A stretch of 64,000 nucleotides of DNA from the NCBI GenBank assembly GCA_964247055.1, contig OZ176052.1:7316001-7380000 (forward strand). Direction: 5' to 3'. The notes below the pieces were generated by a model. That model was not told the origin of the DNA. It worked only from the letters and a program-made list of their open reading frames with translations, and did not search any database. This stretch comes from Paragordius varius (Eukaryota; Animalia; Nematomorpha). Of the stretch, positions 1-64,000 are shown piece after piece (within the stretch, counting starts at the first letter, position 1; each line of letters begins with the position of its first letter). A program made the position numbers and the translations under genes.

Positions 1-544
1 TTGTAATAACCCCAATTACGGAAAAAACGGATGGCTTAACATCACCCTAATAAATATTTTGCCCATTGGTTCAAAATAAATATCAATTTTATTCGATAAT
101 AAATATATTAGTTAATATTTAGGGATATTTTTTAAAATAAATATAATTCCTGGTCATTGGCTCATCACAAGGGTTTAAAAATTCGTAAACCTCAATAGTT
201 TGTAGGATAGACCGCACTTTTAACATCTATAACTTAAAAAAGGAGATTTTTTGAAAATAGAAAAAAGGCTCATTTATTTTTAGGCGTTGTTTGTTTGAAA
301 GGTCATTGTATAATAAGTTGACTATAATTCTTTATTTTGTAATTTTTCAGACATAATATTAACTGTTTGAAATTTTACAAAATATATAAAAAAGCGAATT
401 TGACCCTAGTAAAAGATTAGGTTAACCACATATATCTTAATATTTAGATTTTATATGTAGTATTGGGTTGCGCAAATCGAGTAACTTCTGAAGAAGCCAT
501 GTGCATTTTTAAAATTAATATATAATCAATGTGTCATTTCCATT

Positions 545-1700
545 TAAGGGGTAGTCATAAGTGTTTACCGGTTTTTTGATAAAATCATGTAAGGAAACTA
601 ATTATTTAGTTAATACAAAACATCGAACGGCTTCTACATATTTGTCCCATCTCTCAGCTAATATATATAAAAGTGTCGTGCCAGAAAAACCGATTGACTT
701 TTGCGGTAAACCATATGTCAAACCACTTTCTAACTTCCTCAAAATTCCTGAAGAGCTGCTCTGCGAGGGTGCTTCATTGATGGTTGTATTAGTCAGACGC
801 TGGGTCAGAAAACGGGTGCGAAATTTCCCATTTTCAAGGTGTCTTTCACTGGTTTTTTTGTGTTAGGCTGCATTGTCAGTAGCAAATTTGCCATGTCTTC
901 TGGTCTATTCCGGTCATTATTCGATTAATCACGGATTAATCAGTCCTTTGTTGGCGATAGTGTGTGTATTAACGGTTACACCAGATTAAAGTTTAACTAA
1001 ATAGTATCTCTCTGTTCCCGCCAGACACAGAGCACGGTTTTTTTCCAGGAGGGATTTGGCATTGGTGACGCTTGGCAAGGGCCACGATTTATACGACTTT
1101 AATATACAATTAAAGTCATTTCTCATCACCCGTCAAAATCCGAAATGATTTTTCGTGACGCTGAAGCAGGACTTCATAAGACATTTTGCGATTTTAGATT
1201 TGACGTTAATCATAATTGCGAGGACCCATTTACTGATTTTATAGGTCTTTGCCCATTGCGCTTAGACATCTATTGATTGTTTTTTGTGGTGCATGTATGC
1301 TACTTGATTGTTATTAAGTGTAAGTTGGGTCATCTAATAATTCTAGCACTTTAGCGTCTTCGCAGTTGTGTGATTCAGCAGAACGTCCACATGCTTACGC
1401 ATGAAACCATACGTGTTAATAGGTAGAGCATGTCATATGCTTTTGCCAATAAACCATACTTTTAATAGCCTTTTCTTTTAAAAGCAACGCGTGCCGCAAA
1501 TGTTCTTTTGCAGGCTTAATATTTAACATAATTTAATGATAACAATAAGATGCCAGTTTTTGTCGCACTCTTGTATGTGTTGTTGTTTATTGTCAGATGA
1601 ACAAAATGGGGTCTTTCACAAATTAATAGTCTGCGAATTCGCTGATGTCATCTGTTAGTAAAATCGGTAATAACAATGACTACACCTAAGCAAGCAAATT
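545..1700 (-). mobile_element. Heavily decayed, internally deleted Gypsy/Mag-type LTR retrotransposon remnant
   Basis: Island richer in GC than its flanks. Frame-broken minus-strand translations resemble, in order: a zinc knuckle (RCSHC), a protease start (HLTINNNTYKSATKTG), an integrase Zn finger (HFG..VMRNDFNCILKS / CQASPMPNPSWKKP), the integrase core (ATDNA) and FLTQRLTNTTINEAPS..ILRKL. Boundaries are approximate. Confidence 0.45.
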
Positions 1701-3138
1701 AATATTTCATAATACACACAACAAAATTCAGGTCATAAATCCCAAATAATAATTTGATATTTTACGTTTTTTGGAGGCCATTGGATTATATAAGAGCCGA
1801 GGTTTGGTGATAACTTTTTAAATTATGACATCAAAATAGATTATCTAATAAACATACATGCTTTCAATCAAAATAAATGCAAAATTTTGTTCTTCGCTAG
1901 AAAAGCATTAATATATTATGACACTATCAAAGATAATGCTGACTATTCTAATCAGATTTTATAATTAAAGATATTAAAGTTTGGGAAGCGAAAACAAAAG
2001 TCAGAAAGTAAGAAAATGGCTAATTTCGCCCCAAATGTCTCCCTATTATACTGCATCATAATTCGTAAAGCTAAATTCTTTGTCGAACATTTCATTTTGA
2101 TATTGATAGAAAACAGATTATGCATGTTCGTTCCAATTGCCACCGAATACTAACTAGGATATGAGTATGACATTCAATCTGATATCAGATTTCAATGCAG
2201 GAACCCCCACATTGTCGTTGTTAATATAAAGCTTTTGGCTTGATACAATAAAAGTTTTTACGCTTTAATAATAAAATGATTCTAAACTGTATATTATTTT
2301 AAAGAAAAAGAAGGCTTTCAAAAATCTAAGGAGAACGGCAAAAATTTTTTATAAAAAAGTTAAAACCATTTCATAAAATAACATCTGAAATAGATCAACA
2401 TAATTTTACCAAAATTTGAAATTTAATGCAAAGTATGCTTTTTAAAATTGATTTTCTAATATATATCGTGATCCCAGTTTTAGTTTTAAAGATCCATTAA
2501 AACGAACACAAATTGCAACCTTGGAAACTCGATAAAAAATAATTAAGTTATGAAACAAAATGGTTATACTTTTTAAATATAATTTATCATATATATTTGT
2601 GAAAATTATTTATAAAATGGTTTATTTGTAATTGGTGTAAAATTTGCTCTTGATAATTAATCTATGTTTATCAAAAGATTCATTAACCCACACTCCAAAA
2701 ACATTATAAGAATTACGCTGTCTCTCTACCAAAGTGCATATAATTCACCAGGGTAGCTATTTATTATGATGCCTTATCTAGTATGAAGATTACTTATTCT
2801 GTTTATAAAGGGTGACAGTAAATGTATCAGGGGCTGAAAATCCACTATTTCTTTTCATATGTTCTTGAATTCAAACTAGAAAACATATAAATCCTTTGTA
2901 TGTATTAACTAAGTTTGGCGCTCCATCGTAGAATTCTGCATTTATTTATATTTTGTTATTATATAATCGAATTCCAAATTTAATCTTAAGTTACCGCTTA
3001 ACCATTACAACCATATAATATAATCGTTTTTCTTTTATCCTTTTAACTGATAAAAAACCTAAAATAAAGAATGTTTCGATAGCATGTTTAAATATATACA
3101 ACAGCAGATGTGGCACAAAAGATAATCCATAAAAGAAT

Positions 3139-3885
3139 ATGATTATGTTTTTATTAATTATTTTATTAAGTTTGTCCTTGACCATGCAAAAAATAATTGA
3201 CCTTCGCGACGCAATAAATTGTGACGAAATACAAAATGGGACCCGAGCTATCCTTGTATGGCCTAATGGTAAAATTCTTGATGCAAGAATAGCCCTGGGT
3301 GAGGATAAGTCATTGTATATCATGTTTGGAAAATTCGATGAGGATTGGACATATTTGAATGAAATATCAAAAAATATTCAAATTGAATTAATCAATCAAA
3401 CAGATTTGCACAATCTACTTAAGATTGTTGAAACCTATTTCCAAAAATATGGCAGAAAAATTGAATTATCGATAGAGAGCGACATTATATTGTCTATGCA
3501 AAATCGTGAAAGTGTTAACCCCTCAAGTATATTAGTACGACCCTTTACAAATATCAGGAAATCAGTATTAATGTGTTTAGAACGAAAAACATATTCAGAA
3601 CTTACTCGAGTTACAATAACGCTTGATAGACAACACATTAGATGTTTTGGCTCGCCCAAAGGCAATAGTTGTGGAAAATGTGGACTGCCTGCAAATAATC
3701 AATTGTTTGGACCTTTATTTATAACTCATGTTTTTCTAAGCGCAAACGGTAGTGGTGCCTATGCAGAAGATAAGCAATGGAGAAGAAATCAATTTACATT
3801 CCGTGGTACTTATTATAAACTACTTTTAAAATTACAGGATTGCACATCCCACTTAACGGTTGATGATACCTTATCTGTAGATTAA
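3139..3885 (+). CDS. Intronless 248-aa ORF with predicted N-terminal signal peptide; unknown function
   Basis: A 747-nt ORF in very AT-rich DNA, where stop codons are frequent. It starts with a hydrophobic stretch (MIMFLLIILLSLSLT), has non-repetitive composition and a CFG...CGKCG cysteine cluster. No family recognised. Confidence 0.55.
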   Translation: MIMFLLIILLSLSLTMQKIIDLRDAINCDEIQNGTRAILVWPNGKILDARIALGEDKSLYIMFGKFDEDWTYLNEISKNIQIELINQTDLHNLLKIVETYFQKYGRKIELSIESDIILSMQNRESVNPSSILVRPFTNIRKSVLMCLERKTYSELTRVTITLDRQHIRCFGSPKGNSCGKCGLPANNQLFGPLFITHVFLSANGSGAYAEDKQWRRNQFTFRGTYYKLLLKLQDCTSHLTVDDTLSVD

Positions 3886-4499
3886 AAGGATATTTATACA
3901 AAGATTCAATAATATTGATGATAATAATAAAATGTTAGTGCTCGAAAATTGAACTAAACAATTTGTTGATTATATTTCTTAATCAGCAAAAAATTATTAA
4001 TTTAAATTGATCCTAATATAATTTTAGCTTTTGTATATTTTAGTTTCTCAATATAAATATCTTCTGAAAACACAGAACTTGAAAATAATCATATCAAATT
4101 CAGTAATAAATATAAAATTTCAATTGAATAAACTTATTTTTTATAAATATAATAGCTCCTTTTGAATTTTTTCCTTCCCTTTCGAAATAAAAACTTTTTT
4201 ATAAAGCGGGGATTACCGGTTTCCATTTTATATATGTAATTAAATGAAATGAATTACATGACCAGTTTGGCACTTAGTGATACAATTTATCAATTGGTTA
4301 TGTGTTCCGAATTCAGGTGAATTCGGCACGTATACTAGAAACAATAATTATTACGTTTGAATATAGCACTCAATTTGCTATAATAACCTGAACACATTTT
4401 AGCAATGCATAATACATCTGTATATTTTGTTGTTTATTATGCATTATCCAGATTCATGGTTTCAGAGGAATATATAGCTAGCTATCTTAAGTTAGTGGT

Positions 4500-5460
4500 G
4501 GCAATGAATCATTGATTAACGTTTGTAGTTCTTTATCGTCTTTGTTTGTCAATTCGAATTAAATCATATTTGATCGACTACCTAAGCATCCGATGTGGCC
4601 GAAGTATGCCGGTTATATGGATCAGATTGATATATTATTTTCCATTTTAATCGTCTTTGCTATGATTGGGTAATGCAGGAGTTAACGATTCTTTTTTTTT
4701 CTCATGATTTCATTAATCTCCTTGATTCGTTGTTGCTAAGGTGGATTCCGACTAACTGCAACATTGAAAATATATCTTCTTTCATTGCATATACCAGATC
4801 TTGTATTTATTTCGACTAATGTTTGGTTTGTTTCTTTGACTAGGAACCAACGATTCCTACGATATATTAGAGACTAGAATAAATAGTGATCGCATAGATA
4901 TTAACATTTGCGGTTTAAATATTTGTAATGGCATCTACTCTAAGAATAATGGGTTATGGATGTTTTTATTTAATGTTGGTAATAGCAACAGGACGCAGAC
5001 AATTTGGTTTTGCAATTTTTCGGAAAACGTAAAGGCTCATCTAAATTTAAAATTTCTTTATTTTTATTCATTTATAGCGTTAATCTGTCTAGTTTTTGAC
5101 CTATGTTCAGTTCCAGCCAATGAGACTTATTTTGTTAAACGTAAGCCTTGAGATATTAAATATTTTCAATAAATGCATCGATTCTTGTCGCCTTTTTAGA
5201 CTCTGGGATAGCCCAAATTAGGGTTTTCGAACAAATGGTTCCACATTTTTTTGACGAAACTTTAAAAATGTATGCGACCATATTAGTTTTATGGTCTCTT
5301 TCTCATATAAAAGCTCAGATTAGAATTAAGCGCATTATAGCCTTTCGGTAAAGCACCACTCGATGTTTGCTCCTATCGTTTGAATTAACGGAAAATATAT
5401 GGCCATATTCATTTCATTTATTTACCAAATGAACGAGATGATTAAAACGGGCAAATTATT
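4500..5460 (-). mobile_element. Possible decayed non-LTR retrotransposon endonuclease remnant
   Basis: Stop-ridden minus-strand fragments weakly resemble APE motifs (NIYAITIYSS; PAYFGHIGCLGSRSNMI; WAIPESKKATRID). Confidence 0.25.
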
Positions 5461-6624
5461 TAAATATTTTTATACCAAATGAACATCAATTTTGTAGTAT
5501 TTTAATAATATGATGCAAACATCAGATAAATTAATAAATATTAATAATGAATTTTCGTTTGAATCATTTAACTTCTTTATACTAAAACAAACATAAAATT
5601 TAAAATTAAGATATAATTTAATTAGGATATAAATTAATAAAAATCATGCCATAACTTGTGTATTATAACACCATAAATAATAGGGAATAATTTCTATACA
5701 TATTATCGTATATGGACAAACATAAGAGATCGTTTATAAATAGTGATAAGCTATATAATACGTTAGTTATAATGAGAATAACGTATAAAGCTTTTAAAAA
5801 AAATGGAAAAGTGTCTTTTTATATTTAAAAAATTTTGTTCGGTAGTTTCAGAGTAAATTATATATACCGAATATAAATATAGCGTACAATTAATTCTCCT
5901 TAAAACAAAAAGGTATTTTTACAGCTATTGACATTATTGGGCAAGCGACAACTTCAATTCTATTTTCGGTAAAATTCAATTATACCAAGAAATTTCAATA
6001 ATTTTATGAAATAAAACCGTGAAATTAAATAAATAATATTAGTTGAATAAAGTAAAAAGTTTGCATGTTTTGATTTTTTCAATTCCAATAATGCAAAGGA
6101 TAAATATTAAAATACTAATTACAATTTAAGTTCTTATTTTTCAAACGTTCAGTTGTCAGGTATAATTGTTTGATATAGTTTAATCGGTTATGTAGAAAAA
6201 TAAATAGAGGGAATATGGGGCTTAGAATTAGCTTGAAAAATAGTAAGACCAAATATTTAGTAAAAAAATAAATATAAAATTGAATTAACCCATCGTATAG
6301 GATTTAAATGTTGGAATAAGCGTTTTCTACCATATTTTAATTAATTTCAAACGATCAGTTTAACTATTGCGCGTGATATTTACAAAATACCATTTGATAA
6401 TTATATTAATGGCTTAGTTTTTATGAATTTGAGCTCTAAAATATGGATGCGTCTGTAGAAAATCAATCTGCCACATATAAAAATAATTATAATCTGTTAT
6501 AACAGCATAGGGTGAATTAAATTTCAGCGTCCATGGTATATTTTAGCATCAAAATTAAAACCAATGATAAGCAACGTTTATTTAGAAATTGGGAGATACG
6601 TATTTATTACTTATAATCATTTAA

Positions 6625-7058
6625 TCAAACCAAATCTTTTAAAACAAATGTGATAGATGGAGCGGATGGGATAATGTTGAAAAATTTTTTGCGGGACGGT
6701 TGACCCTTCCAATCTTTATATTCATCCTGCACTCTAGGGTTATTAAAATCTGGATCAATTTTTTCGGCACTTATTACAACCCTACCTTTGCACATGGCTT
6801 TAAGAGATTTATCAACAATTTTTACCTAAAAATATTAAAGTAAATTACATTAAGCCCTGGATGAAACAAGAGATGCTGTTGGTTTGTTAACGTTTCATCT
6901 TTGTAAATTAAATCACCTTCTTTTACAAAAGGTCCTCTAATTTTCCCCTTAGTTTTACTTCGTTTATTTTTAATCACGGTACTAACATATCTTTTTCCAA
7001 AACCTATTTTATAAATTTCATAACTTGTCCCTAAATAAAAACCGAACACTTGAAGCAT
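6625..7058 (-). CDS. MRPL27: Mitochondrial ribosomal protein L27 (bL27m); start codon uncertain
   Basis: Exons 7058-6849 and 6825-6625 are joined by a 23-nt GT-AG intron (6826-6848). Product: ...KRYVS..KGKIRGPFVKEGDLIY...QQHLLFHPGLNV / KSLKAMCKGRVVISAEKIDP...KKFFNIIP..TFVLKDLV*. This matches the bL27m pattern (G.R.G..K.EG...Q.H..WHPG..V...KKFFNVIP). 136 aa as modelled. Confidence 0.85.
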
Positions 7059-7096
7059 AATGCGATCAAAACAGTTGTAAAGCACGCTTTAACCAT

Positions 7097-10000
7097 ATGT
7101 CTTGTTTATGGGGTGGACGCTTTAATCATACAACAAACCAAATTTTAAATAATTTAAATTCTTCGATCGAGATCGACAAAAAACTATGGGAATATGATAT
7201 CAAAGTAATGTGTGATATTATATAATAGGGTAGCAAATCATATGCCAATTGTTTGAAAGATGCAAACATTATAACTGAAGTAGATAATCAAAGTATTCAA
7301 ACTGGTTTGGATACTATTTTTGATGAATGGGTAAATGGAAGTTTCATTATTAAAACATCAGACGAAGACATTCATACTGCACACGAAAGGCGTTTAAAAG
7401 TTAATTTCCGAATGTAATTTACGTTGCTCGAAACAAATTTTCATCAATTCATAAAAATAATATTAAATAGATCCTTCAATAATATTGATTGGAAATAAAT
7501 CTTTTGAATAATTTTTTAGGAATTGATTGGGGCAGAGATAGGCGGCAAGTTGCATACTGGCCGTAGTCGAAACGATCAAGTAACTACGGACGTTAAATTG
7601 TACATAAATAATGTTATTGGTCCAAATTTGCTAGACTCGCTTTGCACCTTATGTTATAATTTGCTTGTGAAGGCCGAAAAACTCTTACATATTCCCGATC
7701 TCTCAGCTACTAATCCACCTGATTTAAAATTTAATGGTGACTTAAACAATACAAATAACAAAAGATTATTGATGATACCTGGATATACACATTTACAAAG
7801 AGCTCAACCCGTTTTATTTTCTCATTGGCTCCTGAGTTATGCATGGGCCTTTTATCGCGATACTGCTAAATTGGACACAATACTAAACAACCAGCCTTGG
7901 GGCTTAACTACGCTAACGTTAGGGAGCGGAGCCATTGCTGGAAACCCGTTTAACATTGATCGTCAAAGTTTGGCCGCTAACCTTGGTTTCACTCATTGTT
8001 CCATGAATAGTATGGATGCTACGGGCGACCGAGATTTTATAAGTCGGTTATTGTTTTTTTTACCTGTGTATAAAAAGCATTTAAGATAAAAATTATCATA
8101 TTAAAACGAGAATTCCTTTATATATTTGTGGGAAAATTATTTTTTTATTTCCTACCTAGGTCCTATTGGAAATGGCCTATTTATAATTGTTTTGATTTTG
8201 TATTCAATATGGAAAGCTTATCAAATAATGTTACACATTTATATGACATAAATTGACAAATGAATATTTTTATTCATTTGTATGATCATTTTTTTCATTT
8301 CCCACCCAGTTGACTTATTGTACTGGTCAGCTTTGGTTAGTGTTCACTTAAGCCGTCTTTCCGAAGATTTGATATTGTATTCTAGCAAAGAATTTGGTTA
8401 CATCGAACTAGCTCAAGAGTTATGGTAAATTATTTTGCAAAGTGCTTTTACCAAATATTATTTTAAGATTAATACATGCAAATTTTTGATGAGCCTAACT
8501 TGACATGATATATAAATATTTTTACTTTTAAAAATACTAATTTGGCTAAATGCTATTATCAAATGATTTTTAGTTTAAAATTAATCTATGCAAAGGTTTT
8601 TTTTATCTTTTTTAACTACTTAATAATAACATTTTTAATTATTATATATCACAATATTTATTCTATTTTTTTATTTTAATCATAGTATACTTAAAAAGTC
8701 CTAGTTATTTTAAAATAAATTTGATTTTTGTTAAATTCAAATAAATTAATTAATAAAATAATTATCATCACTTCCACAGTACTGGAAGCAGTTTAATGCC
8801 ACAAAAAAAGAACCCAGATTCGCTCGAAATAATCCGTGGCAAAGCGGGCACCATAATTGGTAATTGTAATGCTATGTTGATTGTTGCCAAGGGTCTCCCC
8901 TCCACCTACAACAAGGATTTACAAGATGATAAAAAATTGCTGTTTGATTCTTGTGAAACTACCGATATTTGTGCCCGACTTATGGCTGCTATCATAGATA
9001 CTTTTGAGGTATTTAATTTAATACTCTTTTTATATATTGGCTTGGGTCTGACAGGTTATGCATGCATTTATTATTGAAATCATACTCTTTATTTGGCCAA
9101 CAAAGTCCTATTGCCACCTCCCCGTGGTGTTGGCTGGGGCATGAAAATGCGCTAACGGCAAAGGCCAGTTTTCTAATGATCTGTAAAATCATTAGTTGTA
9201 CACAAGGGCATGTGATTCGTAAAAAATTGCCTCAATAAACCATGAAGTATAATAATATGAATATGAAAGAACACTAAAACCTTATCAACATCTCAAATAA
9301 CAATAATAATTTAACTTATAATAATTATTTTGATAATAATTCCTATTTACACTTTTATACACTATATTTTTTTTGATATATACTTTGAATAATAAAAATT
9401 ACCAAAATAACTATGAAAATAAATAATTCCGTTAATAATAATAATAAAACAGTTCTGAAATTTGCCACATGGAATGTCGGTACTCTAGTTAACAAAATAT
9501 TAATGGTAACAAACACTCTTAGCCATAACAATATAGATATATGTTGCATCCAAGATGCCAGAATGAAAGGAGAGGGATTGAAAAACTTAGACGATTATAC
9601 ATTGGTCTATAAAGGAAATGACAAGGTACAAGGTGGTGTTGCGATTTTCATTAAAAACATCTATCGTGATAACATAATTGATGTAATAAGACATAATCCA
9701 AGAATGATTCAAATAAAAATATTGATGAATGATAATGTAATAAATATAGTTTTAACTTACGCACCACAATCTGGTCTAAGCGAAACATCAAAAAACGAAT
9801 ATTGGGAAGGCCTCTATGATTTGATGAAAAAAACTTCTTCTAGCGAACAAACTTTTGTTGGTGGTGATTTTAATTGCCATATTAATAATGATAGTAATGA
9901 ATACCATGGCGTGCATGGTGGAAATGGCGTTGGGGCCCTCGATAAGATGGGCGAGAGTTTGCTAGACTTTTGCATTGCAAATCAACTAATAGTCGCAAAT

Positions 10001-13000
10001 ACCCATTTAAAAAAAAACCAACCAGCATATAACATATAATTCCGGTGACCACTCATCTATGATAGACTTCATATTAATTCCAAAAAACATTAGGAAACAT
10101 CTAACCATCAAAACTTACTATCAATTCTCTTACCAACACAAGCTAATAACAGCATTTCTAATCATTGAGATAATCCGTAAGACCGCATTCCAACATCAAA
10201 AAATAAATAAAGCAAAGTTAAAGGATTCAAAATTATTAACCAATTATACCAAAAACACAGAGTTACATATACCTGAACGAAACAATGTTGAAACTCTATG
10301 GAAAAATTTTAAAAGCACAATTCTAACAGCTGGAAAAAAACATTGTGGTTTTACTAAACCAATGAGGTAACGGAAAAGCTGGTGGTGGAAAAAAGAAATA
10401 AAACCATTGTTGCGTGAAAAAGGCGAAGCATATAAAAAATGGAAAAGTTCCAAAAATAATGATGATAAAAAAGTTTATGATGATAAAAAAATGAGAGGTC
10501 CAAAAGGCCATTCGACACGCTATGAATTAAAAATCCGTTAAATTCGCTGAAAGTTTAGAAAAAGACTTTAAAAACCAAACGATTTTTAAAAGACTCAAAA
10601 ACCTTAACAATAGTAATAAAGATGTTGAAACCATAAAATGTATTAAAGATGATAATGATAATATAATAACGAATCCCTCGAAAGTCAAAGAAATTTGGAA
10701 AACGAACTTAGAAAAACAACTCAACCAAGTAAACCCGACCAAACGATTTAGCATGGTTTCACCAGTAGCTGGGCCCATACAAGAAATCACCATAGATGAA
10801 GTCTCAACTGCAATCAATAAATTAAAAAGTAACAAAGCTCCAGGCCCAAGCAGCCTTTCAGTCGACCTCATTCGACCCATCAAAAACACTGCAGAGTATC
10901 TGACAAAACTCTTTAACCAAATAATAATTACAAACCAAACTCCCAGCGATTGGAAGAACAGCATAATAATCCCCATTTATAAAAATAAAGGCGATCGACT
11001 AAAAACATCGTCCTACCGACCTTTAAAACTTCTGGAACACACACTGAAAATATTCGAAAATATATTAGAAAACAGGCTGAGAAAACATATAAACATAGAT
11101 TCGAATCAGTTTGCATTCCGTCCAAACAGTAGCACAATAGATCCCTTGTTTATCCTAAGACGCTTACAAGAAAAATATCTGGAAAAGAAACAAAAGCTAT
11201 ACCATGTCTTTGTAGATCTGGAACGTGCGTTTGGCCAAATACCACGCACCGTAATTCAATGGGCACTACGTAAAAAGGGAATAGAAGAACAAACTATACA
11301 AATTTTATTACTACTCTATAAAAATACAACAACCAACGTTAAAACCAATATTGGCAATACAAACAATTTCCCAACAAACGCTGGACTACATCAGGGTTCA
11401 GTCCTAAGTCCACTCCTTTTTATAACTATAATGGATGCGGCAACGCAAGACATAAGAAGTGAATGCCCTTGGGAAATGTTATTCGCCGACGACCTCGTGA
11501 TAATGACACGATCATGGGATCAACTGGTAAATACATATTCCAAGTGGAAGAAATGCCTTGAACAATATGGAATGATCATAAACGCCACAAAAACAAAAAT
11601 AATGATAACGGGTGAAAGTGAAACGCCCAGATACCCCTGTTCAGTAAGGAAGTCAAATTCCATTAAATGCATATCATGTCAAATGTGGGTACACAAAAAG
11701 TGCTCTAAAATAAAAGAAAAGTTAACAAATGTAATAAATTTTAAATGTTTAAATTGCTTAGACCCAAGCAATAATAATTTTAATCGACCAAAGCTACTTA
11801 ACATTGATGGACATGACATCGAATTGGTTGACTCTTTCGTATACCTAGGAGATGTCATTACATCTCAGGGAGGCCCACAAAAGGCTATCAAAAGAAGAAT
11901 ACAACAAGGTTGGATAAAATATAATCAGTTAAAATATGTTTTCCAAAACAAAAATGTTAACAATCGTAATAAATGGTATCTTTACAAGGTAGGAATAAGA
12001 CCTGCTCTTACCTATGGTTCTGAAACCTGGGCATTAAACAAAACAAATCAAACAAAACTCCTAACCAGTGAGAACCGAATACTCAAAAGCTGCTTTCGCA
12101 CACCAGAATTACCAATTTTCATTAAACAAACCGATAAAATCGATTATATAATTCAAACTAACAGATTGCGTCTATACGGTCATACTCAGAGAAGAGACGC
12201 CACCCATCCGTTAAAAACTGTTGAAAACATTAATGTTGATGGCAATAGAAGAAAGGGACGACCACTCTTTTCTTATAATGATAATATAAAAATGGACATG
12301 AATCAAAGTAGCCTTTCCACAGAACAATGTAAAGATCGTAACTTATGGAGGAAACTACTTTGTGGATACAAAACTCCGAATATGGAGTCCTAAAATTATC
12401 CATCCATACTCTTTATTTAAGTCCATTTTTCTGCATGCCCTTGCAAACGAGCCTTACATGAATGTATTTAGAAAGTATTTATAACCACTTTGGGCTTTTG
12501 AGTCCGCTGTAACTTTTATTGGTCCTACAACCTAGAAAATTGACTTAGTAAGCTAACGAATTTTTTTCCGCCACCAAAACTAAAAATTATAAAAGTCCTT
12601 CCCGTTGATTATCATTAGTGTTGATTTGTAAAAGAGGTTAGTACGCTAAAACTTTCATAAAATGATTATATTCGGCGTAGCAACATATAGGGTTAATATC
12701 TACCGCCATAGAATTTTTTGGGTTGCACTGCGCGCTTTAAATTAGTTACTAAATATCGATTAAATAAATAATGGTATAAACTTTATTTTAATTTTAAAAA
12801 TTGTTAATTTAATATCTAATCATCATTCATTTTTAACCTATTAAAGTTTATTTATTGACTATTTTGTTTAGCAACATATATATGCATATTTTAATTGCCT
12901 TGGTATGACTATGAGATAAGACCTAACCCATATCTACTGTTTTTGTCATTAGATTTGGATAATACAATGTTTGGGCTTACATTTTTATACAGGTGGTTTT

Positions 13001-15755
13001 TTTTTCAATATAAGCGCAGAATATCAATACTATTGTCAATTATTTTCTGAAGCCAATTATGTCGTATTGTTTTGTTTATGATCATTACTTTAATGCATTG
13101 ATTCTTATTTGGTTCCCCCCTTTAACTCTTTTGATAATCTCTCGGTGAAGTATTCAACAATTTTCCTTTGCGTCAAAAAATATATATTTCCAATTAATAA
13201 AGGTGTTATGCAAATCTGAAAGATACTTTATTTTTATATCATAATATTCTGTGTTATATGCAAATGTGAAATACATACCTTGGTTATATATCATTACTTT
13301 CACCGTTATTTGAATTGTATTATTTTCTATATTTTTTGTGTAATATGTAAATATTATAACCTTTGTTACTTAAAATTTTATTGATATAATGCAAATTATG
13401 TACAACTAAAATTACTATATAAACCCTAAAAAAACCAAATAAAGAATTCAGTTCATTTCACATTTCTTATATTATCTCCTCCTTTATCTTATAACATTGG
13501 TGGCAATTCGAGTACCGAACTAATCTAACAACTAATCTAACACAACAGTGGAACCTCCGGGTTCCAAACTCGGATGGTGGAGATAGAGTCCAAAGTGCAA
13601 CAACCATGACAATGTCAATTGCCAATATCACCAGCATGTCCATGAAAAAATATAATGATAATACCATTTATAGCAATGGTAATAATTTTAATCGATCACA
13701 ACAATCAAAACCTCGGACACATTCGCGCAAGGATTATGGGAGTGTTCATAAACAAATGTCCCGCCTGGAACCGCAATTGCAAATGCGGAAAACCCAACCA
13801 CTTCGCTAATGTAGATCAAAAAAACACTGCCAAAAATATGTTCAACCGCCAGTGCACTGAAAGCGAACGGGTAAGAATCTATAGCAACTTTGGAATCATT
13901 ATCAACAAATGGCTGGGGAGGACTCCCACATCATTCAACATTTGATGGATGGGTAAGTAAGATTGGCGCGGACAAGCTTGTAATAAGATTGATCGGTAAG
14001 ACGCCTACCTCCCCAGGCCGAGCTAAAGCTACACCCTCGACGATTTCAACAATAAGAGGATGTGTCAGTTACAAAAAGGACACAGTTAAGATTCTGACAC
14101 ATCCTCTTATTGTTGAAATCGTCGAGGGTGTAGCTTTAGCTCGGCCTGGGGAGGTAGGCGCTGGACCAGTTTAAAAGAAATGGTCTAGGGTGGCATGAGG
14201 CAGAGATCAAATGAAACACGTCGACACACATAACATAGGATGTTATCTTTCAAACCAAGATTCGTCGACACACCGCCTACTTAACGACACCGGTCACTCA
14301 AAAAAGTAGTAAGGATAACATTAATAGCAATAATGACAATATCAATGTAAATCCGCACGAGCGTCGTTACCCCGAGAGAATTCGGCGGAAGCCGGTCCGG
14401 TTCTCTTAAGGGGGAAGTGATGTTATGCAAATCTGAAAGATACTTTATTTTTATATCATAATATTCTGTGTTATATGCAAATGTGAAATACATACCTTGG
14501 TTATATATCATTACTTTCACCGTTATTTGAATTGTATTATTTTCTATATTTTTTGTGTAATATGTAAATATTATAACCTTTGTTACTTAAAATTTTATTG
14601 ATATAATGCAAATTATGTACAACTAAAATTACTATATAAACCCTAAAAAAACCAAATAAAGAATTCAGTTCATTTCACATTTCTTATATTATCTCCTCCT
14701 TTATCTTATAACAAAAGGTTAATTACGAAGCCTGTCAAAAAGCATTGTCCCCTGATATGTTAGCCACTGATATAGCCTATTATCTTGTGCGAAAAGGCGT
14801 AAATATTTTTGTTTTTATTTTTTATTTGCTTTTTTAGAAACATTCATTTTTTGTCGTTTTTAGGTTCCTTTCAGAGATGCTCATCATTGCGCTGGTAAAG
14901 TAGTAAGTTATGCGGAATCGATAAATAGTCCATTAGATAAACTTAAGCTTGAAGATTATAAAAGAATTAGGTATGTATTGGTTTTTTTGCATTTTAAATA
15001 TCATAAGCGTTTAAATGGGTTTTTTGAAACATTTACATGAATATTATGGGATTTGTTAATGATGAAAGTGAAATTTATTATCGAGTATCCTACCCAATAT
15101 TAGTAGTATATTTTTTGAGATAATTATATTTGCATATATATTTCATCTAATTTAAGCCGAAAAAAACTAAAAATTAATTTTATTTATTTTGTAGTTAGTA
15201 TGTCATATATAAAGTAACGAAGGTTAAATTCGTCGAGAGATAAAAAATCAATTTAAAAAGAGATACTTTATATATATATATTATAATTTGGGGGAGACGC
15301 AAACTTTTAGATACAGTGAAAAAATCATGGTTAGCAAACGCTATGTAAGTATTAATTTATGCGAAAAACAAAATGCGCCAAATAGTTGTTTATCAGTATT
15401 GTTGTCTTATTAAAAAGGAGTTAAGTGCCTAAATTTTTTAAAATTTATTTAGATTGATAATTTGCATGTAAAATGGATAAAAATATACAATGTAACTCCA
15501 TTTATATTTAGTTTTTGAGGTTACCTAATATCGGCGTTTTAAATTAATTAAGCGCTTTGTCAAATTTCATAAATGTGATCATATAAGTACTTATTGATAT
15601 ATTATAGCCCCCAATTTGATGCTGACATTTTGGACATATGGGATTATGAGAGGAGTGTAGAACAATACACTGCAATTGGCGGGACAAGTTCACAAAATGT
15701 TAAATTGCAAATCGATTATCTCAAATCATGGCTACGAAAATATCTTAAAATATAA
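7097..15755 (+). CDS. ASL: Argininosuccinate lyase, 8 exons, 493 aa
   Basis: join(7097-7204,7229-7399,7520-8042,8310-8424,8780-9008,14718-14798,14864-14970,15608-15755). All junctions are GT-AG and phase-compatible. Motifs: [47 protein letters not shown], signature [47 protein letters not shown]. Confidence 0.95.
9095..12404 (+). mobile_element. Full-length RTE-like LINE (APE + RT, with a Cys-rich finger inside RT) in ASL intron 5; ORF disrupted
   Basis: 14-bp TSD CATACTCTTTATTT at 9081-9094 and 12405-12418. APE motifs: [23 protein letters not shown] motifs: [28 protein letters not shown]. The C4/PHD-like segment reads CISC..WVHKKC..FKCLNC. The 3' tail is ATCCATCC. Lesions include a frameshift in the A9 run near 10010 and a stop at 10368-10370. 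Confidence 0.92.
13204..14713 (+). mobile_element. Young non-autonomous 1510-bp Gypsy/Mag-derived LTR element (TRIM-like)
   Basis: Two 293-bp TG...CA LTRs (13204-13496, 14421-14713) appear identical by eye. 5-bp TSD AAAGG at 13199-13203 and 14714-14718; PBS TGGTGGCA at 13498; PPT AAGGGGGAAG just before the 3' LTR. The 924-bp interior has a gag zinc-knuckle remnant ([19 protein letters not shown]) and an integrase-tail remnant ([12 protein letters not shown]). Confidence 0.95.
14002..14160. repeat. Perfect 67-bp inverted repeat with 25-nt loop inside the LTR element
   Basis: 14002-14068 (CGCCTACC...GTGTCAG) is the exact reverse complement of 14094-14160 (CTGACAC...GGTAGGCG). Confidence 0.95.
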
Positions 15756-16480
15756 TAATTATTTGTCGTAATATTTTATAACATAATGTATGATCCATAA
15801 ATTTAATATAAATATAGATGTGCTTTATTGCGTTGTTAAATAATTTGTTTTTAGTATTGATTTATGTTTATTTTGCAAAGCCAAAAACATAGATTAAATT
15901 TGATATACAAACATATTATCACCGTAATTTTTGCAAGAGCTAGCATATTTGACCAATATTTTTACAAATTTTCAATTATATTTTTTTATTTATTTTTTCA
16001 ATAAATCTATCCAAAACACATATTTAACTCCTGAAATACTCATTAAGTTTTGTAAATATTTTAAATATTTATAATTTTTAATATAATTTAAGATATTGAG
16101 GACGAGTTTTAATTAATACATAAGTTAACTCGTGTAAAATAAATAAATTTATTAAAATAATAAAATATTTCGGACCTTACTGATAATTTATCAATTATAT
16201 AAAAATATTAAAAATGAAAATAAAATTAAATAAACAATTACAATTTTTTCTTAAAACAGTTTTATACAGTATTTACCATTCTTTGAAATATCATGAAGTA
16301 AGCCTCAACAAAATTTTGCTAAAAATTAAATTTATAAACAAAATATGCATATTAATCTAGCATATATTTTTAACGCAAAATATCGGCATTTTTGCGTTGG
16401 TTTTGAAAGAACCAGCCGATTTTATAAGGAGAAAATTTGAGACTTTCGGAGTTCATATTTAAATAAATTTTATTAAGTTA

Positions 16481-16529
16481 CTTCGTGGATACAAAACTCC
16501 GAATATGGAGTCCTAATTTATCCGTCCAT
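16481..16529 (+). mobile_element. Short 3'-end fragment of the RTE-like LINE family at 9095-12404
   Basis: GTGGATACAAAACTCCGAATATGGAGTCCTAA..TATCC.TCCAT matches 12362-12407. Confidence 0.75.
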
Positions 16530-17129
16530 TAATATCATATATTTTGATGATATTTTTTGAAATAAAATATTAAGCTATTATAAAATTTTTAAATATAAGG
16601 TGCGCTATTGCGCTTTTACGTTATCAGCAATTATCAAAAGGGGAAATTCCTATTACATTCGTAAAACCCAAAACCAAAAGAACTATTGATTCCTGATAGA
16701 TTTATATATCAGAATATAATTTCATCGATTTTTCCTCCGATTTCGGACGCAACATTATATATGTGGGTCACGAAAGTCTTAAATTTTCGAACCCGTTTAA
16801 ATAAACAAATTATCTAGTACTTAAAAATGCTAATATTGTGTGATTAGCTATATTTTGACAATAAAAATATTTTTAAAGAATCGGATATTTTGCTTAACAC
16901 TCCATAACCTTTTGGGATAGTTTTATAGCCCAAAGCGATTTGAAACTTAAATATGTTAAAAATATCTAAGCTATTAACCCGAATTTAAAAATATATTATC
17001 TTTAAACTTTTAGGCGCACAATGTTAAATCGTTTTATTGTTGTTTATAACCGGCCAGATCTATTATTTAGCTAAAACTTAGTCTAATAGATATTAAAAAC
17101 CTAAAATAAAAAAACACTAGCAATCAATT

Positions 17130-17990
17130 AACCCATTTAAAATCGGGTGCTGGAATGTGCCATCATTAACAGAAACTAAACAGGTTATAAGGAAAGAGAT
17201 ATGGAAAGATTGAACTTAGATATACTTAGCGGAGACTAGGCAAAAAAGTAGCGCGAAAGCACAAAACATATACCTTGCTAAGATCGGGAGAGAGGATCAA
17301 AAATCAGAAGACATTGCTGTACTAATAAAAAGCGAATATCATTAATTAACCCAGAATCATGAATATTTGGCTGAATGCGAACCACTTAAATTTACATACA
17401 TAGTAGTCTATGCTCCTATGTCAAATGCTCCTAAAGAAGACATAAAGGATTTTTATGCAAAGCTGCAAATAGTTTTGGATGAAACGAAGAAAGGAGATAT
17501 GATTATCATAGGAGTGAATGGAACGGCAAAGTTGGTAGAGGTACACGAGATAAAATACTCGGGACATATAGATTGGGAAAACGAAACGAGGCTGAGGAAG
17601 CATTAATTAATTTTTGCCGGGAAAACGAGATGATGGTAACCAACACATGGTTTCCACAACACTATAGGATGCTATACACATGGACCTATCCATGCGGTAA
17701 ATACAGAAATCAAATCGATTTTATAATATGTCTACAAAAATGGAAAAGCCATATGCGCGATAAGCAGTGATTGCTTTACCGATCAAGAGCTATTAATAAC
17801 AAAAATGTAACTTAAAATTAAAAATAATGTAACAGATATGACACCCGGCACATATCAAATAGTTTCGATCTGAAACAAAGGAGATATTGGATAAATTAGA
17901 CAATGAATGTAGTTCCGAACAACTATGGTTAACTCTAAAAAATGTGTTTGATGAAGTGGCAAAGATAAAAGTGCAAAGGTAAAGAGTAAT
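17130..17990 (+). mobile_element. Decayed RTE/BovB-like LINE endonuclease region
   Basis: Fragments WNV, IVVYAPMSNA..EDIKDFYAKLQ, NEMMVTNTWFPQH.RMLYTWTYP....NQIDFII, with several frameshifts and stops. Confidence 0.7.
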
Positions 17991-19249
17991 GTGACCAGAT
18001 AGGCTGTTTTTTGCAGTACAGTACTGGGTTTTCAGAAAAAAACTGCGCCTGTACTGCGCCAACTTTTGTACTGCTTTTTGAAATTAAAAAAAAATAATTT
18101 TTTATAAATATATATTTATTACCTTTTTTCAGAAAAATTATTTGGAATTTAAGGTAATACCCTTTGTAAAAATAACCCAGAATTTTTTCAAGAAACGGTT
18201 TATTTTGCGGTAAAAAACTAAGATTAGCCTATTTTTAATTAGTTAATATTTTTTTCCGCTCGGATTATACATAAATTTGGGTTTTGGATCGGTCAAACTG
18301 GTTAGGATCGCAGCCTTTCGCGCAGTGGCAAAACTATAAATCTCTGACTCCACCGTAAAATTCAGGGCAATGGCCCTTTCACTTAGGGCTTCCGCAAAAA
18401 AGAGGTGCCTCAAAATTTAAAATTAACAAAATTAATTTATGATATTATAAATGTTTGATCAGGTGAAAGTTCATTTTTTGTTTTAATTATTAAAGGGAAA
18501 ATTATATAGAAAATTGTTATTCCCGTAACATATATAAAATTTATTATATATGGCATATGATTTCGAAATAAGCTTTTTTTGTATTAAATTAAGAGTTTTT
18601 ACGTTTTCTAACTCATTAGGTGGGAGGTATGATATTTTTTAATTTTTTCCTAAACTTTAATTTTTATTAGTTTTCTTATTTTTTGCATAAACAAAATTGA
18701 GATATTTTGTTGAAGCGTACTTCAAATTATTTTGAAGCATGATGGAAACGGATAACACTTTAAGATATAATAATACCCTTTTTCTAATAATTCGATGATG
18801 TTGAACATTACTATAGGCTGAGAATTTTAATTTAAAGCTTTGTTTGCTTGCAAATTTTGGTTTTTTTGTAAAAAATATAATCAAAATTCTGAGTTATAAG
18901 TGTTATAACATCTCAACCATTTATATCGTTTCCATCATGTTCAAAATAATATGAAGTACGGCTTCAACAAAATTTTACTAAAAAATAATTTTAAAAGTAT
19001 GCATTTCTTCAAAAATTTAATATCAAAATTTAGCATATATTTAAAATTTTACAATGTCGGAATTTTTGCGTTTATTATAAGAAAACAGTTCAATTCAAAA
19101 GAGCCAAATTCAGAGCCCACATCTAAAAACCTAAAGCACCATGATAATCCTGATATTTTCCTATTAGAATATCCATAATTCATTTGGATATTTTTTTGTG
19201 GAAACTGTTTAATATCAGGCAAAGTATGTTATAATTTTGTACTGCGTCA

Positions 19250-21040
19250 AAGCTTAAAATATCTGGTGAAATTAGTAAAGTGGAAAGATGATAAATTGAT
19301 ATTAGAAAAGAATTCGGAGACAGAAAAGCGGAAAAGCTATATCAAGGGGTGATAATAATATGGTTAAAATATTAACAAATAATTTCAACGACAAACAAGG
19401 AAGGATTACCGAGATTTTCTCAAACAATCTATAGAAATGGATGAAAAAGAGGACTAGTCAGCCAATGTTCCACAGACTGAATCAAATGACTCACTAATCC
19501 CATATATCATCCCAGATTAAAAAGAGAATGACACTATATTGTGCATACAAACAGAAGTAGGGAAATGATGGAGGGATTACACCCAAAACCTTTATCGAGC
19601 GCCTTAAACAAAAGGATTACTATTAAAAGAGGAAGACCGTGATCAATATATCCTAAGAGCGGAGGTTGAATTTGCTTAAAACATATTCATCACAAGAAAG
19701 CGATGGGATTAGACAATATCCCAATAGATCCCATAAATGCTATTCCTGTAGAAACGTTACACAAGCTATGCCAAAAAGTGTGGGAAACATGTGAGTGGCC
19801 AAACGACTGGGTATCATCTGCGTATCTCCCAATATACAAAAAGGTGATGTACTCCAGTGCGAAAACTACCGAAACATAGATCTTATTAGCCATTTAGTAA
19901 GGCCATGCTAAAAATTATACTAAACAGAGGCACAGTATTACGCAGCCAGAAAAACCAGAAAATCAGAAGGAAAACAGCACAAGAGGCCATATATCAAACA
20001 TGAGAGGGATAGAAATATTTAGAAGTTTCACAAAGAATTTATGCATGGTTTTATCGATTATAAACAAGCTTTTAATTCGATAAATTATGGATCCTTATGA
20101 ACACAGAAGTTACTAGGGGTATCGTCCCACTTAATATGATTCATTCTCTATAAACAAAAACAGACTACTAGAACATCAGCGGGGGCACAGAGGAATTACC
20201 TATATTGAAATGAGTGACAATGGTGTTGTCCTTATCCCCTTATCTGTTCAATATGTGCACAGAAAGAAATGAAAATATATTGTAGTAGATAGGAGGGAAA
20301 ACAATGATATATTTTAGGTTTGCAGACGATACCACCCTTATAGCGGAAAGCGTAAGCGATTTAATTAAATTGATCGAAAAGATTCGGAAGGAATTGAGTT
20401 ATTTTATGCTTAACCATAATAAAACCAATATATTAAGCAAGATTGGTATAGATGGGGTAGAAAAAGTGGTTAATCGACTAACATTTTTGGGTCCTATAAT
20501 TTCCGAGCATCGCTCTTCAACTCCGGATATCAGAAAGAGTATAGGATTGGATAGGGCGATGATGAAATTAATAAAGATCCGGAAAAACAAAAGTGTGGGA
20601 GTTGAAACTAAAAAAAAGATTACTCGGTTGTTTTGTTCTTCCGTTCACACGTGGATGTGAGAGCTGGACTCTCAGAAAAGGAGCCAAGAAATTCTGATGG
20701 CTCTTGAAATGAGCTATTGGCGTAGGATGCTAGGACACACATGGAAAGATAAAATTAATAATGGAAAACTAGTATACAGATAAATACACAAATACATTAG
20801 AGAAAATTTACAAAGAATGTTACCAAATTTTGGTCGTGTCATGCGATCTACACTATTTTTGAAGGTATAAAGGCAGAGGAAACGAGACCGACCACCGATA
20901 AGTGGATAGACATATAAAAGAGGAAACTAAGAGGACAAAGAACGAGATTAATGTAGCGATATAAATAGAAGGAAGTGATCAATTATATCCAAAACTCGTT
21001 TAAGACTTGGGAAAACTATCCAAAACGATAGATGATTGAT
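19250..21040 (+). mobile_element. Decayed RTE/BovB-like LINE RT region, an older relative of 58546-60080
   Basis: Long colinear nucleotide similarity to 58570-60070 (e.g. AAAGCGATGGGATTAGACAATATCCCAATAGA; RFADDTTLIAES), with many indels. 5' boundary approximate. Confidence 0.85.
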
Positions 21041-23003
21041 TTTTTTGGAGTAATTTACATATGTTGAAGCCCTAGCCATGGGATTAAAAAAGCCCTTAGT
21101 TTTCCCTTTAATCAAAAATATATATAATCATCTTTAATTCATATGGTTTCCTGTGTTTTCTGAAAATTAGCTTCGAATCCTGGTTTTTTTGGTGTGTATT
21201 TTACAAAGGGTGCAGCACTACCCAATGATCTTTTACGAAGCGGAAAACTTTTGCCTTTAACTTTATTGAATCCATATAGTATTATAGCTTAAATAACTTA
21301 GAAGCCACGTTGTTTTTATATGCTGGCGTATTCGACATAGGATAAAACCCGAACCAGGGTTAGTTTTAAAGCCATTTTTCATATGGTGACGTTAAAAAAG
21401 TTAAATCCTGCGGTTTATTTAAAAAACCCCTGGGTAAAATTTCTTCATTTATATCGAAAATAAATAAATACCCCCAGATTTTCTAAAAATAAACTTATAA
21501 GCCCTGTTATTTACAAATGAAGGCGTATTCGACAAGGTGTTTTGGCGGATCAGGGGCGGAGCCCTGCATCGGGATTTTTAAAAAATAACCGTTGTTAAAA
21601 AATTTTCCTCGGAAATATAAAATCACGATAGAAACCATATGTATAGCTTATTTGAAAATCAACTTCAATGGCATGTTATTTTTTTATAGTTTCCTATATA
21701 GAGTTTGGAGCCCCTAACGCGGCTTATTTCATAAAAATCCCTGACCAAAACTGCTTTAAATTGGAAATATCTTAAAATATTTGTAATCGATATGGTCTCC
21801 CTTTTCTGAAAATTAGCGTCAAGCCACGCCGTTTTAATTGGTGCGCATTTAACATAAGGAGGGGCCATGATCTACGGGTTGTTTAAAAAAGCGCTAGACA
21901 AAAATTTGCATCTCACAACTTTGGTGAAAATTGCTTCAAATATTTATATTGAGACATATATTTTTGGAAAAAATGTTATTAATACGAGGGGAGCGGAGAA
22001 AATTTCAAAAATGTGGGTCGACTATGTTTGGCGCTTAAAACATTAGTTTGAATAATATACACGTTTTCCGGAATATAATTGCCTCAAAGGCACGATATTG
22101 GGAATCTCTCCCTTAAAACATATTTTACACCGGTTGGGTCTGAAAGGGCCTTCAAAAATGACCCGATTATAATGGACCCATTTATAATAAATTACCCGCA
22201 TGTATGTGCGTACCGCTAAAAATTTGAAATCTCTGATTTGAAACAATATACTCACTAAATCTTACTAAAATTGATAGTTTTAATCAATTTTTTGAATAAG
22301 CCTATCCAGTTAGCAACAAACTAGAATAAGTGTTTAATTGTTTTCCCTTTTTTTCTCTTATATTCGTAATATATTAAAATATTTTTGAAAGCTTAATATT
22401 TTATTTATTGAACTCTGGTATTAATGATCTCACACGTTTTCCAGAAAATGGTCTCAAAGCCAACATTCGATATTTTTATAAATAAAAAATATATCAACTT
22501 TCACCTGTCGCTTGACTTCGTCCCCAATATTATCTATGAATTTATTACACGGTGCGCATCTAAATTGCTGAATTAAATTTTGATATTAATATAGACTTTT
22601 TGATGTATGGCATTGGCTGACGCAACAACCTCTCCAGGCTTGAATCGAACAATGACTGTAAATCCTTAATGACCCCGATCTTTAAAACTTACCGGAAAAA
22701 CTTCAATAACTGTGGCCAACTCAGCTCTTGAAGCTGCGCTGATGAACGCGATTACGATTATACCCCGAAAACCTCGATCACTTTTAAGCTCTTGACAACG
22801 AGGAAACGCACCAGAGTTACTAATCCTATCTCGTTGGAAACCAACGCAAAACTTCTATGCTATATGACGATGACATCGGAACCGCTGATATTTGAGGGCT
22901 GATTACCAATATTCAACTTTTATTTGAACCGGATACTTTGCTCCAGATTGAATGGTACTATTGCGAAGTCGGTAGTATTTTAAGGTTAATTCCCACTGCT
23001 GGA

Positions 23004-23337
23004 TAAGGTATAAATTTTATTTTACAACGCTCTGTTAATGTCAGTTAGTATTGATGTAATTAAGGTATAAATTTTATTTTACAACGCTTTGTTAATGTCA
23101 GTATTGATATAATTAAGTTATAAATTTTTATTTCACAACGCTTTGTTAATGTCAGTATTGATATAATTAAGGTATAAATTTTTATTTCACAACGCTCTGT
23201 TAATGTCAGTTAGTATTCATGTAATTAAGGTATAAATTTTTATTTTACAACGCTTTGTTAATGTCAGTAGTAATGTAATTAAGGTACAAATTTTTATTTT
23301 ACAACGCTCTGTTAAAGTCAGTTAGTATTGATGTAAT
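23004..23337. repeat. Tandem repeat, about 6 units of 53-58 bp
   Basis: Unit TAAGGTATAAATTTTATTTTACAACGCT(C/T)TGTTAATGTCAG(TTAG)TATTGATGTAAT repeated head-to-tail with no spacers. Confidence 0.92.
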
Positions 23338-23889
23338 ATTTACAACAAAATCTGTTAATGGTAAACACCTATACAGTTAGTTAAGAATATAGACTGCTTC
23401 CCACAGATATCCCACGAACAAAATGTACCACTGAATGTATAAAGCATGCAGATTATTAGCCAATTATTGTGGGACGACGTCCTGGAAAGCAATGTTGGAG
23501 CCGCTGATATTTGAGCAGGGCTGGTTACCAATCTCCGACATCTCTGTTGGTCGGAGTTGAGACTTAGCTCAGAGCAAGCTCAACGACCACTTATCCCGGG
23601 TTAGCGTCCCAGTTGAAGGTACAACTGAAACATGGTCGCACGAAGGGGTAACGTTGACGCTTGTAATGTCTAATATCTCCAAAATTGGTTTACCTAAAGG
23701 CCATACTCATTTAGAAGCAAAAGAAGACCCCCTTCCACACCAAAGATAAGAGCTTAAAATTAACTCTACATTTGACCCGACATAGACCTTTGTCATTACT
23801 TTCTGGAGTAATCAAACCCTGTTTGTACGGTTATTTAAACTCAAATATTGCTTTTACCTACCTAACCAGGCGATATTAACATTTCTTTT

Positions 23890-23892
<3 letters not shown>

Positions 23893-23957
<65 letters not shown>
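23893..23957. repeat. (AT)n microsatellite, about 32 units
   Basis: Directly visible. Confidence 0.98.
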
Positions 23958-23958
<1 letters not shown>

Positions 23959-24015
23959 TTATTAACTATACTAACTCCCATTAACACATCTAACATGAAG
24001 GCATTTATTTATGTA

Positions 24016-24234
24016 TGTAGATACTAACGTCAAACCCAACCTCCGATGTGTTTCCCCGCTCTGAAGCTCAATGCATTACGGGTGGGTAGGGATTGCCTTG
24101 ACGGCAGGTGGCCGACGATCTTCCGACGCTACACCCTTTACTTGTTTACTTGATATTAATATATCTGTTCAATTCAATCGATTGGGGCTGCCCTTATTTT
24201 GGTCTCCCAGAGTCAAAAGTTAAAATAGCTTACA
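24016..24234. mobile_element. Candidate solo LTR
   Basis: A 219-bp GC-richer block with TGTAG...TTACA ends; flanks ATGTA / ATGTT match a 5-bp TSD at 4 of 5 positions. Confidence 0.3.
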
Positions 24235-25026
24235 ATGTTTTATAATTAAATTTCAACTAAAATATCTTTCAAAGTAGATTATTTACAAAATTGATCTCTG
24301 CGATATGAAACTACCCCAATAAGTAAACTCGGACAAAAAAGGCAAAAAGTCATGAAGTGTAAAATATTTAAAACTATAAAATTTCGATCACCGTATTTTA
24401 TGTTATTTTGATGTAAAAATGATATAAAAGCACTTAAAAGTAATATAAATATGCTTTTTTGCTGAGCATTTTCATTACAGAATTTAAATTATTACATTGG
24501 TTCTTCTTTAAATATTATTAAAATATATGTTGTTTTTATTTTGTACATGTATAAACTAAATAGCTAACACTTTTTCGAAATGAAAATAATATGATTCATT
24601 ACCTATATTCTGTATGAGAAAATATTTGTTACACAAAAAAGGGCTTATTTACCGTCAGCGCTCTGGTAAAACATTAAAAAAGTAAACTATTGAAACGAAC
24701 ACACGTTTTACGGACACCTCCTGGAAACAAAAAATTTTGGGGACTTCCATTTTTTCAAAAATTTGATTTTTACACGGTTGGGGTAAAAAAACTGAGAGCC
24801 TAATTTAAAAAAAAACTTAATCACGGTCGGCATATTCATAATTGTTTAATAATTTTTCCTTGTAATCGGAATGGGGTCTCCGATTTCTTTAAGCGTTCCT
24901 CAAAGCTCAACCTCTTATTTTAATTAATAATAGATAGGCGTGAATAAAATAAATTATGGCACCCGATCCACAAGGCGTATAATAATTCACGCGTAATATA
25001 TCCTGTTTTTCTAAATGATCATTGAA

Positions 25027-25520
25027 ATGAATAGCGAACTTGATCATTTTTTGCCTGAAACAGATTTATCGGTTAGTAAAATCTTTTACATTTAGGCTGA
25101 AAAAAAATATTTTGATGAACTAAAAAAAGGGCAACCTTCAATGATAACTCAATTTAATTATTGTAACTCATTAATTTTGTCCAATGAATTTCAAAAGGTT
25201 CAAATGGCCTCTCATCTTCTTGAAGGTACATTTCTTTAATTTTAGAACTCTATATTATTTACAATAATTCTGATTACCATGTTAAAATTTTGATCTCTTT
25301 GATTATTTCATTTTATAAACTAAAAGTATAAATTTAATTTTATGTTAAGCACAACAAAAAATCTATTCACTATTATGAGATGTTGCACGATAAATCGGAT
25401 AAAAAAGTTATTGAACATTATCTTACACAAAAAGAGGATATATACAAAAAATTAACTATTTTCAACACTATAATTACTGCAAGTATAATTCTGATAGGAT
25501 ATGCAATCAAGCGATTTTAA
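25027..25520 (+). CDS. FIS1: Mitochondrial fission 1 protein (Fis1)-like, 141 aa, 4 exons; absent from the ORF track
   Basis: join(25027-25071,25096-25225,25246-25325,25350-25520), with introns of 24, 20 and 24 nt. Product: MNSELDHFLPETDLS / AEKKYFDELKKGQPSMITQFNYCNSLILS...ASHLLE / ELY...LIISFYKLK / ...LTIFNTIITASIILIGYAIKRF*. It resembles Fis1 (EKK..E..G..S..TQF.Y...L..S.....LLE...YxLK) and ends in a tail-anchor TM segment plus basic tail. Confidence 0.8.
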
Positions 25521-26870
25521 TATTTATATATCGTAATAAATATTTATACATTATCTACCATAGTATTAATAAAACAAGCAATTTTAAAAATATACCGCAA
25601 TTTTTTTTGAAACTGGCAGTATTTCGTTTGAAATATTTTTGTAATGAAACTGGAATAAATACGACTCTTCTAATGGAAAATGTTCTGTTAATTCATTCTT
25701 TGTTTAGTTTAGACTTAGAATTTTTTATTATAAATTAGTTTAAGAAAACATTAAGGTCTGTATTATTTTTTTATAATTTATAATTATTAAAAACCCGTGG
25801 TTAAAACTAATTTATTTTGATTTTAACATATTGAACTAGTTACATGATTATAAGATTATTTTTAATTAAATCAATTTACATTGTGAAAAGTTAATTGCCC
25901 CTTAAGATTGAATGAATACGTTTAGGTTATTATACAATAACATGCGTCATATTAACAAATAAAAAGGTGTTACTAAATATATGTCCTTAACCCTTCAAAT
26001 AATATTATATTTAAAAGATTTTATCAACGTAAATAATAAAGAATTTTAACTGAATCAAAACACAATTTATAATAACGCTTATTGATGCTAAAGATAGCGA
26101 AGCAATTTGAAACGGGGTATTTGCTTTAAAAGATTTGGTATAGCATTTGATATAGATATGTAATCAACTAAATAATACCTTTTAATATTTTACCTTTTTT
26201 TATTGGGAAACATCCCATAATTTCATTCTTAATTTAGGATAAATACGGTTCTTGCATAAGCTTTAAATTATTTTAGCTTATTTTGAAAATCTATATATTT
26301 ACCATAAATATTGTAATAATATAACAGATAATTTATTACATATGGTATATATATGTATGTATTGACAATAAGAATCAATTAATTTAGTAAATTATAAAGC
26401 AATAAAAAATGTTTTTTTTTCAAAAGCGTGAGTAAAAAAATATAAAAAGGCGAAATATAGTGCTAAAATACTGATAGAAAGGACGGTAAAGAATTTACAT
26501 ATCACATTGTAAATGAATGATTTGTTGATTAAACGTTAAAGCTGTATCAATAAGTTAGTTGCATAGAAATTTTGGTGGATTACATATAAATATATCTGGG
26601 TTTGTCAAAACCTATTTTAGAAGGATAAAACAAAAAGGCATTTAGTTTTTGGTAGGCGCGAAAATGTAGGACGAATTTCGTAAAATAAATAAACCATGAT
26701 TAAATTTGTAATTTCATATACATCGTATAAAATGATTGAAAACTAAAGTCTTATATAGTAATAAAACAGAGCAAAAAAACAAATATATAAGTAAGTATTT
26801 TCGGAAAACGCAAAAAATTTAAAGAATGTCCATCTACAAAACCATACATACATAACTTATAAGATATCAT

Positions 26871-29800
26871 CTATAAATCAGTTTCGCCATATAAAGCCGC
26901 AGAAAATGAATGGTAATCCAGGTATATAGTCGTGCTTGTAGTTATATGATTTGAAATATTTAGCTGAGAAATTGGAGAAAATCGGGTCGGAGACAATGTG
27001 GAGGAAGAATTATTTAATCCGATAGTATTGGCAGATTGGGGTGTTGAACGGCCCCCACCACCATTTAACGTTGGGACAGTTCCCTTATAAGTATTCATGC
27101 GTTTGATACAGTATTCAGCATATTCGGATGGGAGTTCACGTCTCAACTCATCGATCGTTATGTAAGGCTAATTATTTACATAAGTTGAAATTATACGGAC
27201 AAAAACGTAAAAATACGAATACCGCTGTATTTTTTAAAACCTTAGTTTTATCCTATTAAATTAATTTAACCATTCATTATGTTACCAATGTACATCTATT
27301 TTATGCCAGTTTAAACCAATGAGTCATATTTGAAGTATGGTTGTCTTTTAGAAAATAATATCTCTATATTTTTTCATTTTTTCCGTATAATTTGCAATTT
27401 GCGTATATATAAAAAGAATAAAATGGCAAAATAAATTAGTTTTATATATGTCTGTAATGGATTTTAAGGATAATTATGTTAAACTTAATAATAAATGTAT
27501 GAATGTTTGATAATGCCGGGCTTGTAACCATGACCATTAAAATATGCCTTGTTTATAAATGTATTATAAAACAGTTCAAATTAATTGAAAAAGATCCTGA
27601 TCCTAATTACACCTTTCGTTACCAGGTTAACCAATAAAATATTTCATATAAAGCATTCAAAATGTAACCTTATCTCCTGCGAGCGTTTTGAATGAAGCTA
27701 TAATTTGATCGGAAGTATCTAGATCAGTATTTTCACGCGTCATAAAATCCAAAAATGATTCAAATGTAACCTGACCCGTGTTGTTAGGATCAACGACGCT
27801 CATTATACGTTTAAAATCCGCATCACCCTAAAAATATCGAATAATATGAATTATAAATAATCATCATTATTGAATGGATTAACACATAAAAATGGTTAAT
27901 TAAAAGAATAAAAATACTTGTTTATCCTCACGAATACTGTAGCCCAGAGAAATGAGGCAGGATTTAAAATCTTTGGGATCCAAAATACCGGTATGATTTT
28001 TGTCAAAATGCGTGAATGACATTTTAAATTCGTTAAGCTGATCTTGACTAATACCCTTAGAGTCACGGGTTAAAATCTGCAAAAAATATAAGATTTAAAA
28101 TTTTGCATATTCATGATAAAGCCAAAAAGCTCAAAAATCAACCTGGTTTTCAACTTCATTGATATGACGAGATAAAGCTGTTTGAAGTTGTTCCCAACCA
28201 ACTCGGATAGTTTCCATTGTGTATCGGGTATAAGGATTTTCAAATATTAATGCCTCTTGTAATTCCTATTTATCAATATAGTTATATCGTGAAGAAAATA
28301 ATTATTAAAGTCTTCGAAATAAATTTTTGGAATGATATTTGTATATTCTATGGTTATAAAGTGTTAAGATATCAGTTATTAATAATATAATTTTGCGTTT
28401 TATAGTTATAATTCGGAGTAAACAACTACTAACGTTAAATAATTGGTGTTTCATTTTTAAAATAGAACCCGACTTTTTTTACAATGTTTAGAAGTAAAGG
28501 TTAAATATATCGTTAAAACCAACCGGTTTCTTATAGAAGAGTGATCTTAAAAAATGGTGATATAAGGGTTTTTAATAAAAAAATTGGCACAAAATATGTT
28601 GGCGGCCTCTAAAATTATTCAAAGATAAATGGTGCAGCCACTCAAATTGTTTTAGTACTTCATTATATTTTTCCAACTCATCCATATGAGGTTTATAATG
28701 GGCGACAGCAGTTTGGACACTATGTAAACGATTCAATTGTTCTTCCAATGAGCTAAAACAATAAGTTTATTTATATTATATATTACAATTACCAAAAAAA
28801 TACAATGAAATATCATACTTGCTATGTCCAGATTGTTGTTTTGGCATCAATGATAAATTATGATATAAAAAATAAAGATATATTTTATACAATGTCTATA
28901 TAATCTTAATTTTTTAATAGTCATATTAACATCAAGAGTGTCCTTCACTTCAAGTTGGTCCTTAAACACTTCAAGTTGGTCCTTGAACATCAAGTTGGTC
29001 CTCGAACATCAAGTTGGTCCTTGAACACTTCAAATGGTCCTTGAACATTTCAAGTTGGTCTTTCAACTTTTTTATTCTTTTTATTTTATAAATCAAACCG
29101 TGTATCATTCATATATTTTATTATTTTAACATCTTAATTTAACCAAACTTTTAAATCAATATCACAGAAACCGTACATCTTTAATAAGTTCATAAAATAC
29201 ATTAATGTTAATAAGATATAAACATGTAATTTTAAAAAATATATGTTTTCTGGGTTATTAAATACAATTTTTCGTTGTCTACATTTATTATATAATTTTG
29301 TTGAATTAATAGTTTGAAACTAAAAATTCGTAAAAAATATTTTAAATAAATATATAAGAAATCAATTAGGTTAAAAAAATAATGAAATTCATGGAAAAAT
29401 TATGGTTAAACTTAAAAAATTTAAGGATCAGCTTGAAAAATTTAAGGACCAACTTGAAGTGTTTAAATACCAACTTGAAGTGTTAAAAGACCAATTTGAA
29501 ATGTTCAAAAACCAACTTGATGTCAAGAACACTCTTGAAGTACAAATGGTATATTGCGTAAAACTAAGATTTAAAAAAGCATCCACTTTCAAAAACTTAA
29601 AAGAATGCCGGAAGTAAAAAAGTATGTGATTCTTAAGATATGCATTCCATACCTATGCGTTTGTAGAGCTATATTAGTTACAGTATCAAGTTGACCCTCG
29701 ACCCAGGGTCCAACCACGTTAGCCTTTTCGGCAAATTGATGTCTCAATCTTTGATGCGATTGTTGTTTTAACAACTCTTTCTGCAATGTGGCATCGCGTA

Positions 29801-32800
29801 AAGGTACAAGACGTTTAACCTCTTCCCATTTCTCTTTGATACACTGTAGTATTGGAACATTATAAAATATATACAGGAGATAAAATAAAAAATATGATTT
29901 GTTAATGGAACTTTGATAGTTCTTAACATAAATAAAAATATCCAACCCTTTTTATCTTATCAGTGATAAAGTTTTAAATATAGATTTGAATCATATATAT
30001 GCGTTAAAAAGCGTTGGAAATACATCCGTATTTTTAACCTCCAATACAACAGCATGGATGCAATGATAACTGTTATAATGATTCTGGGCCAGAATATACA
30101 GTTAAAACAAATTTTTTTAAAATGATAACTTATATGAAAAACCTCTCATAATTTGATTACCATTTTTGCAAAAAAAACCATTTTTAATCGGTTTAACAAT
30201 ATTTTACATTATAAATTCACTAATTTATTGGGTTAATTTGTTACTTACATTGGGATTTATAGTAGAGTAGGGATTTTGTATGGCACTTTGCATAGGCATA
30301 TTGTGTTTTGTAACATGTTGACAAAGAGATTCCCAAATACTCAAAATGGAAAGGCACTCATCCTCGGCCGTTTTCAAATTGTTTTTAAAGTACTCATGAG
30401 CATCAATTAAACTCTGTCATTGGAACATGTTAAAAAAGCAAACTTTATGAACTATGATAAAAAATTTGGCATATGATCTGAAAAAAAAGTATTGCATTTT
30501 TCATGGCTAAACTCCACACAATAAATATATTTAAAAATAATTATCGACTTATGATCATACTAATGAAAATTTATAATTTATGACAAATTTTGGAACTACT
30601 ATTTAAAATCATTTTAAAGCTTTTTTACATCTAGATAAAATGGCCATATTGACGTTTAATATAAAGTTTATCGTTATATATCCATTAAAAAGATGTGAAT
30701 CTTAATAATATTTCCTTCTGATAATATGTTTTTAATTTTAAGTAAAAAAAACCTGTAGTTCCTCCACTGTATGAACAAAGAGCATATCAACTAAATCCTC
30801 ACAAGCCCCATCAAGCCAATTATTAAAGGGCGCCATTTTCTTAGCTAATTCAAGATGGAATCTATCCAGCGCATCTAAAAACTGTTCCGTTTCCTATGGG
30901 AATAAATTTTTTGAAATATAAAGTTATGTAAATTCATTTAGCCAGGATATTATTTTAATCGCTTAAAATTTTATATTTATTCAAAGCTTTAAAAAGTAAA
31001 GTACTATTAATTCTTTGCCACGGTTTTGAGTAGCGTTTCCAAGAACATCCCATTTATCACATATGACTTGACAACGAGAATTTATTGAAGAGACATCAAA
31101 GTATTTTAGAGTGCTGCAGGGAAAAAATATTATGATAGCCAAACAAATGAATATATTTTAGGAAACATTATTAGAGCAGCGGCTATAAATTTGCAATACA
31201 CAAATTTTTTGTTAAACAACCGACAAAAAAAAATCTCCTAAAGTCGATTATAAATTAACACACAAAAGCACAGAAATAGATTTAAATATAACTATATATT
31301 AATTATATACTTTAATTCTTGAGCAATTGCTATGATTTGTTCAATCCGTTCTTGATGAGCTGCCAAATCAGTTTCGAAGGCTTCATGCTTTTTCTTCAAA
31401 GCCTTTTTAAATAGATAAAGAGAAAAGAAAAATGATAGCATTGCAATGAAAACGCGATAAATTTAATAGTATATAAATTACTTTAATTTCATAAAGTTTT
31501 AAGCCTTTAAGCGAAGACACAGTAGGAACTGAATCTCCGGTACCGGCTTTGGGACCTGGACCGGATGTTACGCATCTATATGATATGATAAATAAACAGT
31601 AATTTATGCATTGTAAGAAGGTTTTATAATAATGGCTACATTCAAAATTATCTATGTCATTTAATAACTTTTTAAGAATATTTTTTTGCATTCAATAATA
31701 TATTTATTTTTAATTTTAGTGTAATTCCAAATATGTAATTTAAACAAAAAATTTACAATTGAATTAACTCTAATTAAATTTTGTACTTGCATTTAAATAA
31801 AAAATTAAATGACCCATAAACCAAGAATATTTGTTACCTATGTTCATTGACTCTCCACCATTCATCGTGAAGGTTGGCTTTATGATTGAATTTCTTGACC
31901 AAATGACTCAAACGTTCAAGTCGCATAAGTTCAGAAAGAAGCCATTCTTCAAACCCTTTCTCCGCATTTTCGAGAAGGTTCCACGCCCGATTTATATCCT
32001 ATATTAACGAATAGATTATTAAAATATTAGATGTACAAACTATACAAATTTTAAATATATTGTAGAGCGTAAGTAAAGTAGCAGATCGTTCTTACAATAT
32101 AAATAGCAACTAATATTACTCCTATCTATTATAAATAAACATTAATTTATATATAAAACGAACAATGTAAAACTTATGAGAAAGCAAAACATAAAACAAT
32201 TATCAACTTCAATATTTTAAATTATATATTATTACTGTAACAGTTTTTCCAACGGTAGGAACATAAGCTGGCCTATTATTGAGCCTAAGTTTCGTTTGTA
32301 ATGTGTTAAAGAGTGTTTCTAGCGTGGCCTTTTCCTCAATCTTTGGTGGTTTTTTGTGTCGACGATATTCACGAAATTCTTCAAGTTTATCTTGACACCG
32401 TTCTAATATTTTAGTATTGTAGGAGTCTTGCAATTCTGATTTAGCGGTCGTCGCTGCACTGTTATTTCCCACAGGACTACCTCCACTCCGAACCGGTTTA
32501 GCGATATCACTATTGGTAAAATAAGTATGTGTTACTCAAATAATAGAACAAAAAAATTATATAAGGGTATAAAACTATCGATTTAGCGTAACAAAACATG
32601 AAATATATAGTAAAGACAAGCAACTAACTTGACTGGTATAGTGCGGTTTTCTAGCCAAGGGATGGTTTTGTTAATCCATTCCAAAAGATCGGATGAAAGT
32701 GTTTCATATTCCTGCATACATTGTTCATTGTCGCGATTGACTTTAAGGACCTTACAAATCCTGTTGGCTGCCGTTTCAGCCTTAACACATTCCAAAAAGT

Positions 32801-35800
32801 TATTGGTTAGAAAGTATAAAAAATCATTATTAATTTACATGCTTTAAGTATAAAAAATTAATATATTTTAGTATTTGGTAATGGTTAGATTCAAAATATA
32901 ATTTATGAGAAATAACCGAAAATTCGTATCAACTTAAAATGACATTTCTGTATTAGTGTAATTAAATTATGTATGTGATTATTTATAAAATTAAAAAAAT
33001 GGTAAAATGTTTACATGCTTCAGTATTAATTAAAAAAAATTTAGTTAGTAATCTGTAAAACAAGCAAAAAAGCAAACTTTTTTAGCACCAGCAAAGGCAT
33101 GATAGTAGGAAGAAACGTAAGTCATAACAGCTTTTTCATCCATTCTTAATGAATTGACAATATCTATATCCCATGGTAAAAAATGTATGTTAAGACAAAA
33201 AATGCATTTTTTAGCTAATGGTTAAGTGGTTATTTTAATTTAGTATAAAATCTTACATCAAAAAAGTGAATCAGAATTTTTAATTTTTGCGGTAAAAAAT
33301 TAAAATATACAGAGTCATAAAAAGTCAAAGATTTTTTCGAATCTTATATAATTACAATCACCCCATATTCGTATTCATAAGGGATATAAAGAACATAATA
33401 AGGATCAAAATATATGGCGGTTTTAAAAAAAAAACTCTTTTGTTTTTTATATTTACACCGTATCTCCAATTTTTCTATATATAAAACAAACACGCGTGAA
33501 GCCATTATGCTAAAACAAAAAACCCATTTAGTTAAACTGCATAATAAAAACCTTGTGTGTCAATATTTGAGTCACTGCTATTTCATGCTAAAACTTATTC
33601 TATATTAAATATATTTAGTTTTCATGCTGGTTAGGTATTATCTGTTAGAGGAGGTTTTTAATATTAGCTTAATGTAGATAAAAAACTTTATGGCCCGTTG
33701 AAAAGGCGTGATAAAAACACGAGACATAAGTCATTATTGCTTTATCGTCAGGTTTTGGCATATTCATTATATCTGTGTAAAAAATTAATTTCCAAAAATA
33801 ATATGTTTATTAATTATTTTAAACACTGTTTAAACAGGGTTATTGTGAGAAAATAATTATGAAGATACCTTCGGGATCCAACATCTTAGGTATATCCAAA
33901 TGTTTTTCGGCAATATCAAATGCCATGTTCAAATTTGTCCATGGGTCATCCTATTGTGAAAATAAAAAAAATATAATTATATCAATTACATTTTCTTATA
34001 GATTTTGAACATTCTAAAATCTGAAAAGGGGGGTAGCTTAATTACAAGCAAAACCAATAATCCTAATTATTAATATGTCTCACTTCTCTAAAACATAGAA
34101 CAGCATAAATTTTTGTTAATTTATAAAAAAGATAATTTGAATTGAAAAAAGAAAAAATGCCTCATTTGTTAATAAAAAAGGAAACATTTTCGATAATGTT
34201 ATACTTTAATGTATTAATCCTTAAACATTTTTAGGAGAACAAAAATTTTAGAATATTAGATATAGGTCATCTAAATACTTTACCAATAATTTACAAGCAA
34301 ATTTTAATCCCTTCAAAAGTGCGACCCCAAATTTTTGCAAGATAAGCATCCTAATATTTGATTTTTTTCCGACTTGGAAATTATAATGTAATTTTATTAA
34401 CCCCAAGAAAAGCTTTAATATATATTAAAGTAATGTTTCATAGCCTTAACTTGATATTTCAGTTAGCTGGCCGTATAAATAAATATAAGCCAGTGTACAC
34501 TTTTTTTTTAAAAAAAATATCTTATAACCGATCTATTAACTTTAGTCCTATCCAAAGTTGACAAAAATAAGTAAAAACTATGAGATATATATATTTTTAT
34601 AATTAATAAATTAATCAATCTGATATACCTTGGAAAGTTTGTTGTAATCAATTAATTCCGGTCTATGGCGATGTATTAAGGCACAGAACGCTAAACCATC
34701 TTTAAAGCTACAACATTTATAAATAAATTTTCAAGTTATGCGTACGATGCTATATTATATATATATTGTGTATCAAAAAAGTTTTTTTAAACATTACTCT
34801 TTTTGATTCTATTTATTTCTCAATGCATAAATATATATAACTTAATCAATGGTATGATAAATTTTTTTACAAAAAATTATATTATTTGAAAAGTGGATTA
34901 AATAATAAAATTGTGTATGAAATTAAACATGTTTAATTTTAGCAGGCCATTTAAAAATTAATACTAATTAACACAGCCTTTTGAAAATTTAGGTTCAAAA
35001 GTATATTAAAGGGTAGTTAATCCATATATAATTTTACCTTAAATGGAAGTTCTGGACATTGACATTTTTGTAAGGCGCTGTTTTACGTTGACACCAAAGC
35101 AATAAACCATCTTTTGCAGTCATTTCTAAGTTTAAAAAATAAAATTGTTGAATTAATCAATAAATCATACGACAAATGTTTAAAATTAATTAAATGCATA
35201 TTCATAAATTTTTATATTTATAAATAAAATTTTGTAATTTTTAAAATTAATCAATATTTTAAATGAGTGGGGAGTGTGGGGGTTAAAAACCTTCCATTGT
35301 TATGTCTTGTATGGCAAAACGTAGAATAATGGTCCAAATCATACCCAACGTCATTTTCAAATTCCCGTCAACAATTTCTACCAATGCATGTAAAATATGT
35401 CATATAAAAGTTCAATAAGAATTTAATACATGAATGCCAGAAAAATAAAAATATACAAAATTACAATTATAGGTGATATACAGTATAATTAATAATACAT
35501 TGCTAGTTTTTCCCAAATATTTCCTAATGGCATATTTAGCGAGGATAATTATTATTGGCTAATATAGCAGTAAAAAAGCGAAAAATATAACTTACGCCAA
35601 CATAAATACCCTGTGCTGTTTATGCTATCTGGCAAAAAATAATGAAAAAAAAAAACAAGCAATATATACAAACATACACTGTATATTTGTAATATAATTT
35701 CTTTTAGTTGACAAAAATCATAAAATAATTAAATTCTACCTTCAGCACCAATGGAGACAAGTTTAACGCCCTTCATTTCTATGAATTTAAGGGCCTTATT

Positions 35801-38800
35801 AACGTTAGCAATTTTGTGGAAACGCATTTTACCCCTATCGGGTTTGGGTAATTGTTCGCCCGAAATAACTTCAAGCAAGAGCATGAGTTTAAGTCCATTC
35901 CTAAAATCCTCTTCGATATTATCAATTTGTGTGCCAGCTTTGCGTAAATGTGAGTTACACCAAGCCGTAAAGGTCTAATTTTATAATGTTAGTATAATAA
36001 AAAATGTGGAAAAAATTAATTAAGTTAGTTTAATTTAACATTAATTATAACTTTATTAATAAAATAATAATTGGCATTTAGTTAAATTAAAAGACAACTC
36101 CAAATAAAACATTTTTTTATTGAAATATTTCAAGATTTAAGGAAGTGGGCAGAACATTGAATAATTTTAATCTCGATTTAAAGATAATCTTTATCTTAAT
36201 TTTAAAATTTTTACACGAAAATAATTAATTTCGGAAGCCCTCGCATTTTTTTTAGTTTATTAAATCTGAGATAAACTGAGGAGTAATTCACAACATTCAT
36301 TGTAAAAACCATATTGATCATAAAAAAATAAGTTTAAGGAGTTTGAAAAGATATATCTGCAATCATACGATGCGGTTCCTAAGTTTTTTGTTCAAAGATT
36401 GAATAAATTTGTAACTTATATATATTAATTATTTGATGAAACAGATACAAGATATCTGCCTTAAAACGATATTCAATCCCATTTTATATAGCATGTTATA
36501 ATTAATTAAAATATCTGTTTTGCTTTAAAAGTTTTGAAAAAGCGGCAAAAAATCTGTTTTCAAGATTTTACAGATCAGATTTAAATTAAAACATGTTTTC
36601 TTCCTTTATATAGAGAAAAAAATAACTTAATATAAATGTTGAATATAATAATTGCGATTTATAAGTTAAACATCGGAATATGTATTTAAAATTGAAAAAA
36701 CCAAAAAATTTAGTAAAGTAGCATATAGATTTTTCAACACAACAACATATTTTGAGTGCTGATAAAAAAAGAGTTATGATAAAAATATTTATAAAATACG
36801 TATTTTTGTTTCTCTAAACACCCCCTCATGGCCCCAACTGTGGGTGATTATTCAGGCTAATAACCGCATCATGACCCTTTTTTTTTGAATTATAGATTAT
36901 TTTAAACTTATTTTCCTATTTTAATATTCGGTTATATTACAATATTTTAATATGGTTCTAAAAATATTTTTTAATTTTAATTTGTCTACCATTTTTGGAT
37001 CGTTATGAGGGTTTCTCAAGGCCGACAAACTTGAAAAGTATACTTATTTAGGACGATTATAACTTAAAAACTAATAGCTTATTCAAAAAATTTAAAAAGT
37101 GCATGATGATCAACCTATCCTATTAGTTTATTAGGCGCTGTTTATGTTAAAAAAACTTATTATAAAGGGGTGGGGGTAATTATAGGGGGGGTATATGCGT
37201 TAAATCAGTGATACTCAAACCACGGCCCTAAAAGTGCTTAATCATGACGACCCTATATTATTTATAGTTTTTTACTTAATTTGAGTATAATGTTTGCTAG
37301 TGTATCAAACAGATATGAATTTTTAACAGTATTATATGGATAAATATTTTTTGCGACCCTAAATTATTTATAGTTTTTTTGGTGAATACCATTGCATTAA
37401 ATAGGCTTAAATGATATAGTATGGATATATAACATAGGTTTACACGGCTGACACATATGGCAATATAGTTAGAAGCGAAACGACGGGCCCACGGTTCAAA
37501 AGGAGTTATTATTTTTGCATTACGTTTTTAATTTTCGGCACCGTTTTTTGGCCAGGGGATTTTGCATATCAGATTACAATTAAGAAGAAGCGAAATAAGA
37601 AACTATATCATCCTATACATTTTTATTTACAACGGTCGGTAATTTTTCGGGTAAAACCTTAAAATTCTTAAAAATTGATGTATACCATTTCCCAGTCTAA
37701 ATAAACGTTTTCCCAGTCAATCGAAACATTTTCCCAATCAATCGAAACGTTTTCCCAGTCAATCGAAACATTTTCCCAGTCAATCGAAACGTTTTCCCAG
37801 TCAATAGAAACATTTTCCCAGTCAATAAAAACATTTTCCCAATCAATAAAAACGTTTTCCCAATCAATAAAAACGTTTTCCCAGTCAATAAAAACGGTTT
37901 TATTTTTGATGATAAATATCAAAACAAGAATATAAAAACACCTTTTAACCATTATTAGCGTAATATTAGGATATAATTTTTTATAAAAACACAATTATTG
38001 AATGACAATTTTTCCAAGTATATTCCTGTGCACAATCATTAATAATTTATTCTTTAAATATTATATTTTTGGAATTTGAGTTAAGATAATATTTTTTATT
38101 TTATCGATAGTCCGCATTAATATTTGCGGAACGCTTCAGAATAGTTTTTAAATATCTCCGGTTTGTCGATAAATATACTGTCGGAAAAAAATCTTAACGA
38201 AAATTTTTTTGATAAAAATGTTTTTGAGCTAAAAATATTTAATAAAAAGGATATTTTACTAAAACAAGGGTGTCCAACTAAATGCTTTCGCGGGCCGCAT
38301 CTTTAACTCAAAAAGCACACGGTTTTCCATTCGAAATATATACGGGCATTCACATAATTTTATAAGACTGCAAAATACAAACACAATATAACAATTTTTT
38401 ACCAATTTAATAGACCCATTCATAATAATACGTAAGAAATATGATTATTACTAAGATTTTGTGGGCATATTTTTGCATATGGTTTTCCAAATTTTTCGCG
38501 GGCCGCACAAAGATTATCAGAAGGCAGCGTTGGGCCTCCAATGAAATAAATTATAAATATTAAAAAAACTTGGCGTAAAGTTTATGTTTAGATCCAATAA
38601 AGTGTTAAATGACTTTGTGATAAAAATGGTATATTTTTATAAATTTTATTATTTAATCCGTAAGTATGATTTTATATTTCAGCCGCATATATAAATGCGT
38701 ATATAAAATAAAAAATATTATCTTAACTCAAATTCCAAAAATATAATATTTAAAGAATAAATCATTAATGATTGTGCACAGGAATATACTTGGAAAAATT

Positions 38801-41721
38801 GTCATTCAATAATTAAGTTTTTATAAAAAATTATATCCTAATATTACGCTAATAATGGTTAAAAGGTGTTTTTATATTCTTGTTTTGATATTTATCATCA
38901 AAAATAAAACCGTTTTTATTGACTGGGAAAACGTTTCGATTGATTGGGAAAATGTTTCGATTGACTGGGAAAACGTTTATTTAGACTGGGAAATGGTATA
39001 ACATTACAATAGTTAAAAACAATTTGTACGATATAATTTAATTTTTTAACATATGTTTTGAATATATAATTATATGGATTAGTTATAGTGAGTTAGAGAG
39101 GAAGAGAGATGGGCAATTCGTATTTTGCATTTCGCATAACAAAACTGTTGAGTAAATATACAACAAATGGTACAATTTAAAATAAAAACAAAAAATAAAT
39201 TTTTGAAATTACGAAAATATTGAAAATGTATATATGAAATCACGATTGCCTTGACTTTAAAAAATTTAAAGTCTGCATTCTTACATATTATAAAATAGAC
39301 GAATATGTGAATGATTAATTTGTATTGATTTGCAACATATAGCTAATTAAACGCGTAATACTCATAATTCCTTTCAAAGTCCATCGCTTGAAACAAAAGA
39401 TTGAAAATTGGAACTTTCGCGTTATACCGTAAAAAGTCATATTATTTGTTAAAGAGATTTTATAAATTGATGGATGCATTAGAATATCTAAATGTGTCTA
39501 TAATTAAAAAAAATATTTTTATTCGAATATTAATTAAATATTTTATCCATTATAATCTTTAATAACCAATACTGTTGTTGGTTATATCTTTTTAAATTGA
39601 TAGTATCCAACCAAGATAGGTAGGTATCTTTGGGTAGCGTTTTAAATCTGCAAGTAAATTAGAGTTTATCAATATATTTTTAAGTTTATCGGCGATATTC
39701 AAAACTTCTTTTTTTATCCCTAAAAATCTTAATGTGACCAAATTTAAAACTTTTCAGTCATATAGTTTTACAAAGATGCCTGTAAATTGTAGATATTTAT
39801 GCCAATGTTTTCCAAGTTATTACATAGGTATTTAAATGATAATGAAAATTAAATAGCATACAAATTCAATAATAATAACAATAATAATGATAGAATGATT
39901 CATAAAGTATAATAAATACACCAGCAGTAAATATTTGCAATTGTCAATTATGTCAGGACAATGCAATTTAATAAATACATAAAATATAAACACAAGAAAC
40001 ATTTAAAAATATTATTAGATGTATGGAATGTGCTTGAATAAAGGAATTTCATAAATATCTATCCATATTTATTTAAAGGATACATTCATTTTACAATGAA
40101 TTATATGTATATAATTGTTTAAGTTAGCTATCTACCTTTTATAAACTTACAATATAAATATTTAAAGTGTAAAATATTTGAACATTTTTTTTAACAAATT
40201 TGTATTGTTATTGTCAAATTACTATACCATAGAATTGACTCTTATAAATTGAAAGTTTTTTAAGGTGTATATTTATAATTTTAACAAGTCTGGAGTACAA
40301 AAATTAAATTTACATTTTATTTATCCAAGAACAATGGAAACAATTAAGATTTTATAAGATGAATATGTTTGTTATAAATGATATCTAAAAAATATAATGT
40401 GTCAAATATTGGTAAACTCAAGTACAATAAAGAATAGGTTTATGGATAAAATTTGGAAAATAAACATATTTGTAAAAATCGGAGCTGATTAAAATATTTT
40501 GATTTTTATTGAATAATATTGGTTGATAAGAAGATTGAAACATTAAATGAATTTCAATTATATTTTTGACAAAAAACGTGTCTTACGTGTTAAAATTATC
40601 GCAAAAGCTTAGTTCCAATAAATTTAAGCTAAATATGCAAGATGGTTTATAATTAAAATTAGTTAATTGTAGCCAATATTTAGAAAAATCTCATCAATAC
40701 CTTGCAAACATACTTTGCTGCAACAAAAATATTTCCACCCCCAAATTATATATAATAAATATAAACAAATAATTTTGAAAGACAAAAAAAAGACCTTTAT
40801 GATAAGTATGCATACTTTATAAATTACTAAGAGTTGCTGGATTACAGCCAAAAGACTTCAAATCACAAACATATAAGGTAAATATAACATGCGATTACAT
40901 ACAAAAGTAGCATATGTATGTTTAGTAAATTCAATGTTTTGATATCTTTATAAAGGGAAAAGTTATCAAATCAGCTTACCCATTATATTAGATAAAATGT
41001 TTAAGTTTATGCTTCATTTGGTTGCAAATAAATTAAAACGTTTCAGATTGGCAAATCAATTTAAAAAACAATTAAAACTTCTTTATGAATAAAAATGGAA
41101 TCACTAATTATATTAATTACTTATAAGCTTTAAATAAAAATTTTAAATCATAAAGATTAGGTATTTATTTTTTAATATTTGAAAATCATGTTTCAAAACG
41201 TGAATTATTTCATTTGGCAAATAAATATATATCCTTTACCTTGTACTTTTAAAACTATTATTTAAAGCTTAAATAAAGAACGGATTTTACAATAATAAAA
41301 CAATGATCTTTTAACTACGATTATGAAACAAATGCGCTCTATTGACCATACATTTAACATAAGAATTATGAGTTGAAATTTGAAAATAATTAAATAGCTG
41401 CAGGCTTTAATACAGAAAAAATAATGAACAAAATATGTAATAACTGAAATTTTAATTAATTTAATCTTATTAACAAAAAGATAACAATGATTAAAAGAAT
41501 TGAAAAGATACAAATGTTTTTACGTTCAAAAGTTTTTAATTGGTTAAATAAATAATTCCTTTTTTAATATTAATTTTAAGGAAAATCTAAGATTATTAAA
41601 TAAATATTTATATTAGTACTTTTCTTTGCTGTTTTTCCCAAGCAGGATCTAATAGTCCTTCCCGTTCCCACTCTTCTTCCGGCTCCATATAATGATTTTC
41701 ATAATGATTATTATGATTCAT
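26871..41721 (-). CDS. ACTN: Alpha-actinin, 21 coding exons per isoform, 989 aa
   Basis: Exons: 41721-41620, 35974-35740, 35377-35291, 35125-35038, 34707-34629, 33950-33869, [33772-33687 or 33163-33078], 32780-32629, 32509-32236, 31998-31838, 31575-31482, 31402-31311, 31113-31005, 30893-30753, 30413-30249, 29843-29653, 28752-28659, 28265-28143, 28076-27918, 27827-27669, 27167-26871. All GT-AG and phase-consistent. Domains: CH1/CH2 ([26 protein letters not shown]), four spectrin repeats and EF hands, ending YGETDL*. Confidence 0.96.
28929..29541. mobile_element. Foldback/MITE-like element with arms built of ~21-bp subrepeats, in an alpha-actinin intron
   Basis: Left arm (~28929-29070) has CACTTCAAGTTGGTCCTTGAA-type units. 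Right arm (~29407-29541) has the reverse-complement units around an AT-rich spacer. TSD not resolved. Confidence 0.7.
33078..33163 (-). CDS. ACTN: Alpha-actinin CH2 mutually exclusive exon, Ser variant
   Basis: 86-nt exon, phase 1 to 0, (D)[28 protein letters not shown], flanked by AG and GT. Confidence 0.9.
33687..33772 (-). CDS. ACTN: Alpha-actinin CH2 mutually exclusive exon, Cys variant
   Basis: 86-nt exon, phase 1 to 0, (D)[28 protein letters not shown], flanked by AG and GT. Confidence 0.9.
37681..38999. mobile_element. Foldback element with long TIRs containing 21-bp tandem subrepeats (alpha-actinin intron 1)
   Basis: 37681-38104 (424 bp) is the inverted copy of 38703-38999 (297 bp). 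The ~126-bp difference equals six extra TTTTCCCAGTCAATCGAAACA-type units on the left. The spacer carries hAT-like motifs (CAAGGGTGTCCAAC, two GCGGGCCGCA). Confidence 0.88.
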
Positions 41722-41831
41722 AAAATTAGTTTTTTATCCAGAAAAAATGCGTTATTTAAAAGTTTGACAATGTAATGTTACACATATGACACTACAAATA
41801 TTTCAGTTAAAACATATGGTATTATAAAAGT

Positions 41832-44779
41832 TTAACACTTGGATACAACACACTCATTTTAGTCCTTCGATTCAAATTGGGGTAGTTGGATACCCCATGC
41901 CTGTTTAAAATTAAATTCTTTAAAACATATAGAAGGAATCAAAACCATGGCAAAATTTTGCACTTATCTAACATTAATAAACCGAAATATATAAAAAATT
42001 GTATTCAAAAATACTTGATATTACTTATTTTAAGCTAAAACCGAAAGGTAAAAATTTCGTCAACGTGACATGTGTCAAATTGTAAAATTGAAAAATTATA
42101 CAAGCTAAAACGCTTTTTCTATTTCTATCAATGTTAGATGTAATTTATATAAAAAATTAGCTTTAGTTTTACCCTTAAAATTAAATAAAGACGATATTTT
42201 GCAAAAATTTTGTCAATAAAAATGGCGTCGAAGTAGTTTGAGATGGAGCTTTTTTTCCAAACAAAATTTTATCAAGATATTTTGGCATATTTATATAATA
42301 TTTATCAGGATAGAAGCATAAATTTAAATTGGGACCGTTTCCTTCAGTAGTTTTTTAAAAATATTAATTTGAATTTAGTCTGGGGTATTTAGATACCCCA
42401 ATTTAAATCGAAGTGTTAACACTTGGATACAACACCATTTTAATCCTTCGATTCAAATTGGGGTAGTTGGATACACCAGGCCTGTTTAAAATCAAATACT
42501 TTAAAAAGTATGGAAGGAATCGAAACCATGGCCAAATCTTGCACTTTATATAATATTAATAAACCGAAATCTATAAAAAAATTTATTCAAAAATACTTGA
42601 TATTACTTATTTTAAGCTAAAACCGAAAGGTAAAAATTTCGTCAACGTGACATGTGTCAAATTGTAAAATTGAAAAATTATACAAGCTAAAACGCTTTTT
42701 CTATTTCTATCAATGTTAGATGTAATTTATATAAAAAATTAGCTTTAGTTTTACCCTTAAAATTAAATAAAAACGATATTTTGCAAAAATTTTGTCAATA
42801 AAAATGGCGTCGAAGTAGTTTGAGATGGAGCTTTTTTTCCAAACAAAATTTTATCAAGATATTTTGGCATATTTATATAATATTTATCAGGATAGAAGCA
42901 TAAATTTAAATTGGGACCGTTTCCTTCAGTAGTTTAATAAAAATATTAATTTGAATTTAGTCTGGGGTATTTAGATACCCCAATTTAAATCGAAGTGTTA
43001 ACACTTGGATACAACACCATTTTAATCCTTCGATTCAAATTGGGGTAGTTGGATACACCAGGCCTGTTTAAAATCAAATACTTTAAAAAGTATGGAAGGA
43101 ATCGAAACCATGGCCAAATCTTGCACTTTATATAATATTAATAAACCGAAATCTATAAAAAAATTTATTCAAAAATACTTGATATTACTTATTTTAAGCT
43201 AAAACCGAAAGGTAAAAATTTCGTCAACGTGACATGTGTGAAATGGTAAAATTAAAAAAATACAAAATAAACCGCTTTTTCTATTTCTATCAATGTTAAA
43301 TGTAATGTATATTAAAAATTAGCTTTAGTTTTACCCTTAAAATTAAATAAAGACGATATTTTGCAAAAATTTTGTCAATAAAAATGGCGTCGAAGTAGTT
43401 TGAGATGGAGCTTTTTTTCCAAACAAAATTTTATCAAGATATTTTGGCATATTTATATAATATTTATCAGGATAGAAGCATAAATTTAAATTGGGACCGT
43501 TTCCTTCAGTAGTTTTTTAAAAATATTAATTTGAATTTAGTCTGGGGTATTTAGATACCCCAATTTAAATCGAAGTGTTAACACTTGGATACAACACCAT
43601 TTTAATCCTTCGATTCAAATTGGGGTAGTTGGATACACCAGGCCTGTTTAAAATCAAATACTTTAAAAAGTATGGAAGGAATCGAAACCATGGCCAAATC
43701 TTGCACTTTATATAATATTAATAAACCGAAATCTATAAAAAAATTTATTCAAAAATACTTGATATTACTTATTTTAAGCTAAAACCGAAAGGTAAAAATT
43801 TCGTCAACGTGACATGTGTGAAATGGTAAAATTAAAAAAAATACAAAATAAACCGCTTTTTCTATTTCTATCAATGTTAGATGTGAAAATAAAAAATTAG
43901 CTTTATTTTTACCCTTAAAATCAAATGAAGACGATATTATGCAAAAATTTTGTAAATTAAAATGGCGTCAAAGTAGTTTGACATGGAACTTTTTTTTCAA
44001 ACCCAAATTTTATTTAGATATTTTGGCATATTATAATTTTTATTAGGATAGAAAAATAAATTTAAATTGGGACCGTTTCAGTAATTTTTTTAAATCCTAA
44101 CTCAAATTTAGTCTGGGGTATTTAGATCCAATTTAAATCGAAGTTCTAACAAAAAAATAAAAAAAATATGTCATTAAAATAAGGATAATCTTAACACTTC
44201 GATTCAAATTGGGGTATCTAAATACCCCAGACTAAATTTAAATTAAAATTTTTAAAAAACTACTGAAGGAAACGGTATCAATTTAAATTTATGCTTCTAT
44301 CCTGATAAATAATATATAAATATGCCAAAATATTTTGATAAAATTTTGTTTTGAAAAAAAAAGTTCCAACTCAAACTACTTCGACGCTATTTTTATTTTA
44401 CAAAAATTTTGCAAAATATCGTCTTCATTTAATTTTAAGAGTAAAGCTAAAGCTTATTTTTTTATTTAAATTACATCTAACATTAATAGAAATAGAAAAA
44501 GCGGTTTATTTTGTATTATTTTTTTTTACAATTTGACACATGTCACGTTGACTAAATTTTTACCTTTCAGTTTTAGCTCAAAATAAGTAATATCAAGTAT
44601 TTTTGAATAAATTTTTTTATATATTTCGGTTTATTAATGTTATATAAGTGCAAAATTTTGCCATGGTTTCGATTGCTTCCATACTTTGTAAAGTATTTGA
44701 TTTTAAACAGGCCTGGGGTATCTAACTACCCCAATTTGAATCGAAGGACTAAAATGAGTGTGTTGTATCCAAGTGTTAA
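41832..44779. mobile_element. Tandem array of ~580-bp TTAA-bounded MITE-like units (4 direct + 1 inverted), piggyBac-like ends
   Basis: TTAA junctions at 41832, 42416, 42998 and 43578; inverted unit at 44191-44779. Each unit begins TTAACACTT-(~26-bp spacer)-CGATTCAAATTGGGGTA and ends TACCCCAATTTAAATCG-AAGTGTTAA. Confidence 0.88.
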
Positions 44780-47539
44780 TAATAACATATAAAAAAATTT
44801 TTTTAATTGTAAAACGCTAATATTTTAGATGTTTCTTCTTTTATATAAGGTTAAATCAAATTTTTGTAATCAACGCCCCATGAAGGCTATGCTGTGAACG
44901 GGATTGGGGAGTCTTGTGCAGACTGAAACTGTCAAGTTATTGATTTGTTTCACCCCTGATACTGATATAATTTTGGTTAACACTATGCATTTTCATATTT
45001 TACAGCGATGACATTATGGAGTATGTTTCGACCATATAGCTCAAAGTTAACAAACTACTGTTTAAAAGTTGATTTAAAATTTAATTATCAAATCTTCTTA
45101 TCCTATATTAGATAAAAAAAACTTAATTTTTTTCCCGACTACTATTCCATTAAGATAGCTTCAAAATCTTATTAATACAGAGATAAATTTTTAAACATGT
45201 TAAATTTAACTAAAATTTAAGAAATAACGAATATTTTAATCGAATTCTGAAATAAAATTTTTAGCATGTTATAGAAAAGGTGTTTAATGAAATCTCAAAG
45301 CGTTTTACCGTTCATCATACAAATAGCATAAAGTACGCTTCAACAAAATTTTGATAATACTTAAATTTTTAAATATTTTTGTTATTATCAAAATTTAGCA
45401 TATATCTTAAATATGTATCGCGCTATCCCGGCATTTTTACGTTTATATTACGAGAACTTGGTAAATTAAACAAACCAAAAAATTTTAGACATTTGGAACC
45501 GACATCTAAGAATTAAAATTTAATATTGTTTTGGTTGTTGATATATTTTAGGGATATTTTTGAAAAGCCTTTAGCTTTCTAAAAAATTTTATTTAATCAA
45601 TGGGTGCAAATTTAGCCATTTTCTGATATAAAGCACTCACAATAGTCTGAATAACTTTTTAAAACAATGTTTGTTTATATTCAGCCTAAACTATTCATAT
45701 TACAATCTTAAGCTCTTACCAAATATGACCGTCTACAAAAAATGCTAAAATTCAGTGCGTCCAAAATCGGGGGGTGTAATTAAATAACCTGATGAAATAT
45801 ATTATATATATATATATATTCTGATATTTGTATCAGGATTATCATGGTTCTTTTGGTTTTGGCTTTTATAAGAAAGTTATTTACACTTTTTTGGTAAGTC
45901 CTCCAAATCAGAAAATGGCAAAATTTGGGTATATTTTTTAAATATTTTTTTTGGTAAAAGGAGATTTTATTCCATAAATATCACTGAATTTATAATTAAA
46001 TAAAAAAAGTTAAACAACATTTTCAAAAAAAATTATTTTTGGATGAGAGCTCCGGAAGTATTTTTTTGCTCTTCTATATTTTATTAAAATAAACGCAAAA
46101 ACGAGATTGCCGGATAAAAAGTTTAATTATATTATATTTTGATATCAATTTAAAATATTTTTTAATAAATGCGTGCTTTTTTCAAAAATATAATTTTTAG
46201 CAAAATTTTGTTGAAAGTCTTACTTCATACTTTTTTGAGGTAGTTGAAAATGTTATAAAAATACTCTAAACTAATATATAAGAACTATTTATTTCAATGA
46301 TGCTAAACATTTCTATCACTTCATTTTTAAATATTCGTTCGTCTTCAAATTTATGTAATTAAAAATGGGGTTACAAAAACGATCCAAAATTAGAAAAAAC
46401 GAACACTTGTAATAAAATTCTCCAAATACTAGAATTTAAAGTAACAAAACTGTAAAAAAAATAAAAACTATTTTATAAAATACAAGAAATAATGTTTGAT
46501 AATTAATTTTAACAAAAATAACTTTCAAAAGAATAATTTTTTAGATTGAGCTCTGGGTTAAATACCCCAATATGTCATCGCGAAAAAATTGGAAAGGTCA
46601 TGAAAGTGTTCAAAAATCACAAAATATTATGCACCTTATATTTATTAATGATATATAATAATCTGAATGGAATATTCTGAAGTTCAGGTTACTCTTATTT
46701 AATATTATATTTTATGAAAAAACTTTTATTAAGTTTTAAGTAATCTCTCCAGCATGTCAGTAGATAACTACTTATATCAGAACAAACACAAAAGTTGGAA
46801 ATAGTTCCATAGTGAACTAATCTATATATTTAAAAAGTATGAGTTACTAGTTTGGACATTATTTTACCAGGGTAGATGCTTCCGTATTCCAAACCTCTGT
46901 TATATAATGATGAACGGGAGAATAAAGTTGCCATGTCAAATTATATGGTTTTTACTACACAATTTTTTATATATTTTTTGACAAAGATAAATTTTATAAT
47001 CGGTAACTTCCTCAGTTACAGTAACCTTTATTAATGGCTGGTACAACATCAATTAATCATGAGCCACATTCTTTCCAAATCTTATTTTCCTTTTATACCG
47101 CGAATCTTAATACAAGGGTGGTATAAACAACACTTTTTTTGGTTCTTGTTCCTTTTTTCTGAAACAAGTTAGTAATAATGGAACGCTAATGTCAATACAA
47201 AAATATCCTGTTTCCTAACAAAATTCAGGTTTTTTTTAAATTAGTAAAAATACGATACTTATTGCTCCAGTTGCAAATAGAGTAGATGGAAATCGATTCC
47301 TACTCTAATCACCAATAGAATTAAAGTACTTCAATTAAATATAATGCTTATTTTTGCTAAATTTTGCATATTCTCATAAAATTTAATCCAACCCTATAGA
47401 ATAAGTGTTCGATTTGGTGGGAACATTCATTCGGACTAAATAAACTTGCTGTTGATAATTTTAGCATTTATAACAAGATATAAATTAATTATTTAACACT
47501 TTGGGGATATAAATATCCCTGACTATATTTAGGTTGATA

Positions 47540-48600
47540 TTTTTAAAAATCTGCTGAACGGTCCCAATATTTATGCTTCCCATAAAAATTATATAAATAA
47601 GCCGGAATAAGTAAATGAATTTAGTTTTGAAAAAAAAAGTTTCATATCAAACTACTTCGACTCCATTTTTATATTATAACATTTTTGCAAAATAATGTTA
47701 TTATTTAATTTTAAAGCTGAAATTATAACTAACATATCAAAATCTAATATAACAGTGATAGAAACAAAAAAATGGTTTATTTTGTATATTATTTAATTTT
47801 GCTAAAGCACACATGTCATGTCTAAATTTTTACCTTTTAGTTTTACCTTAATGTAATATCAAGTAATTTTAAATGTTTTAATTTTGGTTCATTTAAACAA
47901 GTGTATACTTTTGCCATCGTTTCGATTCCTTACATAATTTTAAAGTATTTAATTTTAACACTTTGATTCAAAATGGGGTAACTAAATACCCCAGACTAAA
48001 TTTGAGTTAGGATTTTTATAAAACTACTGAAGGAAAAGGTCCCAATTTAAATATATGCTTCTATCCTAATAAAAATTATATAAATATGCCAAAATATCTA
48101 AATAAAACTTTGTTTTGAAAAAAAGTTCCATGTCAAACTACTTAGACGCCATTTTTATTTTACAAAATTTTTGCAAAATATCGTCTTCATTTAATTTTAA
48201 GGGTAAAATTAAAGCTAATTTTTTATTTAAATTACAAACATTGATAGAAATAGAAAAAGCTGTTTATTTTGTATTATTTTTCAATTTTACCATTGCACGC
48301 ATGTCAGGTTGACTAAATTTATACCTTTCGATTTTAGCTTAAAATATGTAATATCAAGTATTTTTGAATTTATTTTTTTATATACTTCGGTTTATTAATG
48401 TTATTTAAGTGCAAGATTTTGCCATGATTTCGTTCCTTCCATATTTTTTGAAGAATTTTTTAAACAGCCTGGGGTATTTAACTACCCCAATTTGAATCGA
48501 AGGACTAAAATGAATGTGCTGTATCCCAGTGACAGGCCTAGGGTATTCAACTACCCCAATTTGAATCAAAGGACTGAAATGAATGTGTTGTATCCAGAGT
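47540..48600 (-). mobile_element. More diverged inverted copies of the ~580-bp TTAA-bounded unit
   Basis: A copy from TTAA at 47955 to ~48529, a degenerate copy at ~47540-47950, and a duplicated end at 48530-48600. Confidence 0.75.
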
Positions 48601-49007
48601 TACAAACCTTTAAAAAACCCTTCTGTTTTTAATAGAGTCAACCCGACCCCTGAAGAAACTAGACGGCTGCCACTAAACCACCACTGGTTTATGGAAGGGC
48701 AGCCAGGGACGTCTTTTGTGGACAGTGGCGACGTGGGTCTGCTACACCCTTTTCTTGATACATCATGATACACCAAGTTGGTTCCAAGCCAACGGAACCA
48801 GCTCCTGCAATCTCTGGAATCTAGTTGGGGGTTCGTAGGCTAGAATATGATTGGTGACAGTTATTAGAGTTGAATAAATTAAATTTGTGCATCTTGTTTC
48901 TTGGATGAAGGTATATGATTAAAACCAAAGGTGTTAATAAATATTATAAAACATATTTTAAAAACATTGTTAGATAATTTTTTGTTTACTCATGTATCCT
49001 TTATTTT

Positions 49008-49183
49008 AAAATTTTTTTTTCGTTAAATGGGTACCAATATTTGGTAAAGAATGGAAAAAACAAGAGCTCTATGGTAATTTTTATACTTTTTGTTGAATAT
49101 GATATTGTTAATACCATAGCGCTCTTGTTTTTTCCATTCTTTACCAAATATTTATACCCATTTAACGAAAAAAAATAAATTTT
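49008..49183. repeat. Near-perfect ~70-bp-arm hairpin (small MITE-like palindrome)
   Basis: 49008-49076 is the reverse complement of 49112-49183 with few mismatches; loop about 35 nt. Confidence 0.85.
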
Positions 49184-49879
49184 GACAAAATGAAGAATAC
49201 ATGACTGTAACTGTCTAAAAATTAAACGTGTATTATTCAAATCTTATAAACCAATTTCCTCAAAATTTACGCAAAAACCCCAATATATGTGTGATATTGC
49301 CATAAAAATTAGTTTTCTTAAAATCGATTTTACAAATTAAATCAAATTTGGCAACATTTTGCACATGGATTTAGGGATTATTGAATGGAAGTTGTAGGAA
49401 ACATAATATTTTGATATTACATGATATAATAAATTACATTAGTATGAAAGGCGTAATTTTGAAACTAATATGGTTTTCAGTTTATAACTTATTAGATCAT
49501 CTCTGATATAACGATTGTTTTAATATTAAGCACGCATCAATAGAATAATCTATATATTTTTAAAAAATGGTGGCTTTGTGATCTGTTTCCGGAAAACCTG
49601 TAGACCCATTCAAATCCAAATATCGAAAAAATATAATCAATAATGAATGCCCCGACAATAACTTCGCCTCCGCAGTTCGGGCCCACCCCGTGTAAAAAAC
49701 GGGTTTTTTTGAAAATACAAGTCCACAAAAATCGTGTCTTTGAGACAATTTTCCCGAAAACGCGTTGGGCCATTCGATTTCAATACTTATTTTCGATTGC
49801 GCCGAAAGTCGGCTCGCTTTTTTAATTGCCCTCTTTTTACCCGCTTCCCCCGTAAAATGCCATTTTCTTTAAAAAAATA

Positions 49880-51418
49880 AAGTCCACAAAAATAATTTTT
49901 TGAATAAATTTTTTGACCAGGGTATGAGACCGTAAAAATTTAATGAGCATTCCAGATATTCCCTGTTGAAAGGCAAAAATTTTAGTCGGTGCGTTTTTTT
50001 ATATTGGCTGCTGGGTAAGGAGATACCCGCTAAAAACTGCCCTATCATATCGAAATAGAATGCCTTTGGGGCTTTCAAGAAAATCTATCAGGTATATGTG
50101 TTCAATAGTTGCTTAAAATATTACCCGTAACAAGGCAAAAATTTAGATCGTGCGGTTTTTTAAAATTAGCCGTTAATTAGGCCCTTCACGCCCTGTGCCA
50201 CCATAGAATGATTTTTCAGTTTTGAGGCAATTTTTCCAAAAACTAATGAAAACATATGGAATCAATCATGATTCCAGGTATTCTCAGTAAAAAGGCAAAA
50301 ACTTTATTCAAGCGCTTTTTTTGTATCAGCCTTTGGATAGGGAGCTACCCGCCTAAAACTGAGCCACCATATCAAAATTGCGTTTAGGAGTTAATTTTCA
50401 AAAAACTTAAGGCCATATAAGTTTTATAAGGGCCTCAAATATTACCCGTAGAAAGGCAAAAATTTAAGTCGAGCAATTTTTTTAAATTAGCCGTCAATTA
50501 GATCCTTTACGCCCTAAAAATGCGCTATCATTGAACTATTATTTAGTTTTAAAGCCATTTTTCCAAAAACTATTAAGAACATATGGAATGAATGATGATT
50601 TCAGGTATTCCCCTTATAAAGAAATTTTTTTTTATGGAACGTCTTTTTTATTATGGCCTTCTGGGTAGGGGGCTAGCCGCCTACGACTGCGCCACCATAT
50701 CGATACAGCGTGACTTTGGAGGCAATTTTTGGAAAACTTCCCAGGCCAATAAGGGCTTGAAATATTACCCGTAAAAAGGCAAAAATTAAGTAGAGTGGTT
50801 GTATTAAATTACCCCTTTAGGCCCTTGCCCTGATGCGCCACCATAGAATGACTTATTGATTTTGAGGCAATTTTTCGAAAATCCCACGAGAACATATGGA
50901 ATCACCAGGTATTACATGAATTAAGACAAAAATTTTATTCGAACGTTTTTTGTTTCGCCCCTGGTTAGGGGATGTCTTTGGAGCCAAATTTCAGGAAACC
51001 TAAGAGTCTAATCAGAACATATGGAATCCATGATAATTCCAGATATTCCCCATATAAAGACAAAAAATTTTCCCTTTTTTATACCTGCCCCTGGGTAAGG
51101 AGCTACCCGGCAAAAACTGCGACATATAGAAATAGCGTTGTTTTGGAGCTAGTTTACAGAAAATTTATGAAGCCATATGAGCTCATTAAAAGCTTGAAAT
51201 ATTACCCGTAATTAGGTAAAAAAGGTCAGTTTTTATTAGCAGTTAATTTGGCGCCTTTATGCCCTAAAAATACGCCATCATTTAACGTTTATACAGGGTT
51301 TAGGTATTTTTCGAATAACCCATGAGACGATGGTATCAAACATGATTCCAAATATTTGCCCTATACAGGCAAAGTTACAGCGCTTTTTCTATATATGTCT
51401 ATGGGTAGTGGTCTACCG
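49880..51418. repeat. Degenerate tandem repeat (period ~320 bp), interrupted by the hAT element and resuming at 54145-54230
   Basis: Anchor AAATATTACCCGTA recurs near 50116, 50437, 50760 and 51197. GAACATATGGAATC and GAGCTACCCG motifs recur in register. Confidence 0.7.
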
Positions 51419-54144
51419 CAGGGGTGGCCACACTTTTTTTGTCGCGAGCTTTTTTTTTGGCTTTTTTGTTAAAAAAAGAGTTCGCGGTCACCCAGAAATA
51501 TTTATCAAAAAAACTCAATCAACACTTTAAATGATGTATATACCTGCTTTACAGATTAGAGTGACTTGTTTAAACCATTTTAAAATTGTAATTTTTTTAT
51601 CTATCAACCAAATACAAAAATAATTTTAATTAAAAGACAACGGGTTATTATCTACCTTAATTTTTTAACCAACATAAAACACTTCAAAATATTTATTTAT
51701 TAAATTTCTATTATATGAAATTTTACAATATAAAAATTTAAACAATGCATTTGAAATTACAGGGGAGAATACATTATGATACAAAAAATAAAAGAAATAA
51801 AAAATAGCATTCCAATTTAGAACCATAATTTAAACATAAATAAGAGTACATTAAAATTGTATCAGTTTTAATTCTATCCACATATTTTTTAGTAAATCGG
51901 CTTTTTCCTAAGCGAAAATACAACTCGATAAACATCCATATTTAATAAAGAAAAAAATATTTAAAACGCCCGACTGCGAAAAAATTCAGAAAGTTTATCT
52001 AAATTAGGTTCAAATGAAGTTAAAGCAATTCTCAAACATGATTCTAAATGTTTATTAGTTAATTGTGACTTCTGTTTAGTTTTGATAGCATTCATAATTG
52101 AAAAAGCCGATTCACATAAATATGTGGATCCAAAAAAAGAATTGAATAATGCAGAGGTTTTCCAAATATGGGGGTATTTATCTTTATTTATAAATTTATA
52201 TATATCTGATCCTAATGATTTTAGATGGATATCGCATTTAACATTTATTAATTCCTCTTCCAACTCTGCTAAATTTGGTACACCAAGAAAGTGGCTGAGT
52301 TTTTGAGCAATATATTCAACATTATTATTATTATTAAATGGGCATGATAAAAAAATAGCGATGTCTAGTTTATTTATAGATGAAAATCGTTTTTCAAAAT
52401 CATTAATAAGCAGACCAATATCATCTGCATATTTTTCAAAAGAGAGATTCTCTATTTTTTCAGACACCGCTGCCAGATTAAAAAAAATGTTTTAAATCTC
52501 GGTTTTTTAATTGTGTTTCTACTACTGTTAGTGTTTCCTTAAAAGATTTTAAAGCACCCATCATATCCATTATTGTTTTATCTTTTCCTTGTAATTGGAT
52601 GTTTAATTTATGCAATTTTTCCGTGATATCGCATAAAAATGCAAGATCAAGCAGCCAATCTTGATCTTTCAATTCAGGGTATGAAAATTTAGAATTCTCT
52701 AAAAAAATTTCTATTTGTGGTAAAAGTTGCCTAAATCTAATTAAAAATGCGGCACGACTCAACCACCTTACATCAGTATGTAATAAAAGTTCTCCATATT
52801 CCACGCCGCACTCATTTAACAAAATTCGAAATTGGCGGCGGGACAAGCTTTTTGTTCGAATGGCGTTAACAATTTTAAAACAGGGGTTCATTACATGATG
52901 GTATTTTAAAACTTTTGAACATAAAACTTGATTATGGATTATACAATGGTAATCAATGAACTTGGGAAATGCACTGTGATTTTTACATAAAGCGATAAAG
53001 CCGTTGTTAACGCCAATCATAGCTGGAGCTCCATCAGTAGTTATAGAGATGGGAAGTTTCGTATCTGTGATAAATTTATAAAAAGAATCAAAAATATCCT
53101 GCCCTCTGGTTCGTTTGTGGAGAGGTATTATAGTTAATAATTCCTCCTTTGCAGATAAATCACTAAATATCATACGAATAAAAATGCATAATTGGGCGAT
53201 TCCAACATAATCGGTGGACTCATCGAGTTGCAAGGAAAAAATATACAGTTATTAATATTTTCATGTAAAATTTCATCAAGATTATTACTAATATCTTCAG
53301 CCCTGCGCATAACGGTATTTCTCGATAAGCTTATGCTTTTAATAGCTGTCATAATATTATTTTTGTTATCAAAATTTTCAAATAAAATATCACAAGTGCT
53401 AATAAAGGCTTCTTTAAATATTTCACCATCTTGGAATGGCTTATTGTTCCGAATGAGTATTTCCGCTACCTTGAATGAAGCAATCGTAGCATTTTTATAG
53501 TCTTTGTTGTATTTAAGTATGCTATTTTGTGAGGCGGATAATTGTTCTTTTAATTCCTTTACTTTAATGTTGCGTTCTTGAGTTTGTAAGGGGTAGTTTT
53601 TGGAGTAATGTGGATGCAGAGATCTATAATGTCTTTCAATATTTGACTTTTTGGGCAAAGCAACAGTACTATTGCATATTAGACAGGTGCATGTTTCATT
53701 TATCATAATAAAAAAGTATTCATGCTCCCAATCTTTCTTGTATCTGTACAACTTTTTTTGGCTCATTCTAAAATATAAGTTTTAAAAACCTACTTTTGGT
53801 GTATCAAATCAAATCTAACTTCACGATTATGCTTCTGATTTATGAATAAGCTTTGCTCAAAGTTTTGATATATTCAAGGGAAATGACTGATTTTAAGTTT
53901 TAATGCAAATGCTCCAAAACATATGAATTATAAATAATAAAATAATTTTTTTACACCCTTTTCTTAGACGTTTTTTTTTAATTTAAACCGTATTTTTTTG
54001 TATTTTAAATTTAAATTCGCTCAGAAGTAGCCAACTATCCGAAAAAAATCAATAAAATTTTTTAAAAAAAATATTTTCAGGCGGTCACTTTTTGAGTTGT
54101 CGCGGTCACGAAAGTGACCGCGGTCACCTCGTTGGCCACCCCTG
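51419..54144 (-). mobile_element. Full-length hAT (Buster/SPIN-like) DNA transposon; transposase split by two frameshifts
   Basis: 12-bp TIR CAGGGGTGGCCA and perfect 8-bp TSD GTCTACCG (51411-51418, 54145-54152; nnnTAnnn as in the Buster group). ORF pieces 53766-53170, 53233-52478 and 52467-51961 carry a BED finger (CLIC...RHY..LH), QLDESTD, TTDGAPAM, HCIIH, VRWLSRA and FGSTYLCESAFS. Confidence 0.95.
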
Positions 54145-54239
54145 GTCTACCGGTTTAAAACTGAGACGCCATACAGAAATGGCGTGGTTTTGGAGCTGAT
54201 TAAAAAACTAAAAAGCCATACGAGTTCAATTAAACACAT

Positions 54240-55280
54240 TTCATCATCATTCATTTGTATGGGGATTCGCCATTAAATGACGGTACACCCGTTTTTTCCA
54301 CTCTTCTCTTGATTTGGCTAATTCTAGATTTAAATTGAGCGATTCGGGGTTATTAATTATTGTGTTGAGCCATGTGGTATGGGGTCGGCCAGATTTCGCT
54401 GGTAGTTCAACCGAGTAATTTTTCATAGTTTTAAGAATGTATCTTGCCGTCTCTCAACATGTCCAGCCCATTGTAACCGGAGATTTCTGATGACGTTGTT
54501 GATGGGGTTGAGATTGAGTATATGGTACGGGTTTATGGATTCGGTATAATTGAATTTAGAGGGATTGTGTGCAAATAATATTGTTTTCAATAATTTGGAT
54601 TCAGCGTTTATGAGTTTGGACTCATTTGTTTTTGACATCGGCCAGGATTCAGATGCATATGTGAGAACGGGACGGATGGCTGTAGCGTAAATGGCACATT
54701 TAGTTTGTAACAAATTTATTATTAATTTTAACGAATGGTATTTTTTCCACATTTGTGATATGCGATGCTTAATTGCATGTTCTATTCCTCCACCGGCTGA
54801 TATCATATCGCCCAAATAGCAAAAACTGCTCACTGTTTCCATATTGAAAGGGTTGGGAATCGAGTTGATTGTTAAATTAATATTATTATTTAAACATGCC
54901 GAGGTAGTTTTTATCGTAATCATTTATAGATTTGAGGCTACTACATTTTTTGTGTACCCATAGAAGACAAGAATTGCAGCGTACAGAATTTGATTTAACT
55001 TCTTTTCTACATACGCTGCATGGGTTTTTAGCGGTGAGATTATCGTACATTAATTTGGTTTTGAGAAATTGACTTTGACACCATAACTTTTTAAGGTGTC
55101 ATTCCACAGACGAATTTTCCCTATGAGATCGCTTTCCGATGTCGATGATATTACGAGGTCATCGGCGTAAAGAATTTGGTGTGCACATTTCTGGTAAATT
55201 TATCCATTTTTTTTAAAAAGGGACTACAAATGAGTTACTTTTTCTAGCCCTTGATCCCAGCTGTGAACACAATTTCAAAA
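54240..55280 (-). mobile_element. 5'-truncated RTE-like LINE fragment with the same Cys-finger-in-RT architecture as 9095-12404
   Basis: ILYADDLVI; CSVCRKEVKSNSVRCNSCLLWVHKKC; FCYLGDMIS; YASESW; LRLQWAGHVERR. Confidence 0.85.
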
Positions 55281-55527
55281 TAAAACTTTTAACCATGATT
55301 TCGTAAAACGAGAACCATAAATTAAATCCAATGATAGTTGAATATTAACTTTAATACAGGACAGTTTGAATATTGTTAGTTTCGAGTAAACAATGTTTGA
55401 GCCTATGTAAAAACCCGTAAAAGAATAATTTAAGACATTTTTTTTATTAAATATGTTTTTTATTATTTTATCTCCATTACTTCATATTATTGCAAATTGT
55501 AAATAATAATTATCGATGAGATTACAT

Positions 55528-55556
55528 CACAGCGAAGCGTGACAGGGCCAGCTAGT
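55528..55556 (+). mobile_element. Candidate Helitron 3' terminus
   Basis: Short GC hairpin CACAGCGAAGCGTG followed about 10 nt later by CTAG then T; no 5' end identified. Confidence 0.35.
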
Positions 55557-55752
55557 AACATTATAAATATGAATATTTAATGGTATTTATCAATACAACT
55601 AAATGCCCTGATTAATACATTACGGCCAATTGATTAAATAATAAATGAAATATCTAACAGATCTAAAATTTATTTTTCAAATAAATAATTTAATTTTTTT
55701 AAATATATTAAAGGTTTTATATTAATAGGATATATTATCCAATCATAAAAAT

Positions 55753-58700
55753 TCAAGATTTCATTTTCAATAACATAATTCGCAATTCTATAAATTCTTC
55801 AATATCCTTTTTCATATCTTGGCTAAACACCTAAAAATTTAAATTAATTAACATACCCTATTCCCAATCAAATTTTGTAGTCCATAGTACCATACGTTAT
55901 ACTAAATAATAATATATTAAAAAGAAAATATATAACCTACGGAAATTCCGTAAGATAGTGTAAAATTGAAATAAATATTAATGCATTCAGAGTATTATAT
56001 GAATCACTTCATCATTAGTAATCGCAGACCTTTTTGGTGCTTATTAGCACTCATCAGGATTCAAAAACCATTTAACTTGGTTTCACATATCATTTTGTAA
56101 TATATTCAACTTGAAATCTTTGATAATGCAGTCGGTAATACAAAATACTCAATATTTATAAACGAAAAAAATGAGAAAATTTAAATTCTAATTTTGAGTA
56201 AACCAATAAAATTTAAAAAATTTTGAGAGAACAACGGGGTAAAGCTGAGAACCGAAACCGGTTCAGATTCGTTAATTAAATTCTGGTCTAAAGTCACCAT
56301 GATAATATTTTTATTTGTGGCTGAAAAATACAGATGTGGGATTTAGATTTTTAAACCAAATTCTCTTACCAAATATCACCGATGGAATCATGAATTTAAT
56401 TAATATAAAAAATTATTAAATTTATCCATTGATTTGATCTTCAATTATTTCATACAATATTAAAGTAAAACAATAATTATGTTAAAAATTCATTAACTAA
56501 AAAACTAGCTAAAAAACTTACACTATGTTCATCAGGAGCTAACAATGAAAGTGAACCCCCTATTGTGTTAAAATCTTCGGATGATCCCCGCAAGTATAAC
56601 GAGTTTGATGATATGGGCTAAAAAATTTATTTAAGCGAAATAATTTAATCATTATAATAAAATAAATATTGCAATAAATATTTTGACTTTTCAATTCCTC
56701 TAAGCTTAAATCATTGAATTCTTCAATACATTTTGGGTTAGTATAACCAGTGGCAATTTTATATTAGAATCTTTTTCAAAATGATATTAGGCGAAATTTA
56801 AAATAAAACAATTTTTGGCCTTATAAGCGCCCTTATTTTAACTTGAACATTTAGCCATATTTTATACTTTATTTTTTAAGAAAATTGTTAAAAATATAAA
56901 TAATTAAAATTAGGTGCATATAATTAAAACTTAACAGAAACAAACTATCCTAATACGAAAAAATAAAATAATTTATTGAAGTGAATACTTTTTTCTGTGG
57001 CTTCTGCATAGGTGATGAATCCAAGGGACCTGTGGATATTTTGTTAGTGCTAATATCGAGATTTATATTTTTGATCATTACTATATAATAATTAATAATA
57101 TTAGACTAAGTACAGTAAAGAGCATGTATGCCGTTTTTATTCTCAATGATATATGTAAATGTATGTGAGTAAGAATGAATTATTTTTGTTTTAATTTGTT
57201 AACCCTATGTACAATTCAAAAAAGAAAAAATATGACTTTATATGTGTATAAAAAAATTTTAATTTTTAAAAGATTCCAATAACCATAACTTAAGCTAATT
57301 TCATGAAACTGTATAGTTAAAATTTATTTCATGCTGAATTGAACAAATATTGAATTCTTATACATTACTTATATTAACATTCTTGTGAACTATTCTGGCT
57401 GGATCCTGATGATCACAAAAAGTGTACATAAGAAATGTCTTATCGTTAGATAATTGGAGACAACAGTAACGATCTGTATCATAAAAATATTATTATATGC
57501 ACAGGTTCAAAAAGGTGGCAATATATAGCAACTAGAAGTGACATGCTATATAAACTGGGAATTACATATAATCTGATAATCAGCCTTGTGTCACTTTCGT
57601 AACAGTTTCTCATTCTTATTTATTTGAATCTAAAAAATACTATCCTAAATTTGGATTTATATAGATTAAATAAACACCGTTGTAAAAATAAATCAATAAA
57701 ACTACTCGATTCTAGCCTTGAATACTATTTTTTATATAACAACTACCATTATTGCTGCATCAATTAATGAATAAATGCGCGACATTAGAAAGATTTAGCT
57801 AATAATGATTTTTTAAGCATTTCTAATAGAGAATGGACCATTTAAATTTTATGTACAATTGTATTTCCACAAAGCATATATGTCAATCAACATGCGGCGC
57901 TTATAATAATTTGTGGCAAAATGACTTTAAACCTTTAATTCTTTGACTATTCTTTTGGGGTTGGTTTAGAAAAAACGTGCCTTGACACATAATATTCCAC
58001 CGGTTTTCCAAAACCATGTCTTCGACTTCCGGTAAAAAATTATTGTAAATCTCCCTTTATAACACAGTATATATGATACAAAAAAGATAATATTTATTTA
58101 ATTATTTAAAACAGGGGTCGACCTAGGGCTGGCTTGCCAAAACATTTAGAAAAATTAAAAAAAAATTTAATTAAAGTTTAGCCATAAGCGAGCCGAAACG
58201 CGCATGTATTGTTAAGAATAATTTTTTTCCATTATACACTATTATATTGACATAGAGTACTATTTTTATTATATTTTCAAACATGGGGCTCGTCTAAAAT
58301 CTTAACTGTTCATCTCCAAAAAAGGTTTCCAACCCCTGATTTAAAAATATTGCTAAATATCAGTTGATTGTGGGTCCGATTTAATTGCTAAACATTATGA
58401 CTGATGTGAATTTAAGTCAGTAAGATAGTAAGACGGTAAGACAGAAAGATAGTAAGACGGTAAGACAGTAAGACAGTAAGCATAAGACAGTAAAATATTT
58501 GTATAAAAAACATACATTCGTGATAAGTCTGCTAATAGGAGACTTAGGTGTTGCAATTAAAAGAAGAAGAACGTGATCCAGATATACTAAGAGAGGAGGT
58601 TGAATTAGCCTTAAAACAAATTCCTAACAACAAAGCGATGGGATTAGACAATATCCCAATAGAGTTCATAAAAGCTATTCCCGTTGAAAAGTTACACCAG

Positions 58701-61700
58701 TTATGTCAAAAGGTGTGGGAAACATGTGAGTGGCCAAACGACTGGACATCATCTGTATATCTCCCAATATACAAAAAAGAAGATGCACTCCAATGCGAGA
58801 ACTATCGGAACATATCTCTTATTAGCCACGCTAGTAAGGTCTTACTAAAAGTAATACAAAACAGGATGCACAGTATCATACAGACAGAAATACCAGAAAA
58901 TCAAGCCGGATTTATGAAGGGAAAGAGCACAAGAGACCATATCTCAAACATGAGAAGGATAATGGAAACATCAAAAGAGTATCAGAAAGAATTATACATG
59001 TGTTTTATTGATTACAGACAAGCCTTCGATTCAATTAACTATGACTCCTTGTGGGAAACATTAAAGTTAGTAGGGGTATCGTCTCACTTAATAAGATTGA
59101 TTAGCTCTCTCTATGTTAAACAAAGAGCGATTATTAGAACATCAGCGGGGGACACAGACGAAATACCTATCTTGAAAGGAGTCAGACAAGGGTGTTGCTT
59201 ATCCCCTTATCTGTTCAATATGTGCACAGAAATGATAATGAGGAAGTTGGATGGTAAAAATATTGGAGTAAGAATAGGAGGGAGAACAATCAATAATTTA
59301 AGGTTTGCAGACGATACCACTCTTATAGCTGAAAGTGCAAATGATTTGAAGGAATTGATTGAAGAGATTCGAAAGGAAAGTTTGAGGTATGGTCTTAGGC
59401 TTAATCCTAACAAAACCAAAATATTATGTACAGGAAAAAAGCCTACAATTTTTATAGAAGGAGTAGAAATAGAAATAGTTAAACAGTTAACGTTTTTGGG
59501 CGCAATAATTTCAGAGGATGGGTCTTCAACTCCTGACATCAGAAAGAGAATAGGATTGGGCAGAGAAGCGATGACCAAATTAATAAAGATTTGGAAAAAC
59601 AAAAGCGTAGAAGTTGAAACCAAAAAAAGATTACTCTACTGTTTCGTTCTCCGGTCACCACATATGGATGTGAGAGTTGGACTCTCAGAAAAAGGGACAA
59701 AGAAAGGCTCATGGCTTTTGAAAGGAGCTGCTGGCGTAGGATGCTAGGATACACCTGGAAGGATAAAATTAAGAATGGAAATCTAATTTCAGAAATAAAA
59801 CCTAAAACAAACATACTGGAGATAATTCTAAAAAGAAAGTTAACATATTTTGGTCATGTCATGCGATCGAATTCTCTGGAGAAAGATACAATGTTTGGGA
59901 AAGTAGAAGGGCAAAGGAAACGAGGCCGACCACCGATGAGGTGGTTGGATATGATAAAAGAAGAGACCAAAATGACACTGAAAGAGCTCAATATAGCGGT
60001 TAAAGATAGAAAAAAATGGAAAGAAATAGTTAAAACTATATCCAAAAAGTCGTTTACGACTTAGGAAAAACCAACCAACCATCAAAATTTCAAAGTATTA
60101 TAACTTAAAAAATATTGCATCTTTTTGAATTCTGTAAACTGGAGGATTGAAAGTCAGGTATCCTTTACAAATAATATATAGGGTTGAGTGAAAATGCGTA
60201 ATTCTTTCGACACGAAACTGAGTTTACTAAACACCTCCAAAAATTGTATAAATCTTAAAAAATATATAAAAAATCTTGGGTATTATAGAAGAAAATGGCA
60301 TCTATACCATTGTTTCTTATTTGGTAAATATTTTTTTTATATTTTTACAGTTTTAACAATTTTTTTTAAAAAAATTGTACTTCATGGTTCTGACAACAAC
60401 AAAAATAAATATAGCTAAATATTATTATAATAAATTTGAATTTTGTATTCTAAAATCAGCTTTTAACCCGATAATAACCGTTTTCCCCTAAAATTTTACA
60501 TGCAGAACGATATCAGATCCAGGGAAGTTTTGGTGGAATTACTTGAAAAGTATATTATTAATAAATATATAGATTTCCAATATTATATTCTAGAAAATCC
60601 AACAGTTTAGTTATGCACAAAGATCAATCAATCTTAACATATTTGTACATAGATCGCTATTTTCAAATATCCTTGCATCATGTACCCCTGGATATTTTAC
60701 CTCTAGAGATGTGAATATCTCATTGGAATTGATGGTGGCTTGTATATTAAAACTGTAAAAATTTTTTCGATTAAGATAATTCAACGATTCCTTGGTGGGT
60801 TTATTGATTTCAATGTGCGTGCAATCAATCGCACCAACGATACATGGAATTTTATATTTTTCCGCCCATAATGCCTGAGATGATTCCATTTCCGATTGAT
60901 TTTTGGGAAATCTTATCCACTTAGAACGTAGCCTACTACAATAATAACTAACATAAGAAATAATTTTAGTTGCGTAGCTACGTTCTCAGGTACTTTAACT
61001 TACCAACGATATGTGGAAATTTTCTTGAGGTATTTAGCCGACCCAGGATTCCAATATGGGGTTTCCAATGATTTTGGGATAGAACGTAGCTACGCAACTA
61101 AAATTATTTCTTATGTTAGTTATTATTGTAGTAGGCTACGTTCTAAGTGGATAAGATTTCCCAAAAATCAATCGGAAATGGAATCATCTCAGGCATTATG
61201 GGCGGAAAAATATAAAATTCCATGTATCGTTGGTGCGATTGATTGCACGCACATTGAAATCAATAAACCCACCAAGGAATCGTTGAATTATCTTAATCGA
61301 AAAAATTTTTACAGTTTTAATATACAAGCCACCATCAATTCCAATGAGATATTCACATCTCTAGAGGTAAAATATCCAGGGGTACATGATGCAAGGATAT
61401 TTGAAAATAGCGATCTATGTACAAATATGTTAAGATTGATTGATCTTTGTGCATAACTAAACTGTTGGATTTTCTAGAATATAATATTGGAAATCTATAT
61501 ATTTATTAATAATATACTTTTCAAGTAATTCCACCAAAACTTCCCTGGATCTGATATCGTTCTGCATGTAAAATTTTAGGGGAAAACGGTTATTATCGGG
61601 TTAAAAGCTGATTTTAGAATACAAAATTCAAATTTATTATAATAATATTTAGCTATATTTATTTTTGTTGTTGTCAGAACCATGAAGTACAATTTTTTTA

Positions 61701-62648
61701 AAAAAAATTGTTAAAACTGTAAAAATATAAAAAAAATATTTACCAAATAAGAAACAATGGTATAGATGCCATTTTCTTCTATAATACCCAATATTTTTTA
61801 TATATTTTTTAAGATTTATACAATTTTTGGAGGTGTTTAGAAAACTCAGTTTCGTGTCGAAAGAATTACGCATTTTCACTCAACCCTATATATTATTTGT
61901 AAAGGATACCTGACTTTCAATCCTCCAGTTTACAGAATTCAAAAAGATGCAATATTTTTCAAGTTATAATACTTTGAAATTTTGATAAGTCTCCTATTAG
62001 CAGACTTATCACGAATGTATGTTTTTTATACAAATATCTTACTGTCTTATGCTTACTGTCTTACTATCTTACTGTCTTACCGTCTTACTATCTTACTGTC
62101 TTAACGTCTTACTATCTTTCTGTCTTACCGTCTTACTATCTTACTGACTTAAATTCACATCAGTCTATATCTTAGCGAAATTATATATGTCATGATTTTT
62201 GGTTTAAAAATGTAATATGAATATTTATAATTTTAACCGCTATCCAAAGCAATCAGGTAATTACCATAAATATTAATAGGCCTAGACTTATTTTTGTTTT
62301 AATTACACTAAACAAGCTATATAACGCTTTTTAAAAAAATCAACGAATCATATTCATAATATTGAAACCAAAATATATATTTTAACATAAAAAGCTAAAA
62401 AATATCACGTAATACTTTATAACATTTTGGTCATTTTTATCAGTTGTGGGGATAATATCGTGGACTTTATTGGTGGAAAACTCAGGATCTGTCAGCAACT
62501 TGTGATAATTTATGGATTCAAAATTAAGGATTATTGTTTCAAAGGTTAAATGCCTATTTATGTAACTATCACTATTGGCTGAGACAACAAAATTGGAATT
62601 ATCCAACAGAAGTGAAAATCTTAATATTTCGCCTACGACCGTGCACAC
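55753..62648 (-). CDS. ELMO: ELMO/CED-12 family protein, C-terminal part (end of ELMO domain and PH domain); 5' exons not identified
   Basis: Phase-consistent GT-AG exon chain 62648-62416, 58054-57933, 57473-57369, 57080-56989, 56617-56522, 55901-55857, 55830-55753. Paired with recalled ELMO1 sequence: VCTVVGEILRFSL ~ VMQVVKEQVMRAL; EIYNNFLPEVEDMVLENRWNIMCQGTFF ~ [44 protein letters not shown] ~ FWYCRLSPNHKVLHY; LSLLAPDEHSYNVWYYGLQNLIG ~ [23 protein letters not shown]. Confidence 0.82.
58399..62165. mobile_element. Palindromic (foldback) PIF/Harbinger-derived element with two inverted transposase fragments
   Basis: Inner arms 60081-60986 and 61081-61986 (906 bp each) surround a 94-nt spacer. 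Outer arms are 58399-58545 and 61987-62165, with (AGTAAGAC)n subrepeats. 3-bp direct flanks TAT/TAT. HARBI1-like DDE motifs CIVGAIDCTHIEI, YLNRKNFYSFNIQA and YPGVHDARIF occur on both strands. Confidence 0.9.
58546..60080 (+). mobile_element. 5'-truncated RTE/BovB-like LINE inserted in the left arm of the palindrome
   Basis: RT motifs (KGVRQGCCLSPYLFN, RFADDTTLIA, TFLGAII, YFGHVMR, RGRPPMRW), one frameshift near 59650 and an (AACC)n tail. Removing it rejoins GAGACTT|ATCAAAATTT, which matches the intact right arm. Confidence 0.93.
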
Positions 62649-63084
62649 CTAAACATATAAATTGATAAATACAACTATAATAAAGTTAATTAATTAATAT
62701 GTTTAATTAATTGTGATATAATAAAAATATAATTTGACACCCAATTATGGAATCAAATAGTGTGACATCTCCTTTATCCAGATTGTGGATATGTTATATC
62801 TTAAATAGTAAAAATAAATAAAAATGCCTTTAATTATTTTAAAGATGATAATAAAAATTAAGAATCTTGTATAATTCTCATTGTAAAAACAGGATTAATT
62901 GACGATTTTTATATTAAATAATAAAATCAAATAAACTGATATGTAATATAAAACTAATTAACTAGAGTAAGTAATACGAAATAATTTAATTTTACATTAT
63001 GGTTATTTTAAAATATAGATATCCGTTTCATATCAAAAAAATCTATTATATAATAGATTGAACTAAAAAATTTTAATGACACAT

Positions 63085-64000
63085 CTAGGGTTGTGCCAAT
63101 TAGTCAATGACCTAGGGTCATGACCTAGGTCATGACCACGAAAAAAAATGACCTAGGTCAATTTTTTTTATTTTTTTAATTTTACCATTTTTGGGAAAAC
63201 AAAACCTTATATTATCTATATATGTATTATTTTGTTTTAAATATCATACGATACACATCTTTTCTTTACTTCCGAAATTATAATGAAATCAGCCTTGTGG
63301 AAATTTTTCGATCAAAAAAAATCAAGTTACTTGCAAGAAATGCAATTACACTATATATATTTAAATAAAAACCGAATGAAGAAACATCTAAAAGAAGTTC
63401 ATGAAATAAATTATATGACAGAGGGTGATGGTCGAAAGCAATCTAATCATTAAATTTTTTAATTAGTCTTAAAAATTTTTGTTTTTGAGAGAAATTAGCC
63501 AGAAACATTTAGCAAAATTTATTTTTACATCCTCAACTCTTAACATAGTTGAAAATAAACATTTACGGAGTTTCATTTATAGTTTAAATCTAATTATGCT
63601 ATTCCAAATAGAAAACAGATCAATTAATGACTAGATTCGTGTTATGAAGATATAAAAATAGAAGTTATTGGAATATGTAAAAATAATATTTCATTAATCG
63701 TCGATCCCTTTACCAATATTCGTAGGAAGCAAATTAATATTATTTATTGGCCAAGGATCTCAATCATTTTTTATGACACATCTTATCATAGTAAGACTGC
63801 CGAAAGTTTCTATAACATAATGGAACCAATAAAAGATATTCGAAATTTAAAAATTAATGCCATTGTGACCGATAATTCCAGCGAACTGAAGGCTGCTCAA
63901 AATTTGATTAATAAAGAAAATCCTAATATAATATGGCATAAATGCCAATGTCATATTTTAAATAATTTGATTAAAATATATATTAAACTTAATAAGATTA
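63085..64000 (+). mobile_element. Left end of a decayed hAT element, running off the window
   Basis: Terminus (C)TAGGGTTGTGC with ATGACCTAGG(G)TCAT subterminal repeats. Broken BED finger (LWKFF..CKKC..MKKHLKEVH) and catalytic region AIVTDNSSELKAAQ..WHKCQCHILN. Confidence 0.7.

Follow-up and report, generated by a model that had tools for sequence, protein, structure and literature searches.

The 64,000-nt stretch of Paragordius varius DNA analysed here, referred to as the window, is AT-rich and repeat-rich. It carries an MRPL27-like gene, an argininosuccinate lyase (ASL) gene, a FIS1-like gene, an alpha-actinin gene whose exons include a duplicated alternative exon, and the last two exons of an ELMO-like gene (Table 1). 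Four of these genes are interrupted by very short segments, six in all, that have the appearance of introns. Ten open reading frames in the window were absent from the protein collection searched.

Table 1. Genes and candidate micro-introns in the window
Feature	Position	Strand	Description
MRPL27-like gene	6625..7058	-	Exons 7058-6849, 6825-6625; 136 aa; weak PDB match
MRPL27 intron	6826..6848	-	23 nt, phase 0; only one in coding region
ASL gene	7097..15755	+	8 exons, 493 aa, Pfam match
ASL intron 1	7205..7228	+	24 nt, phase 0, in-frame stops
FIS1-like gene	25027..25520	+	4 exons, 141 aa; exon 2 resembles Fis1_TPR_N clusters
FIS1 intron 1	25072..25095	+	24 nt, phase 0, follows codon 15, terminal in-frame stop
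FIS1 intron 2	25226..25245	+	20 nt, phase 1; in DNA runs X3, X5
FIS1 intron 3	25326..25349	+	24 nt, phase 0, stop is second codon; in DNA runs X3, X5
Alpha-actinin gene	26871..41721	-	22 exons, 21 introns of 66-5645 nt; comparison set
ELMO-like gene, last two exons	55753..55901	-	55901-55857, 55830-55753
ELMO-like gene, last intron	55831..55856	-	26 nt, phase 0

Results

All six segments begin with GT and end with AG, and the coordinates, lengths and strands given in an earlier note, which had read them as spliceosomal introns, were borne out. Their excision leaves frames that are open up to the terminal stop in ASL, FIS1, MRPL27 and the 3′ end of ELMO, and keeping any single segment brings in a stop codon 1–9 codons from the junction, in agreement with the claim that retention is not viable. 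The homology behind frame restoration is secure in ASL, partial in FIS1 and MRPL27, and a matter of resemblance in ELMO; searches were run per exon and not on joined models, with reduced sensitivity for the last three genes. Because RNA of P. varius was not found, excision is inferred from the DNA. RNA run X6, from a diverged organism, gave coverage limited to alpha-actinin and left FIS1 uncovered, and taking read runs X1–X5 as RNA proved wrong for the three examined, in which introns were covered continuously. As read from the sequence, the six segments are very probably obligatory spliceosomal micro-introns that lie alongside normal and kilobase-sized introns. U12-type signals (an RTATCCTT 5′ site and a CCTTAAC branch site) occur in none of the six, and tRNA-type or self-splicing introns are ruled out by sequence and by folding energies of 0 to −1.7 kcal/mol.

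Judged by its alignments, ASL is the strongest of the four micro-intron genes. Exons 1 and 2 abut, with zero residues across the junction, in 70 of 74 full-length homologues. A comparison of intron positions with orthologues, which the earlier note had recommended and which here covered ASL, gave a match: the exact codon boundary at which intron 1 lies is occupied in a crab (287 nt) and in the sea anemone Exaiptasia (11,017 nt), and is empty in fish, a weevil and two mite or mite-like loci. On this comparison, we consider that the position is ancestral. Introns 1–7 of the gene measure 24, 120, 267, 355, 5709, 65 and 637 nt; the six that follow intron 1 are all at positions common to mite, weevil or fish, and the 5709-nt intron contains a LINE and an LTR-like element. 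Searches with ASL exon 3 gave best relatives at no more than 49% over its length. The mite grouping seen in a fast ASL tree vanished under a site-heterogeneous model and is discarded, and the careful exon-3 tree built with that model left the P. varius sequence unplaced. The homologue-search matches included no ASL, MRPL27 or actinin from a nematomorph, and a search with actinin exon 9 returned a single match, to an anonymous metagenome fragment.

The FIS1 and MRPL27 proteins are highly diverged. FIS1 exon 2 was assigned to Fis1_TPR_N in a comparison with the Atlas (0.94), and searches of PDB and Pfam with FIS1 exons 2–4 gave no match; the FIS1 intron positions are presumably common to human. 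With MRPL27 exon 1, the four PDB matches at E≤10 were all to bL27m and weak (E 0.4–1.1), and the exon ends at the residue following bL27m 79; a homologue search with this exon returned no match, as did PDB and Pfam searches with exon 2. The remaining gene is a putative ELMO, named for its resemblance to that gene. PDB and Pfam searches with all of its exons gave no match, an Atlas comparison of one exon was uninformative, and it is the weakest of the four cases.

Splicing at some of these sites might instead use other GT and AG dinucleotides and remove ordinary introns of 44–89 nt, in which case there would be fewer than six true micro-introns. Frame-preserving pairs of this size are present at MRPL27, FIS1 introns 1 and 3, and ELMO, at a cost of 7–21 codons, but we regard such splicing as very unlikely. 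FIS1 intron 2 is the sole frame-restoring GT..AG pair within 60 nt; the solutions for ASL intron 1 all measure either 24 or 48 nt, and no deletion is called for by its homologues; and the 86-nt option at MRPL27 deletes an HPG motif that aligns to bL27m. It is extremely improbable that the six segments reflect pseudogenes, assembly errors, or small insertions with chance GT..AG ends. The divergence of FIS1 and MRPL27 would fit such an origin, as would the allele differences in FIS1, which are mostly amino-acid changes (four, with one silent change), and an ELMO junction upstream, near 56770, at which canonical sites offer no in-frame solution. Against it stand frames that are otherwise intact, the conserved ASL position, and the recovery of segments in three independent DNA runs. 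FIS1 introns 2 and 3 also occur in further DNA samples, including those of a second study, and since independent DNA runs carry them, they are not assembly errors; the changes listed for the other FIS1 alleles introduce no stop. Chance also argues against it, at 5e-6 to 1e-11 for six segments by estimates that ignore the choice of sites after the sequence had been read: under a strict rule ~1.6% of window positions have a GT..AG pair of the required length no more than 4 nt away (product over six, ~1.5e-11), and under a lax rule (15–35 nt, right frame, within 6 nt) the rate is ~13% each (product, ~5e-6).

Thirty-four introns were mapped in the window, six of 20–26 nt and 28 of 65–5709 nt, with a median of 250 nt. 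Lengths of 27–64 nt are absent among the 34, and the earlier description of an empty interval between micro-introns and normal introns of up to 5.7 kb holds at this scale; so does the claimed bimodality, as two size classes fit better (BIC 120 vs 126). The micro-introns are unevenly spread among genes, with 0/21 in alpha-actinin vs 6/13 elsewhere (p=0.0013). AT content is 90% inside micro-introns vs 79% in long introns, and five of six micro-introns start with GTA. The match to U1 does not differ between micro-introns (5.5 of 9) and longer introns (5.4 of 9; p=0.85). A branch-like motif, present in 4/6 micro-introns, is not above shuffles (p=0.15). An A at −8 occurs in 5/6 micro-introns vs 9/28 other introns (p=0.06); this feature and a TTAAT-like motif are weak class trends (p=0.06–0.07). 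The 64-kb window contains no snRNA or spliceosome factor gene.

The size gap, the two-class fit, the clustering by gene and the weak trends are what one might see if micro-introns were handled apart from long introns by a dedicated mode, through an adaptor resembling SPF45/RBM17 or Smu1/RED or through variant U1, U2 or U6 snRNAs. We consider this unlikely given the equal 5′-site strength of both classes and the shuffle result, and given that in myxobolids long and short introns use the same signals, with U2 and U2AF conserved (PMC13644364). Because the splice signals are without a clear class difference, there is no sign here of a second recognition mode. The earlier note had suggested either a modified spliceosome or such a second mode; a relaxed spliceosome geometry can still be soundly inferred from the human data (PMC6692369), and the second mode finds no support in the U1 and motif comparisons.

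Discussion

We think it likely that the six segments are U2-type constitutive micro-introns, that they are old introns that have shrunk, that others have grown through transposable elements, and that one loosened spliceosome removes both sizes. Old introns would have been eroded by deletion to a floor of ~20 nt, an old position being shown for ASL and presumed for the rest, and other introns of the same genes would have been enlarged by transposon insertion, as shown for ASL intron 5. A single spliceosome could then act on minimal signals, namely GT(A), an A ~8 nt before the intron end that probably marks the branch region, and a short stretch of T preceding AG. Micro-introns leave at most about 18 nt between the 5′ site and the branch; human splicing fails when this distance is 46 nt (PMC6692369). 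A human-type B complex, which needs about 50 nt, therefore cannot form unchanged. Most likely the two ends would be engaged through shortened U6/5′-site and U2/branch helices, or sequentially, and the loosening of the spliceosome would be general, with no separate pathway.

A more doubtful proposal is that a hairworm has evolved a separate 20–26 nt class, handled by the major spliceosome in a remodelled form or in a second mode, in transcripts that also hold ordinary, kilobase and alternatively spliced introns. If true, it would be a naturally occurring animal spliceosome with two modes and its own internal controls, and the first ecdysozoan case.

Introns of this kind have parallels in other systems. 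The earlier note held that introns this short are known mainly from ciliates, nucleomorphs and a few reduced parasites and found them surprising in a genome rich in transposable elements. Sub-30-nt animal introns have been published for dicyemids and myxobolid myxozoans (PMC13644364, PMC6543705), and the 174.6-Mb genome of Myxobolus rasmusseni, with a median intron of 22 nt, is 68% repeats (PMC11557904), so that the repeat-rich setting is not new. In myxobolids (Henneguya salminicola, Thelohanellus kitauei, M. rasmusseni and M. honghuensis; PMC13644364), GT-AG introns of 20–27 nt occupy conserved positions, carry GTa as the 5′ signal and a weak A stretch before AG, and neighbour each other; the A at −8 and GTA pattern seen here resembles both myxobolids and Dicyema (PMC13644364). 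Tiny introns set the median in myxobolids (22–27 nt), whereas in the P. varius window they make up 6/34 beside 5.7-kb introns; a median below 30 nt, the mark of myxobolids and dicyemids, contrasts with 250 nt here, a value from one window and mostly from alpha-actinin. The lineage is also probably a different one. Dicyemids (Dicyema japonicum and Dicyema sp.; PMC6736024, PMC6543705) share the size range, conserved exon-intron structure and a repeat-rich genome (49%), but Dicyema has a mean of 38 nt, two thirds of introns below 30 nt, 36.7% GC and 67.5 Mb, in contrast to 22–35% GC and mostly >64-nt introns in the window. The 15–16 nt introns of Stentor coeruleus (PMC9505925) are likewise AT-rich with a GTA start, face the same steric problem of a tight lariat, and have been proposed to use canonical snRNA pairing; Stentor has tiny introns exclusively, whereas the ASL transcript here holds 24-nt and 5709-nt introns. 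Human introns that depend on Smu1/RED or SPF45/RBM17 (PMC6692369; bioRxiv 10.1101/784868) also call for special handling of a short 5′-site-to-branch distance, although they are about 56–100 nt long.

A literature search found no paper on such introns in hairworms. If the DNA is nematomorph, the new element would be a third animal lineage with sub-30-nt introns, and a third independent origin. It would once more be in a parasite, in line with the prediction of Hadjez et al. 2026 (PMC13644364). How the ~50-nt limit is bypassed is a question common to all tiny-intron lineages, and with 24-nt and 5.7-kb introns in one gene, this species could reveal how the human limit is circumvented. As had been claimed, gene finders that impose a minimum on intron length would overlook such introns; default gene finders and read mappers would miss genes like FIS1, and some claims of gene loss in such parasites may thus need re-checking.

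Probable micro-introns in the reading frames

The micro-intron segments that the earlier note had read from the sequence are an actual feature of it. All six segments lie where they had been placed, each bounded by GT and AG on the coding strand, and their removal yields frames of 141 aa for FIS1, 136 aa for MRPL27 and 493 aa in eight exons for ASL, and leaves the 3′ end of the ELMO-like gene open up to its stop. The note's contention that retention is not viable also holds, as keeping any one segment brings a stop a few codons on; all three 24-nt segments are divisible by three, yet carry in-frame stops. A GT..AG pair of the required length at most 4 nt from a given place occurs at ~1.6% of window positions, or 13% under a lax rule, giving six-site products of about 1e-11 (strict) and 5e-6 (lax), a large margin, though the figures carry no correction for the sites having been picked by eye. 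Longer frame-preserving GT..AG alternatives (44–89 nt) are available at four of the six sites; FIS1 intron 2 has none nearby, and the ASL site permits only 24 or 48 nt. The segments are very probably genuine introns, and we would confidently expect at least five of the six to be spliced as drawn.

Homology searches, run exon by exon, matched the ASL exons to the Lyase_1 and ASL_C2 domains and to animal ASL proteins. For FIS1 exon 2 the best Atlas matches were Fis1_TPR_N clusters (0.94, 185 shared features), with a recognition value slightly under the tool threshold, and MRPL27 exon 1, which ends at residue 79–80, gave weak PDB matches solely to bL27m chains. ELMO is the weakest case among the four, because the assignment is presumed from resemblance, confirmed by no tool tried, and because the canonical acceptor of the candidate next exon near 56770 gives no in-frame entry. 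That junction (56770–56760, −) may reflect a one-base assembly error, a non-canonical site or a broken allele.

Features of the window
Feature	Position	Strand	Remarks
MRPL27 frame	7058–6625	−	
MRPL27 micro-intron	6826–6848	−	23 nt
ASL frame	7097–15755	+	
ASL micro-intron	7205–7228	+	24 nt
FIS1 frame	25027–25520	+	
FIS1 intron 1	25072–25095	+	24 nt
FIS1 intron 2	25226–25245	+	20 nt
FIS1 intron 3	25326–25349	+	24 nt
ELMO-like micro-intron	55831–55856	−	26 nt
Alpha-actinin alternative exon, two versions	33772–33687 and 33163–33078	−	86 nt each; open 989-aa frame with either
Alpha-actinin last exon, with insertion	27167–26871	−	low complexity, ~50 aa, Ser/Thr/Asn-rich
Alpha-actinin exon 9, with insertion	32509–32236	−	low complexity
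Intronless ORF	3139–3885	+	248 aa; hydrophobic N-terminus, several cysteines
Repeat-flanked element	13204–14713		two identical 293-nt direct repeats; ends 4 nt 5′ of ASL exon 6
HDV-like ribozyme	9095–9164	+	Rfam drz-agam-1, 38.9 bits, exceeds gathering score

Conservation of position in ASL

ASL exons 1 and 2 abut, with zero residues between them, in 70 of the 74 full-length homologues (those aligned to both exon ends), and the 24-nt segment is therefore non-coding. The crab Chionoecetes opilio and the sea anemone Exaiptasia have introns of 287 nt and 11,017 nt at the same codon boundary; such an intron is missing in fish, in weevil and at two mite or mite-like loci, and the remaining six ASL introns occupy positions common to mite, weevil or fish. 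The ASL micro-intron, at least, is thus an ancient intron that has since shrunk. The three FIS1 positions and that of MRPL27 presumably match human ones, which we take as a lead only.

Sequencing reads

Runs X1, X3 and X5, from two studies, are genomic. An assembly error as the origin of FIS1 introns 2 and 3 is ruled out by single contigs from X3 (25195–25532, ungapped) and X5 (25122–25452, two gap letters), both of which cross the two introns. Of the FIS1 allelic differences listed, four alter an amino acid and one is silent; none creates a stop. No run recorded as RNA matched the FIS1 stretch. The RNA-like run X6, likewise with nothing matching FIS1, holds a spliced alpha-actinin contig from a diverged organism in which introns 19 and 20 of our model are skipped. 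Over 27135–27980 this run, labelled with the same species as the best DNA match, gives only short diverged alpha-actinin pieces, and a different or cryptic species may be filed under that label. Short intronic repeats of alpha-actinin (28930–29110, 29430–29530, 27150–27350) have very high read depth and therefore belong to high-copy genomic families.

Size classes and splicing mechanism

Across 34 introns in five genes (median 250 nt), lengths run 20, 23, 24, 24, 24 and 26 nt, then 65–900 nt, with two at 5.6–5.7 kb; a two-component model outperforms a single component (BIC 120 vs 126), in keeping with the bimodality first proposed. Micro-introns cluster by gene (0/21 in alpha-actinin vs 6/13 elsewhere, p=0.0013), reminiscent of Henneguya, where short introns adjoin short introns. 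They are 90% AT; five of six start with GTA, and five end in TAG preceded by a T run. An A at −8 occurs in 5/6 micro-introns vs 9/28 long introns (p=0.06), U1 complementarity is the same in both classes (p=0.85), and the YTRAY motif, present in four of the six, does not exceed its level in shuffled sequences (p=0.15).

The human B complex places the extended U6 and U2 helices 15 nm apart, and human spliceosomes therefore need ~50 nt between 5′ site and branch site and fail at 46 nt (PMC6692369). An intron of 20–26 nt offers ~18 nt at most, and the spliceosome of this animal must therefore tolerate an altered geometry. The earlier note suggested a modified spliceosome or second recognition mode; a separate mode for micro-introns is possible, but the window, which contains no snRNA genes, provides no evidence for a new mechanism. 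Since long and short introns show similar signals and one transcript contains both sizes, we favor one major spliceosome for all introns, in which contacts at the two ends would be shortened or sequential.

A comparison of 51 animals (Hadjez et al. 2026, PMC13644364) found introns under 30 nt only in the myxobolid myxozoans and in Dicyema japonicum; those introns carry GTa donors and weak A's ahead of AG, and both U2 and U2AF are conserved. In Myxobolus rasmusseni a 22-nt median intron goes together with 68% repeats and the Dicyema genome has 49%, so micro-introns in a repeat-rich genome, thought remarkable at first, have precedent. Here, in contrast, they are a minority alongside kilobase introns, and this lineage probably differs from those published. 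Low GC and high repeat content are similar to those of Gordionus (26.9% GC, 64% repeats). Our literature search turned up no account of tiny introns in Nematomorpha, the phylum's genome papers examined making no mention of introns; the window contributes six cases and one conserved intron position.

Other features of the window

Alpha-actinin is a well-conserved animal protein (exon 2 identical to human ACTN2 at 70/78 residues). Its two 86-nt exon versions look mutually exclusive, because either maintains the frame; exons 8a/8b form an alternative pair in other animals. Homologue searches retrieved no close relative for any window gene, and a careful ASL tree left the window sequence without placement. 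The intronless ORF, without a Pfam match and absent from the protein collection searched, possibly encodes a lineage-specific secreted protein.

The longest ASL intron, intron 5, owes its size to a LINE and to the repeat-flanked element, which is LTR-like and recently inserted at the acceptor. The HDV-like ribozyme lies directly upstream of this LINE; RTE-type retrotransposons are known to carry such ribozymes at their 5′ ends. ASL exon 3 (7520–8042, +) carries a ~20-aa insertion ahead of the MIPGYTH motif relative to most homologues. The predicted MRPL27 and ASL start codons (7058, −; 7097, +) stand head to head 38 nt apart, so that the 5′ UTRs overlap or are tiny, or one start differs.

Follow-up and report, generated by a model that had tools for sequence, protein, structure and literature searches.

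The window analysed here, a 64,000-nucleotide stretch of the Paragordius varius genome, is AT-rich (~29% GC). It contains a gene for argininosuccinate lyase (ASL), and intron 5 of this gene holds two transposable elements. One is a broken non-LTR retrotransposon (LINE). The other is an LTR element that sits on the splice acceptor of exon 6.

The ASL gene and its fifth intron

The gene was delimited by matches of its exons to Lyase_1 and ASL_C2, by matches to ASL structures in the PDB, and by a frame count. Its parts, and the LINE, are listed below in window coordinates.

7097-15755, + strand: ASL gene, 8 exons
7097-7204, 7229-7399, 7520-8042 and 8310-8424, + strand: ASL exons 1 to 4, part of the 8-exon set
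8780-9008, + strand: ASL exon 5; residues 1-75 correspond to human ASL 279-353; donor GTATTT at 9009
9009-14717, + strand: ASL intron 5 in its present state, 5,709 nt; contains the LINE and the LTR element; junction set by homology
9090-12400, + strand: LINE, broken; three broken ORFs; endonuclease and reverse transcriptase (RT); ends approximate
14718-14798, + strand: ASL exon 6, 27 codons, start of ASL_C2; matches human ASL; followed by donor GTAAAT
14864-14970 and 15608-15755, + strand: ASL exons 7 and 8, part of the 8-exon set

Exons were searched singly against Pfam and the PDB; joining was used for the frame and stop count alone. The single-exon searches gave Lyase_1 and then ASL_C2, collinear with solved ASL structures, which identifies the product as argininosuccinate lyase. 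A script counted 493 codons in the joined exons, all in frame, with one stop at the terminus. ASL is single copy in the genome (110.6 Mb, 44 contigs), and the pathway partner, argininosuccinate synthase (ASS), is encoded elsewhere in it. No empty allele and no second ASL copy was found across the 44-contig assembly, where exon 3 and both flanks of the LTR element are each single copy, leaving no haplotig for comparison.

The junction between exons 5 and 6 is fixed by homology. The final residue of exon 5 corresponds to human ASL 354. Residues 4-27 of exon 6 correspond to human ASL 358-381, so residue 1 of exon 6 is 355. Since residues 354 and 355 are neighbours in the human protein, exons 5 and 6 join at 9008|14718 in phase 0 with no gap. 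Hence, the AG at 14716-14717 is the acceptor. The initial annotation had called the donors in this region very degenerate, and the seven ASL donors bear this out. They read GTAATG, GTTAAT, GTCGGT, GTAAAT, GTATTT, GTAAAT and GTATGT, with G at position +5 in two of seven and G at position +3 in none.

The LINE lies in the sense orientation to ASL, spans ~3.3 kb and begins ~80 nt past the exon 5 donor. Its ORFs match Exo_endo_phos and RVT_1. When positions 9020-9400 were used as a query, the repeat began ~70-90 nt into the sequence, and other copies were 96-97% identical. The LINE is an older passenger. Thus, ASL had already tolerated a long, transposon-filled intron 5.

A short LTR element and its family

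The features of the second insertion are as follows (TSD, target site duplication; PBS, primer binding site).

13199-13203, + strand: upstream TSD copy, AAAGG; holds the old acceptor AG (13201-13202), with native intron sequence upstream
13204-13496, + strand: 5' LTR, 293 nt, TG...CA; TATATAA at 13416-13422, AATAAA at 13438-13443
13497-14420, + strand: internal region, 924 nt, without pol; gag and protease/RT remnants; PBS-like TGG at 13498-13500
14002-14160, + strand: inverted repeat, perfect 67-nt arms and 25-nt spacer
14408-14417, + strand: polypurine tract AAGGGGGAAG, 3 nt ahead of the 3' LTR
14421-14713, + strand: 3' LTR, 293 nt; AATAAA at 14655-14660; last ~50 nt form a pyrimidine tract, an AG-free zone before exon 6
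14714-14718, + strand: downstream TSD copy, AAAGG; AG at 14716-14717 is the acceptor, G14718 is base 1 of exon 6

The clean TSD, the TG...CA LTRs and the polypurine tract identify an LTR retrotransposon of 1,510 bp (13204-14713) on the + strand. It is in the sense orientation to ASL, because the TGG lies 1 nt past the 5' LTR and AAGGGGGAAG precedes the 3' LTR by 3 nt. Both LTRs start TGTTA and end TAACA, and both carry TATATAA and AATAAA. The two are 100% identical over 293 nt. These are the sense-strand TATA and AATAAA motifs, and the apparently identical LTRs, on which the initial annotation had remarked. Of the five TSD bases (AAAG|G), four are the end of ASL intron 5 and the fifth opens exon 6. 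Taken with the homology-based junction, this places the element exactly on the exon 6 acceptor, as had been proposed. No Pfam domain was found in the ORFs of the 924-nt internal region, and no tRNA, as a candidate primer for the PBS-like TGG, was found within the window.

The element belongs to a family with 43 junctions between polypurine tract and 3' LTR in the 110.6-Mb genome, and with many more LTR matches. The family has two size classes, of ~1.5 kb and ~4.59 kb. In L042, a 4.59-kb copy, the first ORF matches Retrotrans_gag (weakly), aspartyl protease, RVT_1 and RT_RNaseH, and the second matches Integrase_H2C2 and rve. The overall order, gag-PR-RT-RNaseH followed by integrase, is that of Ty3/gypsy elements. 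The ASL element matches L042, L043 and L049 piecewise: the matches cover the LTRs, parts of gag and protease/RT, and the ~120 nt that immediately precede the 3' LTR. With other 1.5-kb copies it aligns end to end, at 80-92% identity. From these alignments, the ASL element is a non-autonomous, internally deleted derivative of the 4.6-kb Ty3/gypsy family, and the 1.5-kb subfamily is mobilised in trans. Six of the LTR pairs examined are identical, and the remainder are mostly at least 97.5% identical, which shows the family to be active. Every copy is flanked by a TSD of its own.

Non-autonomous LTR elements of this general kind, TRIM-like or internally deleted, have been described (PMC4558846, PMC3281118). 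They resemble the ASL element in being short, in having LTRs, a PBS-like site and a polypurine tract, in their lack of pol, and in occurring as multiple copies, each with its own TSD, that an autonomous partner mobilises in trans. Unlike a classical TRIM, the ASL element is 1.5 kb long and has recognisable gag and protease/RT remnants, having been derived by deletion from the resident 4.6-kb Ty3/gypsy family.

The ASL copy has features of its own. The second arm of the inverted repeat (14094-14160) is specific to it, and the other copies examined have the first arm and spacer only. The end of its LTR is also private, as described below. These features, the clean 5-bp TSD and flanks that are unique in the genome all speak against a repeat misplaced in ASL during assembly, an artefact to which we give almost no credence.

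Target sites across the family

The initial annotation pointed out that positions 13203-14717 read as a GT...AG intron whose removal restores the original sequence, and suggested that such elements might neutralise themselves in the manner of introners. The reading is correct to the base. G13203 and T13204 form the GT, and A14716 and G14717 form the AG, of a span of 1,515 nt. However, it is arithmetic. For any TSD-flanked insertion, and in any register, the pre-insertion sequence reappears once the element and one copy of the TSD are taken out. The GT...AG register arises here because the LTRs start with TG and the TSD ends with AGG. LTRs universally start with TG. The GT...AG reading is therefore a by-product of these two properties, and no more than chance. 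We roughly estimate that ~4 in 10,000 random LTR insertions would produce the acceptor case, assuming ~10^5 acceptors in 110 Mb. One such case is thus unsurprising in a scan of a whole genome.

A broader reading is a family strategy, in which the element prefers or survives at AG|G and becomes a removable intron. The idea has precedent. Splice sites supplied by a TSD are a hallmark of introners, and LTR-derived introners, including solo LTRs, have been published for other organisms (PMC12130899; review PMC11282704). The TSDs of the family were compared, a check that the initial annotation had itself proposed. Copies L001-L050 were surveyed, and clean TSDs were obtained for 26 of at least 43 copies and a few solo LTRs. 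Whether a copy adjoins an exon was judged by ORFs and repeat content rather than by gene models.

The 26 TSDs were varied. What they share is a palindromic target preference, TA(N)[5 bp](N)TA. Upstream of the TSD, T was preferred at target position -3 (19/26) and A at -2 (18/26). Within it, position 3 was preferentially A (16/26) and position 5 was preferentially C or G (19/26). Downstream, T was preferred at +2 (14/26) and A at +3 (21/26). This is an ordinary, weak integrase signature and not a splice signal.

Against raw trinucleotide frequency, AGG is nominally enriched in the TSDs (P = 0.016). When the next base is included, AGG occurs in four of the 25 other copies (P = 0.007, again against raw trinucleotide frequency). 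The excess disappears when the integrase's own positional preferences are taken into account. Thus, TSDs of the form NNAGG occur in two of the 25 others, which is not an enrichment against the base preferences of the site itself (P = 0.19). The four other AG|G-type sites (L014, L027/28, L006 and L024) all lie in or adjoin repeats. The flank of L027/28 is a repeat with 844 candidate copies, and that of L006 is a repeat with 2,477. AGG enrichment was accordingly rejected as evidence of targeting, given P = 0.19 against site preferences and the lack of any site in a host exon.

The two copies with TSDs ending in AGG, L024 and L014, both give a GT...AG reading. L024 is a solo LTR ~100 nt from a LINE fragment, and L014 sits in an antisense LINE ORF. 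By the same criteria of ORFs and repeat content, neither adjoins a host exon that could be recognised. Indeed, none of the 25 other copies does (0/25); most have landed in non-coding DNA or within other repeats. Furthermore, an AG stands 8 nt from the LTR end in 33 of 35 LTR copies, and it would spoil an acceptor formed in this way.

In short, the varied TSDs, the TA...TA preference and the count of 0/25 at host exon borders leave an introner-like strategy unsupported. On the survey of copies, it appears largely refuted already, and we regard it as very improbable. The ASL insertion is best read as a one-off event in a family without a preference for splice sites.

The comparison with introners is nevertheless instructive. 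In introners, one splice site comes from the element end and the other from the TSD, and removal restores the coding sequence (PMC12130899, PMC9860276, PMC11282704). At sequence level the ASL copy has the same arrangement (G13203 with T13204, and A14716 with G14717). In contrast, introners form families in which each copy makes a new intron in an unrelated exon. The ASL copy adds length to an intron that was already there, and the 25 others lie outside recognisable host exons.

Two acceptors and the fate of the allele

As a result of the duplication, two copies of AAAG|G lie 1.5 kb apart. At the old acceptor (13201-13202), the pyrimidine fraction of the upstream sequence is 0.50 and the AG-free zone is 54 nt. 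The new acceptor (14716-14717) takes its upstream sequence from the end of the LTR. There, the pyrimidine fraction is 0.73, which agrees with the pyrimidine-rich LTR end reported initially, and the AG-free zone is 51 nt. The new acceptor is thus predicted to be at least as good as the old.

The end of the LTR differs from that of the rest of the family. The AG found 8 nt before the LTR end in 33 of 35 copies is absent from both LTRs of the ASL copy only, and no other place in the genome has the LTR-end sequence of the ASL copy. At ASL, the family's usual AG would precede the true acceptor by 12 nt, and its use would add 10 nt and shift the frame. The AG could have been lost through a reverse-transcription error in the ASL insertion event, with the allele then surviving since it splices. 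Alternatively, its absence from the ASL copy could be a roughly 6% coincidence.

Use of the old acceptor would have different consequences. If exon 5 is joined to the LTR, an in-frame stop follows after 13 codons. A sense AATAAA lies 235 nt past the old acceptor, and a second is present in the 3' LTR. The insertion might therefore have created a loss-of-function or strongly hypomorphic allele, with transcripts that use the old acceptor, reach the 13-codon stop, and end at the LTR poly(A) signal or decay. Such an allele would be too young, or be heterozygous, and so not yet purged. We take this outcome seriously but think it doubtful. It fits the fact that the old acceptor retains all of its native upstream sequence, and that AATAAA, kept in 33 of 35 family LTRs, here completes a ready-made terminal exon. 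The identical LTRs are as expected of a young allele. Moreover, intronic ETn and IAP mutations in mouse act likewise, and the ETn insertions have the sense orientation in 15 of 16 cases (PMC1331978). Set against this, ASL is single copy and fully intact, and its partner ASS is present. A sense LINE was already tolerated in intron 5, and the new acceptor looks equal to any in ASL. Finally, the competing AG near the LTR end is missing in the ASL copy alone, which suggests a filter for splice compatibility.

The mouse elements offer a parallel for such harm. Intronic endogenous retroviruses that truncate mouse genes are nearly always in the sense orientation, and a sense poly(A) signal past an intact acceptor is the classic arrangement (PMC1331978). 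The ASL insertion resembles ETn and IAP cases in being a young, sense LTR element in an intron, with LTR poly(A) signals and the potential for aberrant splicing (PMC1331978). It differs in that it sits on the acceptor itself and its TSD rebuilds an acceptor beside the exon. The same differences set it apart from a Drosophila case. In white-apricot, an intronic sense insertion of the LTR element copia disturbs the host mRNA.

A second route to mature mRNA is recursive splicing, which the initial annotation had raised. Exon 5 would first be joined at the old acceptor, recreating a donor (GAG|GTGTTA), which would then be spliced to 14717. The intervening exon would have zero length and the mRNA would be correct. 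Positions 13201-13204 supply the necessary AG|GT. Beside the degenerate ASL donors, of which two in seven have G at +5, GTGTTA does not look clearly poorer. On the other hand, G at +3, as in GTGTTA, occurs in none of the seven. The AG|GT arose by accident in an insertion that, as the identical LTRs attest, is very recent, and two other copies have the same AG|GT away from any recognisable host exon border. Nor is recursion needed for a working gene, because the duplicated acceptor alone accounts for splicing of exon 6. Drosophila ratchet points are similar in that AG|GT is juxtaposed inside an intron (10.1101/006163, PMC8605326). Conversely, ratchet points are described as an acceptor beside a functional donor in long introns (PMC8605326). 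The donor half at ASL is weak (GTGTTA), the site is a recent accident, and the intron spans just 5.7 kb. We consider a recursive step unlikely.

As the preferred explanation, we propose a single chance insertion that duplicated the acceptor. A non-autonomous Ty3/gypsy-type element of 1,510 bp transposed recently and was integrated by the family's ordinary integrase. By chance, the 5-bp staggered cut straddled the intron-exon border, taking in four bases of intron 5 and one of exon 6. When the stagger was repaired, AAAG|G was duplicated, which created two acceptors and made intron 5 longer by 1,515 nt. The old acceptor has kept its native upstream intron, with the LTR now downstream. The new one adjoins exon 6, and the sequence upstream of it is the end of the 3' LTR, pyrimidine-rich and free of AG. 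The likeliest route to correct ASL mRNA would be to splice 9008 directly to 14718, because the 81-nt exon 6 and its own donor adjoin the new acceptor. Some transcripts would probably be lost through use of the old acceptor and of the polyadenylation signals in the LTRs. The allele is thus suggested to be tolerated or hypomorphic, and not an adaptation. As the LTRs are identical, selection may not yet have acted, and the insertion could be heterozygous in the sequenced animal. We are highly confident of the structural and family-level parts of this explanation. For the whole, including the predicted splicing outcome, we put the probability at roughly 0.55.

A stronger version is offered tentatively. 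The allele may make correct ASL mRNA via a rebuilt exit from the intron, in which the duplicated AG|G is combined with the private loss of AG and perhaps with the AG|GT as a recursion point. More broadly, TSDs may often neutralise insertions at exon junctions, given very weak donors. If this were true, such insertions would provide a natural series in which to study splice-site choice and how the lengthening or gain of an intron begins.

What we describe is an ordinary retrotransposon insertion of very recent date, unusual in where it landed, and a neat new case of a known kind of event. For the family, the analysis documents an active Ty3/gypsy lineage with a 1.5-kb derivative mobilised in trans and a clear palindromic target preference. 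For the host, the allele offers a natural experiment, in which a single-copy gene has two identical acceptors separated by 1.5 kb, with two sense poly(A) signals between them. One acceptor has the native branch region, and the other has an LTR-derived pyrimidine tract beside the exon. RNA from carriers would reveal how a 3' splice site is chosen where donors are degenerate, and whether acceptors rebuilt by a TSD rescue genes.

Insertion-site preference of the LTR family

We compared 26 insertion sites of the LTR family, comprising copies from the set L003 to L050 and the copy in ASL. The family has a palindromic target preference that can be written T(-3) A(-2) N, the 5-bp target-site duplication, N T(+2) A(+3). 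Within the duplication itself, A is preferred at position 3 and C or G at position 5. The duplications are GC-richer than the genome (~40% compared with 29%).

Two copies elsewhere in the assembly have atypical flanks. L037 (G000:C5:12597680-12603480) is a 1.5-kb copy with 100% identical LTRs whose flanks do not form a matching duplication (ATGTG versus GTTGT); two copies may have recombined, or one LTR may have converted the other. At L036 (G000:C5:382003-387803) the in-register flank match is only 4 bp (GAGT), rather than 5.

Other features of ASL introns

Intron 5 of ASL also contains a second type of element.

9090-12400, + strand (sense to ASL): non-LTR retrotransposon encoding an endonuclease and a reverse transcriptase (RT)

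This element starts ~80 nt downstream of the exon-5 donor, has a Cys/His-rich stretch 3' of the RT and shares 96-97% identity with other copies. Its coding sequence is broken into three ORFs. The LTR-family copy L014 is inserted in a member of the same non-LTR family. Intron 1 of ASL (7205-7228, GTAATG...ATAG) is just 24 nt in total. A match to argininosuccinate synthase (G000:C5:5692766-5693315) contains two TAG codons, which probably mark an intron.

Private features of the copy in ASL

13483-13496 and 14700-14713: variant LTR end CTTATAACA, in both LTRs
14002-14160: inverted repeat inside the LTR element, its 67-nt arms matching perfectly on either side of a 25-nt spacer

Nearly all family LTRs have an AG 8 nt before the terminus; this AG is missing from the end of the copy in ASL. 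Genome-wide, the AG-less variant was found only in the two LTRs of this element. For the inverted repeat, the other family copies examined have the first arm and spacer only, without the second arm. Hence, the ASL copy carries its second arm as a private inverted duplication, for which reverse-transcription snap-back is one possible origin.

Follow-up and report, generated by a model that had tools for sequence, protein, structure and literature searches.

The palindrome at positions 58396-62168 of the window, the 64,000-nucleotide stretch of Paragordius varius DNA that was analysed as a whole, belongs to a young PIF/Harbinger family, of which it is a dead copy that has undergone rearrangement. 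This copy is non-autonomous and encodes no working protein. It was probably made palindromic in two steps, an internal deletion followed by the inverted copying of one half of the element between its long TIRs. Taken alone, such a dead transposon copy is unremarkable, and the family that surrounds it is the more useful object.

Anatomy of the palindrome

A repeat search of the window returned two inverted arms of 906 nt each (60081-60986 and 61081-61986) with 94 nt in between. Pairing extends to the outer parts of the arms (58399-58546 and 61986-62165), which differ by four 8-bp subterminal repeat units. Counted base by base, the 906-nt arms carry exactly 3 mismatches, at 60107/61960, 60226/61841 and 60275/61792. 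The earlier note, which had estimated by eye about 3 differences between 906-bp arms and a 94-nt spacer, was thus exact, and it had rightly read the TAT at both ends of the element as a 3-bp duplication. These TSDs (58396-58398 and 62166-62168, no strand) form a single pair, located at the outer ends only.

The segments of the element were mapped against a family copy on contig C6 whose transposase gene is intact. The left terminus, GACTGATGTGAATTTAAGTCAG..., begins the outer left TIR (58399-58546, plus strand), whose subterminal repeats, 8 bp each, are of the TAAGACAG/TAAGATAG/TAAGACGG type. Beyond a LINE insert, the inner left family TIR, or segment A (60082-60567, plus strand), holds all 3 arm mismatches. 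It is followed by segment l (60568-60627, plus strand), made of the first ~21 codons of a Myb/SANT-like open frame (IYRFPILYSRKSNSLVMHKDQ) fused to antisense transposase, and by the inverted duplicate of transposase codons ~82-201 (60628-60986, minus strand), identical to 61081-61439. The 94-nt spacer (60987-61080, plus strand) corresponds to the single-copy transposase codons ~50-81 and runs into the right arm as in the intact gene. There, transposase codons ~82-201 are found on the plus strand (61081-61439); the first catalytic Asp (AIDCTH) is kept, and the Asp of GDSGY and the Glu of IERVFG are missing. A deletion junction at 61439/61440 precedes segment l' (61440-61499, minus strand), the mirror of the Myb/SANT-like gene start, and the right family TIR, or segment A' (61500-62165, minus strand), carries 8-bp subterminal repeats at about 62036-62150 and the terminus. 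This map agrees with the earlier proposal that both termini of the palindrome are the same end of a parent element.

The spacer and the right arm match the DDE_Tnp_4 profile over positions 1-68 of 158 (E 7.7e-12). The same fragment is detected in the left arm on the minus strand, as anticipated in the note, and the transposase coding sequence present in both arms amounts to 359 nt (codons ~82-201 of 334). Within each 906-nt arm, about 487 nt are ordinary family TIR, and all 3 mismatches fall there. Their divergence of 0.59% is typical of the family, for which the between-copy median is 0.99%. What is specific to the locus is an inverted duplication of 419 nt, with 0 mismatches, that comprises the ~21 Myb-like codons and the transposase codons ~82-201.

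At the arm/spacer boundary, the inverted repeat that had been described as 10 bp is present (61080-61090 and 61135-61145) and measures 11 bp. No other local inverted repeat of at least 10 bp occurs in the 453-nt segment scanned. The repeat already exists in the intact transposase gene of contig C6, and the palindrome arm stops 1 nt inside it. Inspection of the arm/spacer junction for microhomology found none. The inner 988 nt are predicted to fold into one continuous stem of ~447 bp (-780 kcal/mol, z = -72.6).

The LINE insert (58547-60081, plus strand) is a 5'-truncated non-LTR retrotransposon with an RT ORF interrupted by one frameshift, a ACCAACCAACCA tail and a match to RVT_1 (E 1.2e-40). 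The truncation was recognised by comparing its ends with other genomic copies. Its family is young and abundant (228 first-look candidates), with 39 other scored copies at 96-98% identity. It had been noticed that the LINE lies in one arm only, and indeed it is found in the left arm and not in the right one. The further claim that it dates the events relative to each other does not hold: the outer TIR that contains the LINE is common to all family members, so that the timing of the LINE relative to the duplication is not datable.

The PIF/Harbinger family

Searching the genome for the parent Harbinger and for other palindromes, as the earlier note had advised, recovered at least 4 further palindromes, one of them the C6 copy with the intact transposase gene. 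The young family comprises at least 16 copies, all with TIRs of ~650 nt. At least 15 further loci have paired inverted arms, with an identity of 97-99%, or 91-96% in one older case. Some copies at different loci diverge by only 0-0.2%, from which we deduced that the family moved very recently; judged by these sequences, it looks recently active.

Of the 15 copies for which both ends were read, 14, the window copy included, have perfect 3-bp flanking duplications. They are TTA or TAA, the classical PIF/Harbinger TSD, in 4 of these 14, the others being ATA (3 copies), TTT (2), AAA (2), TAT, ATT and CTA. An intact transposase gene is found only in the copy at 3.94 Mb of contig C6. It encodes a full-length protein of 334 aa (G000:C6:3943730-3944731) matching DDE_Tnp_4 over profile positions 1-158 of 158 with an E-value of 4.7e-34. 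A Myb/SANT-like second gene adjoins one TIR in at least 9 copies. Relatives of the Myb/SANT-like protein match MADF_DNA_bdg with 23.1 bits (cut-off 22) and Myb_DNA-bind_5 with an E-value of 7e-4, while the family's own copy matches MADF with an E-value of 3e-3, below the cut-off, and the window copy keeps ~21 codons only. In this and related families the transposase and Myb/SANT-like genes are convergent, and in this family a ~650-nt TIR abuts each of them. The family therefore combines a DDE_Tnp_4 transposase, a 3-bp TSD and a Myb/SANT-like second gene, as PIF/Harbinger elements do, with TIRs that are not short: those of ordinary copies measure about 600-670 nt, those of rearranged copies up to 1,448 nt. 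PIF/Harbinger TIRs usually measure 14-25 bp (PMC2213677), and the family is atypical in this respect; short TIRs, although usual in the superfamily, are no catalytic requirement.

Differently extended palindromes, with different inner junctions, were identified in at least 4 other copies, which makes at least 5 with the window locus. They are located on contig C2 at 1.019 Mb (813 nt) and on contig C6 at 8.276 Mb (~760 nt), 1.12 Mb (~945 nt) and 3.94 Mb (1448 nt), the latter being the copy with the intact transposase gene. The arms of the older C6 palindrome have diverged by about 1%. A sister family contains an older 3.1-kb palindrome with the same layout as the window copy, and internal deletions are common among family copies.

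Host gene and silencing potential

The element had been placed inside an ELMO intron (58055-62415), a position that our searches do not support. Among 20 minus-strand ORF pieces from the upstream host region compared with Pfam, only the one at 64450-64722 in window numbering matched ELMO_CED12 (24.6 bits). Nearer to the element, a host ORF on the minus strand (62385-62648), with the proposed donor at 62415, gives a weak PH-like match and has its own stop at 62382-62384. The proposed terminal exon of 51 codons (57904-58056, minus strand) is single copy in the genome and in frame with the splice model, but homology does not support it: compared with 1.84 billion proteins, it retrieved one spurious repeat protein and nothing else. 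The two exons flanking the proposed intron had no match in Pfam or PDB, and whole-genome scans with PF04727, PF16457 and PF11841 detected nothing in or beside the window. The motif WCAGCTGW is absent from the whole window and hence uninformative on exons. Because the upstream reading frame ends at its own stop, the element may lie 3' of the ELMO-domain gene. For a 104-aa upstream piece, the ESM Atlas reported generic ARM-like features only. In the flank, positions 58202-58350 form a small dispersed repeat; a search for a tRNA or SINE origin of the flank found nothing.

Any transcript across the locus, for instance from the minus-strand ELMO-domain gene, would have to fold into roughly 0.9-1 kb of dsRNA, of which about 360 bp would be transposase coding sequence, and the copy would then be a possible RNAi trigger. 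The earlier note saw in this a candidate silencing locus of the Mu killer type. As such the locus is not singular, given the ~650-nt TIRs of all the copies, at least 16, and the at least 5 longer palindromes, the intact-transposase copy among them. The triggering potential is a side effect common to the other family members and not a demonstrated function of the window locus.

That the locus functions as a trans-silencer, host read-through hairpin RNA giving rise to small RNAs that silence the transposase of the family, is unlikely. The inverted duplication does span ~360 nt of transposase coding sequence plus TIR, the family has an intact transposase gene on C6, the upstream ELMO-domain gene reads toward the element on the minus strand and the predicted hairpin is very stable. 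Argonaute/Piwi-domain genes are also present, with two Piwi-domain loci in the genome. However, the intron placement is unsupported, the hairpin potential is family-wide and already exists in the transposase source copy, so that the window locus adds little that is unique, and copies at different loci that are nearly identical indicate very recent movement. As a weak negative, no RdRP was detected in the genome. We are equally doubtful of the more general proposal that the family makes its own hairpin copies by half-copying and that those in or beside transcribed genes act as trans-silencers of the transposase. If true, animals would have an equivalent of maize Mu killer, and long-TIR DNA transposons a built-in way of limiting themselves; should palindromic copies yield small RNAs, they would offer a tractable animal case of a transposon making its own RNAi trigger.

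Three known systems serve as precedents. Maize Mu killer is an inverted duplication of part of MuDR (PMC3440606). In the window locus, too, part of a transposase gene is duplicated in inverted orientation and the TIR is present twice, and a read-through hairpin from a flanking gene is conceivable. Mu killer is a plant Mutator derivative, whereas the window locus is an animal PIF/Harbinger; unlike Mu killer, it retains both transposon termini and the TSD, and its hairpin-forming structure is a trait of the whole family, transposase source copy included. Maize Ac/Ds composite insertions arise from alternative transposition, involving the termini of two nearby elements and re-replication (bioRxiv 10.1101/2020.01.07.897926). 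There too, aberrant transposition or replication of the element itself produces inverted duplications, which can yield dsRNA, but here the template switch seems to have taken place between the two ends of a single long-TIR element. In C. elegans, read-through RNA of Tc1 folds back on the TIRs (Sijen and Plasterk 2003, reviewed in PMC3878927). This is an animal precedent for RNAi against a DNA transposon that is fed by TIR dsRNA of read-through origin. The Tc1 TIRs are short and noncoding, whereas the window arms are long and partly coding, and their dsRNA is a prediction.

Origin of the palindrome

In the scenario that we consider probable, an internal deletion would first have fused the transposase at codon ~201 with the Myb-like open frame at about codon 21. 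Next, the half of the element on the side of the Myb gene (transposase fragment, l' and TIR) would have been copied in inverted orientation, replacing the other half. The palindrome would have grown from ~650 nt to about 1.05 kb, leaving the unique 94-nt centre. The most likely cause would be template switching from one of the two identical TIRs to the other, during post-excision gap repair or replication. The two nascent ends would thus be copied from one template end and, once synthesis on one side had stopped at the only strong hairpin nearby, would be joined without homology. This repair or template-switch origin is read from the anatomy of the element only, and no empty site, progenitor copy or intermediate of the window palindrome was found. 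Arm-to-arm gene conversion could be another source of the identity of the inner arms, in which case the duplication need not be recent. A copy tract ending inside the TIR was considered and rejected, the clustering of mismatches within the TIR having a p-value of about 0.06 and similar gaps being observed in other copies.

Alternatively, an older and larger palindrome of two Myb-gene-side halves could have lost its centre through a deletion that was asymmetric and spared the 94-nt spacer. Such a palindrome does occur in the sister family and internal deletions are frequent, yet we hold this order of events to be quite unlikely: the 419-nt duplicated part is free of mismatches, against about 1% in the older C6 palindrome, and the rare transposase-l' deletion junction, contiguous at no other genomic locus, is present in both arms, which makes the junction older than the duplication. 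This alternative changes the order of events and not the kind of object. The insertion of two separate copies, head-to-head or nested, followed by a deletion is already disfavoured and highly improbable, given the single TSD pair at the outer ends, the lack of termini or subterminal repeats at the palindrome centre and the presence in both arms of a junction unique to this locus. Finally, chimeric fold-back reads can enter long-read assemblies, but an artefact is barely credible for arms that differ by 3 substitutions, a 32-bp repeat-number difference and a 1.5-kb LINE, around an asymmetric centre that matches the intact gene, with unique flanks carrying the TSD 7.37 Mb inside a 14.4-Mb contig and the same kind of structure at other loci.

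Judging from the sequences of the palindromes, template switching between long TIRs, during repair or replication, is likely recurrent in the family. Long TIRs are known from Galileo, a foldback-like DNA transposon (PMC3688188), and from Spy, of the PIF/Harbinger-ISL2EU-Spy group, with TIRs of up to 1,474 bp for which repeated expansion and contraction were proposed, the mechanism not being identified (PMC4122938). As in these two systems, the TIRs studied here measure hundreds of bp and vary in length within a lineage. Spy has no TSD and usually a single ORF, whereas this family has 3-bp TSDs and a Myb/SANT-like second gene of PIF/Harbinger type. Unlike in Galileo and Spy, copies of one young family differ here in their inner TIR boundary, so that the expansion can be read directly: with at least 5 palindromes and different junctions in one young lineage, the growth of very long TIRs is legible in sequence.

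Anatomy of the palindromic element

A repeat search of the window delimited two inverted arms of 906 nt each (60081-60986 and 61081-61986), separated by 94 nt and differing, by direct count, at exactly 3 positions (60107/61960, 60226/61841 and 60275/61792). The near-identical arms and spacer described in the earlier note are thus borne out. So are the TAT direct flanks, present on either side of the element (58399-62165), and the outward orientation of one transposase fragment in both arms: a DDE_Tnp_4 fragment is encoded on the plus strand across the spacer and right arm (E 7.7e-12, covering positions 1-68 of the 158 in the profile) and recurs in the left arm on the minus strand. The structure is genuine and was correctly recognised. 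On folding, the inner 988 nt gave a single predicted stem of ~447 bp (-780 kcal/mol, z = -72.6). The proposal that the palindrome inserted as a unit is compatible with the target-site duplication (TSD), yet a rearrangement in place is equally compatible.

The left arm is interrupted by a 5'-truncated reverse-transcriptase element (58547-60081; RVT_1, E 1.2e-40), whose ends were checked by comparison with other copies and whose family is young and abundant (228 first-look candidates; 39 other scored copies 96-98% identical). Outside this insert, 58399-58546 pairs with 61986-62165, the difference being four 8-bp subterminal repeat units. The presence of the LINE in one arm only had been taken to date the events relative to each other. 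It lies, however, in outer terminal inverted repeat (TIR) sequence that all copies have, so the order of LINE and duplication cannot be told. Immediately left of the element (58202-58350) lies a short repeat dispersed in the genome, in at least 30 copies of 69-84% identity.

Segments of the window copy were named by comparison with the copy on contig C6 that carries the intact transposase. TIR A (58399-58546 plus 60082-60567) is split by the LINE and followed by segment l (60568-60627, ~21 codons of a Myb-like open frame), the antisense segment C' (60628-60986, transposase codons ~201 back to ~82), the spacer (60987-61080, codons ~50-81), segment C (61081-61439, codons ~82-201), segment l' (61440-61499) and TIR A' (61500-62165). 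The transposase fragment keeps the first catalytic Asp (AIDCTH), and the GDSGY Asp and IERVFG Glu are missing, so this copy can make no active protein. Ordinary family TIR makes up about 487 nt of either 906-nt arm and contains all three mismatches. Over a 511-nt core, the window arms are 0.59% apart (between-copy median 0.99%) and are no closer to each other than either is to other copies. The locus-specific event is an inverted duplication of 419 nt (l plus C') with 0 mismatches. In a genome search, the contiguous transposase/l' deletion junction was found at the window locus only, where it is in both arms; the deletion therefore occurred before or together with the duplication.

A two-gene family with recurrent palindromes

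The earlier note had proposed a search for the parent Harbinger and for palindromic relatives with 3-bp TSDs. Searched with the window right arm, the 110.5-Mb assembly, in which the window is G000:C3:7316001-7380000, yielded at least 15 further loci, every one a pair of inverted arms, 14 at 97-99% identity to the query and one older (91-96%). Perfect 3-bp TSDs were found in 14 of the 15 copies read at both ends, counting the window copy and leaving aside the C6 copy, whose left end was not read (ATA three times, TTA, TAA, TTT and AAA twice each, TAT, ATT and CTA once each); the sole exception, with no TSD, is the old copy. The TIRs measure ~600-670 nt and carry 8-bp subterminal repeats in every member, the typical PIF/Harbinger TIR being 14-25 bp (PMC2213677).

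The only intact transposase gene found (334 aa, complete DDE_Tnp_4, E 4.7e-34) belongs to the C6 copy (G000:C6:3942950-3946335). In at least 9 copies, a second gene (MHKDQWDLLF...) adjoins one of the TIRs, and its relatives in the same genome match MADF_DNA_bdg (23.1 bits, cut-off 22) and Myb_DNA-bind_5 (E 7e-4). The family is thus a two-gene PIF/Harbinger element. Its genes are convergent, each abutting an identical ~650-nt TIR (e.g. L066:147-503(+) and L055:1552-1860(-)), and related families have the same order; the TIR may hold the promoter for both genes. No copy with both genes intact was found in the assembly, so transposition would depend on defective copies complementing each other. 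Divergence between copies at different loci can be as low as 0-0.2%, and open frames remain for several Myb-like genes and one transposase; the family was thus on the move very recently.

Extended palindromes were also found at C2:1.019M (813-nt arms, 99.6% identity), C6:8.276M (arms ~760 nt) and C6:1.12M (arms ~945 nt), which like the window copy are made of two Myb-gene-side halves. The C6 copy (C6:3.94M, locus L051, G000:C6:3942700-3946600; element ~251-3649) consists of two transposase-side halves, with 1,448-nt arms of 98.9% identity around a 440-nt centre; the intact ORF (1031-2035) is faced on the opposite arm by an inverted second gene copy truncated to 241 aa. Inner junctions differ among these palindromes. 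A 3.1-kb palindrome (L067, C1:12740800-12744000; arms 47-1371 and 1804-3137, 91-95% identical) is also found in a sister family, whose transposase protein is 66-70% identical; its transposase fragments point outward as in the window, and it is an older, independent example of the same layout. In this genome, these elements thus form palindromes repeatedly.

Origin of the palindrome

We infer an origin by template switching between the TIRs, which the anatomy fits. While copying one end in gap repair or replication, a nascent strand would re-anneal on the other, identical long TIR and continue copying the wrong half. Both ends, now being the same sequence, could not anneal to each other and would require end joining; the 94-nt spacer would be the extra distance covered by one strand. 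The arm/spacer junction (...GCTACGTTCT/CAGGTAC...) has no microhomology with the progenitor sequence (AAAAAAA/CAGGTAC). The arm stops 1 nt within an inverted repeat that is the only local one of at least 10 bp in a 453-nt segment, roughly a 1-in-200 coincidence when judged post hoc; this repeat is already in the intact transposase gene of the C6 copy. Alternatively, the order of events may have been the other one, with an older, larger palindrome whose centre was lost afterwards. The identical inner part could also reflect gene conversion between the arms.

Proposed silencing role and host gene context

The window copy is a dead, rearranged member of a long-TIR PIF/Harbinger family, a kind of product already known. 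Parallels are Mu killer (PMC3440606), Ac composite insertions (10.1101/2020.01.07.897926), Tc1 read-through RNA folding back on its own TIRs (PMC3878927) and, for long TIRs, Galileo (PMC3688188) and Spy (PMC4122938). Structure does not single out this locus as the killer candidate proposed earlier, since hairpin potential is common to all members and largest in the transposase source copy. A silencing role would be possible but is unsupported. An exon-by-exon scan of the 110-Mb genome detected two Piwi-domain loci as a lower bound (G000:C2:3353388-3355921 and G000:C1:12319268-12327742) and, as a weak negative, no RdRP match.

The earlier proposal of an ELMO gene is supported, that of an intron around the element is not. 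An ELMO_CED12 match on the minus strand (window 64450-64722, i.e. L058:2450-2722; 24.6 bits, cut-off 23.3) covers the C-terminal end of the domain (profile positions 136-176 of 176), so an ELMO-domain gene reads toward the element. The whole-genome family scan did not pick up this match, a miss probably explained by the small exons into which the gene is divided. The proposed splicing (donor 62415, acceptor 58055) is frame-consistent; against it, the 51-codon downstream exon had no Pfam or PDB match and, among 1.84 billion proteins, matched only a spurious repeat protein, and the upstream frame meets a stop at 62382-62384, ~220 bp short of the element. This places the element either within a final intron of the gene or immediately 3' of it.

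Two other minus-strand regions of the window contain repeat-like ORFs. Two neighbouring ORFs (198 and 251 aa) at 52481-53766, the first with a zinc finger of the Spin-doc type (zf-C2H2_12, E 3.9e-10), look by eye like a hAT/ZBED-type transposase remnant. The region 54247-55050, with a PHD-finger ORF (E 8.7e-6) and, after it, ORFs resembling the C-terminus of a non-LTR reverse transcriptase, is probably another retroelement fragment.
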